Shown here in pieces: positions 1-64,000 of a stretch of 64,000 nucleotides of DNA (within the stretch, counting starts at the first letter, position 1; every line of letters begins with the position of its first letter). The position numbers and the translations under genes were made by a program. Below the pieces are notes generated by a model. It did not search any database. It saw only the letters and a list, made by a program, of their open reading frames with translations, and had not been told where the DNA came from. This DNA is from a virus. Its lineage: Duplodnaviria > Caudoviricetes. The DNA is taken from positions 4,091 through 68,090 of the IMG/VR virus record IMGVR_UViG_642918882_000001. One strand, given 5' to 3'.

Positions 1-273
1 GACGATGTCGGCCGTTCGGCCCTGTTGCGCCAGCAATGCGAGACGCGGAAGTGTCTGGTGGTCGAGGGCCGGATGCAGACGTTCGTGGACCAGGCGTGCG
101 ACTGGCAGGCCGGACAGCACCAGCCCGACCGGGTAGCGGCGGCGGTGATCGCTCACGACCGTCTGCACCAGCTTGGCGGCGGCATGATGCAACTCCCGGC
201 CGGACCGACACGGAAGCCGCCGCCCGCTCCGACGTGGATGAAGCGAACGATCAAGAAGAAGGGCCTGGGCTAG
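1..273 (+). CDS. terminase large subunit, C-terminal fragment (5' end outside window)
   Basis: Frame 1 is open from base 1. The ending VVEGRMQTFVDQACDWQAGQHQPDRVAA resembles terminase nuclease-domain C-termini, and it lies upstream of RuvC and portal. Confidence 0.7.
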   Translation, partial: DDVGRSALLRQQCETRKCLVVEGRMQTFVDQACDWQAGQHQPDRVAAAVIAHDRLHQLGGGMMQLPAGPTRKPPPAPTWMKRTIKKKGLG

Positions 274-413
274 GTCTCTCGGCGACGTATCGTGCGGAGG
301 CATCCAGGCTTGGGCATGTGTGGTGCATTGGGGGAAGGGTGTCGATCACTGTCTCCCCGTCTTTGAACGGTTGACCGCACCGGCCGCAACGATCATCGGT
401 GTTCATCAGTTGC

Positions 414-665
414 CTATCTCGCATCCGAGATCTCGGCGACGTACACCGCGATCACGAAGAACTGTGGGGCACCGTTCGTGAGCCAGGCGTACTCGTCGGG
501 GATCGCGTTGACGGGACCGCAGTACGCGAGGTCGACATCGCCGAGCACGATCTCGCCGAGCGTCTCGGCCTGCATCTGGACCGCGTCCTCCGCTGCGTTC
601 CGCAGGTAGGGTCCGGCCGCCATGAGCATCTCGGGACGGAGCGGGATCCCGATCACGCACTTCAT
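414..665 (-). CDS. hypothetical protein (MKCVIGIPL...)
   Basis: ATG at 665 overlaps the RuvC stop (ATGA coupling). Confidence 0.65.
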   Translation of the reverse strand: MKCVIGIPLRPEMLMAAGPYLRNAAEDAVQMQAETLGEIVLGDVDLAYCGPVNAIPDEYAWLTNGAPQFFVIAVYVAEISDAR

Positions 666-1240
666 GCGGCCAGCTTCGCCATGACCGGCTCGAAGTGCGA
701 CGCGGGCACCGCGTCGATCGGACACCCGAGCGACCGGCACCCGATCGCCGCCAGGATCAACGCGTCAGCCTGATCGTTCCCGTCGATCTCCACGTCCGGC
801 CAGCGTTTGATCGCCGCTGCCAGCACTGCGTCCTTCTGCGCGTTCCCCTTGCCGGTCGCGTACTTCATCCGCTGCGACGGCGTGACGACGAGGACCGGGA
901 TCCCCCAGTTGACACGCGCGGCGTCGAAGATCTTCCCCCACAGCCAGTCGCGGGAATGCGTGTGCTGACCCTTCGAGCCGAACGACGGACCCTCGATGAC
1001 GATCAGGTCGCAGCCGTCCATCGCTGCCCGCACGGTGTCGGCGATCTTCTCGATCCGGCGAGACATCGCTGCGTAGCTCTTGTCGGCCGTCGGTTTCGAC
1101 TTCACCGCGTGGAGAAGGATCTCGGCCCGCACCGGCTCGTTGTCCCCGCGCGGCTCGGAACTCGTCGGCCGGGGGATCAGATCGACCCGGCAGAGTCCGG
1201 TGCTCGTCAGACTGGGATCGACGCTCAGAACGCGGGCCAT
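662..1240 (-). CDS. RuvC-like Holliday junction resolvase
   Basis: Motifs VLSVDPSLTSTG, IVIEG, KYATGKGNAQKDAV and DQADA. Start placed at ATG 1240, 6 nt after a TATTGT -10. Confidence 0.9.
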   Translation of the reverse strand: MARVLSVDPSLTSTGLCRVDLIPRPTSSEPRGDNEPVRAEILLHAVKSKPTADKSYAAMSRRIEKIADTVRAAMDGCDLIVIEGPSFGSKGQHTHSRDWLWGKIFDAARVNWGIPVLVVTPSQRMKYATGKGNAQKDAVLAAAIKRWPDVEIDGNDQADALILAAIGCRSLGCPIDAVPASHFEPVMAKLAA

Positions 1241-1246
1241 GCGATG

Positions 1247-1275
1247 ACAATACCACGGTTGTCGGGCACTTGTAC
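1247..1275 (-). promoter_or_regulatory. partial repeat cassette (operator-like spacer plus -10 only), leaderless promoter for RuvC
   Basis: Minus strand reads CCCGACAACCGTGG TATTGT CATCGC ATG. The -35 is degenerate and there is no hairpin. Confidence 0.6.
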
Positions 1276-1336
1276 CGGGATGCCTTATGGATTGGCAACC
1301 ATGTCTTGCCAATCATAAACCCCCTGTCAAGTTGGC

Positions 1337-1361
1337 GGATCCCCGTGCTCGACGGGGATCC
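1337..1361. terminator. hairpin downstream of gene 1375-1671
   Basis: GGATCCCCGT-GCTCG-ACGGGGATCC, perfect 10-bp stem. Confidence 0.55.
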
Positions 1362-1374
1362 AGCAAACTGGTGT

Positions 1375-1671
1375 CTACCGCCAACCGAGGCCGTAGAGCG
1401 GGGACTTCGGGCAATCCGTCAGGGACGACGGCTGGTACTTCCCGGCACCGGCAGGGCATTCGCACTCGGTCGTGAAGGCGAACACCTCGGCGTCCCACGC
1501 TCCGCCGAGACGCTCATCGACGGGCTGGTAGCACTTCCGGCAGACGACGCCGTCGCCGGAACCCTTGGCGGTGGCCTCGCAGCACGGGGTCAGGTAGCCG
1601 ACCATGCTGTGCTCCGGCCAATAGGCCAACTGGCCGACGCCGTCGTGGTGGAGCTTGTGGACCTCGGTCAT
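1375..1671 (-). CDS. Cys-rich hypothetical protein under repeat cassette
   Basis: Strong SD GGGAAGGGG with the cassette upstream; CC, CxxC and CxC motifs. Confidence 0.75.
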   Translation of the reverse strand: MTEVHKLHHDGVGQLAYWPEHSMVGYLTPCCEATAKGSGDGVVCRKCYQPVDERLGGAWDAEVFAFTTECECPAGAGKYQPSSLTDCPKSPLYGLGWR

Positions 1672-1676
1672 GATGA

Positions 1677-1747
1677 CCCCTTCCCGTCGGGTACTTCCCG
1701 ACTCCGGCTCGATGACACCATAATACCGACTTCTGAGGGTATGTCAA
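1677..1747 (-). promoter_or_regulatory. repeat cassette (promoter, hairpin, SD); stem variant GTCGGG/CCCGAC
   Basis: TTGACA TACCCTCAGAAGTCGG TATTAT ... GTCGGG AAGTA CCCGAC GGGAAGGGG TCATC ATG. Confidence 0.8.
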
Positions 1748-1775
1748 CCCCGACCAGCGAGGTAATATCCGCACC

Positions 1776-2111
1776 ATGGCAGACCTCGGAGAACACGTCC
1801 TCGTCGGAATCGTCTACGTGCTGGCCGTCATGCGGATCACCCGGTTGATCAACTGGGACGCGGTGCTCGACCGGCCGCGCGCGGCGCTCATCCGGTTCAC
1901 GCGAGGGAACCCGACCGTCGTGTACTTCCTGACCTGCCCGTGGTGCGTCGGATTCTGGCTCACGCTCGCGACGGCGTGGCTGCCGTTGTATGCCTCGGAT
2001 CACGCTGTGGTCCGGTACCTTGGCGTTGCGCTGGCCGCGTCGATGCTCATCGGATTGTTCGCCCCGCTCTCGGCGGACGACGACCTCGAAATGGAGGAAG
2101 ACAAGCCGTGA
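1776..2111 (+). CDS. membrane protein, DUF1360-like
   Basis: RITRLINWD...LTCPWCVGFW motif and hydrophobic segments. Confidence 0.75.
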   Translation: MADLGEHVLVGIVYVLAVMRITRLINWDAVLDRPRAALIRFTRGNPTVVYFLTCPWCVGFWLTLATAWLPLYASDHAVVRYLGVALAASMLIGLFAPLSADDDLEMEEDKP

Positions 2112-2140
2112 TCGACACCCTGGACGGATACCGTTAGCCG

Positions 2141-4045
2141 GTGGCCGCAACTCAGTCCCTCCGCCTTGTGCGTCGTCCGAAGGGCGGCAGGCCCGCCCCT
2201 TCGCGCGCTCTGACGGCGGCGTCGCAGCCGCTCCCCGACCCGTCGCAGGTGTTCTCGAAGTCGACGGGGATCAGCCGGAACTCCGACTGGCAGACCGACG
2301 CGTGGGAGGCTGTGGACCTCGTCGGCGAGCTTCGGTACTACGTCGGGTGGCGCGCGTCGTCCTGCTCCCGCTGCCGGTTGGTCGCGTCCGAACTGGACGA
2401 GAACACCGGATTGCCGACCGGCGGCATCTCCGAGGACAACACCGAGGGCGAACGCGTCCGTGAGATCGTCTCGAAGATCGCCGACGGGACACTCGGCCAG
2501 GCGGCGCTCACGAAGCGCGTGGTCGAGTGCCTCACCGTCCCCGGCGAACTGTGGATCGTCATCCTGACGCGGCCGGTCAAAGGCGCACCAGCACAGCCGG
2601 ACGGATCCGTGCGGACCCGCCAGGAGTGGTACGCGGTCAGCAAAGAGGAGATCAAGAAGTCGAACAAAGGCTCAGGCACCAACATCGTGCTGCCGACCGG
2701 CGAGGAGCACGAGTTCGTCAAGGGCACGGACATCATCTTCCGTGTGTGGATCCCCAAGCCGCGCAAAGCATCTGAACCCGACTCCCCGGTCCGCGCCGTG
2801 CTCGACTCGATCCGCGAGATCGTCCGGACGACGAAGACGATCGCGAACGCGTCGAAGTCGCGCCTGATCGGCAACGGCGTGCTGTTCGTCCCGCATGAGA
2901 TGTCCCTCCCGGCCGCTCAGGGTCCGGTGTCGGAGGTCGAAGGCGAAGAGATCGCGCCGCTCGTCGGCGAACCGGCCGTGCAGCAGTTGACGGACATGCT
3001 CTTCCAGGTCGCGGAGACGGCCGTCGAGGACGAGGACTCGCAGGCGGCGTTCATCCCGGTCATCGCCGGTGTCCCCGGCGAGCAGATCAAGGATGTCAAG
3101 CACATCCGGTTCGACAACGAGATCACCGAGGTCGCGATCAAGACGCGGAACGACGCGATCGCCCGTCTCGCCATGGGCCTCGACGTGTCGCCGGAGCGCC
3201 TGCTCGGGCTGGGATCCCAGACGAACCATTGGTCGGCATGGCAGATCTCCGACGAGGACGTGCAGCTTCACATCGCGCCGGTCATGGAGATCTTCTGCCA
3301 GGCGTTGACGGACCAGATCCTCCGCGTCACGCTCGCGCGCGAGGGGATCGACCCGTCGAAGTACGTCGTTTGGTACGACGCCTCTCAGTTGACGATCGAC
3401 CCCGACAAGAGCGACGAGGCGAAGTTCGCCTACGAGAACGGCGCGATCAACGGCGAGGCGCTGCGTAAGTACCTGGGCCTCGGCGACGACGCCGGTTACG
3501 ACTTCACCACACGCGAGGGGTGGGTCATGTGGGCGCAGGACGCGGTGTCCAAGGATCCGACGCTCATCCCCATGCTCGCGCCGCTCATCGCCGGGGTGCT
3601 CCAGCAGATCGAGTTCCCGCAGCAGCAGCAGGCCATCGACTCCGGCGGGAACGAGGACACGTCGGACGACGACAACCTGGACGACGGCGAGCATGAGCCG
3701 GACACCGAGGACGACCAGGACGACGACGGCACGCAGAAGGCTGGCCTCGAGTCCGGGATCGTGGACCTCATGGTCGACCGCGCCCTCGAACTCGTCGGGA
3801 AGCGGCGTCGCGGCCGGGACCGCGAGACGCTGGCCCGTCTGTCCGGCGTCCGCGAGCGGGACTACCACCGCTACATGGATCCGGTGCCGGAGTCTGAGGT
3901 CGATCGGCTGATGTCCGGTTGGGACTCCGCGCTGGACGACAAGATCCTGCTTCGGCTGGGCCTCGATCCCGGCACGATCCGCTCCGCCGTCCGGCGCAAG
4001 GTGATGGCCGAACTGACGAGGCCGGTGATCGACGTTGTGGCCTGA
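2141..4045 (+). CDS. portal protein
   Basis: 634 aa, between terminase and protease; NHWSAWQI motif seen in actinophage portals. Confidence 0.85.
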   Translation: MAATQSLRLVRRPKGGRPAPSRALTAASQPLPDPSQVFSKSTGISRNSDWQTDAWEAVDLVGELRYYVGWRASSCSRCRLVASELDENTGLPTGGISEDNTEGERVREIVSKIADGTLGQAALTKRVVECLTVPGELWIVILTRPVKGAPAQPDGSVRTRQEWYAVSKEEIKKSNKGSGTNIVLPTGEEHEFVKGTDIIFRVWIPKPRKASEPDSPVRAVLDSIREIVRTTKTIANASKSRLIGNGVLFVPHEMSLPAAQGPVSEVEGEEIAPLVGEPAVQQLTDMLFQVAETAVEDEDSQAAFIPVIAGVPGEQIKDVKHIRFDNEITEVAIKTRNDAIARLAMGLDVSPERLLGLGSQTNHWSAWQISDEDVQLHIAPVMEIFCQALTDQILRVTLAREGIDPSKYVVWYDASQLTIDPDKSDEAKFAYENGAINGEALRKYLGLGDDAGYDFTTREGWVMWAQDAVSKDPTLIPMLAPLIAGVLQQIEFPQQQQAIDSGGNEDTSDDDNLDDGEHEPDTEDDQDDDGTQKAGLESGIVDLMVDRALELVGKRRRGRDRETLARLSGVRERDYHRYMDPVPESEVDRLMSGWDSALDDKILLRLGLDPGTIRSAVRRKVMAELTRPVIDVVA

Positions 4046-6467
4046 ACCCGGTGAGGCGCTGAGCCGGACCATCGAGGCGGAGTGGGCCGTCGAGGATCTC
4101 TACGCGCTCGCGATCCAGCAATGGACCGGCGACGTGATGCCCTTCGTTCTGCCTGCCCTGACGGCCGCAGGCGACCACGACATGCTGCCGCCGGACATCG
4201 ACGCCGTGGTGACCGAGGGGACCGGCTTCTGGTCCAGGGTGGCCGAGAAGTTCGTGCTCCCCGGTGTCGTCGCGACGTGGTGCCTGTCCGTCGTGCAGGC
4301 GTTCCGAGGCATCACCGGGGACGACTTCCCCGCGCCGGAAGAGGTGCCGGATCCGCCGGAGATCGACCCGGCCGTGTACCGCACGATCCGGCGCTCGATC
4401 GGCGTGCTGAAGAACGAGGTCGATCACGCCATGCGAGTGGTCGAGTCGAACCTGAAGCTCCGCGCCGCGCGGGATGACTTCATCGAACGGCAGCGCCCGC
4501 GCGTGGAACGGTTCCCGGCCGAGGTCCGCGAGAAGCTCGACCTCGCGATCCAGGGGTCGGAGGCCTTCGCGCCGTCGGAGGTCCGGATGCTGGTGCAGGA
4601 CGTGATGATCCCCGGCGGCGAAGAGATGCGATCGCTCGCGCGCGAGGCCGGATACCAGGCGGCGGCGATCCAGAACGACGCCGTGCTGACGGCCGGACTG
4701 GAGTCGGCGGCGGAGTCCGAGGAGACCCTGCAGAAGGTATGGATCGCGACCATCGACGGGAAGACCCGGCCGTCGCACTGGGCCGCTGACGGCCAGCGCG
4801 CACCGATCGACGGTAAGTTCACCGTCGGCGGGGAGGACTTGTCCTTCCCGGCTGACCCGTCCGGATCACCGGCCGAGGTCAAAAACTGCCGGTGCCGGAT
4901 GGGCATCCTGGCCGAGGACGAGGAGCTGCCGGATGAAGTCGACCGGCACACCGAACGGCTCGACGGCCGGGATTCGACTGCTCGAAATCGGGCCGGGTCA
5001 CAGGCGGACGAGATCGAACGCCGACGGGAGCAGGGAAACGTACGTGCTCGGGACACCGAGGATGGACGAGGCCGTGTCGCGGCCGGAGGCTGGGCAGCAC
5101 CGAGTGAGGAGACACTGACCATGGGCGCAGACGACACCAAGGACGAGACCGAGACGTTCCGGACGTTCACGAACGCCACGCTCGCGATCCTCGGTAAGCC
5201 GACCAGCGACGGCCGGATGCTCGACAAGGACATCAAGCTCTCGTTCCGCGAGTTCCCGCTGCCGGTCATGTGGTGCAGGCAGACGACCGGCGGGCACACC
5301 GACGCGTACACCGTCGGCGTGCTGGAATCCGCCGAGGTCAAGGGCAACAAGGTCATAGGGTCCGGCTACCTGCTCAACACCGCCGAGGCCGACGAGGCGG
5401 CAGAGCAGCTTGCTCATGGCGTCACGTCCCCGTCCGTCGACCTCGCGTCGGCGAAGTGGCGCGCGACGGACGCCAAGGGCATGGAGATCACCGAGGACGA
5501 TTACCGCGCCGCGTACGACAAGGGCGAAGAGATCGACGTGGTGGTTGACGTGTACGAGGCCGAACTGACCGGCTTCACGCTCGTTGCCATCGCGGCCTTC
5601 GGCGACACCGCGCTCTCGCTCGACGCCGAGCGGTCGTCCAAGGAACCGGCTGTGGTCGCGGCGGCGGCGACGAAGTTCCGCCCGCGTGTCTACTCCGCCG
5701 AACTGTTCTCGGATCCCAAGCTGACCGAGCCGACGCGTTCCACCATGGATCCCGAGACCGGACGGATCTTCGGACACATCGCGTGCTTCGGCACGTGCCA
5801 CCGGTCGATCCAGGCTCAGTGCCTCATGGCCCCTAAGTCGCCGACGAACTACTCGCAGTTCCTCACGTCGCCGCCGGTCCTGCTCGACAACGGCGAGCGG
5901 ATCCCCGTCGGACGCCTCACCGTCGGCACCGGGCACGCTCCCGAGAACCTGTCCGGCGGTCCGGCCGTCGCGCACTACGACAACACCGGCACGTGCTTCG
6001 CGCTCGTCAACGTCGGCGAGGACGAGCACGGGATCTGGTTCTCCGGCGTCGCGGCACCGTGGGCCACGCCGGAGCAGATCGAGATGGGCCTCTCCGCGCC
6101 CCTGTCGGGCGACTGGCGGGACTTCGGTCACGGCCTCGACCTGGTGGCGGCGCTCGCCGTGAACACTCCCGGTTTCACCGCGTCCGGCCGCGATGACTCC
6201 GACGGACGGCCGGTGTCCCTGGTCGCGTCGCTCGGACCGTCCGGCGACGCGGAGGGCGGCATTTCTGGCTTCACGCTCTCCGACATCGAGGCGGCGGTGC
6301 AGCGCGCCGTGGCGCTCGCTCTCGATTCGGCGAAGAAGGCGGAGGCCGACGCCGCCGCTGCCGCGAAGGCCGACGAGTTGTTCGCCCGCGCCGTCGAGAC
6401 CGTCGGTCCTCCCCCGACCGAGGAGGACAAGCTCTCGGCCCTGCTCGATCGTGCGGCGGCACTCTGA
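4035..6467 (+). CDS. MuF-like minor head protein / capsid maturation protease fusion
   Basis: MuF motif KVWIATIDGKTRPSH...ADGQ...NCRC followed by a protease-like region; lies between portal and capsid. Confidence 0.85.
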   Translation: MWPEPGEALSRTIEAEWAVEDLYALAIQQWTGDVMPFVLPALTAAGDHDMLPPDIDAVVTEGTGFWSRVAEKFVLPGVVATWCLSVVQAFRGITGDDFPAPEEVPDPPEIDPAVYRTIRRSIGVLKNEVDHAMRVVESNLKLRAARDDFIERQRPRVERFPAEVREKLDLAIQGSEAFAPSEVRMLVQDVMIPGGEEMRSLAREAGYQAAAIQNDAVLTAGLESAAESEETLQKVWIATIDGKTRPSHWAADGQRAPIDGKFTVGGEDLSFPADPSGSPAEVKNCRCRMGILAEDEELPDEVDRHTERLDGRDSTARNRAGSQADEIERRREQGNVRARDTEDGRGRVAAGGWAAPSEETLTMGADDTKDETETFRTFTNATLAILGKPTSDGRMLDKDIKLSFREFPLPVMWCRQTTGGHTDAYTVGVLESAEVKGNKVIGSGYLLNTAEADEAAEQLAHGVTSPSVDLASAKWRATDAKGMEITEDDYRAAYDKGEEIDVVVDVYEAELTGFTLVAIAAFGDTALSLDAERSSKEPAVVAAAATKFRPRVYSAELFSDPKLTEPTRSTMDPETGRIFGHIACFGTCHRSIQAQCLMAPKSPTNYSQFLTSPPVLLDNGERIPVGRLTVGTGHAPENLSGGPAVAHYDNTGTCFALVNVGEDEHGIWFSGVAAPWATPEQIEMGLSAPLSGDWRDFGHGLDLVAALAVNTPGFTASGRDDSDGRPVSLVASLGPSGDAEGGISGFTLSDIEAAVQRAVALALDSAKKAEADAAAAAKADELFARAVETVGPPPTEEDKLSALLDRAAAL

Positions 6468-6673
6468 TGGGGTGCAACTGCAACTCGGGCCGGAAGCGCC
6501 GCGAGGCTCTCGCCGCCGGTAATCCGATCCTCGGGTATCGCGTGATCCTGCCGGACGGGACGATCACGCCGCCGGAGGACAAACCGCCGCTGTTCTCTCA
6601 GATCGAGGCCCGCGCCGTGGTTCGTCAGGCCGGTGGCGGCACGACGCGGGAGATCCGGCAGAACCCGGTCTAG
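6467..6673 (+). CDS. small hypothetical protein (MGCNC...)
   Basis: TGATG coupling to the upstream gene. Confidence 0.7.
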   Translation: MGCNCNSGRKRREALAAGNPILGYRVILPDGTITPPEDKPPLFSQIEARAVVRQAGGGTTREIRQNPV

Positions 6674-6680
6674 TGGGTTT

Positions 6681-6744
6681 CCTCTCCCGGCGGGTCAATA
6701 CCGCCTCACGTCCTTGACAATACCACATACGTCGGGGTTGTCAA
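6681..6744 (-). promoter_or_regulatory. gene-less (orphan) repeat cassette, antisense to head genes
   Basis: TTGACA ACCCCGACGTATGTGG TATTGT ... GGCGG TATTGAC CCGCC GGGAGAGG AAACCCACTAG, with no start codon after the SD. Confidence 0.7.
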
Positions 6745-6852
6745 ATTCCTGCACCGCCGTTCTCTACGGTTCCGTCCTGAGAGTTCCTGAACTGGCTGCG
6801 GGCCGGGGAGCGATCGACCGAACGTCCAGTTGACGCTACATAGGAGACCCCC

Positions 6853-8868
6853 GTGGATCCCTTCGAGTTGCCGGAAGACCTTTCGGCCATCGCGACCACC
6901 GCCGAACTGACCGCCCTGCGCGATCAGGCACAGGCCGAGATCACGGTGCTCACCGCCCGCCACGCCGCCAAGGAGAAGCTGTCTCCCGAGGACGTGAAGC
7001 GGCTGGAGTACCTGCTCGACTCGGTCGACAAGATCAATCCCGCCATCGCCGACCGTCAGGCCGAGGAGGGTCAGCACGCCGCCGACCTCGACTCCCTGAT
7101 CTCCCGCGCGACCAAGAAGCCGGAGCCGGAGGCACCCGCCGACAACGCTCCCGAGGCCGGACCCGAGGACGAGGACGAAGGTGACGACGACGGCGGAGAC
7201 ACCGCCGACGACGCCGCCGACGAGTCGGCCGACGAGAAGGATCCCGCGCTGGTCGCCGCTGGCAAGAACGGCAAGCGGCCGATCCAGTTCAAGGGCGGCG
7301 ACGACGCTCCGCCCGCCGGATCCCCGACCGGCAACTCCCCCGCGTGGGAGATGCTCCCGTCGGCACCCGGTTACGTGGAAGGCCCCGTCGGCTTCCGCGA
7401 GATCGCGCTGGGCATCGACTCGGTCAAGGTCGGCAGCCGTTCGGGCCTCCAGCCCACCGGCACCCGTGGCCGCTTCGCCACGCAGGCGCTCGCACGCCTG
7501 AAGCGCGAGGTCACGCCGGTCAACGACTCGCACGCCCTGGTGGCGGCGATCGAGAAGGCCACGTCCGAGGTACCGGGACACGGCAAGGTGGACGCCAAGG
7601 CGCTCACTGCGGCCGGTGGCTGGTGCGCTCCGTCGGAGCAGCTGTACGACTTCTGCGACGTGCCGGAGCCGACCGACCTGATCTCGCTCCCCGAGATCAC
7701 CGTCAACCGTGGCGGCATCCGTTGGCCGGTCGAGCCGGACGTGTCCGAGCTGCTCACCAACTACGCGTTCCAGTTCTACTTCACCGAGACGCAGTTGGAG
7801 GCTGAGGACGGCGACGGCAACCCGACCGCCGTCAAGGAACTCATCGAGATCCCGTGCCCCGACGAGTTCCAGGAGCTTCGCCTGAACGCCATCGGTTACG
7901 GCGTCAAGGCGGGCATCCTCCAGGATCAGGGCTGGCCGGAACTCACTGAGTGGTTCCTGCGGACCTTCGCCGGTGCCCACCTGCGCGGTGTCTCCTGGCG
8001 GACGATCAACGACATGGTGGCCGGGTCCGGCTCGCCCATCCTGTTCAACGCCGCCAACTCGATCGGCGCGGTGTCGTCGTTCCTCAACTCGCTGGCCCTG
8101 GCCGCGACCAACCTGCGTGTGAAGCGCGGGCTGCGTCGTGACGCGACCATCGAGGGCGTCGCGCCGTCGTGGATCCACGAAGTGATCCGCGCCGACCTCG
8201 CCATGATGGAGGGCAAGGACACCAAGGCGGTCTCGGACGCCGAGATCACCGGGTGGCTGACCGCCCGCAACATCTACCTCCAGTACGTCGCCGACTGGCA
8301 GTCGCGCGGCGCTGGTCAGCCTGGCAACCTGAACACCACTCAGTGGCCGGGGACCGTCAACGTCCTGCTCTACCCGGCAGGCACGTGGTTCCGCGCCATG
8401 AACCCGGTGATCACGCTGGGCACCATGTACCCGCTGGAGCAGTTGGTGCTCAACCGGTTCACCCGGTTCTTCACCGAGGACGCGATCATGGTCGGCAAGC
8501 GGTGCAACGACTCCATCAACGTGCAGATCCCGATCTGCGCGAACGGTGCGATCGGTGCGCGCGAGTCGATCACCTGCCCGTCGTTCGACCCCGGCGACAA
8601 CACCTTCAGCTTGACGATCACCGCGACCGGTGGTCAGTACAAGTTGAAGTCGGAGACGCTGGACGCCTCGACGGCCGACATCGCGTACAACGCCGACAAC
8701 GCGACCATCAAGGCCGCTCTCGTCGCGCTGGACGACGGCTTCAAGGCTGCCGACTTCGACGTGACCGGCACCAGCCCGAAGAGCATCAAGGCTCCCAAGG
8801 AACTGGGCACGATCACGGCGGTCGACGGCACCACTCCGCCGTCGGGCGGCACGGTCACGGTCGCGTAG
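6853..8868 (+). CDS. major capsid (hexamer) protein
   Basis: 671 aa with a scaffold-like N-terminus, LTAAGGWCAPSE motif and SD AGGAG. Confidence 0.85.
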   Translation: MDPFELPEDLSAIATTAELTALRDQAQAEITVLTARHAAKEKLSPEDVKRLEYLLDSVDKINPAIADRQAEEGQHAADLDSLISRATKKPEPEAPADNAPEAGPEDEDEGDDDGGDTADDAADESADEKDPALVAAGKNGKRPIQFKGGDDAPPAGSPTGNSPAWEMLPSAPGYVEGPVGFREIALGIDSVKVGSRSGLQPTGTRGRFATQALARLKREVTPVNDSHALVAAIEKATSEVPGHGKVDAKALTAAGGWCAPSEQLYDFCDVPEPTDLISLPEITVNRGGIRWPVEPDVSELLTNYAFQFYFTETQLEAEDGDGNPTAVKELIEIPCPDEFQELRLNAIGYGVKAGILQDQGWPELTEWFLRTFAGAHLRGVSWRTINDMVAGSGSPILFNAANSIGAVSSFLNSLALAATNLRVKRGLRRDATIEGVAPSWIHEVIRADLAMMEGKDTKAVSDAEITGWLTARNIYLQYVADWQSRGAGQPGNLNTTQWPGTVNVLLYPAGTWFRAMNPVITLGTMYPLEQLVLNRFTRFFTEDAIMVGKRCNDSINVQIPICANGAIGARESITCPSFDPGDNTFSLTITATGGQYKLKSETLDASTADIAYNADNATIKAALVALDDGFKAADFDVTGTSPKSIKAPKELGTITAVDGTTPPSGGTVTVA

Positions 8869-8883
8869 CGGTCGTCCCCGATC

Positions 8884-8930
8884 TAGGCGGGCGGCGTGGA
8901 CAACTCCGAGGTGTTCACGCCGTCCGCCTA
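8884..8930 (+). terminator. long hairpin after the major capsid gene
   Basis: TAGGCGGGCGGCGTGGACA-N9-TGTTCACGCCGTCCGCCTA. Confidence 0.7.
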
Positions 8931-8966
8931 CCGTTATGCCTGCCCGCCCTGTAGGAGGATGACCGT

Positions 8967-9776
8967 ATGACGAGTGCAACCGCGCTGCTGCCGATTCAGT
9001 TCGACGCACCGCTGCTCAATCCGGCACCTGTGGGCCTGCTCGCCGCAACGTCGTGGACCGATGTCGACGGCCCTGAACGGCACCTGGCCGGGGTGGACAT
9101 CAACGTCTACAACTTCGGCGGCGACGAGTCGTTCGGCGTCTGGGGAGCCGACTGGTGCGCGTCGCCGGAGGATCTCACCGAGGACGACGTGAAGGAAGCG
9201 GCCGACCGCCCTGCGTGGCCGGACGCCTTCGAGGCTATGACCGTGTGGGCACGTGACCGCTGTGACCTGACCAGGGCGTCGCGGGACGACGTGAACAAGC
9301 GCGTCCAGCAGATCATTCGCCTGCGGCTGTCGCACGCCGCCGAGCGTGAGTTCGCGACCAGGTTGCTCGCGGACATCACCACGCCGGACGACGTGGCGGA
9401 CATCGTCGCTGCCGTGTCGGAACTGGAGTCCGACCTCGCCGACGAGGGGATCATCGGTATCCTGCACGCTCCGGTGAAGTTCGCCGCCATCGCCATGGAG
9501 AAGGGCCTGGCAGCGCGGACGACCGGCGGCATTCTCCGCTCGCCGCTCGGGCACCAGTGGGTGTTCGGGGCCGGTTACCGGACCGTACTCGGTGACCAGA
9601 TCGTCGCCACGTCTCCCACATTCGGATGGCGTGGACCGATCCACCTGCGGGACAACATCCACTTCGAGCACAACGTCTACAACGCGATCGCGGAGCAGAC
9701 GTTGGTGATCGGGTACGAAGACCTCATCAGCGCGGTCGACGTTGTTGGTGCTCCGGACCCCGAGCCGGAACCCTGA
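8967..9776 (+). CDS. putative capsid pentamer protein
   Basis: Follows the major capsid gene as in cluster B phages; LRSPLGHQWVFGAGY motif. Confidence 0.65.
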   Translation: MTSATALLPIQFDAPLLNPAPVGLLAATSWTDVDGPERHLAGVDINVYNFGGDESFGVWGADWCASPEDLTEDDVKEAADRPAWPDAFEAMTVWARDRCDLTRASRDDVNKRVQQIIRLRLSHAAEREFATRLLADITTPDDVADIVAAVSELESDLADEGIIGILHAPVKFAAIAMEKGLAARTTGGILRSPLGHQWVFGAGYRTVLGDQIVATSPTFGWRGPIHLRDNIHFEHNVYNAIAEQTLVIGYEDLISAVDVVGAPDPEPEP

Positions 9777-9791
9777 GATAGGAGATAGCAA

Positions 9792-10397
9792 ATGCCCGCA
9801 GGTATCGAGGTCGTGGTCGAGGACGGCTTCGCCACGATCGACTTCCTGGATCCCAAGCTCAAGGGTCCGGCGCTCGGCCGTCTCATCGAGTCCGGCGGTC
9901 CCGGCGTCGTGGAACCGCTGACCCGAGAGAAGGGCTCGCCGCGCAAGCGGTACCGCGTCCCCGAGGGCAACGCGCGCGAGGCGGGCCTGCTGGACGAGGC
10001 CCGCGAGGTCGACGCGCTGGTCAGCAACGTGCTGGAGAGCGGTGTCGACGCGCACGGCAGCGCTCCGGACCTGCCGACCAGTGCGAACGCTCACTCGCAG
10101 ACCACCCGCTCCGGCTCCTATTCGGCCGCCTACGGCGGCGAGAACAACCCGACGCCGGAAGTACCGGCGGAGGCCCTCTCGACCGTCTCCGTGGCGGTAG
10201 GGGCGGCGCAACCGTGGGATGAACCGGCCGTGCCGCAGGAACTCCCCGTGGCGGAGAAGGCCTATCCCGAGGGCGAGCCGGACGACGAGTGGACTCGGCC
10301 GGAACTCAACGCGTACGCCACCGATCACGGCATCGAGGGCGCGGCCAACTTCCCGAACAAGGCAGCGCTGCTCAAGGCCATCAAGGACGCGGAGTGA
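9792..10397 (+). CDS. hypothetical virion-associated protein with C-terminal HeH/SAP-like motif
   Basis: C-terminus WTRPELNAYATDHGIEG...NKAALLKAI; good SD. Confidence 0.65.
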   Translation: MPAGIEVVVEDGFATIDFLDPKLKGPALGRLIESGGPGVVEPLTREKGSPRKRYRVPEGNAREAGLLDEAREVDALVSNVLESGVDAHGSAPDLPTSANAHSQTTRSGSYSAAYGGENNPTPEVPAEALSTVSVAVGAAQPWDEPAVPQELPVAEKAYPEGEPDDEWTRPELNAYATDHGIEGAANFPNKAALLKAIKDAE

Positions 10398-10828
10398 CTC
10401 GGGTAACTACGTTTTGGCGGGCCGTCGTCACGGCGCTCTACGGCGTCGTGACGTGGCTTCGCGCCCTGATCCCCGCCAGTAAGCGCGAGAGCTTCTACCG
10501 TGGGGTCTCCGGCGTGGTCACCGCCCTGTTCGGTCTTGGAGTCATCTCGGGCCAGGAGGCAACGCTTTGGACGCAGCAAGGGATCTCGACGGTTACTCTG
10601 CTGTTCGCCCTGCTCCATTCCACCTCGAAGTGGCGAACGGCGCTGTATCTGGTCATCGTCGCCGCCGGACCTCTCCTCGCGCTCTACGGCTGGTCGACGG
10701 AGGAAACGTGGGCCTTGGTGGTCGGGGCCGCAGCGCAACTGCTGGGCATCACCACGGCGGCGGCGAAGACTATCCAGGTCGGGGATCAGCTCTCGACTAC
10801 CCTGCCGGAACCGACGACGGACCCGTAA
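10394..10828 (+). CDS. putative holin / multi-pass membrane protein
   Basis: GTGA overlap with the upstream stop; about 4 hydrophobic segments. Confidence 0.6.
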   Translation: MTRVTTFWRAVVTALYGVVTWLRALIPASKRESFYRGVSGVVTALFGLGVISGQEATLWTQQGISTVTLLFALLHSTSKWRTALYLVIVAAGPLLALYGWSTEETWALVVGAAAQLLGITTAAAKTIQVGDQLSTTLPEPTTDP

Positions 10829-10830
10829 CC

Positions 10831-11292
10831 ATGACGGGGGCGGAATTGCAGCGTCTCGCCGATCGGGTGGCCGACGAGTACACGACACTGCTCGACTTCG
10901 CCCGCACCGTCACCGCCCTGATCAGCGCCCTGCCGGTCGTCTACGGCGTCCTGACGCTCGTCGTCGGTCAGCCGTTGTGGGCCGGATCCCCGGCGTACAC
11001 GGCGGCGCTGCGCGTCCCTCACGCTCCGCAGTCGTGGGGAACGGTGTTCATCGTCATCGGCATCGGACTTCTGCTCTCTGAATGGAGGCGGAGCCACCTG
11101 TGGATGTCGGTGTTCACGATCTCCACGGCGCTGGTACTCGGCATGTTCATGGTCGCCTTCGGGATGGCCGTCATCGAGCACGGAATCTTGGGCGGGCTGC
11201 CGCCGACCGTTGTCTACGGGATCCTCTCGCTGCTGTTCCTGGCGCGCGCGCGATTGTCGTGGGCTGCGTACCGGCGGAAGCGCCGCCAATGA
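10831..11292 (+). CDS. membrane protein
   Basis: Four hydrophobic segments and a basic C-terminus. Confidence 0.7.
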   Translation: MTGAELQRLADRVADEYTTLLDFARTVTALISALPVVYGVLTLVVGQPLWAGSPAYTAALRVPHAPQSWGTVFIVIGIGLLLSEWRRSHLWMSVFTISTALVLGMFMVAFGMAVIEHGILGGLPPTVVYGILSLLFLARARLSWAAYRRKRRQ

Positions 11293-11768
11293 AGCGCCGG
11301 TTCCTGCGAGTCGTCCGACACACCCGGTACGTCTACTCGGGTAGTCCGCCGTTGTACCGGCTGATGATGATCGGCACAGTCCTGTCGGCGGTTGCTCAAG
11401 CCTTCGACCGCGACGCCACCCTCAGCGTGGCCTCGTACCTGCCGACGTGGGCCGATTGGCTCTTCATCGGCGCGCAATTCGTGGCAGGGCTAATGGTGTG
11501 GGCTTCGCTGTATCTGGTGGACGAGAACAGAGAGCACGCCACACGCCTCAACGACAGTCTCTACCTGGAACTTCTCGGCCTGATCGTGATGCAGACTGTC
11601 ATCGCCGTCAATGTCGTCGCGGTGGCGTTCTACTACGGGAGGCAGCCGACAGGCCAGGGGTCGTGGCTCCAGATCATGCTCTCCGTGTGGATCTGGACGC
11701 GGATCCGCGACATCCTGCAAACGCTGCGGAAGCTGCGGGAGCCGGACGAACCGGAGGCTGAGCCATGA
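11289..11768 (+). CDS. membrane protein
   Basis: ATGA overlap; four hydrophobic segments. Confidence 0.7.
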   Translation: MKRRFLRVVRHTRYVYSGSPPLYRLMMIGTVLSAVAQAFDRDATLSVASYLPTWADWLFIGAQFVAGLMVWASLYLVDENREHATRLNDSLYLELLGLIVMQTVIAVNVVAVAFYYGRQPTGQGSWLQIMLSVWIWTRIRDILQTLRKLREPDEPEAEP

Positions 11769-12097
11769 GCGTCTCGCTGGTCTTCACGCTGCTCGGCAGC
11801 GCGGGGTTCCTGGCAGGTGCGGTGGCGTTGTTCCAGTTCCTCAACACGCGGAAGGCGACCAAGAGCAAGGGGTCGGCCGACGCGCTGCTCGCGTGGCGGC
11901 AGTTCACCAGCACGGCCGTCGGGGACGCGGTGGACGATCGCGACCGGATGAAGGTGGAGCGCGACTCGCTCCACCTGATCCGCGCCTCGTTGATCGACCT
12001 GGTGCAAGACCTGATCGTCGCGCTCCGTCGGCACGGGGCGACTCCGGAGGACGTGGAGCCGTACCAAGATCGACTGGACGAGGTCCGCGCGCTCTGA
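11765..12097 (+). CDS. single-pass membrane protein with coiled-coil tail
   Basis: N-terminal TM segment; ATGA overlap. Confidence 0.7.
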   Translation: MSVSLVFTLLGSAGFLAGAVALFQFLNTRKATKSKGSADALLAWRQFTSTAVGDAVDDRDRMKVERDSLHLIRASLIDLVQDLIVALRRHGATPEDVEPYQDRLDEVRAL

Positions 12098-12184
12098 TCG
12101 TTGCACCGCACTCCCCTACTGTTCGAGGTGCCTCGGAACGGCAACACGGCGCAATCGGGCGTCACGGCATAGGAGGGTCCGCAG

Positions 12185-13264
12185 ATGAGCGGCGTCTTTC
12201 CGGTGGTACGCGGCATTCGGATGCGTGCCACCAAGGTCAACTCTTGCGGGCTGCCGATCAGCGGTCCCGCCAACCGGATCGTGACCGACGGCTTCGTCAC
12301 CTTCAACATCGACCCGGTGCTCAAGGACGCGGAGGAGCTGTCGCAGACCAACGCGGCCGGTAAGGAATGCGTCACCGACCGCACTCCGCCGGAGCGGAAG
12401 TGGTACAACATCCAGGCCGAACTCTGCGGTGTCAACACCGGCCTGATCACCCTGCTCAACGGGTGGCCGCAGATCCTCGACTACGACGACAACCCGATCG
12501 GTTTCCGCGACCAGAAGGAAGTGGACGACCAGTTCGGCGTCGCCTTCGAGGTCTGGACCGGCGGCAAGTCGGACGACGACTGCCCGACCCCGACCTCGGA
12601 CTCGATCTTCTCGGCTCCGTCGTCCGGCCTCCAGTACGGCTACTTCCTGATCGCGGGCAAGGAGTTCACGCTCGGCGCGATCAATATCGGCGCGCAGGTG
12701 TCGACGTTCACGCTGTCCGGAATCTCGATCGCCATCCCGCATTGGGGACGGGGTCCGTACAACGTCGCCGCCACCGACGCGTCCGGCACTCCCGGCCGTC
12801 TGCTGGAGCCGATGGACGAGGACTCTCACTTCGCGGTGTTCCGTACGCCGGTCGCGCCGCCCGAGGTCACCAACGGCGGCGAGCCTCTGCCGCTGGACAT
12901 CCTCGGGAAGTTCGTCGCGCCGAACTACTACTTCGGCGGATCCGGCGGCGAACCGGCTGCGGACGTGGCACCGGACCAGGACGAGGGAACCGCCTACACG
13001 CTGGGCACGACCGGCAGCGTCACGGCGGGCAACCTCAAGGTCAAGGTCAACGGCGTCGAGACGGCGGCGATCGACTGGGACGCCACTGCGAGCGAGGTCA
13101 AGGACGCTCTCGTCGCGGTGGACGATGGTCATGGCGCGGCCGACTGGACCGTCACGGACGGACCGCTCCCCGGCGATGTCGAGATCGTGCCTCCGGCCGG
13201 TGTCGTGCTGACGCTCGGCACCGTGGCCCTTACCGGCGGTTCCGCCTCGCTGTCGCTCAGCTAA
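12185..13264 (+). CDS. major tail protein
   Basis: MRATKVNSCG...QTNAAGKECV motif, strong SD, followed by a terminator. Confidence 0.85.
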   Translation: MSGVFPVVRGIRMRATKVNSCGLPISGPANRIVTDGFVTFNIDPVLKDAEELSQTNAAGKECVTDRTPPERKWYNIQAELCGVNTGLITLLNGWPQILDYDDNPIGFRDQKEVDDQFGVAFEVWTGGKSDDDCPTPTSDSIFSAPSSGLQYGYFLIAGKEFTLGAINIGAQVSTFTLSGISIAIPHWGRGPYNVAATDASGTPGRLLEPMDEDSHFAVFRTPVAPPEVTNGGEPLPLDILGKFVAPNYYFGGSGGEPAADVAPDQDEGTAYTLGTTGSVTAGNLKVKVNGVETAAIDWDATASEVKDALVAVDDGHGAADWTVTDGPLPGDVEIVPPAGVVLTLGTVALTGGSASLSLS

Positions 13265-13274
13265 GGCGCATAGG

Positions 13275-13316
13275 CAACCGGCCCGCTCCCCTCGGGGTGC
13301 GGGCCGGTTGTCGTTT
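13275..13316. terminator. probable bidirectional intrinsic terminator
   Basis: CAACCGGCCCGC...GCGGGCCGGTTG followed by TCGTTT, between convergent genes. Confidence 0.75.
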
Positions 13317-13323
13317 GGCCGGA

Positions 13324-13434
13324 TCACTCGGGCCAACGGGGGACGACCTTCCCGTCGACCACGGTGTACTCGCCGTCGGTGTACTCGTCCACGCTGATAC
13401 CGAGGGCTTCGGCTTTTTCGAGGTAGCTCTGCAT
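13324..13434 (-). CDS. 36-aa protein not in ORF track (MQSYLEKAEALGISVDEYTDGEYTVVDGKVVPRWPE)
   Basis: Complete cassette and SD GGAGG upstream, terminator downstream, GC3-rich codons. Confidence 0.75.
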   Translation of the reverse strand: MQSYLEKAEALGISVDEYTDGEYTVVDGKVVPRWPE

Positions 13435-13440
13435 CTCAAT

Positions 13441-13506
13441 CCTCCGCTTCCGGCGGGTCCGTCCCGCCTGCGTGAACTACAATACCACAATAGTCGGGGT
13501 TGTCAA
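13441..13506 (-). promoter_or_regulatory. repeat cassette
   Basis: TTGACA ACCCCGACTATTGTGG TATTGT AGTTCACGCA GGCGGG ACGGA CCCGCC GGAAGCGGAGG. Confidence 0.85.
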
Positions 13507-13546
13507 CATCCCGCTTCGCCGCAGGCCTACGCGGTACCCTCACCGT

Positions 13547-14305
13547 GTGAGTTGCGACTGGCCGGTGGACACGACGTGTCTCCCTGACGTTCCCGCGCTT
13601 CCGGACGACGCGACGCCGGATCAGGAGGCGGAGCACGAAGCGTCGCTCGCGTCACGCGCGGCGGCTATCTCGATCGCCCGCGACGTGCTGTGGGCCTTGT
13701 CCGGCCGACAGTTCGGCATCTGCCCGCGCAGCGTCCGGCCGTGCCCGAACGGCGTCCGTAACAGGACCGTCGTCGGCCTCATGACCGGGTACGTCCTCAG
13801 CCGGTTCGACGGCCGTTGGTCGCAGTGGCCCTGCGGGTGCGGATCCACCTGCCGCCGGTCCGGCCCGAAGATCATCCACCTGCCCGGTCCGGCGCGGTCG
13901 ATCGAGACCGTGAAGATCGGCGGCGAAGTGCTCGACCCGGCGGCGTACACGCTGGAGGGCGACTACCTGTATCGCACCGACGGCGGCGTGTGGCCGGAGC
14001 AGGATCTCAGCGTCCCGGCGTCGGCACCCGGCGGCTGGGAGGTCGTGTACCGGCAAGGCAACCCCGTCCCTCCCGGCGTCGGGAAGTTCGTCGGCCAGTT
14101 GGCGGCGGAGTTCTTCGCGGCGTGCAACGGTGGGAAGTGCAAGCTGCCGCGCAACGTCACGACGGTCACCCGTAACGGCGTGAGCTACCAGGTGGTCAAC
14201 CCGACCGACGTGTACGCGACGCGCAAGACGGGACTGCCGGAGGTCGACCTCTGGCTCGCCGCCGTCAACCCCTCCCGCATCCCCATGGCACCGACGGTCC
14301 GATGA
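13547..14305 (+). CDS. head-to-tail adaptor
   Basis: LWALSGRQFG.C...VRPC and TGLPEVDLWLAAVNP motifs; start GTG 13547. Confidence 0.75.
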   Translation: MSCDWPVDTTCLPDVPALPDDATPDQEAEHEASLASRAAAISIARDVLWALSGRQFGICPRSVRPCPNGVRNRTVVGLMTGYVLSRFDGRWSQWPCGCGSTCRRSGPKIIHLPGPARSIETVKIGGEVLDPAAYTLEGDYLYRTDGGVWPEQDLSVPASAPGGWEVVYRQGNPVPPGVGKFVGQLAAEFFAACNGGKCKLPRNVTTVTRNGVSYQVVNPTDVYATRKTGLPEVDLWLAAVNPSRIPMAPTVR

Positions 14306-14823
14306 GCGGCCCTGTAGACGCGGCGGTCGACGTGGTTGCGAAAGCGACCATGGCCCTCAAGTTGGCGTTCAACCCCGACGACAAGATTCAGCCCCCACTC
14401 GGCGGCGGATCCAAGACGGTCCGGTTCTTCCACAGCGATCAGGCCCCGCTCTACGCGTTCGACACCATGGCGGCGGACGGCGACACCGACGAGTGCGCCG
14501 AACCGTTCCTGTGGGTCCGTCTCGGTGGCCGGTACCGGACGAAGCGGTTCCCCGACCCGACGCAGGAGCCGGACTGCGAGGCCCCGCGCGTGCTCATGAT
14601 CGAGATGGGCATCGCGCGGTGCGCGGCGCTCGGCGAGACGCTGAATTGGGACGAGGTCGAACGCGAGGCATGGGTGTCGCTGGACGATTCGTACCGGCTC
14701 GAACTCGCGCTCTGCCGGTTCAAGAGCACCGTGGCCGGGCCGGTCTCGTTCGACACCATTGCTCCGTATGGTCCGGAGGGCGGCGTCGTCGCCTGGACCG
14801 CCAGGGTCAACGTCCAGATCTGA
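14302..14823 (+). CDS. putative head-tail connector / tail terminator
   Basis: Synteny, ATGA overlap and PYGPEGG motif. Confidence 0.55.
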   Translation: MSGPVDAAVDVVAKATMALKLAFNPDDKIQPPLGGGSKTVRFFHSDQAPLYAFDTMAADGDTDECAEPFLWVRLGGRYRTKRFPDPTQEPDCEAPRVLMIEMGIARCAALGETLNWDEVEREAWVSLDDSYRLELALCRFKSTVAGPVSFDTIAPYGPEGGVVAWTARVNVQI

Positions 14824-14833
14824 GAGGAACACC

Positions 14834-15205
14834 ATGGCTGAGCAGTACGTGACCATCGAGGGCACCGGCACCGCCGTCATCCTCAAAAAGGGCGAGCGCC
14901 GTCAGGTGGCGTTGACCCCTCGCGTTACGCGCCTGGTCGCGCGCGGGTACGTGCAGATCGTGGAGTACCACGGTCCCGAGGCGGACGATCCGCAGGAGCT
15001 TCCGGACGAGACGGAGCAGGCACCCGAGCCGGAGGTCACCGAGGCCCCGGCCAAGAACGCGTCGGCCGACACGTGGCGGAAGTTCGTCGCCGGTCCTGCC
15101 GGGATCCCCGGCGTCGAGGCGGAGCAGATCGCCGAGACCGGCCGCGACGAACTGATCGCGGCATGGGAGGCGTACACCGAGGCGCAGCGTGGCGGTCACA
15201 GCTAG
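14834..15205 (+). CDS. hypothetical protein
   Basis: SD GAGAGG then ATG (MAEQYVTIEG). Confidence 0.7.
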   Translation: MAEQYVTIEGTGTAVILKKGERRQVALTPRVTRLVARGYVQIVEYHGPEADDPQELPDETEQAPEPEVTEAPAKNASADTWRKFVAGPAGIPGVEAEQIAETGRDELIAAWEAYTEAQRGGHS

Positions 15206-15602
15206 GTACGAACGCAACCCCGTCGGCGAGGCCCGTCAGTTCCAGGTCATCGCGCGGCGGCGATTGTCTCGGATCACGCGCGGCACCGCCAACCAGGCCC
15301 GCGCGGACGTGCCCGTGAAGACCGGCAACCTCGGCCGGTCGATCCGCGAGGATCCGATCGTCGTCGCCGGACCGCTGCGTCTCGACTCCGGCGTCACCGC
15401 GCACGCCGACTATGCCCGGTACGTCCACGACGGCACCAGGGCGCACGTGATCCGGCCGAGGCGTCCCGGCGGCGTCCTCCGATTCACCGTCGGCGGTCGT
15501 GTCGTCTACGCGCGCAGGGTCAACCATCCCGGCACCAAGGCGCGGCCGTTCCTTCGCAACGCGGCCGAACGAGTGGTCGCACGGGAAACGGCGACTTCTT
15601 AG
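15189..15602 (+). CDS. HK97 gp10-like tail completion protein
   Basis: PVKTGNLGRSI, YARYVHDGT and HPGTKARPFLRNA motifs. Confidence 0.75.
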   Translation: MAVTARYERNPVGEARQFQVIARRRLSRITRGTANQARADVPVKTGNLGRSIREDPIVVAGPLRLDSGVTAHADYARYVHDGTRAHVIRPRRPGGVLRFTVGGRVVYARRVNHPGTKARPFLRNAAERVVARETATS

Positions 15603-15640
15603 TGGTAGTGTCGCGCTCGACCCACCTCGGAAGGGACAGC

Positions 15641-16195
15641 ATGACGACTTTCGGCGCGAACGGCACACCGGTCTCCGACGACGCACTGAGCCAGGCGACA
15701 CAGCCAGGGGCACCGACCGTCGCCGATCGGCCCGACACCGCCAGCCTGGCGGCGAAGTTCGCCGAGCAGCATCCGGAGCAGGCCCTCGAACCGATCCCCG
15801 ACGGCGACGGCGGCACCGAGGAGACGGCACCCGGCACCGACATCGAGGTCACCCGTCTCGGCGGCGAACTCGTCAAGTCGACGTGGGAGCACGACTTCCT
15901 GGAGTTTCAGGGCGACAAGCTGGAGATCCGCGTCCCGCAGCAGCAGGCGCTCGCGGCCTACTCGCTCGCCATGTCGCCGTACGTCCCGCCGAAGGTCCGC
16001 AACGACATCTCCGGCATGTTCGTCGTCCGCCACCTGTCGGCGGAGTCGTACGGCGTCGTCATGTCCCGGCTCATGGACCCCGACGATCCGGACTACTCGG
16101 TCGAGACTCTGGGCGAACTCATGGGTGCGATCGTCAACACCGCGCTCCCCGAGATCACGGAGACGATCGAGAAGGACGCCAAGGCATCGAAGTAG
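15641..16195 (+). CDS. tail assembly chaperone
   Basis: Immediately upstream of the tape measure gene; SD GGAAGGG. Confidence 0.65.
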   Translation: MTTFGANGTPVSDDALSQATQPGAPTVADRPDTASLAAKFAEQHPEQALEPIPDGDGGTEETAPGTDIEVTRLGGELVKSTWEHDFLEFQGDKLEIRVPQQQALAAYSLAMSPYVPPKVRNDISGMFVVRHLSAESYGVVMSRLMDPDDPDYSVETLGELMGAIVNTALPEITETIEKDAKASK

Positions 16196-16220
16196 CGCCC
16201 CAGTGCGCTAGCCTGAGCCA

Positions 16221-19200
16221 GTGACCTCCCCGAACGCTGGCCGTATCACCGTCGGTCTGTCGATCGACGGTCGCGACATCGGGGACCAGATCACCGACGC
16301 GATCTCACGGCACCTGCAACCGGCGCTGGAGAAGATCGAACTCACCCTTCAGAAGGTCCAGCGCGAGTACGCCAACACGTACCGCGCGGCCGACAAGTCC
16401 GCAGCCCGTCAGGTCATCGCCAACCGTCGTGTCGTCGGCTCACTCCGCACGATCGAACTCGCTCTCCGGCGCGTCGAGGCCGGATACGAGCGCGTCGCTC
16501 TCGCCGCCGAACGGTCGGCCGCTCGTCAGGTGATCGCCAACCGCGCGGCGGCGGCGTCCCAGACCGGTACCGGCGGTGGTGGCCCTCCACGCGTCGGCGG
16601 ATCCGGCGGAGGAGGCGGCGGCGGTACCCACCGTGGCGGCTTCATGCAGGGCGGCAAGGGCACGTACGGATTCCTCACGTCCCCCGTCGGCCTGGCCGGT
16701 ATCGGCCTCGGCGTCAACGCGCTCCCTGCCGCGACGCTGGCCGTCACAAACCTGCTCGGCGCGATCCAGGCGCTCGGGCAGTCTGCGGGTGTCGTCCCCG
16801 GTGTCGTGGCCGGTGTAGCGGCGTCGTTCGGCACCATGAAGCTCGCCACCGTCGGCCTCTCGGACGCGATCGAGGCCGTGTGGGAGGCGGCGAAGTCCGG
16901 TGACGCCAAGGACTTGGAGAAGGCCACCGAGGCGCTCAAAGAGATGGCTCCGGCGGCGGCGGAACTGGCGACGTTCCTCGGCAAAGACCTCCGGCCCGCG
17001 CTGGTCGACATTCAGAAGCTCGCCGCGCAGGGCGTGTTCGAGGGCATCACGTCCGACCTGCGCGGTCTCACCGACAAGGCGCTGCCGGTAGCGCAACGGG
17101 GGATCAAGCAGGTCTCGTCGGCGTGGAACAACACGCTCAAGGAACTGATCCGCGTCGGCGGCAAAGACGAAACCCTGTCGTTTGTCGACCGTATCTTCGG
17201 AAACACCGCCGAGGCACAGAACCGGGCAAACAAGGCGATTGAGCCGTTCGTGTCGGCGATCGGGAAGCTGACAGCGGAGTCGTCCGACTTCCTGCCGCGC
17301 CTGGCCGACGGTCTGACCAAGGTCGGCGAACGGTTCAACAACTGGATCACGAAGATCGTGGACAACGGCGATCTCGACCGGTGGATCAACGAGGGCATCG
17401 AGGCCGTCGGGCACTTCGGCAACGCGCTGCTCAACATCGGGAAGATCCTCACCTCGATCACGAAGGCAGCGGGCGGCGACGGCGGATTCCTGAAGTGGCT
17501 GGACGAGGCCACCGAGAAGCTCGCCACGTTCCTCGCGTCCGACGAGGGCCAGCAGAAGCTCATCGACTTCTTCAATGACGCACGGGAACGCGGCAAGGAA
17601 TGGCTGCCGGTCCTCAAAGACCTGGTGTCCCTCGGCGGCGACGTGCTCAAGGCGTTCGACAACTGGGGGAAGGTCATCCTGCCGATCCTCGGCACGATCG
17701 CGGACGTGCTCACCGGTATGCCCAGCCTGGTCACCGGAGTGCTCACGGCGTTCATCGCGTGGAAGTCCATCTCGGGCATCATCGGCGGCATCGGAGGCCT
17801 TCTCGGGAAGCTGCCGGGTCAGGCGACCGGCGCGGCGACCGGCATCAATTCGGCGCTGAGCAAGATCGTCCTCCCGGCGGCGCTCGCCCCTCTCCTGTAC
17901 TCGCAGACCAACGGGTTGCAGGCACCGGACGCGAGCACGGGCGAACGTCTCGCCGGACTCGGGATCAACGTCGCGGGCGGCGCGGCGCTCGGCGCGCAGT
18001 TCGGCCCGTGGGGCATCGCCCTCGGTGCCATGATCGGCGCTGGCGTGACGTTGTTCCAGTCCACGAAGCAGAGGTTGGACGAGGCCAAGGCGGAGTGGGA
18101 AAAGGCGTGGCAGGAGGACCACGACGCCGGACCGACCCGTGAAGGCTCGCCGGAGGGACAGTTGGCGGCGCTCCCCGCACTGCGGGCGCAGCGGCTCCCG
18201 TCGCTCTACAACCCCGACGGCACGCTCAAGCCGACCGGACCGGACGTGCTCCGGCAAATGCTGGAGAACGGAACCATCCAGGGCGGATACACCCTGGCAC
18301 CGGACGGATCGACCGTGCTCGGACCGAACGGCGAGCCGTTGATCACGCTGCCTCCGCCCAGCGCGGCGGTGACTCCCGGCGCGACACAGTACGACCCGAT
18401 CTCCGGCCTGCCGAACAACCTGCCTCCGCAGCAGTTGCCCGGTGCGCAGCCGCCGCCGAACCTCCCTCCGGCACCGAGGACGGTCGTCAATCCGCCGATC
18501 CCGACGCCGTCCAATCTGCCTGCCAACACCGAGGCCCCCGAGGATCTGGCGGGACTCCTCGGCGCGGTACCGCAGGCCAGCCAGCAGGTGCAGCAGTTGG
18601 CGTCGGAGGTTCGCGACCTCCCCGAGGGCGAGATCAAGATCAAGGATCCGTCGCCGGAGTTGCTGGAGAACCTCGACAAGGTCGACGCGACGATCACGAA
18701 GGTCAGCGACAACGAGATCGTCGTCAAGGCCAACACCGACGAGGCCCAGAAGAAGATCGACGCGTTCGCGCTCAAGATCAAGCAGCAGACGTTCCCGCTC
18801 AACTTCACCGCGCAGGTCACGCCGCCGAACCTCCCTCCGGCCGTCGTGCCTCAGCCGCGCGCCATGGGCGGCGGCATCTACGGCGGGATCCCCGGCAAGG
18901 ACTCCGTCCCGGCACTGCTCATGCCCGGTGAGCACGTGCTGACGGCGAGCGACGTTATCGCCATGGGCGGGCAGGCTGCCGTGTACGCGTTCCGGCGCGG
19001 CCTGCACCGGTACGCGGACGGCGGCGAAGTTCCCCACCTCGGCACCGGAGCACTGCCCGGTCCCGGCGGCGACACCGTTCTCGGCGTGCTCCAGCAGATC
19101 CGCGACCTGCTCGCAGGCAAGGGCGGGTCGTCCTCGAACCCCCTCGCCGCCACAGCGGACGCGGTGTCGACGTTGGCGGACCAGACGACCGGCGGGGGCG

Positions 19201-21965
19201 CTACGTCGACCACGGGGCCGTTCGGAACCCCGATCAAGCCCCGTCATCGCGGCTACGAGATGGCGGCGGCGGCGATCCAGGCGCTCGGCGGCGATCCCGA
19301 GAAGTTCCTCGGCGCGGATCCGGCGACGTTGCCGCTGAGTCAGGGCGGCATCCTGCCGAACCCGGTCATGGCCGGGTACGGCGGCGCGGGCGGCGCGGGC
19401 CTCGGAGGCATCGCGTCGGCGCTGGCGAAGTTCGCCCTGTCCGGCGACACGGCCGACCTCCCGGCCGGTATCGGACTCAACGACTCGGCGGTCACGGCGA
19501 TCACGGCGGCGCGGAACAAGAAGAAGGGCGGACTGACCGAGCAGCAGATCGCCGACCTCGTCACGCAGATCTTCACGGGCGGCGGGTTCTCGGGCGTGCT
19601 CGATGAATCGAATACGTCGCTGATCAAGAGCCTCACGTCGGCGCGCGACAGGCTGGCGAAGCAGGGCGGCGTCGCGGCCGGGATCCCCGGTGTCTCCGGC
19701 GTCGGCGGTGTGCCCATGGCGTACGGCGGACTGGACGCCTTCGCCGCGTCGGTGTCCGGCGGCAAATACCAGTGGGGAGCGTCCGACCTCGCGGCCGGAC
19801 TGTCCGACTGCTCCGGCGCGATCTCGGACCTGGTCGAGATCATCACGACCGGACAGGCCACGTCGAAGCGCCTGTTCTCGACGGCCGACGCGGGATCCGT
19901 CCTGTCGTCGCTCGGCGCGGTGTCCGGCGCGGTGCCTGGGATGCTCCAGATCGGCTGGAGCGACTCCCACATGCGCGCAACACTGCCGTCCGGCGTCAAC
20001 TTCGAGAGCGGCGGAGGAACCGGCCAGGGCGCGACGTACGGCGGCAACGCTCAGGGTGCGGCCGGAATGCCCAACATCATGTCGCTGCCCGTAGGCGCGC
20101 TCGCAGGGATGGCAGGACTGCCGGGTGCGGGCGGCGTCGGCGGCAACCCTCTCGGTTACACCGGATCCCCGGTGCCGGTCTACATCGTCAACGGACCGAA
20201 CGGTCTCGGTCAGCTTCCCGGCCAGTTGGCCGGAGCGGGCCTTGGCGCGGCCGGTACCGCAGGCGTCGGCGTGCTTCGCGACATCCTCGGCGGGTCCACC
20301 GACGCACTGCTTACGCCGGAGGGGCAGCGGCGTCCGTCGGCCGACCTCGCGAAGCTGATCCACGACCGGAACCCGGCCGCGCTCGCCGCGCTGTTCGGCT
20401 TCGACGTGCAGGACTTCGGCGCGCAGGGCGGCGGCGGTGACGAGGTCATGAAGAACTCGGCGGCGTTCGACGCGACCGGCCGGTTGTTCTCCGACACCGC
20501 TGCGCTCTCGGACCGCACGCAGTCCTCCCTCGGCGCGCAGATCGAGGACATGAAGAAGCAACTGGTCGACATCACGACGCAGGTCGCCGACCGGTTGAAC
20601 GACAAGGCGCTGACCCCGATCATCGCCGACGGCCTCCAGTCGGGATTGAACTCCCTCAAGGACGCGGTCACCGCTTCGATCGGCACCAACCTCGGCAACG
20701 CGGCGGCACCGCCGATCGCCGACGCGGTCTCGTCGGCCGTGGCGTCGCTGCCGATCGACAACTCCGGAGCGGGCAACGTGGGCGGCAACGCTGCCGGTGT
20801 CGTGACCGGCGTCGTCGGCATGGCTCGCGGCGGCTCCGTCGTCGGCGGTACGCCGGGGATCGACTCGGTGCCCGCGCTGCTCATGCCTGGCGAGCACGTG
20901 CTCAGCCGCGACGACGTGGCAGCCATGGGCGGCCAGGCCATGGTCTACGGGTTTCGGAAGGCGCTCCAGCGGGGCAAGATCAAGGGCTTCGCGACCGGCG
21001 GCGGTGTCAACGTCAACGACACCGTCGGCGCGGAGTTCTTCGGCGTCTCGGAAGTGCCGATCATCGGCGCGATCGTCAACCTCCTGGTCAAGGTGCTGCT
21101 CAAGGTGATCGGCGTCGAGATCGAGGCGCGCGACACCCTCATGGAGATGACGGACGAGTTCCGTGGCTTCCGTGGCGACGCCTTCAAGGCGTTCGACGCG
21201 ACCGGCCGTCTGCTCAACGACACCTCGGCGCTGTCGGAGCGCACTCAGTCGTCGGAGCAGACGGCGGCGGCGGAGCGCATCCGGATCCTCAAGATCGTCA
21301 TCCAGGCGTTGATCAAGTACATCATCGAGAAGGTCATCGTCCCGATCGCGAAGGCGGTGGCGAACGCTGCCATCCAGGCGGGCGCGAGCGCGGCCGGAGC
21401 GGCGGTCAACACGCAGGCACCCGGCGCGGGCGGGATCGTGTCGTCGCTCATCTCGTCGGCCGGACAGGCAGGCGTCGAGATCGCGGCGGAGGTCGGCACC
21501 GACTTCGCGCTGGCGATCTCGGAGACGTTGATCCAGGCGGTCGCGGAAGGCCTCCAGTCGTACTTCCCCGACCTCGTCAGCGGAGTGTTCGGCGGCGGCG
21601 CGATCGAGAGCCTGCTCGTCGGCCCGCTGACGCGCGGGATCACGGATCCCATCCTCGGCGCGATCGGCGGTCTGTTCTCCCTGCTCGGCGGTGGACTGAT
21701 CGGCGGCGCGGCGTCCCTGATCCCCGGCCTGCCGTTCGACTCGGGCGGCATCGCTCGCGGCACCGGCATGATGCCTAAAGCGGTCATCGCGCCGGAGCGC
21801 GTGCTCGGTCCGCGCGACACGCAGAACTTCGAGAAGCTCACTGACTGGCTGCGGAGTGGCGGACGGCCGGGAACCACGGTGGAGATCCACGCGCCGTTTA
21901 CAGTGAACGGTGGCGAACAGGGCGCACGCGAAGCCCATCGCAAACTGCTGGAGTTGTTCTCGTAG
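16221..21965 (+). CDS. tape measure protein
   Basis: 1914 aa, Ala/Gly-rich; two DSVPALLMPGEHV motifs and an NlpC/P60-like segment. Confidence 0.92.
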   Translation: MTSPNAGRITVGLSIDGRDIGDQITDAISRHLQPALEKIELTLQKVQREYANTYRAADKSAARQVIANRRVVGSLRTIELALRRVEAGYERVALAAERSAARQVIANRAAAASQTGTGGGGPPRVGGSGGGGGGGTHRGGFMQGGKGTYGFLTSPVGLAGIGLGVNALPAATLAVTNLLGAIQALGQSAGVVPGVVAGVAASFGTMKLATVGLSDAIEAVWEAAKSGDAKDLEKATEALKEMAPAAAELATFLGKDLRPALVDIQKLAAQGVFEGITSDLRGLTDKALPVAQRGIKQVSSAWNNTLKELIRVGGKDETLSFVDRIFGNTAEAQNRANKAIEPFVSAIGKLTAESSDFLPRLADGLTKVGERFNNWITKIVDNGDLDRWINEGIEAVGHFGNALLNIGKILTSITKAAGGDGGFLKWLDEATEKLATFLASDEGQQKLIDFFNDARERGKEWLPVLKDLVSLGGDVLKAFDNWGKVILPILGTIADVLTGMPSLVTGVLTAFIAWKSISGIIGGIGGLLGKLPGQATGAATGINSALSKIVLPAALAPLLYSQTNGLQAPDASTGERLAGLGINVAGGAALGAQFGPWGIALGAMIGAGVTLFQSTKQRLDEAKAEWEKAWQEDHDAGPTREGSPEGQLAALPALRAQRLPSLYNPDGTLKPTGPDVLRQMLENGTIQGGYTLAPDGSTVLGPNGEPLITLPPPSAAVTPGATQYDPISGLPNNLPPQQLPGAQPPPNLPPAPRTVVNPPIPTPSNLPANTEAPEDLAGLLGAVPQASQQVQQLASEVRDLPEGEIKIKDPSPELLENLDKVDATITKVSDNEIVVKANTDEAQKKIDAFALKIKQQTFPLNFTAQVTPPNLPPAVVPQPRAMGGGIYGGIPGKDSVPALLMPGEHVLTASDVIAMGGQAAVYAFRRGLHRYADGGEVPHLGTGALPGPGGDTVLGVLQQIRDLLAGKGGSSSNPLAATADAVSTLADQTTGGGATSTTGPFGTPIKPRHRGYEMAAAAIQALGGDPEKFLGADPATLPLSQGGILPNPVMAGYGGAGGAGLGGIASALAKFALSGDTADLPAGIGLNDSAVTAITAARNKKKGGLTEQQIADLVTQIFTGGGFSGVLDESNTSLIKSLTSARDRLAKQGGVAAGIPGVSGVGGVPMAYGGLDAFAASVSGGKYQWGASDLAAGLSDCSGAISDLVEIITTGQATSKRLFSTADAGSVLSSLGAVSGAVPGMLQIGWSDSHMRATLPSGVNFESGGGTGQGATYGGNAQGAAGMPNIMSLPVGALAGMAGLPGAGGVGGNPLGYTGSPVPVYIVNGPNGLGQLPGQLAGAGLGAAGTAGVGVLRDILGGSTDALLTPEGQRRPSADLAKLIHDRNPAALAALFGFDVQDFGAQGGGGDEVMKNSAAFDATGRLFSDTAALSDRTQSSLGAQIEDMKKQLVDITTQVADRLNDKALTPIIADGLQSGLNSLKDAVTASIGTNLGNAAAPPIADAVSSAVASLPIDNSGAGNVGGNAAGVVTGVVGMARGGSVVGGTPGIDSVPALLMPGEHVLSRDDVAAMGGQAMVYGFRKALQRGKIKGFATGGGVNVNDTVGAEFFGVSEVPIIGAIVNLLVKVLLKVIGVEIEARDTLMEMTDEFRGFRGDAFKAFDATGRLLNDTSALSERTQSSEQTAAAERIRILKIVIQALIKYIIEKVIVPIAKAVANAAIQAGASAAGAAVNTQAPGAGGIVSSLISSAGQAGVEIAAEVGTDFALAISETLIQAVAEGLQSYFPDLVSGVFGGGAIESLLVGPLTRGITDPILGAIGGLFSLLGGGLIGGAASLIPGLPFDSGGIARGTGMMPKAVIAPERVLGPRDTQNFEKLTDWLRSGGRPGTTVEIHAPFTVNGGEQGAREAHRKLLELFS

Positions 21966-21974
21966 GAGGTCGGC

Positions 21975-23405
21975 GTGCCGTTCCGGGGTTACTTCGCCCT
22001 CAACGATCAGGAGATCGCGAACTCCGCTCGGGTGGTCGCGCACCTCGGCCGGAATGTGCCGGTCATGGATGACGGCATCTTCGGCCCGTCGGAGGCCGAC
22101 TGCTCACTGGAGGAATACTCCGAGGGTCTCGCCGTCATCCCGGCGTCGAGCGTGGTCGTCTCGGAGGGTCTCGCCACACCGCCTCCCGGTAGCCGTCAGT
22201 TCGGGCCGGGTCTGGCGGAGATCGACGGCACGTGCTGGGGTCCGGCGAACCTCTGCGGCGACTGCGGAACGCTCGTCCAGTACGACGACTCCTGGCCGGG
22301 GCTGCGCGAGTTCCTCGGCTTCGACCACGTGTACCGGCCGGAGCTTGCGCCCTGGTACTCGACGGAACAGCCGGAGTCGGCTGAGTTCGGCGGCGTGTGG
22401 GTCATGTCCGTCACGGGCCTCGACGCGACCCCTGTGGAGCGGACGATTACGCAGATGGTCGGGTCCGGCGCGGTGGCCGGGATCCACCGGGACGCTTCGC
22501 GGACGATCACGTTCGACGCTCTCCTGGTGGGTTGCACGAACGCGGGCGTCGAGTACGGGCTGAAGTGGCTCACGTGCCTGCTCCGCGACACTACCGCGAA
22601 CGACGACGGCGTCCTGCGGTACCTCGCAGCGCATCCGTCGTGGTCCGGCGTCGACCCTCACGACCTCGTCCGCGAGGCCCGTAACGTCGTGCTGACGCAA
22701 TCGCCGACGATCAAAGAGGAATACACAACTGGCGGACGGCAGCACCAGCAGTCGTCGCTCTACCGGGTGACGTGGGAGATGGCGGCGCTCAGCCCCTACG
22801 TGTACTTCCCGGCCGTGGACGTTCCGGTGCTGTGGGACGAGGTCTCGCAGCAGCCGATCAACTGGGTCCACGCCGCGCACTGCACGAAGCCGCAGACATG
22901 CCTCGACATGCCGGTGCTCTACTCGGCGACGTGCGTCCCGCAGGAGATCGAGAAGATCTCGGTGCCACCTCCGGTGTGCGGTGGCTGCCTCCCCGTCGGC
23001 GGCATCACGAAGTACATGTTCCGCGTCCCGACCATGGACTACGCCTTCCGCTGCCGGGAGACGGCGGTGACGACGCGGATCCAGAACCTCGGGTCCGAGC
23101 CGCTCACACTCCAGATGTTCTGGCGGCAATGCGGATCCGACATCCGTTGCGAGGACAACCGTTTCCCCCTCCAGGTGGCCGGTCTGCCGGTGAACACGTC
23201 CCTGGTGTTGGACGGCATCACCGGTAAGTTCTGGGCCGTCTACGACGACAGGGCGCACCGGCCGATCGGAGTGGTCGGGACACCGACAGGCGCACCGTGG
23301 CGTCCTCCGATCATCGACCGGCAGGAGTGCTGGGAACTCGTCGTGCAGACCGATTCGGCGGCGCGGTTCGACGTGAAGCTCACCCTGGCGGACCGCGAGC
23401 CGTGA
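21975..23405 (+). CDS. minor tail protein
   Basis: First gene after the tape measure gene; SD GGAGG. Confidence 0.75.
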   Translation: MPFRGYFALNDQEIANSARVVAHLGRNVPVMDDGIFGPSEADCSLEEYSEGLAVIPASSVVVSEGLATPPPGSRQFGPGLAEIDGTCWGPANLCGDCGTLVQYDDSWPGLREFLGFDHVYRPELAPWYSTEQPESAEFGGVWVMSVTGLDATPVERTITQMVGSGAVAGIHRDASRTITFDALLVGCTNAGVEYGLKWLTCLLRDTTANDDGVLRYLAAHPSWSGVDPHDLVREARNVVLTQSPTIKEEYTTGGRQHQQSSLYRVTWEMAALSPYVYFPAVDVPVLWDEVSQQPINWVHAAHCTKPQTCLDMPVLYSATCVPQEIEKISVPPPVCGGCLPVGGITKYMFRVPTMDYAFRCRETAVTTRIQNLGSEPLTLQMFWRQCGSDIRCEDNRFPLQVAGLPVNTSLVLDGITGKFWAVYDDRAHRPIGVVGTPTGAPWRPPIIDRQECWELVVQTDSAARFDVKLTLADREP

Positions 23406-24445
23406 TCGTCTCCAAGGACCAGATCGTTTCGCTGCACACCTTCGACGGCGTGCAGCGGTACCAGTTCCTCCCCAATCAGCAGTTCAACCTCGAATGGTCG
23501 CGGGAACTTCGACAGGTGTCGACGTGCAACCTCGGCGTCCCCTCGACGCTCGATTACAACCGGCTGCCGGACATCGTCCCGTGGCGCGATTGGATCTCGG
23601 TGTTCGACTCCGAGGGCGACGAATTGCTGTGGAGCGGGCCGATTCTCGTGGTCGACGCAGACCGAGGGTCCATGAACATTTCGTCACGTGACGTGTCGAA
23701 CTACCTCTCGCGGACACGCTGCCCGTTGACGAAGGCGTGGGACGCCGCCGACCCGGCGACGATCGCCGGTGAGCTGTGGCGCGCGTGCATCGAGTTCCAC
23801 GGCCTCCAGACGGCGATCATCGAGAAGCTCGACCCGCTCGGCGACCGGTTCGACTACGAGGTCGAGGCGGACACGCAGATGGTCGACCAGGTGTTCGGCG
23901 ACCTCGTCGGCCTCGGTCTCCGGTGGACGGTCAGCAACGGCGTCCCGATCCTCGGGCCGGTGGGGCTGAAGCCGGTCGCGGCGCTGGGCGAGGAGCACTT
24001 CATCGGCGGAGGCCTCCGGCTGACCCGCGACGGATCTCAGATGGCGAACGACGTTCTCCTGCGGACGGCCGACACGAACACCGCGCGGGCGATCCTGCCG
24101 ACCGGCGGGCTGCGTCTCCAGTCGATCGTGGACCGCGACTCCATGTTTGACATCTCGAATGCCGAGCGCGCGGTGCAGCAGTACGTCCGGCACACCGGCA
24201 AGATCCAGGACACCGTCACGGTCCCCGGCGGATCCGTGCTGCATCCCGACGCTCCGGTCTCGATCGACCAGCTGGTCCCGTCGGCGCGGTTCACCGTGGA
24301 GGCCTTCGGGCTGTTGACCATGATGGAACTGACTAAGGTCCAGGTGCAGACGACGACCGGAGGTGAGGCGAAGGTGTCAGTGGACATGGCGGCGGTGGAC
24401 GACGACCTGCCCGAGCTTCTGGAGAAGCCGGAGGGCAAGCTGTGA
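23402..24445 (+). CDS. minor tail protein
   Basis: GTGA overlap; synteny. Confidence 0.75.
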   Translation: MIVSKDQIVSLHTFDGVQRYQFLPNQQFNLEWSRELRQVSTCNLGVPSTLDYNRLPDIVPWRDWISVFDSEGDELLWSGPILVVDADRGSMNISSRDVSNYLSRTRCPLTKAWDAADPATIAGELWRACIEFHGLQTAIIEKLDPLGDRFDYEVEADTQMVDQVFGDLVGLGLRWTVSNGVPILGPVGLKPVAALGEEHFIGGGLRLTRDGSQMANDVLLRTADTNTARAILPTGGLRLQSIVDRDSMFDISNAERAVQQYVRHTGKIQDTVTVPGGSVLHPDAPVSIDQLVPSARFTVEAFGLLTMMELTKVQVQTTTGGEAKVSVDMAAVDDDLPELLEKPEGKL

Positions 24446-26667
24446 CGGCAGCAGCGGTGCCCGGTGTCGCTCCGCGCACCGACGCGGAGTGGGCGAGGTC
24501 GGTGGAGCAGCGGCTCCGCGCCCTGTCGCAGCCGCGCACCGCCCGCGTCGGCCCGTGGGTGCTCTCGAACGTCAACGGCAACCTCACCGCGACCAAGCCG
24601 GGATCCACGCTCACTCTCGACGGCACCGCCGAGCCGGTGTCGGTCGACCTCACCGGTCGCGGCCAGTACGTCACGCCGGACCAGATCCCCGAGATCCAGA
24701 CCGGGGTGCTCCAGCAGTTGTGGGAGCAACTGACCGGTGAACTCGATCCGCCGGACGACGTGCTGGTCGACCTCGCGAACTTCCTGTCGAACGGGTTGTT
24801 CGGGCAAATCGACCTGACCCGCTTGCCGTCCCTGTTGCCGCTCTCGCGGATCCGCGACATCGTGGAGAACCTCTTCCTCAACGGGGACTTCCTGTCGGCC
24901 GACGCGATCAGCCCGTCGGCGACGGACTGGCTGGTCGACCTCACCGACGGCGTGGGATCCCGAGGGTCGGCGACGGTCGTCGCCGACGGCTCGTCGCACA
25001 TCCTGTACTCGAACACGATCGACGTGGATCCCGGCCAGACGCTCAACGTCTCGACGGCCGTCAAGTACCTCGGCCTGACCGCCGTCGGCGACGCGATCCA
25101 GGTTCGGGTGTCGGCGTACCTCGGCGACACCCTGATCAACACGACGATCATCGACAAGCTGACCAATCCGTCCGGCACGCTGAGCGACTGGTCGACCACG
25201 CTCTCCGGAAACTACGTGGTCCCCGGCGACGGCAGCGTGGACAACGTCGTCACCGAACTCTTCGTCTCCGAGGGCGCGACGGCGGGCACCGTCAAGTTCT
25301 CCAGGGCGATCTCGAAGTTCGTCGGCCTCATGCCGCAGGCGTACGTGGACGGTCTCGCTGCTGGCCTCGCGGCGATCTGGGACGGGATCCAGGGCCGTAT
25401 TGACGACTTCGCCGACCTGCTCGACGTATTCGGCGGTTTCACCGTCGGCGCGGGCCTCGGCCAACTGACCGACGTGGCGACACGGCTCTCGAAGCTCAAC
25501 CCGCTGACCGGCGCGCTGGACGCGGCAGGGCTGACCAACATCGCGAATATCCCCATGATCGCGCAGAGCCGGATCATCGGCCTCACGGACGCGCTCGCCG
25601 CCGGAGGCCAGGCGCTCCGCGACGCGATCGTGCAGGCGCTCACCGGCACGTCCGGCACCGGCCACACCGACTTGGACGTGATCGAGGCCCTGACCAACAT
25701 CCCGGCGGCGGCGGTGCAGACCGCGATCGACGGCGCGGCCAACATCGAGGACGCGATCCAGCAGGCCATCGACTCGGTCATCGCGGGCGCTGGCAACCTC
25801 GTCGGGTCCGGCTTCGGTTTCGCCGACATGATCGCGCAGTTGACCGGGCTGCGGAACGCGACCGCTGGCGCTAACGCGGCGGTGACCAACCTCCAGGCGC
25901 AGGTGGCGGGCCTCGACCCCGCTGCGTCCTCCGAGGTCGTCAACATCGGTGAGTTCGTGGACGCGTCCACTCCGCCGTCCATGTTCACCAAGGTCATCGA
26001 CACCGGATCCGGATCGTTGATCACGTCCGGCGGCAAGCTCGCTTGGTCCGGCTCGGCAGGACGCGAGTTCTACCTGTTCAACGGCGGTCCCCTGCTCACC
26101 GACCTGTTCGAGGTGACGGCGGTGCTTCCGTCCGTCCCCTCGCACGGGTGGTTCGGCGACGACAGTTCCAACTACGTGTGGCTCATCGGCCGGTCGAACA
26201 ACACCGGCACCGCCTTCGTCGCGGCCCGATACGCGTGGGACGAGATCCGGTTCTTCAGCTACGCAGGCGGCACGTTTACGCAGATGGGACCGACTCTCTC
26301 GGCGGCGGACGTGCTGACCGGCGGATGCTCGATCTCGTTCAAGGGCGGCACCGTGGCGGAGACCAGGTACTTCGAGGCCCGCGTCAACGGCACGAAGGTC
26401 CACTCGACCGTCGACTCGACCCCGGTGTCGCTCTACGGATCCGACTACCGGTACTGCGGTGTCGGCGTCGAGAAGGGCGACAGCTACTCGACGGGCACGG
26501 TCAACATGTGGGCGATGTACGACGGCGGATCCTCGCAGGGGTCCGGCGTCGTGGCCGGTTACACGGCGTCCGGCCTGACCAACCTGAACATCTGGAAGGG
26601 CACGGCGGCGGAGTACGCGGCGATCACGTCGAAGAACCCGAACACGATCTACTTCGTCAAGGAGTGA
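24442..26667 (+). CDS. minor tail protein
   Basis: 741 aa; C-terminal GTAAEYAAITSKNPNTIYFV fibre-type motif. Confidence 0.75.
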   Translation: MTAAAVPGVAPRTDAEWARSVEQRLRALSQPRTARVGPWVLSNVNGNLTATKPGSTLTLDGTAEPVSVDLTGRGQYVTPDQIPEIQTGVLQQLWEQLTGELDPPDDVLVDLANFLSNGLFGQIDLTRLPSLLPLSRIRDIVENLFLNGDFLSADAISPSATDWLVDLTDGVGSRGSATVVADGSSHILYSNTIDVDPGQTLNVSTAVKYLGLTAVGDAIQVRVSAYLGDTLINTTIIDKLTNPSGTLSDWSTTLSGNYVVPGDGSVDNVVTELFVSEGATAGTVKFSRAISKFVGLMPQAYVDGLAAGLAAIWDGIQGRIDDFADLLDVFGGFTVGAGLGQLTDVATRLSKLNPLTGALDAAGLTNIANIPMIAQSRIIGLTDALAAGGQALRDAIVQALTGTSGTGHTDLDVIEALTNIPAAAVQTAIDGAANIEDAIQQAIDSVIAGAGNLVGSGFGFADMIAQLTGLRNATAGANAAVTNLQAQVAGLDPAASSEVVNIGEFVDASTPPSMFTKVIDTGSGSLITSGGKLAWSGSAGREFYLFNGGPLLTDLFEVTAVLPSVPSHGWFGDDSSNYVWLIGRSNNTGTAFVAARYAWDEIRFFSYAGGTFTQMGPTLSAADVLTGGCSISFKGGTVAETRYFEARVNGTKVHSTVDSTPVSLYGSDYRYCGVGVEKGDSYSTGTVNMWAMYDGGSSQGSGVVAGYTASGLTNLNIWKGTAAEYAAITSKNPNTIYFVKE

Positions 26668-26668
26668 G

Positions 26669-28051
26669 ATGCCGATCTACTTCGGGAGCGAACCGATTGA
26701 CGACATCTTCAGCACCAGCACGTCCGACGACTACGACAAGGTCTACGTCGGGTCGGACCAGATCTGGCCTCCGATCTCGTTCCCGCTGGTCTACCTCAAC
26801 ACCAACGTCACCGACGCGGCGGTACCGGCCGGAGCGACAGGGTGCTGGGTCCACCTCTGGGGCGGTGGCGAGGCTGGCGGCAACGGCGGTCACGACGACT
26901 CGACGCAGTCCACCGGTTCGGCGTCCGGCGGCAACGGCGGCGCGGGCGCAGCGCACATCGACCGCATCTTCATCTACGTCGAAGACCTCGGCCCGACCTG
27001 GTCCCTGATCGCGGGGCAGCACGGAACCGGTTCGAGCGGGAACGGCACCGCGTCCCGCTTCGTGTCCGGCGGGATCGACCTGATCGCGAACGGCGGCGTC
27101 AATCAGGTCGGCGGCACCGCGGTGGTCACCGGCCTCGACGCCGACTACTACCAGCCACGGGCGTACAACGGCGGCAACAAAGAGCAGTCGTCCAACGGCG
27201 GCGGCGGTGGCGGTGCAGACGGCGGCGGAGCGTCGTGGACCGGCGACAACGCGCCGAACACCACCTCCCCCGGCACTCGGGGCGTAGGCGTGCAGCAGGA
27301 GGGCCAGGAGAACGATCCTGGCGACGGCGGTACCGGCGGATCGGCATACGGGTCCGGTGCCGGTCACCACTACGCCTCCGGCGGCGGTGGCGGCGGCGGT
27401 GGCGCGTACACCAGCGGAGGCGCTGGCGGCGCAGGATCCCAGTCGTCCGGAGGCAGCGGCGGCGTCGGAGGTCAGGCCCGCGCTGAGGTCGTGTGGGTCA
27501 GTACGGTCGTTCCCAAGGACAAGACCTACCAGTTCGGCGCGGGAGCGTGGTCGTGGACCGTTCCGTCGTGGGCGCAGGAGGGCTGGGAGGTCGACCTCGT
27601 CATGTGGGGCGGCGGACGCGGCGGCAACAACGGCTCGACCACCTCGGCCGGTGTCGGCGGCACCGGCTCGACGCCGGTCACTCGGACCCTCGTCATCGGT
27701 GACGACATCGCGCTCGGCGGCACGCTGGCGGGCACCGTCGGATCCGGCGGAGCCTCGAACGGCGGAGCAGGCGGCAACACGACCTGCACCACGCTCGGTC
27801 TCACCGCTCCCGGTGCGACGGCCACTGCGCCCTCGCAGGCGGGCGTCTCGGCCGCTGACGCGACGATCGGCGGTAAGACGTACAAGGGCGGCAAGGGCGG
27901 CACGTCCGGAACGACGATCACCGCAGGCGAAGCGGGCGCTGCTCCCGGCGGCGGCGGTCAGGGCGGCGGATCACTGTTCTTCATCGGCCAGGATGGCGGC
28001 GTCGGCGGCGCGGGCCGGACACTCATCCGGCTCCGGGAGGTACTGCCGTGA
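26669..28051 (+). CDS. glycine-rich minor tail protein
   Basis: Two WGGG...PGGGG glycine-rich domains. Confidence 0.8.
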   Translation: MPIYFGSEPIDDIFSTSTSDDYDKVYVGSDQIWPPISFPLVYLNTNVTDAAVPAGATGCWVHLWGGGEAGGNGGHDDSTQSTGSASGGNGGAGAAHIDRIFIYVEDLGPTWSLIAGQHGTGSSGNGTASRFVSGGIDLIANGGVNQVGGTAVVTGLDADYYQPRAYNGGNKEQSSNGGGGGGADGGGASWTGDNAPNTTSPGTRGVGVQQEGQENDPGDGGTGGSAYGSGAGHHYASGGGGGGGGAYTSGGAGGAGSQSSGGSGGVGGQARAEVVWVSTVVPKDKTYQFGAGAWSWTVPSWAQEGWEVDLVMWGGGRGGNNGSTTSAGVGGTGSTPVTRTLVIGDDIALGGTLAGTVGSGGASNGGAGGNTTCTTLGLTAPGATATAPSQAGVSAADATIGGKTYKGGKGGTSGTTITAGEAGAAPGGGGQGGGSLFFIGQDGGVGGAGRTLIRLREVLP

Positions 28052-29250
28052 GCGGGTGGTTCCCGTCGCGGCCGGAGGACGTGGACGCCTCCCTCCGGTC
28101 ATGGTTCCCTGAGCGTCAACCGAGGCCTGTCACGTCACAGACGGGCTGGTGGGCGCTGCTCACGATCGACGCGAAGCTCTCGGTCGAATACGTCAGCACC
28201 GCCGAACTCGGCGTCCTGCGGGGCATGGGTGTCGTGGCGTCGGTGTCTCTGACGCGAGAGGTCGCACTCCAGAAGCTCGGGATGCTCGCCGTGGCGCGGA
28301 CGCTCTCGATGTCCGGCGCGGCGGCGGTGTCGAAGGTCGGATCCATGGACGTGGAGGCCGTCGTGTCCCTGGCCCGCGCGGTGGCACTCGACAAGGTGCT
28401 CGGGATCGCCGTCAGCCGCACGGAGGCCATGGAGGCGGCGGTAGCACTCGACAAGGTGCTCGGGATCGCCGTCGGGCAGACGATCAACGCGGAGCGGACC
28501 GTGGGCCTGCAACGCGTCGGCGCGCTGGAGGTCACGCGGCTCTACCAGACGTACGCGGATGTCTCGCTGCTCAAGGTCGGAATGCTCGCGGTCGCGGCTC
28601 CGGTCACGTTGACGAGGACCGTCACGATGCTCAAGGCGCGGGGGATGGACCTCGCGGCCGGTATCGCTCTCGGCGCGGCCGTCGCGATGGGCTTCCAGCC
28701 GCTCACCGCGACGACGACGCACATCACGACGACCGGCGCGTACACGTACACGTTCCCGAGGAACGCGGACTTCATCGACCGGATCGCTCTCGGCGGCGGA
28801 GGCGGCGGCAAGGGCATGGCCTTCGCAGACGGCTGGGGCAAGGGCGGTGACGGCGGCAACTACGCCAGCGACACCCTCCAGCGCGGCGTCGACTTCGCGT
28901 GGTCGGTGCTCAGCTTCACCGGCACCGTCGGCACGGGCGGCGCGGGCGGCGCGGGATCGTTCGGCTCCGGTCTCGGTGGACAACCGGGCAACGCGTCTAC
29001 CTCTCTGGTGTCCGGCGGTCCGACGATCACCGGTACCGGCGGCGCGGCAGGTACCGTCATCGACGTGACCAGCGTGGCCGGTAAGTCGCCCGGCAACCGG
29101 ACGCAGGGAGGGTTGACCATTACAGGCGGCGCACAGGTCTCCTCCGGCGCGGGAAACGCTCCCGGCGGTGGAGGGGCCGGAGCCATGGTTTCGACCGGCT
29201 CCGGCGGCGCAGGGGCGCGAGGACAGGTGTCCTACCGCGCATATCAGTGA
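28048..29250 (+). CDS. minor tail protein with C-terminal glycine-rich domain
   Basis: About 20-aa internal repeats (VALDKVLGIAV twice) and a GGGGG domain. Confidence 0.75.
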   Translation: MSGWFPSRPEDVDASLRSWFPERQPRPVTSQTGWWALLTIDAKLSVEYVSTAELGVLRGMGVVASVSLTREVALQKLGMLAVARTLSMSGAAAVSKVGSMDVEAVVSLARAVALDKVLGIAVSRTEAMEAAVALDKVLGIAVGQTINAERTVGLQRVGALEVTRLYQTYADVSLLKVGMLAVAAPVTLTRTVTMLKARGMDLAAGIALGAAVAMGFQPLTATTTHITTTGAYTYTFPRNADFIDRIALGGGGGGKGMAFADGWGKGGDGGNYASDTLQRGVDFAWSVLSFTGTVGTGGAGGAGSFGSGLGGQPGNASTSLVSGGPTITGTGGAAGTVIDVTSVAGKSPGNRTQGGLTITGGAQVSSGAGNAPGGGGAGAMVSTGSGGAGARGQVSYRAYQ

Positions 29251-29280
29251 GTCGCACCCGCAGATGAGAGGATCAACACC

Positions 29281-29664
29281 ATGACGGTCGGCATCACGAC
29301 ATATCTCGCGAACAAGCTGCTCGATCACGTGTGCCGCAATGTCGCCTACACTCCCCCGGCCGTCGTTTACGTGAAGTACCACACCGGGGATCCCGGTGCT
29401 TCGGGCACGGCGAACGCGTCGGCGCAGACGACCCGGCTCGCGTGCAGCTTCGCAGCGGCGGCGTCCGGCTCGATCGCGGCCAACACGACGCCGGAGCAGG
29501 CGCTCACCGCGACGGAGACGATCAGCCACGTGTCGTTCTGGGACGCGGCGTCCTCCGGTAACTGCCTGTGGACGGCGGCGGCTACGGTGTCCAAGGGCGG
29601 CGTCGCGACGGACATCATCCGTATCGTCACCAACACGCTCACCTTCTCCCCGCTCGCCGCATAG
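29281..29664 (+). CDS. minor tail / fibre-associated protein
   Basis: YHTGDPGASGTAN...ISHVSFWDAASSGNCL motif. Confidence 0.7.
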   Translation: MTVGITTYLANKLLDHVCRNVAYTPPAVVYVKYHTGDPGASGTANASAQTTRLACSFAAAASGSIAANTTPEQALTATETISHVSFWDAASSGNCLWTAAATVSKGGVATDIIRIVTNTLTFSPLAA

Positions 29665-29672
29665 GAGGCACG

Positions 29673-30098
29673 ATGACGACTGCCGTCGACTCTCACCAGT
29701 GGGGTGTCCGTTGGGAGGCCGCACAGCTTCCTCCCGGCCTGACGCCGGACGTGCCCAATCCGCCCACCTACCCGGCCGATCAGTTGCCTCCGGTGACCTA
29801 CGACCCGGCGACCGGCAACCCGATCACGCCGGAGTACACGCCGGAGGAGCAGGAGATCCTCGACCGGTACCAGACCGAGACCGCCGTCTACGCCGAGAAC
29901 GTGGCGGCGTGGAACGCGGCCGTGGACGCCGTGCTGGCTGACGAGAGCAACTGGACCGTGGCGATGACTACCACCGTGGACGAGGCGTCGGCACGGGCGT
30001 TGCTGGCCGAACTTCGGGTGGCTCACGCCGGGGACAAGTACACGCGCAACTTCCACCTGATCACCGCGCCGCCTCGCACCTGGTCCGTGGTCGAATAA
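29673..30098 (+). CDS. hypothetical protein
   Basis: SD AGGAGG then ATG 29673. Confidence 0.7.
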   Translation: MTTAVDSHQWGVRWEAAQLPPGLTPDVPNPPTYPADQLPPVTYDPATGNPITPEYTPEEQEILDRYQTETAVYAENVAAWNAAVDAVLADESNWTVAMTTTVDEASARALLAELRVAHAGDKYTRNFHLITAPPRTWSVVE

Positions 30099-30108
30099 GC
30101 TGGCTGCC

Positions 30109-30762
30109 GTGTCGGCATACCTGGAGTACACAGAGCCGAACGTCTGCATCTCGGAGAACCTGACCACCGACGATGCGGGCCTGCTCCGCATGGAGCGGTG
30201 GGCTGTCCCCCGGCTGGTCGCTGACGTTCGCGCGCGGTCCGGCGGCGACGGCAAGGTCTACATCACCGACACTCCGCCGGGAAAGCTGCTCATCGACCAG
30301 CAGGTCGGCTGGAAGAACGACTCCCCGCTGGAGCAGATGGTCCAGATCCGCGTCTGCCGGTCGTGGAAGTCGTGGGTCGTCTCGAACCCGAACGCGATTC
30401 AGATCCGTGATCGCTGGTCGCGGATCATCACCGACAAGCCGGGAAAGCTCCCTGCGGATCCGGTGACGACGAACATCATGAACTCGCGGACCGGCACCTC
30501 GATCGACCTCGGGTCGAACTCCGTCGCGGAACCCGAGCCGGGTGTCCACTACGTGTGGATCGGCGCGAGCACGGAGGACGAGATCGTCGGCCCGGTCGGT
30601 CCCGGCGAGTCGATCAAGGTCTGGTACAAGCAGTACCTCTGGACCCCTCCTCCCTGGTCGGACAACGCGAACAAGAACAACCCGATCCATCAGGCGTCGA
30701 CCAACTGGACTCGGATCATGCTGACGGCGTTCCCGCAGCAGGGGAGGTTGGTCACGGGATGA
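30109..30762 (+). CDS. putative virion protein, paralogue 1 of 3
   Basis: WKNDSPLEQMV motif shared with the next two genes. Confidence 0.65.
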   Translation: MSAYLEYTEPNVCISENLTTDDAGLLRMERWAVPRLVADVRARSGGDGKVYITDTPPGKLLIDQQVGWKNDSPLEQMVQIRVCRSWKSWVVSNPNAIQIRDRWSRIITDKPGKLPADPVTTNIMNSRTGTSIDLGSNSVAEPEPGVHYVWIGASTEDEIVGPVGPGESIKVWYKQYLWTPPPWSDNANKNNPIHQASTNWTRIMLTAFPQQGRLVTG

Positions 30763-31358
30763 GCATCAAAATCTGCACATCTGAGCACATGCTGTCGACG
30801 GTCAACGGCCTCGACATGCGGCGCAACTGGTTCCCTCGGATCGCGGCCGAACGGTTCCTCAAGTCCGAGAAGGACGGCGAGATCAAGTCGTCGCCGGACC
30901 CGGTGACCATGATCGACGGCGACCTGACCTGGTTCAACAACTCCGACGAGGCTCAGGTCATCGCCGTCCAGGTGAAGCGGGCACCGCGCACGATCGTGGC
31001 GCAGTCGCCGTCCACCGTTCTCATCACCGACGCGTGGACGTTCGACCTCGGAAAGAACCCCTCCGCCGACCAGCCGACGACCTACCAGGACACGTTCGGC
31101 GGCAAGATGCAGATCGACCGGCCGGAGGCCCGAGCGGAAGACCTGAAGTTCGGCCGTCTCTTCTACGACTCCGACTCCTCGCAGGCGTGGGTGCCGTGCG
31201 GCGTGCTGGAGCCGTACGAAAGCATCCACTTCCGGTACCTGGCGGCGGTCTACACTCCCGGTGTGTGGACGACACCGACTGAGTTCGAGCCGCGCTGGGA
31301 GGCGTTCGCCTACTGGGCACGTCTGCTCTGCTACGCGTCCCCGGTGGGATCCCAGTGA
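30759..31358 (+). CDS. putative virion protein, paralogue 2 of 3
   Basis: ATGA overlap; WFNNSDEAQVI motif. Confidence 0.65.
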   Translation: MSIKICTSEHMLSTVNGLDMRRNWFPRIAAERFLKSEKDGEIKSSPDPVTMIDGDLTWFNNSDEAQVIAVQVKRAPRTIVAQSPSTVLITDAWTFDLGKNPSADQPTTYQDTFGGKMQIDRPEARAEDLKFGRLFYDSDSSQAWVPCGVLEPYESIHFRYLAAVYTPGVWTTPTEFEPRWEAFAYWARLLCYASPVGSQ

Positions 31359-32704
31359 CCGCGCCGTCTCCGGCGCATCCGGACCACTTCGAGGTTCTCG
31401 GAAACGCGATCCGGCCGCAGCCGTGGATGCAGTTGCGGCCGGTCGGATCCGGCGCGACCGCTCCCTCGGCGAGCAGGGTCTACGACCCGTCCGGCGGCGT
31501 CGCGAAGAACGAAGTTCTCCAGACCATGCAGGACCACTGGACGAACAACTCGCCGATCCCGCAGTACGTCTACGGACTGGTCACACGCGGCGGATCCCAG
31601 GTGACCCTCCAGGCCCGATCGCGCGGGTACATCGAACAGTCGCACGGCATCCTGATCGCACCGGACGCGGAGGACGACGACTTCGAGATGGCCGTCGTGT
31701 CCAAGTTCGGCGTCGGCGCGGACATCGGCAAGGGCGGCACCCTGGCGCTCGGCACGTCGTTCGGCGTGGCCGAACTTCGGGAGAACTCCGCCACGATCCA
31801 GCTCATGCCGCACATCACCGGGTGGCAGGTCGTCCAGCCGGGGGAGACGTTCCACGCTCGGGTCGAGACGCGGTTCCGGTCGGAATACTGGGAGAGCACC
31901 TCGATCGACGGCGGCGACACGAACGCGGTCTCGCAGGTGATCTCCGGCGAGCAGCGGCTCGACCTGTTCGCGTGTCCGGCGGTGACTCCGCCCCCTCCGC
32001 GTCCCACTCCGGAGATTGTCGGCGAGCCGACGTACGGTATCGCCGTCGGCGACCTGCTCGGCGAGGTCTTCGGGTCCGGCGCGGTGACGAGGGCGGACGT
32101 TCCCGAGGGTACCGAGGAGGGGGACACGATCCTCGCGATCGTCGCGAACAACTTCGGCCTGGCGTCCGACATCGTGCCGGTCGAGGAGGGCTGGACGAAG
32201 CTCGGCGGCACCGTCAACGACGGCCTCGGCGGCATCGCCGACGTTCACGCGAAGATGTACGTCCGCCAGGCCACGGCTGACGAACCTGACGACTATGGTT
32301 TCGGCAACGGCATCCTCGCGGAGGAAACCGTTGTCCTGGTGACGATTCGGAACGCGGAACCGGACATCGGTCAGGGGTGGAACACCGCCTCGGCGCTCCG
32401 CCGGTTCTTCTGGGAGCGGGACGACGGGCACATCGCTCCGTCGATCGACCGGAAGGGCCAATTGCTGCTCTGCGCTTCGTATCTCGGCTTCTCAGTGGCG
32501 CAGCCGTACATCACGCAGGAGGCACCGGACCACATGACGGAGCTTCTCGATGTTCACGGCGACGGCTCGTCATTCGCACTGGCCGTGATGGAGAACCCGC
32601 CCCGGCCGACCGGCGCGAGAACCTTTGCGCCTTCGGCGGATCCGGTGTGGTCCGGCCGGTCGATCACGTTGACGATCCTGATCCCTGGCAAGCTGGAGTT
32701 GTAA
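31355..32704 (+). CDS. putative minor tail protein, paralogue 3 with an extra C-terminal domain
   Basis: WTNNSPIPQYV motif, Pro-rich linker and a second domain. Confidence 0.65.
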   Translation: MTAPSPAHPDHFEVLGNAIRPQPWMQLRPVGSGATAPSASRVYDPSGGVAKNEVLQTMQDHWTNNSPIPQYVYGLVTRGGSQVTLQARSRGYIEQSHGILIAPDAEDDDFEMAVVSKFGVGADIGKGGTLALGTSFGVAELRENSATIQLMPHITGWQVVQPGETFHARVETRFRSEYWESTSIDGGDTNAVSQVISGEQRLDLFACPAVTPPPPRPTPEIVGEPTYGIAVGDLLGEVFGSGAVTRADVPEGTEEGDTILAIVANNFGLASDIVPVEEGWTKLGGTVNDGLGGIADVHAKMYVRQATADEPDDYGFGNGILAEETVVLVTIRNAEPDIGQGWNTASALRRFFWERDDGHIAPSIDRKGQLLLCASYLGFSVAQPYITQEAPDHMTELLDVHGDGSSFALAVMENPPRPTGARTFAPSADPVWSGRSITLTILIPGKLEL

Positions 32705-32726
32705 CCCCGACCTCGGAGGTCAGCCC

Positions 32727-33095
32727 ATGTACGAGCCGCCACCCGGCTATGACGATCTCGTCGCCGACGCCGACGACGACACCGCAGAGGTACCGAACGC
32801 GCGGTGGACCACCGTCGTGCTGGAGGGCATCGGCGCGGTGGAGATCCGGCGTCCGCTGCCGAAAGCCGCTGCCGCGCTCGCCATGGCGGCGAACGCCAGG
32901 ATCAGCCCGGTCACGCAGCAGCACTACCTCACGCTGTTCGTCCAGAACCACGTCCGGCCGGGAACCGTGGAGAGGCTGTTCGCTCAGATGATGGAGGGCG
33001 AGGCCCCGACGGACACGTTCCAGCGCGTGGCCCGTGCGATCGCGACGGAGGGCACTGCCCGCCCTACACGGCGGTCATTACGCTCAGCGTCTTGA
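32727..33095 (+). CDS. second tail-assembly-chaperone-like protein (G-like), ending ...ARPT
   Basis: Visible similarity to 15641-16195; SD GGAGG. Confidence 0.6.
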   Translation: MYEPPPGYDDLVADADDDTAEVPNARWTTVVLEGIGAVEIRRPLPKAAAALAMAANARISPVTQQHYLTLFVQNHVRPGTVERLFAQMMEGEAPTDTFQRVARAIATEGTARPTRRSLRSAS

Positions 33096-33415
33096 CCGCT
33101 CACCACTGGAGACTCGTCCGTACCAAGCTCGCGTCGAACGGCATTCTCGACCCCCTGGCGCTCCCCTCGCTGCACGCGTTGCTCGACCACATCGAAAGCA
33201 TCGCGCTGGAGTCGTTCGTCGGAGGGAAGACCCCAGAGCACGACAAACTGCAACGCGAGGCGTTCCTCGACAAGCTCTACGCGCCGGATCCCGAGCACAG
33301 GATGCTCAACGGGGAGGAGTACGTGCCCAAGCCGTCGGCGTTCGAGGATCCCAAGGCGATCGAGGACGGCTTTGACTCGTTCATGGGCGCTGTGTCTCGT
33401 CGGCGGGCACGTTGA
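33062..33415 (+). CDS. T-like ORF in the -1 frame, probably reached by frameshift from 32727
   Basis: Coding-like frame PYTAVITLSVLTAHHW...DPLALP...LYAP with no good SD or start of its own. Confidence 0.55.
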   Translation, partial: PYTAVITLSVLTAHHWRLVRTKLASNGILDPLALPSLHALLDHIESIALESFVGGKTPEHDKLQREAFLDKLYAPDPEHRMLNGEEYVPKPSAFEDPKAIEDGFDSFMGAVSRRRAR

Positions 33416-33432
33416 GCGGTTAGGATCGCGCC

Positions 33433-33843
33433 GTGGCCTACTTCGCGATGTACGACCCTGCCAAGCCGCCGGGTCAGCGTCTCGCTCCGGAGGTCCGCGC
33501 CGAGATCGCCATCGTGGCACCGTCCGGCCTCAACGACGGCGCGGTGACGACGATCAAGCTGGACGAGGGCGCGGTGACGGAACCGAAGCTGGGATACGGC
33601 TCGGTGACCAGCACGAAGATCGCGGCCGGTGGCGTCGAACTCGTCAACATGGCTCAGGAGTCGGTCGACACCGCGCAACTGGTCGATGACTCGGTCACGG
33701 ACGAGAAGGCCGGTCCCGGCGTGATGCAGTGCCACGACGACGCGGGCAACCCGGTCACCTTCGACTTCGTGCCGATGACGGCGGAGAGCTACGCCGCCTT
33801 GACCACCAAGGCTCCGAACACCCTCTACGGCCTGACGACCTGA
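33433..33843 (+). CDS. small tail-fibre-like protein
   Basis: 10-aa repeats (GAVTTIKLDE, GAVTEPKLGY, GSVTSTKIAA); C-terminal YAALTTKAPNTLY. Confidence 0.65.
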   Translation: MAYFAMYDPAKPPGQRLAPEVRAEIAIVAPSGLNDGAVTTIKLDEGAVTEPKLGYGSVTSTKIAAGGVELVNMAQESVDTAQLVDDSVTDEKAGPGVMQCHDDAGNPVTFDFVPMTAESYAALTTKAPNTLYGLTT

Positions 33844-34568
33844 TGCCTGGCCTGTTCCTCGGAGACGCACCGCTCCGCGCGCTCTGGCTCGGCGGCGACT
33901 TCCTCACGTCCCTGGTGCTGACGGACGACGAGGGCGATCCCACGACGATCTGGGAGACCTCCCAGTACGGCGACGACTTCGATCGTCCCGACGCGAGCAC
34001 CGCCGGATCCAACTGGACGATCACCGCAGGCGCGAACGGCTCCCTCGGCATCGTCTCGAAGATGGCGCGGCACACCATGCCGGACGGCCTGATCGGCAAC
34101 TTCGTCGTCCAGACGGCGCGCGGCCGGTACATCGCCGACATGGCTGATCAGGACGACGTGGTGACGGAGTTCCGGATCGGCTCGCAGGGATCCGGCGACA
34201 ACCTGCTCGGCGCGAAGCACCCGACCACGATCTTCCACCGCCACTCCAACTCCGACTTCTCGTCCGGTGTCGGCGTCCGGCTGGAGTCGTCCACGCTCAA
34301 GATCGTCCGCCGCGTCTCCAGCACGGAGACGGTGATGGTCACCGGTGACGGCTTCAAGGCCGGGGACATCTGCCGGTTCAAGTCGGCCGGGAACGTCCAC
34401 ACGCTCTATCGCAACGGACACCTCGCGGCGGACCCCTGGAACGACACAGGTGAAACGGCGGCGAAGGGGGCGTCCAACCGCCGGATCGGACTCGTCGTCA
34501 CGGCCTCGAAAGACCTGCTCGGCCCTCGTCGCTTCTCCCCCGGCATCGACTACATCGTGTCCGGATAG
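33843..34568 (+). CDS. putative minor tail protein (beta-sandwich / lectin-like)
   Basis: TGATG coupling; DDFDRPDAST..GSNW motif. Confidence 0.6.
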   Translation: MPGLFLGDAPLRALWLGGDFLTSLVLTDDEGDPTTIWETSQYGDDFDRPDASTAGSNWTITAGANGSLGIVSKMARHTMPDGLIGNFVVQTARGRYIADMADQDDVVTEFRIGSQGSGDNLLGAKHPTTIFHRHSNSDFSSGVGVRLESSTLKIVRRVSSTETVMVTGDGFKAGDICRFKSAGNVHTLYRNGHLAADPWNDTGETAAKGASNRRIGLVVTASKDLLGPRRFSPGIDYIVSG

Positions 34569-34602
34569 CAGAACGCCGCCGGACGGATCCGACGGCGTTC
34601 TG
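34569..34602. terminator. hairpin between convergent operons
   Basis: CAGAACGCCG...CGGCGTTCTG. Confidence 0.7.
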
Positions 34603-34623
34603 TGTGATCAGCGCGAAGCCAGT

Positions 34624-34860
34624 CTACCTCTGGCCCCAATTCCCGCGACCGGGACGGCTGGCGTGCCATGCCTCGATCGTGGACTTCTTCCAGCCCTTGT
34701 GGTTGCCGACGATGATGTCCGGCTCGGGCATGTTCATCCCGCTCAGGCTGTGGATGGACTTGACCCCGATGAACTCGGCGACCTCGGACCGCGAGAGGTA
34801 CACGTCAGCGTCCCCCGAGGTGTCCTCGGGGATCGCTGCGCTGGTGTCCCGTGCTGTCAT
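34624..34860 (-). CDS. AlpA/excisionase-like HTH DNA-binding protein
   Basis: YLSRSEVAEFIGV...PEPD...GW...TIEAW. Confidence 0.75.
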   Translation of the reverse strand: MTARDTSAAIPEDTSGDADVYLSRSEVAEFIGVKSIHSLSGMNMPEPDIIVGNHKGWKKSTIEAWHASRPGRGNWGQR

Positions 34861-35294
34861 CCTGCCTCCCTTGTCGGTGCCTTACCCGACAGTATAGGGG
34901 TTATGCTGCCGGATTCAAACGCTGCCCTCCCGAGCACCGCGCGTGTCCACTCGTTGCGCGGATCTCCGGAGACCTCGATCGTCACGGTCCCCGTGCTGTC
35001 GCCGAGCATCCCCTCCGCGACGGCGATCGTGTCGGCGACCTCGTTGTCGAACCTGTCCGCGATGGCCTGGGCGGTGTCGAGGAATCCCGGCGGCATCTCG
35101 TCGTCCCCGGCCTCGACCCTCTGGTAGGTCCGGACGGCGACCTTCATCTGCACCGCCATACCGACCTTCGACAGGCCCGTGTAGAGCCGGATGCTGCGGA
35201 GCACCTCTCCGAGACCGTCCGTGTAGACCGGCGGGTTCCTCGGCGGCTTCTGCTCCTCGCTGGCGGTCGATCCCGCCTCGGTGGTTGTCGTCAT
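34857..35294 (-). CDS. XRE-like HTH DNA-binding protein
   Basis: LRSIRLYTGLSKVGMAVQMKVAVRTYQRVEAG; SD AGGAG before ATG 35294. Confidence 0.75.
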   Translation of the reverse strand: MTTTTEAGSTASEEQKPPRNPPVYTDGLGEVLRSIRLYTGLSKVGMAVQMKVAVRTYQRVEAGDDEMPPGFLDTAQAIADRFDNEVADTIAVAEGMLGDSTGTVTIEVSGDPRNEWTRAVLGRAAFESGSITPILSGKAPTREAG

Positions 35295-35338
35295 GTCACT
35301 CTCCTGTTCTGTGGGTTCCTTGGGTGGATAGGGGCCGT

Positions 35339-36037
35339 TCACGCCTTGCTCGCGCACACCGGTCCGAGGCCGCGCTCGATGCTCTCCTGCTTGGTCAACG
35401 GCGACGCGCACCGTCCGCAGCGTCCGTACACCTGGCCGAACTTCGCCGCCTGGTCCGGCGTCATCCGGACCAGCCGGGGATTGCGGGCGAGCGCCATGCC
35501 GCCGTACTCCCACTCGATCTCGGCCGGACGCATCTTGCCGGTCGGGCTGTCGGCGGCGTCGACCTTCTCGGTGATCACGCCGACGAACTTCGCTCCGACC
35601 TGCTTATTCGCGCCGTGAACGGTGTGGTAGAGCTTCACGATCGTGTCGCCGAGCATGTAGAACCCGTCCTCGCGCTCGGTGCTGACCGCCTGGTCGCGGT
35701 CGACCGTCTTCAACCGGCCGATCAGGTCGCTCGCCTCGCTGATCGCCAACGGTTCCTGATTGGCGGCGATCAGGATCGCGTTGATCATCTCGCCGTCGGT
35801 GCCCTTGCCCGCCAGGATCGCCTTCGCGGACTCGGGGATCTCGTCCAGGTCGCGGCTGTCGACCCACCGGAGGGCCACCGACACGATCGCCGTGCGAGCG
35901 ACGAACTCGGCGTCATCGACGGACTTCCAATCGCGCTCGGTGAGCAGCGTCCGGATGAAGCTCAACTGCGGATCGCTCGCGGGCCGGACGTACTGCGCGG
36001 CGGCGACGCGGGACTTGGTGTCGAAGGGTGTTGCCAT
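35339..36037 (-). CDS. DUF6011-like Zn-finger protein under repeat cassette
   Basis: C-terminal CGRCASPLT..ESIERGLGPVC. Confidence 0.75.
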   Translation of the reverse strand: MATPFDTKSRVAAAQYVRPASDPQLSFIRTLLTERDWKSVDDAEFVARTAIVSVALRWVDSRDLDEIPESAKAILAGKGTDGEMINAILIAANQEPLAISEASDLIGRLKTVDRDQAVSTEREDGFYMLGDTIVKLYHTVHGANKQVGAKFVGVITEKVDAADSPTGKMRPAEIEWEYGGMALARNPRLVRMTPDQAAKFGQVYGRCGRCASPLTKQESIERGLGPVCASKA

Positions 36038-36042
36038 GGTGA

Positions 36043-36106
36043 CCTCTCCGGCGGGTCCATCCCGCCTCCGTGGGATTAACAATACCATTGTTGTCGGTAT
36101 TGTCAA
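36043..36106 (-). promoter_or_regulatory. repeat cassette (perfect ACAATACC-N9-GGTATTGT)
   Basis: TTGACA ATACCGACAACAATGG TATTGT ... GGCGGG ATGGA CCCGCC GGAGAGG TCACC ATG. Confidence 0.85.
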
Positions 36107-36141
36107 ACCCCGACCGCACCGACACCGGCTACAGTGACGAC

Positions 36142-37365
36142 ATGCCCGCAGTCCTCGGACAATTGACGCTCGATTCCAGTTACGACGACGTGGCGAACGC
36201 GATCGTGCAGGAGTCATTCCGGCGCGGGCACCAGCGCGTCGAGGCGGTGGCCGAACTCGCGACCGGGATCCAGGAGTCGTCACTGCGTCCGCGCGCCGTG
36301 TCGGCGAACGGGAAGTGGAAGGGCGTCTACCAGCAGGACACCAGCTATCCCGGCCGCGACAACGCGAACGAGCAGATCCGCGAGTTCATGAACCGGCTCG
36401 ACGTGAAGCGCCGCTCGCCGAACCACGGCGACATCTGGGGAAACATCTTCTGGCTCCAGCAGCGACCGGGGGAGCCTTCGGCGGCTGCGGCGTACGCGAA
36501 CGGCCGGAAGGCCTACATGACCGAGATCAAGTCGAGGACCGCCGAGGCGGAGCGACTGGTCGCGAAATACTGGCCCGCCGACAACCCTTCGACCCCGACA
36601 CCAGGAGGCACAGCGCCCGTGGTCGCACGACCGGACTTCAACGAGATCAACGAGATCGACGGCACCCACGCGTCACCGCGCAGCCGTCCTCCGATCAACT
36701 TCTTCCTGCACACCCAGGAGGGGAACGGGAACGCTCAGACCCTCGCGGCGTACCTGCGGAGCACGTCCGGCGCTGGAGCGGTGAGCTACCACTACACGGT
36801 CCACGAAGACCCGAATGATCACGGCGTGACCGTGGTGGACGTGGTCGACACCGACTACTACTCCTGGTCCGTGCTGGACGCGAACGTCTTCTCGATCAAC
36901 CTCTGCTTCGCCGGGTCGTACGCAGCATGGACGCGGGAGCAGTGGCTCTCGAAGGCCAGCCGCGCGATCGACGTGGCGGCGTACCTGGCCGTCGAGGACT
37001 GCAAAAAGTACCCGACGATCGCCGCTGACGTGATCCTCCCTCCGTACACGAACCGGCCGGGGATCTCCGACCACCGGTACGTGACGAAGTGCCTCGGGAT
37101 CGGCAGCCACACGGACGTGGGCGGACCTATGCAGGCACCGTGGACTGGGTTCCCGTGGGACGTGTTCCAGGCGGCGGTGAACAAGTACGCGGGTGTCCCC
37201 GTCGGCGCACCGGAACCGGCACAGCCCACGTTCGAGCAGTGGCTCGCGAAGGCCTCCGAAGCCGACCTCCTGCGGTACGTCGCCGAGCAGCTCGGGCCGG
37301 GACATCCGGCGTGGGAGTCGAAGGGCATGACGCTCCGCGACAAACTCTGGAGTCTGGGGACGTAG
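36142..37365 (+). CDS. lysA: lysin A (lysozyme-like N-terminal domain plus amidase-2)
   Basis: QES...GVYQQ; amidase motifs LHTQEG, VSYHY, SINLCFAG and HTDVG. Confidence 0.85.
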   Translation: MPAVLGQLTLDSSYDDVANAIVQESFRRGHQRVEAVAELATGIQESSLRPRAVSANGKWKGVYQQDTSYPGRDNANEQIREFMNRLDVKRRSPNHGDIWGNIFWLQQRPGEPSAAAAYANGRKAYMTEIKSRTAEAERLVAKYWPADNPSTPTPGGTAPVVARPDFNEINEIDGTHASPRSRPPINFFLHTQEGNGNAQTLAAYLRSTSGAGAVSYHYTVHEDPNDHGVTVVDVVDTDYYSWSVLDANVFSINLCFAGSYAAWTREQWLSKASRAIDVAAYLAVEDCKKYPTIAADVILPPYTNRPGISDHRYVTKCLGIGSHTDVGGPMQAPWTGFPWDVFQAAVNKYAGVPVGAPEPAQPTFEQWLAKASEADLLRYVAEQLGPGHPAWESKGMTLRDKLWSLGT

Positions 37366-38430
37366 ATGCACCTCGCAGGACAGTACGTCGGCCTCGGTAT
37401 CGGCGGGCCGGACGACCTCGGTCCGGACGTGTCCGACGAGATCGCCAACATCAAACGGTTCCTGCGCGCCAAGTTCACTCCGGCACGGAACACCCTGGAC
37501 GAGGGGCCGGTGTTCACCCCGGCGCTCGTCGCCGAGGTCATCCGGATCCAGGGCGTCTACATCGACCAGGGCCGGTTGACGCCGGAGCAGGTGATCCCTG
37601 GAGTGGTCAACCTGGCGTTCAAGTACGCGGTGGGCTACCTCAGCCGCGAGATCATCCTGCCGCTGACGTTCTCGGTCGAGGGCCACATGTCCGATATGTG
37701 GATCGGTCCGGCGGCGTGGGTCGGCGAAGTCCTGCGCGCCGAGGGACGGGCGCTGCACTTCCCGACGGCGTACGACCGCTTCGCGCTGCCGTTCAAGAAC
37801 GAGACGGGCGTCAGGGAGCTTGCACGACGAGTCGGGCAGACGGTGCAGGACAACGGCGTGAAGTTCCCGGCCGGGACGCCGTGGGTAGGCACCGCGTTCT
37901 CGCAGGGGTCGATGATCTGGTGCGACTTCTACCGGCAGTACCTCATGCCGGGGAAGCCGCTCCATTGGCGGCTGAAAGACCTGGTGGCGGCGGTCGTGTG
38001 CGGAAACCCCGACCGCGAGAAGGGTGTCGTCGCGCCCTGGATCCCCGACCCTCCGGCACCGGACCGGCAGGGGATCATGGACGACGCCGATCGCATGGTG
38101 AACACTCCGCCGGGATGGGTCGAGATCGCGCGACGCGGAGACTTGTACACGGACAACGAGTCCACGGGCGAACGAGGCCTGAACAAGACCGCGATCGCCA
38201 AGATCATCACGCAGAACAAATGGTGGGGCGGACCGGCCGGACTGGTCGCGCGGGTGACGGATCTGGTCTCCGGACCGGCCGACGACCTGGTCCCTATCGC
38301 CCTGGCGCTCTACGACGCGATCAGGTTTGTCGGCACCGGCCTCCAGGCGCACGGAGGCTACGACATGGAACCGGCGGCGCAGTTCGTGCGGGAACGTCTC
38401 GCGACCAGGAAGAACATCTTGGTAGCCTGA
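37366..38430 (+). CDS. lysB: lysin B (cutinase-like esterase)
   Basis: AFSQG nucleophile elbow, GNP motif, GDLY and HGGY; follows lysA. Confidence 0.85.
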   Translation: MHLAGQYVGLGIGGPDDLGPDVSDEIANIKRFLRAKFTPARNTLDEGPVFTPALVAEVIRIQGVYIDQGRLTPEQVIPGVVNLAFKYAVGYLSREIILPLTFSVEGHMSDMWIGPAAWVGEVLRAEGRALHFPTAYDRFALPFKNETGVRELARRVGQTVQDNGVKFPAGTPWVGTAFSQGSMIWCDFYRQYLMPGKPLHWRLKDLVAAVVCGNPDREKGVVAPWIPDPPAPDRQGIMDDADRMVNTPPGWVEIARRGDLYTDNESTGERGLNKTAIAKIITQNKWWGGPAGLVARVTDLVSGPADDLVPIALALYDAIRFVGTGLQAHGGYDMEPAAQFVRERLATRKNILVA

Positions 38431-38454
38431 CCTCATCGGTTGGGAGGCCGTAGA

Positions 38455-38488
38455 CGAAGGCCCCGGTGCCATGACACCGGGGCCTTCG
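38455..38488. terminator. bidirectional terminator between the lysis and replication blocks
   Basis: CGAAGGCCCCGGTG-CCATGA-CACCGGGGCCTTCG, perfect 14-bp stem. Confidence 0.8.
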
Positions 38489-38499
38489 CTATCCGAGCG

Positions 38500-39045
38500 T
38501 CAGCGACGCGGGTTGGCCGCAACCCACTGACGTGCGAGGGCGGCACCCTCGTCGTCCGCCTTCTGGAAGATGTACGGCGCGTTCTTGCCCTTCTTCGCCG
38601 AACCGAGCGCCAGCGTGCCGAGCAGGTACGGGTTCGGACCGTCCAGCACGCGGAGCAGCGAGCGCTTGAGCGCCATCTGGAACACCAGCACGTCCTCGGC
38701 GACGAGGCCCTGGTTCTCGCCGGTCAGCACGACGACGTTCGCGCGGACCACGTCCTTGGCGGTGCCGATCTCGGTGTCCATCTCCTCGATCACCTCGGTC
38801 GGCTCCACCAGCAGGGTCTCACCGAGGAAGTCGGTGATCTTGTACTCGGAGATTCCCGGCGGTGCCGAGAACGGGTCAGCGGCCTTACCGGGCACGTGGC
38901 TGCCCGACTCGTCCACCCCGTCGAAGCCGTCGCCAGCCTGGGGCTTGGCGGCGGCGGTCGTGCGGGGAGCCGCCTTCTTGGCGGGAGCGGCTGCCTTGGC
39001 CGGTGCGGCGGTGGCGGTTGCTCCCTGATCGAACGGATTCGCCAT
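38500..39045 (-). CDS. hypothetical protein (possibly ssDNA-binding)
   Basis: SD GAAAGG; next to the exonuclease. The function is a guess. Confidence 0.65.
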   Translation of the reverse strand: MANPFDQGATATAAPAKAAAPAKKAAPRTTAAAKPQAGDGFDGVDESGSHVPGKAADPFSAPPGISEYKITDFLGETLLVEPTEVIEEMDTEIGTAKDVVRANVVVLTGENQGLVAEDVLVFQMALKRSLLRVLDGPNPYLLGTLALGSAKKGKNAPYIFQKADDEGAALARQWVAANPRR

Positions 39046-39093
39046 AGCGGTTGGTGCCTTTCGCGTGATGCGGTTACGTGACGCGGGATTGCG

Positions 39094-40707
39094 TTACGCG
39101 GGGTTGAGCAGCCCGGCGACGACGCCGCCGAGCCTGGTGAGGTCGTCGTCCCAGACGTCCTCGTACTGCTCGCGGATCGCTCCGGCTTCGGAGAGGTCCG
39201 CGATGTCTTCGATCGCCTGCCGTGCCTCGACGTACCGGAGAGCCTCTTTGCTCGGCGTCGGGATGGCGTGGCGGTAGGGGATGGTCTTCTTGGCGTCCTT
39301 GCGGATCCGGCGGGCGGCGAGAGCGGCGATCATGGCCTCCCCACCGGCCCACAGGTCGAACGTCACGATCTCGGCGTTCTCGGGCACGTCCGACGGGATC
39401 AACACGCAGAAGCACTGCGTCTGGTCGATCTCCGGCATGGGTTCCCAACCGGACGCGTCGACCGCGAGGATCTTGGTCGCGTACCCGTAGACGGCGAACT
39501 GCGTGCCGTAGGTGAGGTAGCCGAACTCCAGCGTCTTGCTGGTCTTCACGTCGCCGAGGTACAGCTTGCCGTCGGTGACGCAGTAGTAAATCCGGTCGAG
39601 GGTTCCGGCGACGGTCTCCTCCCCGCGATCGTTGAGCACGATCCGCTCGACGTACTCGGGCACGGCGATCAGGCCGTACCGGCGGAGCAGCGACCGATAC
39701 GCGGTGACGTACGGCTGGAACATGTCCGGCACGTCACGCGGCAGCACGCTCCCGATGTCGATCGCCTCCAGCCACGCGTGGACGGCCTCGCCCAACTCGG
39801 CGGCGTCGCGGCCTCCGCAGAGGTTGTCGATCTGGTCGATGACGTTGTTCGTTTTGTTGTCGTTGCCGTCGCGGATCTTCTGCCGCAACTCGGCCATGAG
39901 GGACGCGAGCGTCTCGGTCCGCTCGTCCAACGGCTCGTCGAAACCGGACTGGTACCGCTCGGCCGCCGCCTGCTCCGCTTCGAGGGCCTGGAGGACGGCG
40001 GCGACCTGGGTGCGGATCTTCCACCGATTGAGGTTGTACGTGTCGTCCAGCGTGCTCGCCACGGTGGTGCTGCGGCTGTACGCGGTCGGCCGACCGGTCG
40101 ACGGAGACGGCAGCTTGTACCGGCCCCATCCGTCGTACACGATCTTCGCGCGCGGGTTCTCCGGCGGGAGCGGGTAGCCCATCGTCTTCGTGAACCGAGG
40201 CTCTGCGGCCACGGTCCCGTCCAATGCCAGTTCGGTCACTGCGGTCTCGTTCCTCTCGTCTGGTGTCGTCGTACCGGGGGAGGCCGGTTCGGGCGTCTGT
40301 GGGGCGGCAGGGCCGCAGTTTGAGCGGTTCCTGTCGGCGCGGGCCTTCGCGCGGCAGATGCCGCACTCGTCCGCCGTCGGGTAGCCGTGCGGGCACACCT
40401 CAAGCGCCCTCTGGACGTGTCCGCACTCCGTCGTGCGCGGATTGCACGCCTTGTCGTCCTCGAACGGGCACTCGTCGCAATGGTCGAACCTGTCGGCGGC
40501 GACCCCGAGGTCTCCGGCGGCGTGCGCGTTCATGTCCGGCTGGTCCGGCCGCGCCGGGTCGTTCTCGATGACCGGCGGCGCGTCCGGCGCGAAGTACGAC
40601 GGATGCGCCATCTCGGGGTTGTCGGTCCAGCCGAACGGCTCACTGCGGTACCAGATCCGGCCGTCGGGCTGACGGCGGGCCGGGAACTGCTGCGCGATCG
40701 TGCCCAT
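39094..40707 (-). CDS. PD-(D/E)xK Cas4/RecB-like exonuclease
   Basis: GEAVHAWLE, AGTLDRI, GDVKT and QFAVY motifs. Confidence 0.8.
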   Translation of the reverse strand: MGTIAQQFPARRQPDGRIWYRSEPFGWTDNPEMAHPSYFAPDAPPVIENDPARPDQPDMNAHAAGDLGVAADRFDHCDECPFEDDKACNPRTTECGHVQRALEVCPHGYPTADECGICRAKARADRNRSNCGPAAPQTPEPASPGTTTPDERNETAVTELALDGTVAAEPRFTKTMGYPLPPENPRAKIVYDGWGRYKLPSPSTGRPTAYSRSTTVASTLDDTYNLNRWKIRTQVAAVLQALEAEQAAAERYQSGFDEPLDERTETLASLMAELRQKIRDGNDNKTNNVIDQIDNLCGGRDAAELGEAVHAWLEAIDIGSVLPRDVPDMFQPYVTAYRSLLRRYGLIAVPEYVERIVLNDRGEETVAGTLDRIYYCVTDGKLYLGDVKTSKTLEFGYLTYGTQFAVYGYATKILAVDASGWEPMPEIDQTQCFCVLIPSDVPENAEIVTFDLWAGGEAMIAALAARRIRKDAKKTIPYRHAIPTPSKEALRYVEARQAIEDIADLSEAGAIREQYEDVWDDDLTRLGGVVAGLLNPA

Positions 40708-40889
40708 CAGGCCCACGCCTCGACGTATGCCAGCTCGGCGGCGACCTGGCGGCGGACTTCGCGGCGCTCGATGCGGCGGGCCTCGCGCCGGGTGCGGCGG
40801 CGGTCTGCGGAGCACTGGCGGCGTCCGCAATGGCACGCGGCCTTGGTCACGTGCGCGTCGTGATGGGTCTTGATCAGCATCGCTGCCAT
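40707..40889 (-). CDS. 60-aa Arg-rich protein under repeat cassette
   Basis: ATG follows the cassette SD; TGATG coupling to the exonuclease. Confidence 0.7.
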   Translation of the reverse strand: MAAMLIKTHHDAHVTKAACHCGRRQCSADRRRTRREARRIERREVRRQVAAELAYVEAWA

Positions 40890-40894
40890 GTCGG

Positions 40895-40957
40895 TCCCTT
40901 CCGGCGGGTCCGTCCCGCCTTCGATGACCACAATACCACGGTGCTCGGGATTGTCAA
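40895..40957 (-). promoter_or_regulatory. repeat cassette
   Basis: TTGACA ATCCCGAGCACCGTGG TATTGT ... GGCGGG ACGGA CCCGCC GGAAGGGA CCGAC ATG. Confidence 0.85.
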
Positions 40958-40977
40958 CGTCACGCCTCCGCTGAAGG

Positions 40978-41247
40978 TCATTGATCCAGCTCCTCAGTGG
41001 TGTAGATGAGCTTGGCGGTGTCGCATGGCCAATCGACCTCGCAGTGTTCGCATACGCGGTCTCTGAGTCGGCAGTCCTCTCCGCTGCAGCAGGCGTTGAT
41101 GCAGTTGCTCCACCGAGGGCGGTGCAGTTCGCGGATCGGCTCCAACGCCTCACGGGCAGCGACAATTGCTGTAGGCCACGGTGGGGTGTCCAAGTCGTAC
41201 TGGGCCTTCCATGCCCGTTGTGCGGCTTCTACTGCTGGATCACTCAT
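40978..41247 (-). CDS. small Cys-rich protein (MSDPAVEAAQRA... type)
   Basis: N-terminus and WPCDTAKLIY C-terminus resemble a widespread mycobacteriophage small gene; atypical codon usage. Confidence 0.7.
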   Translation of the reverse strand: MSDPAVEAAQRAWKAQYDLDTPPWPTAIVAAREALEPIRELHRPRWSNCINACCSGEDCRLRDRVCEHCEVDWPCDTAKLIYTTEELDQ

Positions 41248-41292
41248 CGTCAGCCTCCAGCCGATCCGCAGCCAATCGCACCAGGTCCGCGC

Positions 41293-42990
41293 TCATCCCT
41301 CGATACCGCCGTCCAGAACGCGGGCGGCGAACGCCACGCTGATCTCGTCCGACAACCGGGCCTTGGTCATGTCGGCGTAGCCGGGGATCCCGAGCGTCCT
41401 GGCGAGATTCAACTGCTTGTCCGACGGGGCCTGGTACTTCCGCCACGACGCGTTTTTGTTGCCCGAGAAGCTGAACTCCTCGGGGTGCTCGTTGATCCAC
41501 GCCTCGGCGGCGTCCATGGCCTCGCCGATCTCGACGTACTGCGGATCCCCTCCTCCCATGAAACCGCCCTTGCGCGTCTGCTGGTGGATGATGCCGACCG
41601 CCCAGCGATCGGCGTTCCTGCGGCCGTCCTCGGGCCACAGGAACACGATCCGCTTCGCGTTGCCGGACACGAACGGCACACCCTTCGGGGTCTCCAGCCA
41701 GATCGTCTCGGATCCGCGCAACAGGTCGATGCTGACCAGTTCGACCACACCCTGCCGGGTGACCTTGATCGGCTTCTCGTCCTCGTTGACGTAGTCGTCA
41801 ACGGGGCTGTCGTCCAGGATCTCCATGCCGTCTACGTCGACCGCCTTGGTCTCCGCACCGGGATCCAACTGCGAGAGGTTGACGAGCTTCATCTGGCGCG
41901 CGGACCCCGAGAGGTCTATCACCAGGGCGTCGTCCTTGCCGGGGTAGAGCCGGAGCGCACGGCCGACCATCTGGGAGTAGAGGTTTTTGGACCGCGTCGG
42001 CCGCGCCATGACAACCGTGTCGCACATAGGGAAGTCAGCGCCCTCGGTCAACACCATGACCGTAACGAGCACCTGGGTCTCACCGGACCGGAACCGGTCG
42101 AAGGTCGCGTCACGCTTCGCGGCGTTGTCCGCGCCGACGACGAACTCCGCCGTCATGTTCCCGCGAGCGTTGATCGCGTCGGTGATCGCGTACGCGCCCT
42201 CGACGCTGGCGGCGAACACGATCGGGCGGCGTCCGATGCAGTGCAGGTCGATCGCGTCGACCACGTACTCGACCGCCGCTTCCATGACCTCGGCCAACTC
42301 GGACTGCTTGAAGTCCCCGGCGACGTTGCGGATGTCATTCAGCTTGTCGAGGTTCTCGATCTTGACGGTCAAGCCCCGAGGCGGCACCAGGAACCCGTTG
42401 TCGATCGCCCACCGGAGATCCTTCTCGTAGCTGATCTTCTGAATGATGTCGCCGAGGCCGTACCCGACCTTGGCGTTTCCCTGCCGGAACATGGTGGCCG
42501 TGAGGCCCATGACCTTGGATCCGTCGAAGCCGCCCATGGCGCGGAAAGCGTCCGTCCAGGTGGGCGCTCCGGCGTGGTGGACCTCGTCCCAGACGATCAC
42601 GTCGCGGAATCCGAGGCTGCGGACGCGGCGGTCGCTCTGCAACGTCTGGAGCGTGGCGGCGACGATCGGGGCGTGGTGATCGTCCTTCTCGCCCTGCACG
42701 ATCCCGAACGCGGAGTCGGGGATGGTCGGGTCGACGGCCCTGGTGTCACGGATCAACTGCGAGATGAGCAGGTCGCGGTGCGCGATGAACACACAGCGCT
42801 CTCCCCGGCGGTAGGCACGGGCGACGATCTCGCCGCCGACGGTCGACTTGCCCGCGCCGGTCGGCAGGACGACTCCGGCGCGGAGGTGTCCCGCTGCCCA
42901 ATCGGCTTCGACACAATCGGCAGCTTCACGCTGGTACGGGCGGAGTTCACGCGGCTCGCCGGGTGCGTTCCCGACTTCGGTGCTGGTCAC
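41293..42990 (-). CDS. SF2 DNA helicase
   Basis: LRPYQ, PTGAGKS, DEVHH, GLTAT and QMVGRALR motifs. Confidence 0.92.
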   Translation of the reverse strand: MTSTEVGNAPGEPRELRPYQREAADCVEADWAAGHLRAGVVLPTGAGKSTVGGEIVARAYRRGERCVFIAHRDLLISQLIRDTRAVDPTIPDSAFGIVQGEKDDHHAPIVAATLQTLQSDRRVRSLGFRDVIVWDEVHHAGAPTWTDAFRAMGGFDGSKVMGLTATMFRQGNAKVGYGLGDIIQKISYEKDLRWAIDNGFLVPPRGLTVKIENLDKLNDIRNVAGDFKQSELAEVMEAAVEYVVDAIDLHCIGRRPIVFAASVEGAYAITDAINARGNMTAEFVVGADNAAKRDATFDRFRSGETQVLVTVMVLTEGADFPMCDTVVMARPTRSKNLYSQMVGRALRLYPGKDDALVIDLSGSARQMKLVNLSQLDPGAETKAVDVDGMEILDDSPVDDYVNEDEKPIKVTRQGVVELVSIDLLRGSETIWLETPKGVPFVSGNAKRIVFLWPEDGRRNADRWAVGIIHQQTRKGGFMGGGDPQYVEIGEAMDAAEAWINEHPEEFSFSGNKNASWRKYQAPSDKQLNLARTLGIPGYADMTKARLSDEISVAFAARVLDGGIEG

Positions 42991-43030
42991 GGGTGGCTCG
43001 TTTCGTTTGGCGGGTGGCGGGTTGCGGGGT

Positions 43031-43088
43031 GTCCGGCGGGATCGCCGCCGGACAACACCGACAATACCGAATGATGATGAATTGTCAA
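43031..43088 (-). promoter_or_regulatory. degenerate repeat cassette upstream of the helicase
   Basis: TTGACA ATTCATCATCATTCGG TATTGT then hairpin GTCCGGCGG-CGATC-CCGCCGGAC. Confidence 0.65.
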
Positions 43089-43447
43089 TTGCGCGGCTTG
43101 AGCGCGGCGTTCGCGGCCTGTACCGCGTCGATCAGGGTCCGGCCGTATCCGGCGGTGATGACCAGGCCGGGGTAGCACTTCGGGGACGGATCCGCGTCGG
43201 AGCCGTAGAGATCGGGGTCGACCGGGAACGGCTCGGTGTCGCGGATGATGCACGACCAGCCGTACTCGCTGCACTGGAGGTCGGCGTGGACGTACTTCGT
43301 ACGGGAGAGGCGACGGGCCTCGTCCATCAGGCCGTCGAGAACTTTGCTGCTGGGGGACACGGAGAACCTTTCGATGATGATGGTCGCGATGACGGCGGCG
43401 GTGGGGCTGAGCACGGAAACCGTGCCCAGCACCCACGCGGGAACCAT
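43085..43447 (-). CDS. hypothetical membrane-anchored protein
   Basis: TAATG coupling; N-terminal hydrophobic segment. Confidence 0.6.
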   Translation of the reverse strand: MVPAWVLGTVSVLSPTAAVIATIIIERFSVSPSSKVLDGLMDEARRLSRTKYVHADLQCSEYGWSCIIRDTEPFPVDPDLYGSDADPSPKCYPGLVITAGYGRTLIDAVQAANAALKPRN

Positions 43448-43794
43448 TAACCCCGGCCGCAGCCTGTCGGAGGAGCGAGCGGCGGCGGTGCCGGAGCGGG
43501 ATGGACGACGCACACGATCGGGTTCCAGACCCGGCCGACGAACGGCGCGACGAACGAGTCCATGTGCCACTTCGTGCCGTCAGGGTACGGCGTGCCGTCG
43601 CAATAGCCGCCCCATGAGGTCATGGTCCCGCCACCGGGGCACCAGACCGGCGGGATCGGCCAGTACGGGTCCGGCGTGGCGTTCGCACGACCGGACCACC
43701 CGACCGCGCACGCGATCAGGACGGCTGCGCTGGCGGCGACCAGGAGCAGGCGTCCGGCCATCTTCCAGCGGCGGACGTTGAATGTCTCAGCCAT
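43447..43794 (-). CDS. secreted-type small protein
   Basis: Signal peptide ending ANA; Cys/Pro-rich mature part (GYCDG.PYPDG). Confidence 0.7.
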   Translation of the reverse strand: MAETFNVRRWKMAGRLLLVAASAAVLIACAVGWSGRANATPDPYWPIPPVWCPGGGTMTSWGGYCDGTPYPDGTKWHMDSFVAPFVGRVWNPIVCVVHPAPAPPPLAPPTGCGRG

Positions 43795-43832
43795 GATTGG
43801 GTGTTTCCTTTCGGTTGGGAGTCCCGCGACGA

Positions 43833-46439
43833 TCAGTTGTCGTCGTCGGTGATGGTCTCGGCTGCCGCACGGAGGCGGGCATCCTCGACCGTTCCGGTGG
43901 GGTCCGGAATGTACCGGGCACCGGAGTCCGTGCCGGTGAGCGTCTGGATCAACTGGTACCGCAGGGCGCGGTCCACACCGAGGTTGACCTTGTGCTTCCA
44001 GCGCTTCGCCGCGTCCGGCCGCTGAGCGGTGTACGGATCCGGACGAAGGTTCGCGACGATCTCGCCCCGCGTAGCGCCCTGCTGCGGGAAGTCGTCAATG
44101 TACCGGCGGATCCGGATCGCCGTCTCCACGATCGGCTCCGGAACAGGCGGTGCGTACACGATGTCTCCGTTCATGGGGTCGACCTCTCCGCCGGGTCCGG
44201 TGATGATCACGGAGTTGTTCTGCTCCCACGGGACCATCAGGAGCGGCAGCGGCCGGTCCAACTGCTCGGTGTTCTTCTGCTTGGTGGTGGCGAGTTCGAT
44301 CATCTTGCCGCGCGGAGCATTGGCCGGGTCGATGCCCATCTGGTCCCACGTCCAACTGTGGTCGCGGATCAGGATCTCGCTGTCGAGAGCGCCGTTGAGG
44401 GCCGAGGAACCGCGTCCCGACTCCGACCCCTTGGCGGTGTGGTGGACGATCAGGATCCCGGCACCGACCATGGCCTTCAACTGGTCGAACCGCTTCACGG
44501 CCTTCCCGACCTCGGTGGCTGAGTTCTCCTCCAGGTTCGTCGCCATGCGGGCGAACGTGTCGAAGATGATCATGCCGACCCCGAGGCGGGTCAGGTGGGC
44601 TGCGAGAGCCTGCCACGCTTCCTTGGACGCGCCGAGCATGATGATCGAATCGCCGAGCAGGAGGTCTTCGCCGACCTCCATGCCGTACGCGTCCTCCCAC
44701 GCGACGACGCGCTGCACCGCGCCGGACAGGCCCTCACCGGGGAGGTAGAGCACCTTCTGCTTCAGCGTCCGGCGACCCTGCCAGCGACGGCCGGTCGCGA
44801 TGTGGCAGGCCATGTCCAGGGCCACCGACGACTTCCCGACGCCGGGAGGGCCGATGATGCACGACAGGCCGCGATGCTCGATCAGGCCCTCGATCACGTA
44901 CTCCGGCGGAGGGATGTCCTTCCAATGGCTGAACGGCGCGATACGGGGGACGTTGGCGATACCTGAGTCCCAGAGGTCCGGCTCGTTGTCGCCGATGTCG
45001 TCGGGGAACGTCTCCGCCGACTCCGCGTCCCGCTCCGGAGTGGCGGCAGGTTCCGGCGCTGCGCCACCAGGGGCGTCCCACGGGTCCGACGGTGACGCGG
45101 GGGCCGGAGCGGCGTCCCACGGGGAGTCCTGGACGGCAGGCGGGCACGGGTTCTCGTCGGCCTCGTGCTCGGTGTTGCACCAGGGGTCGTGCGCCCAGTG
45201 GACCGGCTCCGGTTCGAGGTCGTCGTCCAGGTTCGATGTCGGTGCGTCCTCGTCCTCGACGTTGCGGGGATCCAGCCCGAGTTCGCCGCCGATACCGAGG
45301 TCCGTCGACAACCCGAGGTCATCGACCGCCTTGCCGACGTTGTCGCCGTAGCTGATCAACGCGACGGCCTGCAACTTCGAGATCGTTTTGACGCCGTGCT
45401 TCTCGCACCACTTATCGAACGGAGGATCGGGGTTGTCGGTCCAGAAGTGAAGGGGCGCATTGGTTTCCGTGTACCGGCCCAGCGCACACCCGCTATCGTG
45501 CGCGGTGGCCGACTTCGGCGACGCATGGTCACCGGGTCCGGTCCACACCGGGCACCCGCAGGAATCCGCGCGCGGGTGCGGCGTCCACCCGAGGGGTTCG
45601 AGGATCGCTGACCACGGCACCGTCTCGGCCCACTCGTCAATCGCCGACGCGAGATCGTCCTCGTCGTCGCCGGACCGGGTGCGCTGCTCCGCCATCCGCT
45701 CGGCGCGACGGTTCCCGGCGTCCACGATCTTATCCAGCAACCAACCGGGGATCTCGTAGTCGCGGCCGGTCAGTTCGTACGCGCCCTCCGGCCGGGTCGA
45801 CGGCGGGATCAGGACGTAGCGGCGGTTCCACAGCACGGCGAAGCCATCCTCGCCTCCCCACGTCAGCGCGCCGATCGAGTCGGGCAACTCGACGCCCTCC
45901 GGCAGCGTGAAGTAGAAATGTCCGCCGTCGCGGTGGGTCCAGGTGTCGGGATCGTCCGAGTCGCCCTTGCCGACCTGACCCGGCGTCATGACCGTGGCCG
46001 GAGTACCGGCCGGGGCCTTCGACACCTCCAGGAACTTCGCGTACTGCTCCGGCGTATCGCAGTCGACCACGACGAGCCGGGACGCGCCGACCTCGATCGC
46101 GAGGTTGACGGGCACGTCCGGACCGTGGACCTCGATGTACCGGTCGAGGTACTTCAGCACGACCTTGGCGTCCGACGACGCGAGGGCCAACCCCGACGGC
46201 GACTTGACCTTGTCCCAGTTCCGGCGACCGGCTTCGCGTGCCGCCTGCTGCGCGGCCTTGTCGGCGGCGTTCTTCTGGCGGACGGTACGCATGTCGGCGG
46301 GCTGCTTCGACTGCGGATGGATCAACAGGAGCGCGAGGCCCTGCTTGCACGCCTCGCGGACGAAGGCCCGCACGGCGTCGTGATCGGTGTTGCTGATGCC
46401 GGATCCGAGAACGGCGGCGATCGGGGTGCTACCCAGCAT
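43833..46439 (-). CDS. primase/polymerase fused to an AAA (RepA-like) helicase
   Basis: Prim-pol motifs VVVDCD and GGHFYF; Walker A GPPGVGKS, IIFDT and IVHH. Confidence 0.88.
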   Translation of the reverse strand: MLGSTPIAAVLGSGISNTDHDAVRAFVREACKQGLALLLIHPQSKQPADMRTVRQKNAADKAAQQAAREAGRRNWDKVKSPSGLALASSDAKVVLKYLDRYIEVHGPDVPVNLAIEVGASRLVVVDCDTPEQYAKFLEVSKAPAGTPATVMTPGQVGKGDSDDPDTWTHRDGGHFYFTLPEGVELPDSIGALTWGGEDGFAVLWNRRYVLIPPSTRPEGAYELTGRDYEIPGWLLDKIVDAGNRRAERMAEQRTRSGDDEDDLASAIDEWAETVPWSAILEPLGWTPHPRADSCGCPVWTGPGDHASPKSATAHDSGCALGRYTETNAPLHFWTDNPDPPFDKWCEKHGVKTISKLQAVALISYGDNVGKAVDDLGLSTDLGIGGELGLDPRNVEDEDAPTSNLDDDLEPEPVHWAHDPWCNTEHEADENPCPPAVQDSPWDAAPAPASPSDPWDAPGGAAPEPAATPERDAESAETFPDDIGDNEPDLWDSGIANVPRIAPFSHWKDIPPPEYVIEGLIEHRGLSCIIGPPGVGKSSVALDMACHIATGRRWQGRRTLKQKVLYLPGEGLSGAVQRVVAWEDAYGMEVGEDLLLGDSIIMLGASKEAWQALAAHLTRLGVGMIIFDTFARMATNLEENSATEVGKAVKRFDQLKAMVGAGILIVHHTAKGSESGRGSSALNGALDSEILIRDHSWTWDQMGIDPANAPRGKMIELATTKQKNTEQLDRPLPLLMVPWEQNNSVIITGPGGEVDPMNGDIVYAPPVPEPIVETAIRIRRYIDDFPQQGATRGEIVANLRPDPYTAQRPDAAKRWKHKVNLGVDRALRYQLIQTLTGTDSGARYIPDPTGTVEDARLRAAAETITDDDN

Positions 46440-46472
46440 TGGGCGTGACCTTTCGGTGGGAGGGGTGGGGGA

Positions 46473-47213
46473 TCAGGGACGGTGCCGGTCGGCGGGACAC
46501 TCCGGCTTGATCATCGGCGAACCGTGGTCACATATGCAGACAATACCGACCCGGTCGGGATTGTCAAGCAACGTGCTCGGGTCCGACGGATCGCCTGCGG
46601 AGACGAGGTAGTGGTACGACGCGCCGGGGTTCTCCGCCATCCCCTTCGCCGCCTCCGGCGTGAGCAACCCGACCTCGACGGCCGACTGCGGCTCCGCGTT
46701 GTGCATCGGGAAGATACCGACGGCGCGGCGGACCGACTCCAGCGGCGGCGGGTCGATCGGGTTGTCAAGCCAGTCCTGGCAGTACCACCGGGCCTTGTCC
46801 ACGTCCTCCCGGTCGTCGGCCTTCCCGCCGAACCCGACGCGCCAGAGGTACTTGACCGCCGTCGCGAGCCGCATGTCGCGGATGTGCCGGATGACCTGGA
46901 TGCACTGGACCGTGAACCGGTGCTCGCACTCCGGACACTGCACCTCCGGCCCGCGACGGTAGTGGGGCGGGTGATTGACCATGTCGACCTCGTACCAGCG
47001 GTGGATCGGGCACGTCTCGTCGTACGGAGCGTTCAGGGACGGCGAGCACGTGCATTCCTTGGGGGTGCCGGGCGGCAGGACGGGCATGGATACCTCTCTC
47101 GGGTTGAACTTCATCGGGTTGTCGCAGGACGGCAGGTGGACCCTGCGCCCCTCGGAGTCGGCGGCGTTGAGTTCGTCGTCGGCGAACTCGCGTCCGCAGT
47201 CGTGGCAGGTCAT
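46473..47213 (-). CDS. DUF3310-like protein
   Basis: DMVNHPPHY...AVKYLWR...EDVDKARWY. Confidence 0.75.
   Translation of the reverse strand: MTCHDCGREFADDELNAADSEGRRVHLPSCDNPMKFNPREVSMPVLPPGTPKECTCSPSLNAPYDETCPIHRWYEVDMVNHPPHYRRGPEVQCPECEHRFTVQCIQVIRHIRDMRLATAVKYLWRVGFGGKADDREDVDKARWYCQDWLDNPIDPPPLESVRRAVGIFPMHNAEPQSAVEVGLLTPEAAKGMAENPGASYHYLVSAGDPSDPSTLLDNPDRVGIVCICDHGSPMIKPECPADRHRP
46539..46567 (-). promoter_or_regulatory. operator/promoter part of the cassette embedded in coding sequence upstream of the primase
   Basis: TTGACA ATCCCGACCGGGTCGG TATTGT; near-perfect palindrome GACAATACCGACCCGGTCGGGATTGTC. Confidence 0.7.
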
Positions 47214-49027
47214 ACCTTGGCCCAGGCCCTCCCCATGTCGGCGGCGTCGGTGCGGAGGACCGGCACCCGTCCGGCCCAGCGGATCAGGAAGTCCGGCGGC
47301 GTGAGCATGATCTGCTGCACCTCGTCGGACACTTCGGTGTCCACGATCAGTTCGTCGTGCATAGCCAGCTGGAGGTGGTCACCGAGGCCCGCGCGCTCCA
47401 TGCGGACGATCGTGCTCGCCAGCACGTCGTACGCGCTTCCCTGCACCGTGTAGTTGACCGCGCGGAACACTCCGCCGTCGTCCACCGGGAGGATCCGTCC
47501 GGCGGCGGTGATGATCCTGCCGTACTGGTCCGCGATCCCCTGGACACGCGCCATCCACTTCGCCGACTCGGGCATGGCGGCGAGCATCTGGCGGCGGATC
47601 TGCTGCGCCGACTCGACCGTGTGCTTGATCTTGAGAGCCAGGCCGTTGACTCCCATGCCGTACATGGTCGCGAGCAGGACCACCTTCGCGATGTCGCGGC
47701 CCTCTTTGGTCATCGGCAGGCCGCAGGACCGCTGGATCGGCTCGTAGAGATCCTCCCCCGCCTCGAACGGGATCAGGAATCCCACGTCCCCGGCCATGTT
47801 CGCCATGGTCACCGGCTCGATCTGGGACCAGTCGATCGACGTGAGGCCCTGGCCGTCGTCGGTGATGATCGGCCGCGCATCCTTGGGGAACTGCTGGAGT
47901 TCGGGCATGGAGTACGCCATCCGTCCGGTCGCCGACGCGCCGAGCACACCGACCTGCGGATGGCACCGGCCGGTCACCGCTGCCTGACGTTCGACCTTGG
48001 TCAGGTACCCGAGCACCTTGTCGACCTCGGCGAGCTTCCGCTGCGCGATCGTCAGCGGGTGGTCGAAGCCGTCCAGCAGATCCTTGGTCGCCTTCAGTCC
48101 GCCGGTCGGCGTGCGCGGCCAGTCCGCAGGAAGCTGCCCGATCTCCGCCAGGTACTCCACGATCTTCTTGCCCTTCCCGGCACCGCCTTCGAGGCCGTGC
48201 GCGGCGAGCAACGCTTCGTGCTGGATCCGTTCGGCGTCCTTCTCCTCCTGGTACCGGGTGAGGTATTCGTGGTCGACCGCGAGGCCCTTCCCGGTCCGGC
48301 GGAGCATGACGCGGTGGACGGTCTCCTGGTCCCCGAGGATCTTCTCCGCCTCGGCGTCCGTGGTCGCGCCGTGGTCGGCGAACGGGTGGTCGAGGGTCCA
48401 GTTGATCGCCATGGCACGCAGGAGCGGTTCGAGCTTCAGCGTCGCGATCGTGTCCGCCATGGCCCCCACGCGGTAGATCGGGGACTCGATGCTCATGCCC
48501 TCGTAGCCCGCCTGGATCGTTTTGTACCCGGCGGCGGCGAACGCCACCTTCATGCCGTCCTTGAAGTCCGAGAGGCCCAGGTAGCGGATCGAGAGCGCGG
48601 TCAGGCTCTTCGACACGGTCACGTCCGGCAGGGAGAACCGCGCCAGCAGCAACGTGTCGACCACCTTGTTGATCGCGATGTTCGGCGACGTGCCAAACAG
48701 GCCCGCGTGCCTGAGCGCCGGGATGTCGAACGGTGCGTTGTGCAGGATGATCGTCTCGGCCCGCTCGTAGAGGTCGATGCACGCCTGACGGTGCAGGGTG
48801 TTGCCGACGGGATCCAACAGGACGCTGTGGATCGAGCCGTCATCCCAGCGCCACGCGAACGTGACGCAGTTGATCTCGAAGGCCCGGTCGAGGCCGGGGG
48901 TCTCGATGTCCGTCGCGATAGTGAAACCCGCAGTGCGGGCGAGACGTTCGGCGGCGTCGAGGGCGTGGCTGCCGGTGCTGAGCGTGGCACCGAGCACCGG
49001 GTCGTACCAGGTGCGGTTGGGGACCAT
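47210..49027 (-). CDS. DNA polymerase, family A
   Basis: Exo motifs DIET and HNAPFD; motif A DWSQIE, motif B RDIAKVVLLATMYG, motif C MHDE; SD GGAGG. Confidence 0.92.
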   Translation of the reverse strand: MVPNRTWYDPVLGATLSTGSHALDAAERLARTAGFTIATDIETPGLDRAFEINCVTFAWRWDDGSIHSVLLDPVGNTLHRQACIDLYERAETIILHNAPFDIPALRHAGLFGTSPNIAINKVVDTLLLARFSLPDVTVSKSLTALSIRYLGLSDFKDGMKVAFAAAGYKTIQAGYEGMSIESPIYRVGAMADTIATLKLEPLLRAMAINWTLDHPFADHGATTDAEAEKILGDQETVHRVMLRRTGKGLAVDHEYLTRYQEEKDAERIQHEALLAAHGLEGGAGKGKKIVEYLAEIGQLPADWPRTPTGGLKATKDLLDGFDHPLTIAQRKLAEVDKVLGYLTKVERQAAVTGRCHPQVGVLGASATGRMAYSMPELQQFPKDARPIITDDGQGLTSIDWSQIEPVTMANMAGDVGFLIPFEAGEDLYEPIQRSCGLPMTKEGRDIAKVVLLATMYGMGVNGLALKIKHTVESAQQIRRQMLAAMPESAKWMARVQGIADQYGRIITAAGRILPVDDGGVFRAVNYTVQGSAYDVLASTIVRMERAGLGDHLQLAMHDELIVDTEVSDEVQQIMLTPPDFLIRWAGRVPVLRTDAADMGRAWAKV

Positions 49028-49302
49028 TAATTTTCCTCCACTGTCGGGGTTGTCACACTCAACGCTTTCAGACGGATTTGCTCTGTCAAGTACGTGATCG
49101 ACGGCGCGATCACTTCGTGCAGCGCGGGGTTGTGGACGGCGATGTCGGTGAGCATCGACTCGGCGAGCGCGGCACCGCCCTCCAGCCCCTCGCGAGCACC
49201 CTCGGCCCACGACTCCGCCACGATCGCGGTCACCGTCTCGGACACGCGGGCACCGAGGGCGTTGAGCTTCGCGTACCGGTCGAACGGGTCGGGGCGTGTC
49301 AT
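49027..49302 (-). CDS. hypothetical protein
   Basis: SD GGAGG; coupled at both ends. Confidence 0.65.
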   Translation of the reverse strand: MTRPDPFDRYAKLNALGARVSETVTAIVAESWAEGAREGLEGGAALAESMLTDIAVHNPALHEVIAPSITYLTEQIRLKALSVTTPTVEEN

Positions 49303-49436
49303 TTCCGGCCTCCGAGGATCAGCTCGGCGACCGCGAGGCCGACACCGACGGCGGCGAAGATGATCAGGCCGATGACCAGCACCAACGGGATCAGCGCCTC
49401 CCACAGCGGCATACCGGAGTTGTTGACGAACGTCAC
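49299..49436 (-). CDS. 45-aa single-TM protein not in ORF track
   Basis: MTFVNNSGMPLWEALIPLVLVIGLIIFAAVGVGLAVAELILGGRK; 4-nt overlaps at both ends. Confidence 0.65.
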   Translation of the reverse strand: MTFVNNSGMPLWEALIPLVLVIGLIIFAAVGVGLAVAELILGGRK

Positions 49437-49879
49437 CCGGTCACCGCCTCGTACAGCTCGCGGAGCACCTCGCGCACGTCATCGGGGAGACCGGCCGCTC
49501 CGGCGGCGCGGTGGACGCCGTTGAGGTAATCGACCACGAGCCGCTTGATCTCGGCCTCGCCCTCGGCGTACCCCTCGTCGTGACCGGTCTGCTTGGCGTC
49601 CCGCTCGATGTCGTCGTGCGTGACTTCCTCGCACTCGGTCTGGCCCGCCTTCCAGCCCTCGTCGTACTGGGCCTCCAGCTCGGCCTCGCGGGCTGCCGGA
49701 TCGTACGGGGCGGCGAACCCGTCACCGCCGACGAGACGGTCAGCGCCGGGTGTGCAGCGGTAGAGGCCGGTGAGCGTGTGGACCCACGCGCCGGTCATCT
49801 GATCGTTGACCGCCTCGTCGCAGTTCTGGCACGCGCTATGGGAGGTCAGGTACGCCTCGGCGACGGCGGAGAGGGTCAC
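49433..49879 (-). CDS. hypothetical protein
   Basis: SD GAGGAGG; GTGA overlap. Confidence 0.65.
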   Translation of the reverse strand: MTLSAVAEAYLTSHSACQNCDEAVNDQMTGAWVHTLTGLYRCTPGADRLVGGDGFAAPYDPAAREAELEAQYDEGWKAGQTECEEVTHDDIERDAKQTGHDEGYAEGEAEIKRLVVDYLNGVHRAAGAAGLPDDVREVLRELYEAVTG

Positions 49880-50352
49880 GGCTTCGCCTCCTCGTCGTCG
49901 TCGCGCAGCCACGCGAGGAACCGCTCGGCGGTGTCGATGACGTTCTCCGCTCCGTCCGGACCGCCCTTGCCCTCCCAGACGCGCGCCGCGCACTCCAGCG
50001 CCACACGGCGGTCCTCCGGACCGAGGCGGCTGATCTCCGGCGACGACGGGATCGGGAGCACCCCGCCATCGTGCATGTCCGGCACCATGTGGTCGGCGCG
50101 GAACGGACCCAGCTGAACGACCTTGACCGGGTAGTTGATCCCGGCGAGATCGACCGTCATCGGTGCCCAGCCGCCGGGGGAGATCCACACGACGCGCGTC
50201 GGCCCGCCGTGCGGTGTCGGCGTCTCGTAGTCGATCTCGACGTTGACGAAGGCCACGGCGCGACTGGTGCGGTCGTCCTCGACCCTGAGCCACTCGATGA
50301 TCGTGCCGTCGGGCAGATTCTCCAGGGACGCGCGGTCGTAGATCTCCAGCAT
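49876..50352 (-). CDS. hypothetical protein
   Basis: Coding-like frame from MLEIYDRASL. Confidence 0.65.
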   Translation of the reverse strand: MLEIYDRASLENLPDGTIIEWLRVEDDRTSRAVAFVNVEIDYETPTPHGGPTRVVWISPGGWAPMTVDLAGINYPVKVVQLGPFRADHMVPDMHDGGVLPIPSSPEISRLGPEDRRVALECAARVWEGKGGPDGAENVIDTAERFLAWLRDDDEEAKP

Positions 50353-50429
50353 CACCGACCGCCCTCGGTGGTGGTGACGGTGGACCGGCCGACGCGGATA
50401 GCGCCGCCGTCCAGGTCGATGGGAGGCAT
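50352..50429 (-). CDS. possible 25-aa leader ORF (MPPIDLDGGAIRVGRSTVTTTEGGR)
   Basis: GGAG upstream and TGATG coupling to the next gene. Confidence 0.35.
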   Translation of the reverse strand: MPPIDLDGGAIRVGRSTVTTTEGGR

Positions 50430-50462
50430 ATCGGATACTCCAGACGGGGACCGGGGGATCGA

Positions 50463-50503
50463 CCACGGCACCCTGCGCGATCCCCATCCGCAGGGTGCCG
50501 TGG
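50463..50503 (-). terminator. hairpin
   Basis: CCACGGCACCCTGCG-N11-CGCAGGGTGCCGTGG. Confidence 0.65.
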
Positions 50504-50507
50504 GGTC

Positions 50508-50738
50508 TCAGGGGTTGGCGGGGCTGTGGTCGCCGGGGACCGGCGTCTCGCCCGCCGGGAGGCTACCGAGGCCGTTGCCCATGGTGGCCGGATCCCAGCA
50601 CCGCTCGTCCTCGTAGCACGGCTGCTCGATCGTGACGCCGGGTGCGGCCTCGACGCGGGCCAGGTAGATCCCGCCGAGCATGGTCGTGATCCCGGCCGCG
50701 ACGGCAGCCGCAGCGACCACCTCGGTCAGCGCCTTCAC
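50508..50738 (-). CDS. small secreted/membrane protein
   Basis: Hydrophobic N-terminus; PCYEDERCWDPATMGNG. Confidence 0.65.
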   Translation of the reverse strand: MKALTEVVAAAAVAAGITTMLGGIYLARVEAAPGVTIEQPCYEDERCWDPATMGNGLGSLPAGETPVPGDHSPANP

Positions 50739-51085
50739 CGGACACCGCCGGACATGCTCGCGGCGACGATGGACAAGGCGCGGTCCTCGGGGATCCCGGC
50801 CCGCTCGTTCACGGCGGCGACGTACGCGCGCTGCCACTCGGCGTCGCCGTACGGGGCGGGCCACAGTTCGAGGTACCCGCCGACACGGCACGCGGCGACG
50901 ATCCCGATCAGGTCGTCGCGGTAGAGGGCGACACCGCGCTCCGCCGACACGACGTGCAGGCCGAGGGCTTCCTTCTGGCCGCAGGGGGAGCAGATGTACT
51001 CGGGGACGTACCGGCTCAGCGCGTTACGCGCCTCGACCGGATTCATGTCGTTCCCGCAGAGCGGGCACCGCTTCGACTGGGACAT
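50735..51085 (-). CDS. Zn-ribbon protein under variant cassette
   Basis: CPLC...NALSR...ICSPC. Confidence 0.7.
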   Translation of the reverse strand: MSQSKRCPLCGNDMNPVEARNALSRYVPEYICSPCGQKEALGLHVVSAERGVALYRDDLIGIVAACRVGGYLELWPAPYGDAEWQRAYVAAVNERAGIPEDRALSIVAASMSGGVR

Positions 51086-51091
51086 TTCGAT

Positions 51092-51157
51092 CTCCGTTCC
51101 GCCGGGTCGATCCCGGCTTCGTGGACAACACTGGCACGGCTGGTGGACCAGTGTCAA
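51092..51157 (-). promoter_or_regulatory. variant cassette with a different inverted repeat
   Basis: TTGACA-N18-CAGTGT on ACACTGG-N13-CCAGTGT; hairpin GCCGGG ATCGA CCCGGC then GGAACGGAG. Confidence 0.7.
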
Positions 51158-51161
51158 CACC

Positions 51162-51431
51162 TCACCTGTCGGTGATTTCGGGAACCGGGGCAGGACGCCG
51201 CCCGGTCTGCGCGTACACGGCACCGCGATCCATCTCTTCGAGGGTGCGCAGCCGTGCCGCGAGGTCGGGGTCGATCGCCGCCAGCGCGGTCTCCCACAGC
51301 CCCCGGCGACGCATCTCGGCGCACAGGGTGGACACCTGGCCGACGTTCGCGAGGGACTGGGGACGACCGGCGCAGAACCCGAGGATGAGGGACAGGGCGG
51401 CGTCAGGGACATTGGCGAGAGGGGAGGACAT
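51162..51431 (-). CDS. hypothetical protein
   Basis: Lies downstream of a consensus promoter. Confidence 0.55.
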   Translation of the reverse strand: MSSPLANVPDAALSLILGFCAGRPQSLANVGQVSTLCAEMRRRGLWETALAAIDPDLAARLRTLEEMDRGAVYAQTGRRPAPVPEITDR

Positions 51432-51483
51432 ATCGGGGAGGGTACACCCGGCCGGACGACCCGGCCCCTCACGCGCGCGCGCG

Positions 51484-51513
51484 ATTATACGCCGGTGCGC
51501 AATACCTTGTCAA
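51484..51513 (-). promoter_or_regulatory. consensus sigma70/SigA promoter
   Basis: TTGACA-N18-TATAAT on the minus strand. Confidence 0.75.
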
Positions 51514-51824
51514 GGGGCGTCCACATTGTGAGACGACGTCTTGACACGTCGGATAGGATCGTGAACGGCAGAGGATCGGGGCGTCGCGATCCGCCATTCA
51601 ACGAATGACATTGGAACCCTCGTCATCCTTGTCCTCGTAGGGGACTTGACAGATCGGTGGTCGATCGTGTATACGCGCGAGGGATCACGGGGGACTCACG
51701 TCATCCGTCGACCGCAGTGCGGTACCGCCGGAACCGCTATGTCGCGGTTCTCCGGCCCGCATGGCGAAGGACCATCGACACGTGTCGTTGACACGTTAAC
51801 GACACGTGTGCCAGGGTAGAGAGC

Positions 51825-52592
51825 ATGGCACCACGACGACCGAAAAACGCACCCCGTCCGATGGACAAGACCCTGGACGAGTTCGGCGAGATGCTCGACC
51901 GCAGAGCCGGTGAATCGCTCGGATTCGCGGACCTCGTCCGTCGGTACCGCAGGGCAGCCGACGCGCGGAACGCATTGAAGAAGTCGGAGGCACGCGAGTC
52001 GGCCCTCATGATCGCTGACCGTCTGTACGCAGCGGGAACGGTGATCAGCGAGCAGCGCGGGGAGCGCCTGATCAAGGTGACCGTGAAACCTCATTTCGCA
52101 GTGACGGTGCGGGCACCACGGATCCGCGAGACGCTCGGCGAGGCGGTCTACGAGGCGTCGCGAGTCGAGCAGCGGAGGCTCGCCATGAAGGGTCCGGATC
52201 AGGAGTTCACGCTTCCTCGTTTGCGCGGTGGGTCGCTGGACGATGTCATGGCCGCGCTGCACGACATGCGGAGCTTCAACGGCAGCCTCGGGCGGCAGGA
52301 GTCGGAGGCGCGCGAAGCGCTGAACCGGATCATCGACCTGCACGCCGGACCGTGGCGCGGTGAGCCGTGGCTCACGGCCGACGGATGGCAGGTCGGGTGG
52401 TCGACGCAGCGGATATTCCAGGCGTCCCGGTTCAAGGCGCTGTGCGAGGAGTACGGGAAGACGTACGACGACTACACGGAGGCTGTGGAGAGGGCAGGGT
52501 CGTCGTATTTCAAGGTCGTTCCGCTCAAACCGTCGGACTACCTGGGAGAGGGTGCGGTGGACCTGTCGGACGAGGCGTGGCAGGCGGTGTGA
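51825..52592 (+). CDS. hypothetical protein
   Basis: 255-aa ORF, first of the rightward block. Confidence 0.7.
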   Translation: MAPRRPKNAPRPMDKTLDEFGEMLDRRAGESLGFADLVRRYRRAADARNALKKSEARESALMIADRLYAAGTVISEQRGERLIKVTVKPHFAVTVRAPRIRETLGEAVYEASRVEQRRLAMKGPDQEFTLPRLRGGSLDDVMAALHDMRSFNGSLGRQESEAREALNRIIDLHAGPWRGEPWLTADGWQVGWSTQRIFQASRFKALCEEYGKTYDDYTEAVERAGSSYFKVVPLKPSDYLGEGAVDLSDEAWQAV

Positions 52593-52636
52593 GGCACAAT
52601 TCCTCGGTGGGCGGTGTTGTGGTTAACATGTATCGC

Positions 52637-52876
52637 ATGGCACCGAAAACACCCCCTGCCCGCTCGCGACGAGGTCCGGCGGACGCGAATTACCTGACCA
52701 TCGGCGTCAGGACGACGGATCCCGCACTCAAGACGCGCTTCCGTGTCGCGTGCGCGGAGGATGGTCTGAGCGGTGCGGAGATGCTCGCGACGCTGCTCGA
52801 CCTGCGGGATGATCGCAACCGGCGGCGGCGTGCCGCCATGGCTCACCCGCTGGACACACGGAGGAACGCAGGATGA
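52637..52876 (+). CDS. ribbon-helix-helix-like DNA-binding protein
   Basis: Strand YLTIGVRT, helix ALKTRFRVACAEDG, helix GAEMLATLLD; TAACAT-N7-ATG. Confidence 0.6.
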   Translation: MAPKTPPARSRRGPADANYLTIGVRTTDPALKTRFRVACAEDGLSGAEMLATLLDLRDDRNRRRRAAMAHPLDTRRNAG

Positions 52877-53103
52877 TCGACATCGACGCAGCACGGGCAT
52901 CCCTTCCGCCCCTGGTGGCCGCAGGACCGCAGAACGACGCGCGCCGTGCCGTGCATACGCCGCACGTCGAGATGCCCGAGATCGTCCGTGAGGCGCTCGC
53001 GTCCGGCAAGCAGTGGCACCTGTTGACGCCGGAGCAGCAGGAGGCGGGCCTGGCGTGGATGCGGAACCAACGCGGCGCGAACTTCTGGAAGGCCCAGGCG
53101 TGA
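52873..53103 (+). CDS. hypothetical protein
   Basis: ATGA overlap; SD GGAGG. Confidence 0.65.
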   Translation: MIDIDAARASLPPLVAAGPQNDARRAVHTPHVEMPEIVREALASGKQWHLLTPEQQEAGLAWMRNQRGANFWKAQA

Positions 53104-53264
53104 GTCTGCGGTGGCGCGACCGTCTCGGGTTCTGGCTGGAGCGGTGGATCTTCCCCGACTGGATCTTCGGCCGGATCCTCTACCGGTACGACGGCGAGAC
53201 GCCGCGCGGTGACGGTCTGTACGTCAACCGGGTCAACGGACACCTTGTGGTGGTCGACCGGTGA
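53100..53264 (+). CDS. small hypothetical protein
   Basis: GTGA overlaps at both ends. Confidence 0.55.
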   Translation: MSLRWRDRLGFWLERWIFPDWIFGRILYRYDGETPRGDGLYVNRVNGHLVVVDR

Positions 53265-53860
53265 CGGCGTTGGCGGTGTCCGACTTCGGCGACGACGAGG
53301 ACCGGTTGTGGGAGCGCCGGTTCAAGATCATGTCGCTCTACAACGGCGGGCTGACGTACCGGCAGATCGCCCAGCAGTACGACATCTCGACAACGCAGGC
53401 CCGCAAGGACCACCGGCTCGCAATGCAGGCGATCGTCGGGGAGTCGGTGGACGACATGCTGGCCCGCCAGCGGTCGATTCTGCACGACGTGGTGAAGCGC
53501 AACTACGCCGGACTGTTGCGCGGCGACAAGGATTCCACCGGGCACGTGCTCAAGGCGCTCGACCAGGAGGCGAAGCTCTTCGGGCTGAACGCTCCGGCGC
53601 GCGTGTCCGTCGGCATCTCCGACACGGAGTTCGCCGAGAAGTTGGCCGACCTGCTCGACGCCGTCGAGGAGGATGATCTGAAGGAGCTGCGACGTGCCCG
53701 ACCTGCCACCCGAGACATCATCGACGCCGAGGTCGATCCGTGGGACGATCCCGTCCTCGAAGACGGCGAAGCTCCCGTCGATCGCGGAACTGATGGCGAG
53801 GGCGGTGGACTTCGTGATGATGGGCAGCCGTCCCGTCCGCCGGGATGGAGCAATCTCTGA
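53261..53860 (+). CDS. HTH protein, possibly terminase small subunit-like
   Basis: GLTYRQIAQQYDIS HTH; LDQEAKLFGLNAP. Confidence 0.6.
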   Translation: MTALAVSDFGDDEDRLWERRFKIMSLYNGGLTYRQIAQQYDISTTQARKDHRLAMQAIVGESVDDMLARQRSILHDVVKRNYAGLLRGDKDSTGHVLKALDQEAKLFGLNAPARVSVGISDTEFAEKLADLLDAVEEDDLKELRRARPATRDIIDAEVDPWDDPVLEDGEAPVDRGTDGEGGGLRDDGQPSRPPGWSNL

Positions 53861-54269
53861 CGCGGTGCATCGCTGCGACCTGGTGGAGCAGCACAGCCTC
53901 CTGGTCGAGTTGCCGCCGTGGGCGTGGCACGACCGGGATCTGATCCGCCAGATCGGCGAGGGGGCGCGTGACGAGGCGTACGCGTGGGCGGAGTCGCACG
54001 GCCTCGATGTCGAGGTCAACCTGGTGGAGCGCCGGACGTTCGATCCGGTCGAGGAGCATCACGTGGGTGCCGAGTGGACGGTCGTCGTCGGCCGGGGGAC
54101 CATCTCGGAGGACCAGCGTGTCCCCGGCGTGCTGGACGAGTGGGTCTGGTCGTCCCGCTTCCGGCACTGGCTGGCGAAGTTCACGGCGGTCGGCGTGACG
54201 CAGAGGTCGGCGCTGCACGTCGCGAACGTGGCCGGATCCCTCTACGTCGTGCCGGATCCCGAGGACTGA
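53793..54269 (+). CDS. hypothetical protein (start uncertain)
   Basis: Coding-like frame filling the gap. Confidence 0.55.
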   Translation: MARAVDFVMMGSRPVRRDGAISDAVHRCDLVEQHSLLVELPPWAWHDRDLIRQIGEGARDEAYAWAESHGLDVEVNLVERRTFDPVEEHHVGAEWTVVVGRGTISEDQRVPGVLDEWVWSSRFRHWLAKFTAVGVTQRSALHVANVAGSLYVVPDPED

Positions 54270-54272
54270 CCA

Positions 54273-54530
54273 GTGGGCAAGGCACGCTCGGTCACGCGGA
54301 CGAAGTTCCCCGGCGGCACGAAGCCCCGCAGGGACGACGACACGGTGGCGGCTCAGCGCCGTGCTCGGCGGTGCGAGAAGAACTGGCGCGTCAAGACGAC
54401 CGACGAGGGCGTGCTCGCCCTCGAACCGGGCCGGGACTTCGAGCAGGTCTTCGAGGGCGGGGCGGATCCGTTCTGGTCGGCCGTCGAGTACGCCGCCGCA
54501 CGGCTGCGCGGCGACGTGCCCGACGACTAG
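54273..54530 (+). CDS. hypothetical protein
   Basis: SD GAGGA. Confidence 0.6.
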   Translation: MGKARSVTRTKFPGGTKPRRDDDTVAAQRRARRCEKNWRVKTTDEGVLALEPGRDFEQVFEGGADPFWSAVEYAAARLRGDVPDD

Positions 54531-54542
54531 ACGTGCGCGGTT

Positions 54543-54677
54543 TTACGCGAAGTGGGCGTCGAACGCGGCGAAAAGGTCATCGACGGTCTCGATGCCGTCG
54601 GCGGCGAGGTCGGCGGCGATCTCGGCGCGGGCGATACGGGCTGCGACGCGGGCGGTGCGGATGACGAACTCGTTCAT
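54543..54677 (-). CDS. 44-aa protein not in ORF track (MNEFVIRTARVAARIARAEIAADLAADGIETVDDLFAAFDAHFA)
   Basis: Complete cassette upstream. Confidence 0.75.
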   Translation of the reverse strand: MNEFVIRTARVAARIARAEIAADLAADGIETVDDLFAAFDAHFA

Positions 54678-54683
54678 GGTGTT

Positions 54684-54748
54684 CCTTTCCCGGCGGGTCC
54701 ATCCCGCCTGCACACCAAGAACAATACCACAATGGTCGGGGTTGTCAA
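54684..54748 (-). promoter_or_regulatory. repeat cassette
   Basis: TTGACA ACCCCGACCATTGTGG TATTGT ... GGCGGG ATGGA CCCGCC GGGAAAGG AACACC ATG. Confidence 0.85.
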
Positions 54749-54776
54749 GTCATCCGCCGGAGGTAATCTGCGCGGA

Positions 54777-54884
54777 ATGATCATCTGGTGCCCGACCTGC
54801 GCGCGGACCGTCTGCCACCCCACCCTGACCGAACTTCGGTGTCCCGAGTGCGGTACGCGTGACGGCGTGACCAAGCACGGGTAG
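54777..54884 (+). CDS. 35-aa Zn-ribbon peptide
   Basis: CPTC...CPEC; TAATCT-N7-ATG. Confidence 0.5.
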   Translation: MIIWCPTCARTVCHPTLTELRCPECGTRDGVTKHG

Positions 54885-54894
54885 GGTGCGACCT

Positions 54895-55230
54895 ATGCCC
54901 GTAGACGCCGCCGAGCCGGACAAGGCCGGTGTGATCGGTCGTTTCGTCGGCGGAGTGGTCGTCACCGTGCTCACGTCGCCGAGGGTCGAAGCGATGCTCT
55001 ACCGGATCCTCGGCCGGATCGTGACCGAGCGCGTCCTGCCCGTGATCCCCGTGACCGTGGCGACTGCGGTGTCCGGCGTGATTGAGAAGATCCCCGGCGT
55101 CGAGAACGTCCGAGACGTTGTCGGCTACGCCGAGGACATCCGCCAGCGGGTCAACGACCTGCTCCCCGACATCGACACCGGCATCAAGCCGCTGGACGAC
55201 CTCCTGGACGCATGGCGACCCAAGCCGTAA
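54895..55230 (+). CDS. hypothetical membrane-associated protein
   Basis: TAGGGT-N7-ATG; hydrophobic stretches. Confidence 0.65.
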   Translation: MPVDAAEPDKAGVIGRFVGGVVVTVLTSPRVEAMLYRILGRIVTERVLPVIPVTVATAVSGVIEKIPGVENVRDVVGYAEDIRQRVNDLLPDIDTGIKPLDDLLDAWRPKP

Positions 55231-55739
55231 ACGAGCGCTGGGAGCCGGACGAGCACCTGGTGTCGGCGGTGCTCGCCGCCGGATCCGGCCGCAGGATGTC
55301 CGAGTTCAAGGCCCACGATCGCGCATGGCTGGTGTCCGGCCTCGTCCTGCACGGGTTGACCGCCGAGGACATCGCGGACCGCCTGCACTGTTCCGTCCGC
55401 CTGGTGCGCTCGATCATCGCCGAGCCGATCACGCAACTCTGCCGCCTCTACCGGATCCAGGCCCGCGCGTTCGACGGCGAGATCGCACTCGCCCGCTCCG
55501 AGCACGCCAACATGGCTCGGGCGCTGGTCGAGATGACCGAGGAGCGCGACCGGATCAAAGAGCAGTTCGACCGCATCCTCGACGCGCGCATGATCGGAGA
55601 AGAGATCCGCCTCTGCTCGAAGGGCCACCTGATGGACCGGTGGAACACCTACGTGCATGAGAAGTCCGGCAAGCGGTACTGCCGGACGTGCCGACGCGAG
55701 TATCAGGCCGACTTCCGCGCGCGGGTCTCGGAAACGTAG
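55212..55739 (+). CDS. HTH plus C-terminal Zn-finger protein
   Basis: GLTAEDIADRLHCSVRLVRSI; CSKGH...CRTC. Confidence 0.7.
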   Translation: MATQAVNERWEPDEHLVSAVLAAGSGRRMSEFKAHDRAWLVSGLVLHGLTAEDIADRLHCSVRLVRSIIAEPITQLCRLYRIQARAFDGEIALARSEHANMARALVEMTEERDRIKEQFDRILDARMIGEEIRLCSKGHLMDRWNTYVHEKSGKRYCRTCRREYQADFRARVSET

Positions 55740-55751
55740 TTACCGGATCCA

Positions 55752-55940
55752 CTACGCGCGGCGTTTGCCGCGTCCGCGCTTGTGCTTCCGGCCCTTGTTC
55801 CCGCCACGATGGCGGACTGTCTTGTTCGCGACGGCGTTCGAGATCCGCGCCGCCTTCGTCTTGCTCATGCCCTTGCGACGTAGAGCGTCGTAGATGTCTG
55901 GGCGCTTCAGCGACTTCGATCGTCCAGGTTGGCGTGCCAT
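55752..55940 (-). CDS. small basic protein
   Basis: YDALRRKGMSKTKAARISN resembles a small bacterial basic domain. Confidence 0.65.
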   Translation of the reverse strand: MARQPGRSKSLKRPDIYDALRRKGMSKTKAARISNAVANKTVRHRGGNKGRKHKRGRGKRRA

Positions 55941-55949
55941 GCACCAAGA

Positions 55950-55980
55950 ATGCCCGGTCCCCGTGCTGAGGACCGGGCAT
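55950..55980 (-). terminator. hairpin
   Basis: ATGCCCGGTCC-N9-GGACCGGGCAT. Confidence 0.65.
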
Positions 55981-55994
55981 CTGCGGCCGGAGGC

Positions 55995-56207
55995 CTACGC
56001 GATCGTGTACTCGTAGAGGCTGGCGATCTTCCATCCGCGCTCGCCGACGCGTTCGTGGAGACGGCCGGACTGCCCGTTCCCCTGGAGCTTCACGTCGTGC
56101 TCCTCCACGAAATCGAGGAGCGCGCGGCGGGCCTTGGCGGCGTCTTCGTGCTCGCTCTCGACCACAACGCTGGAGTCGGCGGTGGCGGTGATGGTCAGCT
56201 TGGTCAT
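55995..56207 (-). CDS. 70-aa protein under repeat cassette
   Basis: ATG follows the cassette SD. Confidence 0.75.
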   Translation of the reverse strand: MTKLTITATADSSVVVESEHEDAAKARRALLDFVEEHDVKLQGNGQSGRLHERVGERGWKIASLYEYTIA

Positions 56208-56213
56208 GGGGAT

Positions 56214-56276
56214 CCTCTCCGGCGGGTACGTCCCGCCTTCATGATCCCATAATACCACGGTTGTCGGGATTGTCAA
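56214..56276 (-). promoter_or_regulatory. repeat cassette
   Basis: TTGACA ATCCCGACAACCGTGG TATTAT ... GGCGGG ACGTA CCCGCC GGAGAGG ATCCCC ATG. Confidence 0.85.
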
Positions 56277-56602
56277 CACGGCGACGCCGCCAGGTACAGG
56301 TGCTCGGCCAGCCACGCCGCCGAGCGCCGGTCACGGCAGATCCGCGTCGTGGCACGCTGGCCCTGACGGTGCGAGCACAGGTCGCAGTGCGGAGCGATGT
56401 TTTCCCGCCGGTACGTGCCTCCCCGCTCGCAGGGGATGATCCTGTCGGCGAAGAGGTCCACGTCGTCCGGCCCGCACAGCACGCCGCACTCCCAGCACGG
56501 CACCGTCTCGCCATCGCCGCCCCAGCCCGCCTCCGGCGACAGGAGCCACGCCTTGCGCCGTGCCCGGTCGACGGAGTTGCCGCGATGGTTACCGTTAGGC
56601 AT
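56273..56602 (-). CDS. HNH endonuclease-like protein
   Basis: CWEC...DRIIP...GG....NI...CDLC. Confidence 0.8.
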   Translation of the reverse strand: MPNGNHRGNSVDRARRKAWLLSPEAGWGGDGETVPCWECGVLCGPDDVDLFADRIIPCERGGTYRRENIAPHCDLCSHRQGQRATTRICRDRRSAAWLAEHLYLAASPC

Positions 56603-56693
56603 CGCGTTGCTCCCAACGCTGGCGCTGGTAGTCGATGCCGATCGCGAACCCCTGGACGAACCCCAGGACGAGGACGAACAGGTTCCCGGTCAT
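56595..56693 (-). CDS. 32-aa TM peptide
   Basis: ATGA overlap; hydrophobic core. Confidence 0.45.
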   Translation of the reverse strand: MTGNLFVLVLGFVQGFAIGIDYQRQRWEQRDA

Positions 56694-56854
56694 CCGTCGC
56701 ACTCGCGATCGGCGCGGTGGACGAGGTGGCACGTGCCGCAGAGGATCTCTCCCCGGTTGACCGTGAAGTCGGCGAGCGTCATGCTCTCCCCGCCGTCCCA
56801 CTCCGGCAACTCGAAGTCGTCCGGCGACTCGAACGGGTCGACCGGCGCGCTCAC
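56690..56854 (-). CDS. small Cys/His protein
   Basis: GTGA overlap; CGTCHLVH. Confidence 0.55.
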   Translation of the reverse strand: MSAPVDPFESPDDFELPEWDGGESMTLADFTVNRGEILCGTCHLVHRADRECDG

Positions 56855-57021
56855 CAGAACACCGCCACGATCGGCCCTGCCGTCACCACGGCGAGCGTCA
56901 GCATCCCGAGGCCCACCATGACGCGCTGCTCCGGCTCCCACGCCTGCGTGGCCGGAGGGCGTACGTGCGACGCCGCCTCGCGCCGGAGCAACCGCTCCCG
57001 CTTACCCATGGGTCTCGTCAT
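56851..57021 (-). CDS. small membrane protein
   Basis: SD GGAGG; C-terminal TM. Confidence 0.55.
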   Translation of the reverse strand: MTRPMGKRERLLRREAASHVRPPATQAWEPEQRVMVGLGMLTLAVVTAGPIVAVFW

Positions 57022-57176
57022 CTGGATCCGTCCTCCTTGCGCCAGGGGCAGTCGATGTCGTGCCCGAACACGAAGCCGCACATCTCGCACCGGCCGTCCA
57101 GGGTGACCAGCCACGCGATGAACTCGACGCTGGTCCTCGGGAACCCGAGGCGGTGCCGACCCTCGTACTCAGGCAC
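57018..57176 (-). CDS. 52-aa protein not in ORF track (CxxC...HxxxC)
   Basis: SD GGAGG; fills the gap, ending in an ATGA overlap. Confidence 0.5.
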   Translation of the reverse strand: MPEYEGRHRLGFPRTSVEFIAWLVTLDGRCEMCGFVFGHDIDCPWRKEDGSR

Positions 57177-57525
57177 CGGGAACACCTCCCCAGCATTCCG
57201 GCCACAACTCGCCGACCTCGCACTGGTCGAACGTGGTCGGCGTGCCGTCGGTGACCGTCCCCTGCCACTCGGGATTGTTCAGGTCGCGGATCGTCATCGA
57301 CCACTGGTCCGGCCACGGGATGAGCTGCGGAGGTGTGCCCGGCGTGCAGACCGGCGGGTTGCCGGAGCACACCGGCGGCGTGCCGGGGATCATCTGCACC
57401 CACGCTGGCGTGAACTCGCGGTCGATCACGGTGCCGTGGGCCGGTACCGGCTGATCGCCGCCGCACGCCGCGAGGGGCGCGATCAGGGCCGCGAGAGCGA
57501 CCGCCACTGATGCACGCTGCATCAC
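57169..57525 (-). CDS. putative lipoprotein
   Basis: Signal peptide with LAAC lipobox. Confidence 0.7.
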   Translation of the reverse strand: MMQRASVAVALAALIAPLAACGGDQPVPAHGTVIDREFTPAWVQMIPGTPPVCSGNPPVCTPGTPPQLIPWPDQWSMTIRDLNNPEWQGTVTDGTPTTFDQCEVGELWPECWGGVPGA

Positions 57526-57854
57526 GGGTTCACCTCCGCTCTCATCTGGCGCTCTGCCTGCTCGAATGCGAATAACGCCTCACGGTTGGCGTCGAGGAAC
57601 ATCATCAGACGTTCCTCGCTGGTGCCGCCGACGGCTTTACGTGCGGACACCCACTCGACTCCGGCGGTCCACGCGATGATGTCCATAACCAGACGGCCGT
57701 GAATGCCCATGTTCTTCCAGTGGGCATAGTCGACGTACCCTGCCGGTGACCTCCATCCGAGGCGTTCGGTGCCGACCAGAACCTTGAGCAAGGTCCACCC
57801 GAGATCGGCACATAGTTCTGTCAACGGCTGATCCGGATCGCTCTCCGCACTCAC
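57522..57854 (-). CDS. hypothetical protein with atypical codon usage, flanked by 16-bp direct repeats
   Basis: GGAGGTGAACCCGTGA at both ends. Confidence 0.6.
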   Translation of the reverse strand: MSAESDPDQPLTELCADLGWTLLKVLVGTERLGWRSPAGYVDYAHWKNMGIHGRLVMDIIAWTAGVEWVSARKAVGGTSEERLMMFLDANREALFAFEQAERQMRAEVNP

Positions 57855-57866
57855 GGGTTCACCTCC
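57522..57866. repeat. 16-bp direct repeat at 57522-57537 and 57851-57866
   Basis: tcacgggttcacctcc occurs twice; both upstream ORFs end EVNP*. Confidence 0.85.
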
Positions 57867-58138
57867 AAACCACAGGCCTGCCGGAGCAGGTTCTCGATGC
57901 ACCAGCCGGGGTCGGCGTGGACGCGGGTGCCGTCGGTGAGCGACACCGTGACGGTCAGCTCGGGGAGGTGCGTGTACTCATCGCCGTAGTCGCTGGTCCC
58001 CTGGTCGCCCTCGGACCACGTCACGTCGATGCCGGAGATCTCACGGGCCTCGACGGTCATCGACCGCTCGGGCCTCATCCACCCGAAGGCCAACCGGCCG
58101 CTGACGTGGTCGGCGAGGGCCTCGCGGAACGCGGTCAC
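57851..58138 (-). CDS. hypothetical protein
   Basis: GTGA overlap. Confidence 0.6.
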   Translation of the reverse strand: MTAFREALADHVSGRLAFGWMRPERSMTVEAREISGIDVTWSEGDQGTSDYGDEYTHLPELTVTVSLTDGTRVHADPGWCIENLLRQACGLEVNP

Positions 58139-58323
58139 AGGTCGAACCACTCGTCGTAGGCGTCCGACACGGCGCTGTCCAGGGTCACGTCGCCGTAGCG
58201 ATCGTTGACCATGGCGTCGGCCGCGAGCTGCGCGACTCCGTCGATGTCGTTGGCGTCCATGACGCCGTAGGCGATGACCGCGTCGCGGATGACGCTGGGC
58301 TCGGGGATCGTGATCGCTGCCAT
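58135..58323 (-). CDS. 62-aa acidic protein under repeat cassette
   Basis: ATG follows the cassette SD. Confidence 0.75.
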   Translation of the reverse strand: MAAITIPEPSVIRDAVIAYGVMDANDIDGVAQLAADAMVNDRYGDVTLDSAVSDAYDEWFDL

Positions 58324-58328
58324 GGGTT

Positions 58329-58392
58329 CCTCTCCCGCCGGGTCCGTCCCGGCTTCTGGTGACTACAATACCACGGTTGTCGGGATTGTCAA
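58329..58392 (-). promoter_or_regulatory. repeat cassette; stem variant GCCGGG/CCCGGC
   Basis: TTGACA ATCCCGACAACCGTGG TATTGT ... GCCGGG ACGGA CCCGGC GGGAGAGG AACCC ATG. Confidence 0.85.
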
Positions 58393-58416
58393 CCCACCTC
58401 GTGGCCTCGGTCAACG

Positions 58417-58611
58417 TCAGATGTCGAGCCCGCCTCGACGCAGGTTGGCGATCGTGTTCTTGACCGATCGCCAGTCCGACGCCGACGACGCGATGACCGC
58501 GATCATCCGGCCCTCGACATACACCTTGTAGTGCCCGTTGCGCTTCGACTTCTCGACCGTCGCCCCGGCATTCTCGGCCATGGCGATCAGGTCTTGGCAT
58601 TCCTTCGACAT
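58417..58611 (-). CDS. HicA-like (dsRBD-fold) protein
   Basis: 64 aa with pattern G.TVE....GHYKV.....SSASDWRS..N....LRR.G. Confidence 0.7.
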   Translation of the reverse strand: MSKECQDLIAMAENAGATVEKSKRNGHYKVYVEGRMIAVIASSASDWRSVKNTIANLRRGGLDI

Positions 58612-58625
58612 ACCCCGCCTGCGGC

Positions 58626-58781
58626 TCACAGCGCACCGCCGTGGGTGTCGCAGACCGTCGCGGACCGACCGCACAGCTCGCCCTGTCCCTGGGCTTCCAG
58701 GGCCGTCGCGATGCGTTCGAGCGCGTCGATGGCGCGCTCCGCCAGCTTTACCACCTGGCGTGTGTCCGGCATACCGAGCAT
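58626..58781 (-). CDS. 51-aa protein
   Basis: SD GAGAGG; ALERIATALE coil. Confidence 0.55.
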   Translation of the reverse strand: MLGMPDTRQVVKLAERAIDALERIATALEAQGQGELCGRSATVCDTHGGAL

Positions 58782-58855
58782 GGGGATCCTCTCGTAGATG
58801 GCTGTCCTACCCAGCCGATCCCGGCCCCCTCGCGGGGACCGGGTGGCTGTGGCGG

Positions 58856-59215
58856 CTACCAGCGGGCCGGGACTCCGGCGGCGACGCCTTCGCGCACCTT
58901 CCGCTCCGCGATAGCGCGGGCCTCTTTGAGCGTCCGGACGTAGGTGTACTTGCCGCTGGTCTCGGGGTCGATGTAGTTGCCCTCGTCGTCGTAGAGCGGG
59001 GCCTGCCAATCGTTGACTAGGTAGGTCTTGTCGGCTCCGTACGCCTCGATGAACACCTTGTGCGACCGCGCGACGACGACGCGCGTGTCCCCCATCTTGA
59101 CTCCGAAGCCCTTCACCGTGCCGCGCTTCAGCCGGACGGGGAACTCGATCACGTCGAGCTTGGCAGCCTCGGCGGTGGTCTCGGCGGTGGTCTCGAACAA
59201 CATTGCCTCGGTCAT
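58856..59215 (-). CDS. 119-aa protein under repeat cassette
   Basis: ATG follows the cassette SD; hairpin 58812-58849 downstream. Confidence 0.75.
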   Translation of the reverse strand: MTEAMLFETTAETTAEAAKLDVIEFPVRLKRGTVKGFGVKMGDTRVVVARSHKVFIEAYGADKTYLVNDWQAPLYDDEGNYIDPETSGKYTYVRTLKEARAIAERKVREGVAAGVPARW

Positions 59216-59220
59216 TTCGA

Positions 59221-59283
59221 CCCTTCCCGGCGGGTCCATCCCGCCTCCACAAAGAACAATACCACAATGGTCGGGGTTGTCAA
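59221..59283 (-). promoter_or_regulatory. repeat cassette
   Basis: TTGACA ACCCCGACCATTGTGG TATTGT ... GGCGGG ATGGA CCCGCC GGGAAGGG TCGAA ATG. Confidence 0.85.
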
Positions 59284-59495
59284 CACCGTGCCGGAAAATT
59301 CCATCCCTCGACGTGATTGTGCTGGTAGAACAACCGGTCGACGCGATCGGAGGCCCAGTGGAGATCCAGTTCCCAGGCGATCTGGACGTAGATCGGGTTA
59401 CGCCGGATGAACGCCTGAGCCATGTGGTTGTGCTCGACGTGGGCAGGGCACTCGATGTCGTTTCGGCGATCGGCGCAGGTGCAGGGGTACATCAT
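59280..59495 (-). CDS. hypothetical protein
   Basis: SD GAGGAGG. Confidence 0.55.
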   Translation of the reverse strand: MMYPCTCADRRNDIECPAHVEHNHMAQAFIRRNPIYVQIAWELDLHWASDRVDRLFYQHNHVEGWNFPARC

Positions 59496-59872
59496 CCCCT
59501 CCTCTCGTCCACGCCGGTCCACGCCTTGTCGTGCGGAGGCGCGAGGCCGTTGCTGGTCGCGAGCACGGCGTTGCAGTACCGGCACATGCCCTCACCGACG
59601 CGGGACATCTGCAACTCGCGGCCGACGCCGGGACACGGGCCGGGAGGGTTCTGCCCGATCCTGCGCTGATCGAACCCCTCCTGAGGGGCGTCGACCACGG
59701 CGGGCCTGCGGACGCACCAGGCGTCCGGCAGGGAGCCACCACGACTCAGCCATCCGTCGATCGCCAGCACCAGTTCGGCCATCCGGCCGGTGTCGGCGTG
59801 ATCGCTGCGGCTCTCGTCCACGTGCTCGGCGGCGATGCTCCGCAGTTCTTCGAGAGCGGCCTCGATGTCCAT
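59492..59872 (-). CDS. hypothetical protein
   Basis: LDGWLSRGG.LP..W-like motif; coupled to neighbours. Confidence 0.6.
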   Translation of the reverse strand: MDIEAALEELRSIAAEHVDESRSDHADTGRMAELVLAIDGWLSRGGSLPDAWCVRRPAVVDAPQEGFDQRRIGQNPPGPCPGVGRELQMSRVGEGMCRYCNAVLATSNGLAPPHDKAWTGVDERRG

Positions 59873-60051
59873 CACCACTTCATCCCTTCGCACTCGCAGC
59901 CCTCGATCTTGCACGGTCCGGAGTTGGGCCGGTGATCACTCCGGAAGTGCCCACAGCGACGGTCGTCGCAGAGGTTGTTCGGCCCCTTGCGCGGCTTCCT
60001 GGCGGCGGACGCCGCGCCACGGAAGGCGCGGGTCCGCGACGGCGCGCTCAC
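59872..60051 (-). CDS. small Cys/His-rich protein
   Basis: CGH...H...C....C.C. Confidence 0.5.
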   Translation of the reverse strand: MSAPSRTRAFRGAASAARKPRKGPNNLCDDRRCGHFRSDHRPNSGPCKIEGCECEGMKW

Positions 60052-60470
60052 CGCGCGTTCTCCGGATGGAACGGGCACTCGTCAAAATGACGGCGTCCGG
60101 CGGTCGCGGCGCAGACCGGGCAGTCGCTCAGGGTGGTCTCGTCGGCGTCGACCGGCTCGGAGATCAGGCCCCGCAGATAGGTGAGGTTCTCGACGTGCTG
60201 CTCGTCGGCCTCGATCCGGCGACGGATCGCAGCGGCGTCGCGGCGAGCCTTCTCGGCAGCGGCGTCGACACCCATCTGACGGCCGATCGTGAGACCGGTC
60301 TCGAACTCGACCTCACGGCGCGAGTCGCGGGTATGTCCGGCGAGCAGGGTGCCGTCGGTCCGGTAGACCATGGCGGTGTAGGTCGCGCGCAGGTCGGCGT
60401 CGACCTGCTTGGTGTAATGCACCACGAAAGCGCCGTGGAACTCAACCTTGGTGTCGATGATGCCGGTCAT
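60048..60470 (-). CDS. 140-aa protein under repeat cassette
   Basis: ATG follows the cassette SD. Confidence 0.75.
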   Translation of the reverse strand: MTGIIDTKVEFHGAFVVHYTKQVDADLRATYTAMVYRTDGTLLAGHTRDSRREVEFETGLTIGRQMGVDAAAEKARRDAAAIRRRIEADEQHVENLTYLRGLISEPVDADETTLSDCPVCAATAGRRHFDECPFHPENAR

Positions 60471-60475
60471 GATGA

Positions 60476-60541
60476 CCCCTTTCTCGGCGGGTCCGTCCCG
60501 CCTTCTGATAACCACAATACCACGGTTGTCGGTATTGTCAA
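60476..60541 (-). promoter_or_regulatory. repeat cassette (perfect ACAATACC-N9-GGTATTGT)
   Basis: TTGACA ATACCGACAACCGTGG TATTGT ... GGCGGG ACGGA CCCGCC GAGAAAGGGG TCATC ATG. Confidence 0.85.
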
Positions 60542-60557
60542 CACCGGATCCCGCAAC

Positions 60558-60594
60558 GAAAAACGACCGCCCTGGTGGACCCAGGACGGCCGTT
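60558..60594 (-). terminator. intrinsic terminator with U-tract
   Basis: Minus strand AACGGCCGUCCUGG-GUCCA-CCAGGGCGGUCGUU followed by UUU. Confidence 0.7.
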
Positions 60595-60612
60595 CCTCGT
60601 CACCCGGCCGGA

Positions 60613-61101
60613 TCAGTAATGGTCGAACGGACTCTCGATCAGGCCGCCGCGTGCGAAGCCGCCGCGAGGTGCGCGAGACCGGGACGGACGCTCGTCCAGC
60701 ACGGCCCCGAACGGACCCATGACCTCGCGGACCGCCTCGACCTCTTCGGACGGCTCCGGACCGAGACGCTCGCCCTCGGTCATCAGGTGGAGCGTCGGCC
60801 AGTTCGCCTTGCCGACGAACTCCAACAGGGCGGGCCAGTTGAACCGGTCGCGGGTCTCACCGGTCAGCGCCCACCGGACGCTGCGGCCGACCCGCCAGCC
60901 GACGGCGGCGAAGGCGTACTCGCGTCCGGACATGTACTTGCGGAAGGCGACGACGACCGGCTTGTCGGCCAGCACCTCGGGCATCTTCGGCCTGGCCGCG
61001 ATCTCGGCGAGCCGTGCCGCCTCGGCCTCGGCGACCGCGAGACGGTTCGCCTCTTCCATCAACTTCGCGGCCTCGGCGCGGAGTTCTGCTGCTGTTGCCA
61101 T
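60613..61101 (-). CDS. hypothetical protein
   Basis: SD AGGGG; 162 aa. Confidence 0.7.
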   Translation of the reverse strand: MATAAELRAEAAKLMEEANRLAVAEAEAARLAEIAARPKMPEVLADKPVVVAFRKYMSGREYAFAAVGWRVGRSVRWALTGETRDRFNWPALLEFVGKANWPTLHLMTEGERLGPEPSEEVEAVREVMGPFGAVLDERPSRSRAPRGGFARGGLIESPFDHY

Positions 61102-61132
61102 GGTCCCCTGTTCCTTTCTCCGGTGTCGGGAT

Positions 61133-61161
61133 CCCGGCCGGGGGACGTTCCCCCGGCCGGG
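61133..61161. terminator. 12-bp GC hairpin after the DUF932-like gene
   Basis: CCCGGCCGGGGG-ACGTT-CCCCCGGCCGGG. Confidence 0.65.
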
Positions 61162-61174
61162 TCGTGCTGTGCCG

Positions 61175-62233
61175 TCAGGCGTCGATCAGGGCCTTCGGGT
61201 TGCGGAACGCCTCCCATGCGCGGGCCTTGATCTCTCCGCCGCCGCCGTTGATCGTGCGCAGCGCCCGCTTCACGTCGACGTTGTCCTTGCCACGGACCGG
61301 CATGTAGTGGTCGACCCACTCGGTCACGGCGTTGTAGCCGCCGAACGCGACGCCACGGAAGTCATCGACCGTCGCCGACGACCGGTAGATCTCGAAGGCC
61401 TCCGTCGCCATCTGCGTCCGCTGCGACGCCGACCGCGACTCGGGGTCGACCTTGTCGACCTCGAACACGCTCCGCATGATGGCAAACGTCTCGACGTTCG
61501 ACATCTCGATCTTCGCCATCTCCTCGACCTCGGCGACGTAGGTGTCCTGGTACTTCCACGTCAGGCCCAGGATCCGCCGGACCTCTTCCAACCGGACCTG
61601 CGCCTCCCCGGTGTGCCGGATCGAGACGCGGGACACGGCCGCCCGTTCCGCCATCCGCTGCGTGTTCGCGCAGACGACGCGAACCGGGCTGATGTTCGCG
61701 ACCAGGCTGCCGCCGCCGTCGTGGTGGTTGAAGATCGACAGGTACAGGTCGGTCACGTCGCGCTTCCCGGTGATCGGGCTGACCAGTTCCATGTGGTCGG
61801 GCATCTTCATGGTCACGAAGGTGCGGCGTCCGCCGTCGAGGCTTCCGCCGGTCTCGATCACCGCGCCGGACTCGTCGGTGATGTCGAACAGGAGCTTGGT
61901 CGTCCACTCGTTCTGGAACGGGGTCCAGAACGATCCGACCACCCCGAGAGGCTCTACCTTCCCGTTGATCGGGTTCGTGCGGACCGTGACGAACTTGCCG
62001 GGGATGTCGACCATCTCGGTCTCGTCGTCGCCGCCCTCGGAGAGGTTGGCCTGGAGGGGGATCTTGCGAACGTCCCAGCCCCGCATGTGGGCGGCGTCGA
62101 GGAACTCGTCGGCCGTCATCGCGTGGCCGACCGCCTGGCCGAGCTTGTGCCACGCGTCGACCTTGCCGTTCGCGGAGACGCGGCTGTCGGCGAAGCTGCT
62201 CACTCCGTCCGTGGTGTCGATCTCATGCGCCAT
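61175..62233 (-). CDS. DUF932-like (phage/plasmid) protein under repeat cassette
   Basis: AWHKLG, LGVVGS.W.P.QN, ETGGSL.GG, NHHDG, PVRVVCANT, IRHT and YNAVTEW.DH motifs. Confidence 0.85.
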   Translation of the reverse strand: MAHEIDTTDGVSSFADSRVSANGKVDAWHKLGQAVGHAMTADEFLDAAHMRGWDVRKIPLQANLSEGGDDETEMVDIPGKFVTVRTNPINGKVEPLGVVGSFWTPFQNEWTTKLLFDITDESGAVIETGGSLDGGRRTFVTMKMPDHMELVSPITGKRDVTDLYLSIFNHHDGGGSLVANISPVRVVCANTQRMAERAAVSRVSIRHTGEAQVRLEEVRRILGLTWKYQDTYVAEVEEMAKIEMSNVETFAIMRSVFEVDKVDPESRSASQRTQMATEAFEIYRSSATVDDFRGVAFGGYNAVTEWVDHYMPVRGKDNVDVKRALRTINGGGGEIKARAWEAFRNPKALIDA

Positions 62234-62240
62234 GGTGGAT

Positions 62241-62313
62241 TCCTTCCGTCGGGTGGCGGGTCCGTCCCGCCTGGCTACCCTGTTCACAATACCGAGATCC
62301 TCGGGATTGTCAA
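62241..62313 (-). promoter_or_regulatory. repeat cassette with a 7-nt ACCCGAC insert before the SD
   Basis: TTGACA ATCCCGAGGATCTCGG TATTGT ... GGCGGG ACGGA CCCGCC ACCCGAC GGAAGGA. Confidence 0.85.
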
Positions 62314-62360
62314 CAGGGTGCCGGGACTGTTTTGGCTGGTCACAGCCCCGGCACTCCCCG

Positions 62361-62597
62361 TTACTCGCCGTGGGCAACCCACAGGGCCGCGTGGATGGCG
62401 CGAACACCGGCGGCGTCGAGGTCGATCACGGCGACGCGGGTGCCCATGGAACCGGCGGTGCCCTGCGCGATGGCCTTCCCGAGGTCGTCCCAGGTGATGA
62501 TGCCGACGTTCTCCTGCGCGGCGATCATGCCGTCGAGGAGGCTGCCGCCCTCGACCTCGACCGGCTCGGGGTTGCCCTGCGCGATGTAAACGATCAT
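62361..62597 (-). CDS. 78-aa protein under repeat cassette
   Basis: ATG follows the cassette SD; hairpin 62316-62356 downstream. Confidence 0.75.
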   Translation of the reverse strand: MIVYIAQGNPEPVEVEGGSLLDGMIAAQENVGIITWDDLGKAIAQGTAGSMGTRVAVIDLDAAGVRAIHAALWVAHGE

Positions 62598-62602
62598 GGT
62601 GT

Positions 62603-62666
62603 CCTCTCCCGGCGGGTCCGTCCCGCCTCACACCAACCACAATACCGACATCTGAGGGATTGTCAA
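62603..62666 (-). promoter_or_regulatory. repeat cassette (leftward member of a divergent pair)
   Basis: TTGACA ATCCCTCAGATGTCGG TATTGT ... GGCGGG ACGGA CCCGCC GGGAGAGG ACACC ATG. Confidence 0.85.
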
Positions 62667-62702
62667 CCGACACCGGTGAGATCCACGTCACACCGTCAGG
62701 GA

Positions 62703-62766
62703 TGGACAATCCCGACAACCGTGGTATTGTGGAACACGTAGGCGGGACGGACCCGCCGGAAGGGAG
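62703..62766 (+). promoter_or_regulatory. repeat cassette (rightward member of a divergent pair)
   Basis: TGGACA ATCCCGACAACCGTGG TATTGT ... GGCGGG ACGGA CCCGCC GGAAGGGAG. Confidence 0.85.
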
Positions 62767-62774
62767 CGACAACC

Positions 62775-62948
62775 ATGGCGCAGGACGTGAACCTCGGAGC
62801 AGTGTTCGATGACGCCCTGACCGCCGACGAGTGGTGGGACGAGTTCAACGCGAACGCGTGCTGCCCCGACAGTGTCACCGCAGCCGCCCGCCTGTGCGGG
62901 TGCGGCGGCAGCGGACGTATCCCCACCGGTATCAGCCGGTTGCTCTGA
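62775..62948 (+). CDS. 57-aa Cys-containing protein not in ORF track
   Basis: MAQDVNLGAV...CCPDS...CGCGG...RLL, directly after the cassette. Confidence 0.7.
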   Translation: MAQDVNLGAVFDDALTADEWWDEFNANACCPDSVTAAARLCGCGGSGRIPTGISRLL

Positions 62949-62959
62949 GAGGACATCGC

Positions 62960-63205
62960 ATGATCGAGATCGAAGTCGTCGGCGTGAAGGACGGGCACCC
63001 CGTCCGGCACGTCGAGCGGCAGGACGGGACCACCGTCCAGGCCGCAGTCGAGTGGCTGGACCCCGAAGTCCGCCGCACCATGGGAGAGAAGGTGCTGATC
63101 CGGCACGTAGTCACCGCCGACGAGGACGGCCAGTGCCTCGCGTACCGGCGGGTCGGCGGCGAGATCGTCGCCTTCGCCAACGTCTTCGAGGTGGTCGGAG
63201 AATGA
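62960..63205 (+). CDS. hypothetical protein
   Basis: SD GAGAGG. Confidence 0.65.
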   Translation: MIEIEVVGVKDGHPVRHVERQDGTTVQAAVEWLDPEVRRTMGEKVLIRHVVTADEDGQCLAYRRVGGEIVAFANVFEVVGE

Positions 63206-63438
63206 TCGCCCTGACGATCGCGTACCTCCGCCGGATCCGCGACGAGCGGGACGAGCGGAGGACGCTGGAGGCCATAGCGGACGCCAACCACATCAGGTGG
63301 GCACGCGACCTCGCAGAGCAGCGCCGCGAGGAACGCCGCCGGTTCGAGGCCGCTATGGCGGCGCTGGACGGGTTGTACCTCGTCCCGTGGCACCGGCACC
63401 TGATCGAGAAGCGACTGAGGGGGTCAAGGTGGGGCTGA
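63202..63438 (+). CDS. hypothetical protein
   Basis: ATGA overlap. Confidence 0.6.
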   Translation: MIALTIAYLRRIRDERDERRTLEAIADANHIRWARDLAEQRREERRRFEAAMAALDGLYLVPWHRHLIEKRLRGSRWG

Positions 63439-63584
63439 TCAACGCCGGAGTGATCCTCATGGTGCTCGGCGCGGCAGGGTTCCGCGTCGCGCTCCACTAC
63501 CCGTCGCGCGCTGCCGACGAGGCCTGCGCGTTGCTGGTGCTGGCAGGGGCGGTCTCGATCGTCATCGGGTGCATGGTGGGTTGA
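63429..63584 (+). CDS. small two-TM protein
   Basis: SD GAGGGGG; two hydrophobic segments. Confidence 0.55.
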   Translation: MGLINAGVILMVLGAAGFRVALHYPSRAADEACALLVLAGAVSIVIGCMVG

Positions 63585-63643
63585 CATACCCGACCATTGT
63601 GGTATTGTAGTTCACGGAGGCGGGACGGACCCGCCGGAAGGGA
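63581..63643 (+). promoter_or_regulatory. repeat cassette
   Basis: TTGACA TACCCGACCATTGTGG TATTGT AGTTCACGGA GGCGGG ACGGA CCCGCC GGAAGGGA ACGCC ATG. Confidence 0.88.
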
Positions 63644-63648
63644 ACGCC

Positions 63649-63951
63649 ATGAGCATCAACGAGATCCAGAGCATCGAGGGACGCAGCCCCGAGGTCTTCC
63701 ACGCCGCCGCCATGATCGAGGCCCTGTTCACCCGACCGGTCAGCGCGGTCTACTCCGGCCGCATCGGGTGCGCCTGCGGATGCCAGGGCAACCACACCAG
63801 CCGTCCGGCGTCGATCACCCGCGTCAAGAATCAGATCGCGGAGGCGATCCGGCACGGCAAGGTCACATGGTTCGCCATGACCAAGGACATGGTCGCGATC
63901 GACACCGAGACGCGGGCCTTCGTCGCGTACACCGACGGCCGGGTGGCGTAG
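63649..63951 (+). CDS. 100-aa protein under repeat cassette
   Basis: YSGRIGCACGCQG motif. Confidence 0.75.
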   Translation: MSINEIQSIEGRSPEVFHAAAMIEALFTRPVSAVYSGRIGCACGCQGNHTSRPASITRVKNQIAEAIRHGKVTWFAMTKDMVAIDTETRAFVAYTDGRVA

Positions 63952-64000
63952 AGTCGACACATCAGCGAAGCAGTCACAACCCCGACCTCGAAGGTCGGGG

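Follow-up and report, generated by a model that had tools for sequence, protein, structure and literature searches.

A repeated promoter-hairpin-ribosome-site cassette points to an undescribed shared control element in actinobacteriophages

What is the function of a ~75-base unit that recurs in a Mycobacterium phage genome and joins a strong host-type promoter to a small RNA hairpin and a ribosome site? The unit was analyzed in a window of 64,000 nucleotides, bases 4091-68090 of a 68,090-bp Pipefishvirus (Bclasvirinae siphovirus of Mycobacterium) genome that we take to belong to subcluster B3. The cassette runs in the order TTGACA, a conserved 16-nt spacer, TATTGT, 10-14 nt, GGCGGG-ANNNA-CCCGCC, a Shine-Dalgarno sequence (SD), and ATG. 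A preliminary description had listed 14 complete copies, a gene-less copy at 6681-6744, and three partial copies; all were recovered (Table 1), with an ATG at each of the 14 starts, the gene-less copy mapped to 6670-6747, and the partial copies being of promoter type. The observation was thereby confirmed at its coordinates and far above chance: GGCGGG-N3-7-CCCGCC occurred 11 times in the window against 0.21 expected (0/100 shuffles reached 11) and TTGACA-N15-19-TATTGT 13 times against 0.00 expected. A regular expression allowing one mismatch per hexamer gave 18 window matches, comprising 16 sites and two reverse-strand reflections of palindromic copies (36076+ and 62283+), and this promoter search had no match in the 4090 genome bases outside the window. 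A covariance model built from the copies returned 15 window matches at E <= 7.6e-12 with the partial copies being weak (Table 1), and no Rfam family reached its gathering score anywhere in the window on either strand.

Table 1. Cassette copies and promoter-type relatives in the window.
Coordinates	Strand	Feature	Model score or context
1237..1277	-	Promoter-type partial copy: degenerate -35 GTACAA, cassette spacer CCCGACAACCGTGG, TATTGT	E 0.48
1669..1750	-	Complete; -10 TATTAT, hairpin variant GTCGGG-AAGTA-CCCGAC	ATG 1671, 98-aa ORF 1375-1671; 58.8 bits
6670..6747	-	Gene-less; promoter intact, hairpin decayed (GGCGGT..CCCGCC), SD, no start codon	61.1 bits
13432..13509	-	Complete; ATG 13434, 36-aa ORF 13324-13434	Strong hairpin after unit near 13275
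36035..36109	-	Complete; perfect -35/-10 palindrome	ATG 36037
40887..40960	-	Complete; ATG 40889, 60-aa ORF	Covariance model match
43018..43091	-	Promoter copy TTGACA-16-TATTGT, then different 9-bp hairpin GTCCGGCGG-CGATC-CCGCCGGAC	E 0.024
46540..46567	-	Promoter-only copy, palindromic spacer CCCGACCGGGTCGG	E 0.003
51083..51160	-	Variant; different spacer and -10, hairpin GCCGGG-ATCGA-CCCGGC, ATG 51085	53.7 bits
54675..54751	-	Complete; ATG 54677, 44-aa ORF	Covariance model match
56205..56279	-	Complete; -10 TATTAT, loop ACGTA, ATG 56207	Covariance model match
58321..58395	-	Complete; compensatory stem GCCGGG/CCCGGC, ATG 58323	88.5 bits
59213..59286	-	Complete; ATG 59215, 119-aa ORF	Hairpin after unit near 58812
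60468..60544	-	Complete; ATG 60470, 140-aa ORF	Covariance model match
62231..62316	-	Complete; longer linker and leader, palindromic spacer CCCGAGGATCTCGG, ATG 62233 (DUF932 protein)	
62595..62669	-	Complete; spacer half-site flipped (..GTCGG before -10), ATG 62597 (DUF7280)	
62700..62777	+	Complete; -35 TGGACA, ATG 62775, 57-aa ORF	Covariance model match
63578..63651	+	Complete; ATG 63649, 100-aa ORF	Covariance model match

Using the gene-block numbering of the 98-99% identical phage Devonte, cassettes head five of the six leftward (non-structural) blocks (9-7, 22, 45-43, 73, and 96-77), while in the sixth (65-48) the cassette lies one gene in and the block starts at a separate consensus promoter. 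Further copies occupy internal restart points within leftward blocks, and plus-strand cassettes were found only before ORFs 62775 and 63649 (two rightward blocks), the first forming a back-to-back divergent pair with 62595..62669 and the second belonging to a unit that ends at the genome end with a 17-bp hairpin and a U-rich run. The 36035..36109 cassette heads a DUF6011 gene (35339-36037), an XRE-like HTH gene (34857-35294), and a 78-aa HTH gene (34624-34860). A cassette or promoter variant also stands ahead of the helicase, of the primase/polymerase, and of an operon reaching DNA polymerase I. Upstream of the DNA helicase (start 42990), the 43018..43091 copy has its boxes at 43061-43088, a hairpin starting 7 nt past the -10, and a 64-nt C-rich leader without a nearby SD; the 46540..46567 copy, which precedes the primase/polymerase/helicase gene (start 46439) by ~100 nt, lacks the canonical GGCGGG hairpin. 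The proposed regulon of small accessory genes is therefore too narrow, since replication genes are served as well. In the 1237..1277 copy the ATG lies 7 nt past the -10 with hairpin and SD absent, and the RuvC-like gene there (named from the Devonte annotation) is predicted to have a leaderless start. The gene-less copy is directed antisense into head genes, and the 13432..13509 unit is moron-like and lies inside the tail operon. Most copies are heads of conserved operons rather than insertions, and their positions are syntenic in five B3 genomes.

With the motif search extended to related cluster B genomes, as had been proposed, covariance-model matches of the same layout came from all Bclasvirinae genera tried and also from Gordonia Sourvirus phages and Tsukamurella phage TPA2; a cassette specific to this genome or to B3 was thus rejected. 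No cassette was detected by the model in Skermania phage SPI1 or representative bacterial genomes, a pattern search of 185,579 species genomes gave four hits of which none was convincing as a cassette, and the motif was seen only in actinobacteriophages. A model match near 36-41 kb was present in 9/9 other cassette-bearing genomes, with gene-level synteny at this copy covered in PG1, Ares, and Stinger only.

As had been claimed, the promoters come close to the SigA consensus, with 13 TTGACA-TATTGT pairs spaced by 16 nt and an extended -10 (TGn) in 9-10 of the copies. The GTGG part of the "conserved spacer" is just this extended -10. A consensus promoter scan of 50-64 kb gave 11 promoter-like sites against 1.1 expected. 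A pyrimidine-purine step occupies positions 7-8 past the -10 in 69/96 copies, and transcription is predicted to start at the conserved purine 8 nt after the -10, leaving 3-5 unpaired nt before the hairpin in 69/96 copies. RNA-library contigs cover genes and gaps alike and, given this even cover, may be DNA. Both the -10 box (TATTGT, TAACTT/TAAGTT, TAGTGT, or TAAAGT/TAATGT) and the spacer are lineage-specific. The spacer holds a weaker, 5-bp quasi-palindrome found in both orientations: three of Stinger's six copies carry ACCCGACTAAGGCGGGT and the other three its exact reverse complement, and a CCGAC/GTCGG half-site flip is also present in PG1 and this genome. In PG1 and Stinger the element is made of the same 6-mers as the hairpin (GGCGGG, GTCGGG, and complements). 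The symmetric element and its flips, as for a protein-binding DNA site, are suggestive of the DNA operator proposed earlier. The XRE-like gene is present in 9/9 other cassette-bearing genomes and absent from the cassette-less SPI1 (a single negative genome), and its identity does not track spacer type, Imvubu having a B3 spacer and an XRE only 41% identical.

For the hairpin, IMG/VR contigs and 11 named phage genomes together supplied 102 distinct copies to compare, in which 99.5% of 603 stem cells were paired; both sides were changed in nine cells, three held G-U/U-G wobbles, three were unpaired, and sliding the partner arm reduced pairing to 35-67%. Stem variants included GCCGGG/CCCGGC, GTCGGG/CCCGAC, AGCGGG/CCCGCT, GACGGG/CCCGTC, and ATCGGG/CCCGAT. 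These pairing-preserving changes across copies show, at the level of sequence, that the hairpin is under selection for pairing, bearing out that part of the RNA-hairpin layer described earlier, with an RNA function suggested. Despite lineage-specific -10 and spacer, the stem GGCGGG/CCCGCC is kept in 84/97 copies, and phages of three host genera (Mycobacterium, Gordonia, and Tsukamurella) have nearly the same hairpin, which points to a shared, previously undescribed control element. Loop position 1 on the sense strand is A in 95/97 copies and the last loop base varies, making the element strand-specific rather than palindromic; loop bases 2-5 vary freely, and the base before the stem is A in 79/96 copies. 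The hairpin has no U tract and lies 10-14 nt downstream of the -10 (over all copies median 11 nt, sd 2.2). The distance from hairpin to start codon (median 14, sd 3.5) is fairly tight, so a translation role may exist, and most copies have hairpin and SD adjoining. All 13 canonical leaders include the hairpin in their minimum-energy fold (-11.1 kcal/mol for the hairpin alone), with the SD mostly unpaired in most folds as read by eye from the dot-brackets.

The preferred reading, held to be moderately probable, is that the cassettes are self-contained modules read by host RNA polymerase that combine early SigA expression, a 5' hairpin with a conserved partner, and a spacer operator. Expression would depend on host SigA and probably be early, with the cassettes firing at once on infection as only the host SigA holoenzyme would be needed. 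The 6-bp G+C stem-loop, starting 3-5 nt from the predicted RNA 5' end, would shield the short single-stranded end from 5'-end-dependent decay. Stability fails to explain keeping one among many equally stable G+C stems, so a purely stabilizing role would be incomplete; the hairpin may also be read by some conserved partner, as proposed from its almost fixed sequence across phages of three host genera. Counting against this reading, a fixed stem with a variable loop is the opposite of the pattern at most RNA-protein hairpin sites known. The lineage-specific spacer quasi-palindrome would act as an operator through which a phage protein shuts the cassette set off, and the best candidate for the repressor is the XRE-like HTH gene of the operon that has a cassette in every case.

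A possible though rather unlikely alternative is that the hairpin is chiefly an RNA docking site for a conserved factor (phage protein, host polymerase, or ribosome) acting in antitermination through unit-end hairpins or in translation control at the abutting SD, with 5'-end protection being secondary. This agrees with a stem near-invariant across lineages with diverged promoters, the A residues at loop position 1 and before the stem, the adjacency to the SD, the occurrence in phages of three host genera, and the strong hairpins that follow many units inside co-oriented gene runs; however, loop bases 2-5 are free to vary and the element measures only 17 nt, whereas cis-acting antiterminator RNAs already known, HK022 put among them, are bigger and contain two hairpins. 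The six positions named earlier (1337, 13275, 55950, 58812, 61133, and 62316) do bear stable G+C hairpins after the unit, but these count as putative terminators because most lack a U tract and a consensus terminator scan, restricted to 50000-64000, listed none of the four unit-end hairpins there (4 sites against 4.0 expected). More doubtful is a bolder version in which the 17-nt hairpin would be a new cis-acting RNA signal, read directly by a machine conserved across Mycobacteriales (RNA polymerase, ribosome, or RNase) and setting early phage transcripts apart so that they read through the hairpins at unit ends or are favored in translation or survival, which would explain a hairpin fixed in Mycobacterium, Gordonia, and Tsukamurella phages while promoters change.

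It is improbable that the stem-loops mainly stop or attenuate upstream transcription to insulate units, with the cassettes as recombination points shuffling gene modules between phages, in the manner of promoter-early stem-loop (PeSL) cassettes (Arbiol et al., 2010). The overall layout resembles PeSLs as published (sigma-70-type promoter, G/C stem-loop, SD, and start upstream of ORFans), and the spacer quasi-palindrome is located where most of the PeSL stem-loops described there lie. Against six B3 genomes, 3/18 large breakpoints fell no more than 20 nt from the edge of a cassette, where our own arithmetic would expect about 0.4; the 5' edge of 40887..40960 is an indel breakpoint relative to Devonte and Pipefish, the indel joint 56277>56574 at a cassette edge recurred in 4/4 wastewater runs, and Pipefish has replaced the cargo gene after the 51085 cassette and kept the cassette. 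ORF 56273-56602, which abuts the 5' edge of 56205..56279, is taken to be an HNH gene from a relative's annotation. However, a cassette starts transcription ahead of its main hairpin, which would therefore attenuate the cassette's own transcript; the hairpin lacks the U tract that mycobacterial polymerase reportedly needs for termination, 15/18 breakpoints lie elsewhere, and copy positions are otherwise syntenic. The gene-shuffling role suggested earlier has only thin support. Very improbable is that GGCGGG-N5-CCCGCC acts as double-stranded DNA, a second operator just past the start site for a dimeric phage repressor without an RNA role. In its favor, conserved arms with a variable center are typical of operators, PG1 and Stinger spacers share its 6-mers, and the operon with the universal cassette contains two conserved HTH genes; against it, the loop A is strand-specific and arm changes were matched (nine cells) or G-U wobbles (three) as often as or more often than pairing was broken (three), which a DNA site would not need.

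Cluster B is among the largest groups of sequenced mycobacteriophages (>350 members according to a review, PMC9262239), and no described regulatory circuit for it was found in the literature. One easily recognized unit appears to define those of its transcription units that depend on host polymerase, yielding predicted start sites, corrected start codons, and a candidate operator-repressor pair. The cassette also supplies mycobacterial expression tools with a compact promoter-leader part, and its near-fixed hairpin across three host genera offers a concrete mutable target for how phages keep early messages alive or read through.

Compared with the cis-acting antitermination RNAs HK022 put and lambda nut boxB, only the position and conservation of the cassette hairpin appear compatible; their size and sequence differ. 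No published description of the cassette was found. A B1 preprint reports at least 10 top-scoring SigA-like promoters in a stretch of ~26 small ORFs on the reverse strand near the right-hand terminus of B1 genomes, the region where the covariance model finds PG1 cassettes; its available part gives promoter predictions only, and the shared spacer element, hairpin, cassette concept, and cross-cluster comparison are absent from it (bioRxiv 10.1101/2023.05.30.542743). The two systems named at the outset as analogues of unrelated sequence were rightly so described. The SAS/ESAS motifs of Cluster K mycobacteriophages (Pope et al., 2011; PMC3203893) are likewise repeated, oriented motifs at non-structural gene starts that combine a universal part with a subcluster-specific inverted repeat and a suspected protein or RNA partner. 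In that account, SAS is a 13-bp asymmetric motif (GGGATAGGAGCCC) at the RBS, 3-7 bp upstream of the start and lacking a promoter, and evidence that the ESAS repeats pair as RNA was judged scant; the SAS consensus had one window match with two mismatches against 1.74 expected. PeSLs, from the T4-type phages RB49 and phi1 (PMC2839356), resemble the cassette as small repeated units with a host sigma-70-type promoter, G/C-rich stem-loop, SD, and start codon, being mainly placed before small function-unknown genes (ORFans) and a few replication genes and tied to variable regions. As reported, their stem-loops lie mostly between or over the -35/-10 and were shown to terminate, and mini-circles and recombination were described, whereas the cassette is unrelated in sequence, resides in phages of actinobacteria outside the T4-type context, and has a main hairpin that would be transcribed from its own promoter, without a U tract and near-fixed in sequence. 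The moron layout, a promoter-gene-terminator insertion in a phage operon, is matched, with the 3' hairpin as a putative terminator, by 1337-1750 and by 13275-13509 (promoter, one small ORF, and 3' hairpin, backwards in the tail operon). Morons as cited in PMC3029335 are individually acquired and mutually unrelated, whereas the cassette is one standard unit reused ~18 times, core replication genes being among those it drives.

The window spans bases 4091-68090 of a 68,090-bp phage record. Its last 10 kb shared 98-99% identity with Devonte, Gervas, Athena, Phlyer, and other Mycobacterium phages of the genus Pipefishvirus (Bclasvirinae), which we take to be the group called "Subcluster B3" in PhagesDB, and the G+C content was 66-69% all along the window. 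The repeated promoter-hairpin-ribosome binding site cassette reported there in the preliminary description was confirmed and its range widened. In the window, GGCGGG-N3-7-CCCGCC was observed 11 times vs. 0.21 expected and TTGACA-N15-19-TATTGT 13 times vs. 0.00 expected; allowing one mismatch per hexamer gave 16 promoter sites and two further matches that were palindromic copies reflected on the reverse strand, and the remaining 4 kb of the genome held no such site. Fourteen of the 17 hairpins in the window with 6-bp G+C stems and ANNNA loops were situated 10-17 nt 3' of a cassette-type promoter and were followed by a purine-rich Shine-Dalgarno sequence (SD) and ATG; those at 7191, 10153, and 36415 had no cassette-type promoter within 45 nt upstream. 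All 14 start codons previously assigned to complete copies opened ORFs (36-352 aa), and the gene-less copy and three partial copies were also present. A covariance model trained on 15 window copies, one Imvubu copy, and one TPA2 copy returned 15 matches in the window (E <= 7.6e-12), and a search of the entire window against Rfam at gathering scores gave no match.

Each cassette consisted of a -35 TTGACA, a 16-nt spacer, and a -10 TATTGT (TATTAT in two copies), with a stem-loop 10-14 nt 3' of the -10 followed by a GGAAGGG-type SD and ATG. In most copies the spacer ended in GTGG and thereby supplied an extended -10 TGn, which was flagged in seven of ten copies in a scan of 50-64 kb. The remaining spacer sequence, A-Y-M-CCGAC, is not accounted for by polymerase contacts. 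The -35 and -10 boxes had also been described as palindrome arms, which held for some copies (e.g., 36079-36106 and 60514-60541). The hairpin formed in the minimum-energy fold of all 13 canonical leaders (-11.1 kcal/mol alone), and most of the SD was unpaired in most leader folds, as judged by eye from the dot-bracket structures.

The breadth of the cassette across phages is the main new result of this analysis. BLAST with one 74-nt copy identified 53 phage records, comprising 49 of Pipefishvirus type (10-12 places each), two of Imvubu, and two of Tsukamurella phage TPA2, and the hairpin pattern was found in 12 stretches on seven IMG/VR contigs. At E <= 0.01, the covariance model matched 14 sites in PG1 (Pegunavirus), eight in Ares (Rosebushvirus), six and seven in the Coopervirus phages Stinger and VioletZ, six in LilMcDreamy, nine in Imvubu, ten in TPA2, and six and three in the Gordonia phages CloverMinnie and Sour, with none in Skermania phage SPI1. 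Five more Pipefishvirus genomes carried 15-16 matches apiece at syntenic places. Among 185,579 species-representative bacterial and archaeal genomes the promoter-plus-hairpin pattern gave four matches, all rejected as cassettes because they scored 16-21 bits by the model, none was complete, and they were read as chance; with no convincing cassette in that set, the unit therefore looks phage-only.

Comparison of these copies separated a variable promoter from a nearly constant hairpin. The -10 was lineage-specific, being TATTGT in Pipefishvirus and Imvubu, TAACTT/TAAGTT in PG1 and LilMcDreamy, TAGTGT in Coopervirus, and TAAAGT/TAATGT in TPA2, and the spacer sequence also differed lineage by lineage. 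In contrast, the stem was GGCGGG/CCCGCC in 84 of 97 parsed distinct copies; the five unparsed copies of 102 were the decayed gene-less copy, two from TPA2 (GGTGGG), one from PG1, and one from Imvubu. In the model alignment of the 102 distinct copies, 99.5% of 603 stem cells were paired, including nine changed on both sides (in the two outer pairs) and three wobbles, and three were unpaired. The double changes arose at several distinct loci and in several lineages, and the inner CGGG/CCCG was near-invariant, with one of its four pairs constant and the other three departing in 1-2 of 102 copies. Loop position 1 was A in 95 of 97 copies and the base 5' of the stem was A in 79 of 96, with A, C, G, or T as the last loop base. 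Pairing in a single strand, which would be the transcript, is favoured by the matched changes, by the wobbles that are tolerated, and by the A residues specific to one strand. Homogenisation among copies alone predicts drift between lineages, as seen for the promoter; since the hairpin has not drifted, we infer that a partner shared by all these phages or their hosts keeps it under selection.

The hairpin is also placed close to the predicted 5' end of the transcript. Position 8 after the -10 was a purine in 70 of 96 copies with a pyrimidine before it in 69, and a pyrimidine-purine step is the usual look of a transcription start site. The predicted start leaves 3-5 unpaired nt ahead of the stem in 69 of 96 copies. 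A promoter variant upstream of the helicase gene carried a different 9-bp hairpin, 7 nt after the -10 and remote from any SD. The case for tying the hairpin to the promoter rather than to the SD is weaker than expected, as both distances are constrained (-10 to hairpin, median 11, sd 2.2; hairpin to start codon, median 14, sd 3.5). Four wastewater RNA-library runs yielded contigs only, with genes and gaps covered evenly, and several apparent "joints" in them were cross-mapping from other cassette copies.

The spacer element occurred in either orientation. In Stinger, three of six copies carried ACCCGACTAAGGCGGGT and three its exact reverse complement; both orientations were also found in PG1, and six VioletZ copies shared a single orientation, the seventh having a variant centre (TAAG for TTAG). 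In the window, most spacers had a left-hand CCGAC, two had a right-hand GTCGG, and in two the element stood on both sides. An element working either way between fixed -35 and -10 boxes would suit the needs of a dimeric DNA-binding protein, and the spacer may be a repressor operator, a tentative assignment that falls a little short of an even chance. A model match lay near 36-41 kb in all nine other cassette-bearing genomes and, in the PG1, Ares, and Stinger annotations, this cassette heads an operon flanked by the tail and the lysis genes. The corresponding window operon encodes a DUF6011 protein, an XRE-like helix-turn-helix (HTH) protein (HTH_31, E 1.8e-5, under the Pfam cut-off), and a 78-aa protein annotated as HTH, the latter two with 39-55% identity over four genera. 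By tblastn, the XRE-like gene was present in all nine other cassette-bearing genomes and absent from SPI1, the 78-aa HTH gene was found in ten of ten genomes, and a sigma-region-4-like HTH gene was not found in TPA2. The co-occurrence of the XRE-like protein and the cassette is only a lead because it depends on a single negative genome, and matching this protein to spacer type was rejected as its identity does not track spacer type. PDB sequence searches gave nothing beyond weak XRE-family matches for the XRE-like protein (E 0.021) and no match for the 78-aa protein.

An "RNase E" in the B1/B4 phages (PG1 gp70 and Stinger gp67) was considered and rejected, as Pfam gave only weak HTH_23, Sigma70_r4_2, and HTH_24 matches. 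The Devonte annotation calls its window homologue (35% identity, E 1e-34) a DNA-binding protein, and the "RNase E" label given to the PG1 and Stinger products looks mistaken. Two copies of a 12-bp palindrome, CGACACGTGTCG and then CGACACGTGTGC (one mismatch), flank a TTGACA at 51775-51830, immediately upstream of a rightward gene starting at 51825. They look like a separate putative operator set for this cassette-free rightward block, which encodes an RHH_10 protein and the sigma-region-4-like HTH.

Using block numbers and gene names transferred from the Devonte annotation, cassettes headed the leftward blocks 9-7, 22, 45-43, 73, and 96-77, and cassettes or promoter variants also preceded ORF 40889, the helicase (42990), and the primase/polymerase (46439). 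A separate consensus promoter marks the start of block 65-48, the long leftward replication block; downstream of this promoter, a DUF7423 gene has G+C pairing in its leader (GGCCGG-GTCGT-CCGGCC). The cassette of this block (51085) lies one gene in. Plus-strand cassettes preceded ORFs 62775 and 63649 only, and the window scan detected none in the large rightward blocks (structural, lysis, and 51.8-55 kb). Most first genes had no known function, with Pfam and PHROGs assigning DUF6011, DUF932, DUF7280, or no family. A regulon of "small accessory genes", as originally proposed, is too narrow because the set includes replication genes. Stable G+C hairpins were present at all six places where units were said to end in a terminator; most lacked a U tract, and a T-run-based scan of 50-64 kb gave chance numbers only. 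A stable G+C hairpin was also present at the genome end, where the site at 63951-64000 is the clearest intrinsic-terminator-like one seen. Two small genes at 58417-58781 (minus strand), between the strong hairpin at 58812 and the 58321-58395 cassette, had no cassette of their own; one is a HicA-like toxin in the Devonte annotation, with no Pfam match in the window.

Coordinates of features associated with the cassettes (window positions unless stated)
Feature	Position	Strand	Remarks
Promoter-type partial copy	1237-1277	-	Cassette-type spacer and TATTGT, ATG 7 nt on; no hairpin, no SD
Perfect consensus promoter TTGACA-18-TATAAT	51484-51513	-	Without cassette spacer; heads leftward replication block 65-48
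Homologue of proteins named RNase E	53261-53860	+	
PG1 gp70, named RNase E	10288-10995 of PG1 stretch used		
Stinger gp67, named RNase E	10633-11220 of Stinger stretch used		
109-aa ORF	56273-56602	-	Taken to be an HNH endonuclease from a relative's annotation; ends in the -35 of the 56205-56279 cassette
17-bp perfect hairpin and U-rich run	63951-64000 plus genome start		Closes last rightward unit, just before gene 1

Incomplete copies and start codons were also informative. The RuvC-like resolvase gene behind the partial copy at 1237-1277 appears leaderless. The gene-less copy at 6670-6747 (minus strand) retained its promoter in six of six B3 genomes with a variable downstream part, the hairpin being canonical and intact in Pipefish (with no SD or ATG), decayed in four genomes, and lost in Phlyer; it represents either an antisense promoter or binding site that was retained or what is left of a lost gene. 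Four of 13 matched Devonte genes had their annotated start within the hairpin or -10, 24-45 nt 5' of the cassette ATG. Annotated starts ran into the cassette in Devonte genes 45, 50, 89, 93, and 78 and in TPA2 orf4 (1314-1829 of the TPA2 stretch), with Devonte gene 78 and TPA2 orf4 each spanning a whole cassette, and PHROG profiles contained the same N-terminal extensions as these annotations. Cassette position could serve to correct annotated start codons.

A gene-shuffling role for the cassettes had also been suggested. Megablast against six Pipefishvirus genomes identified 18 distinct large breakpoints in the window, of which three (40958/40965, 46585, and 51072) were <=20 nt from a cassette or promoter edge, compared with ~0.4 expected by simple arithmetic from the share of sequence near edges. 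In Pipefish, the cassette at 51085 was kept and the ORF behind it replaced. In the four wastewater runs a contig joined 56277 to 56574, removing the 109-aa ORF, which looks like a homing-endonuclease insertion beside the cassette. These observations are suggestive of such a role but thin. The ~330 bp at 40959-41289, which separate the helicase stop from the 5' edge of the 40887-40960 cassette, are replaced by 15 bp in Devonte.

Taken together, the cassettes are very probably host-SigA promoter/leader units, and the original interpretation was supported in part. The whole mechanism, in which host SigA would transcribe the units immediately, the hairpin would shield the RNA 5' end and be read by a partner, and a phage protein would shut the promoter off at the spacer operator, is favoured by a narrow balance. 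Within it, 5' protection as the main job of the hairpin is rather doubtful.

A full-text literature search, with key reviews, the TPA2 paper, and supplements beyond its reach, found no published description of the cassette. A B1 preprint, in its available portion, reports ten or more strong SigA-like promoters along the run of ORFs at the right end and does not notice a shared unit. The PeSL cassettes of T4-type phages have the idea and much of the layout in common with the phage cassette, but their stem-loops lie mainly within the promoter and terminate. The SAS consensus did not exceed chance level in the window, and the cluster K SAS/ESAS elements are ribosome binding site motifs with no promoter, unlike the cassette; they likewise combine a universal part with a subcluster-specific inverted repeat at gene starts.
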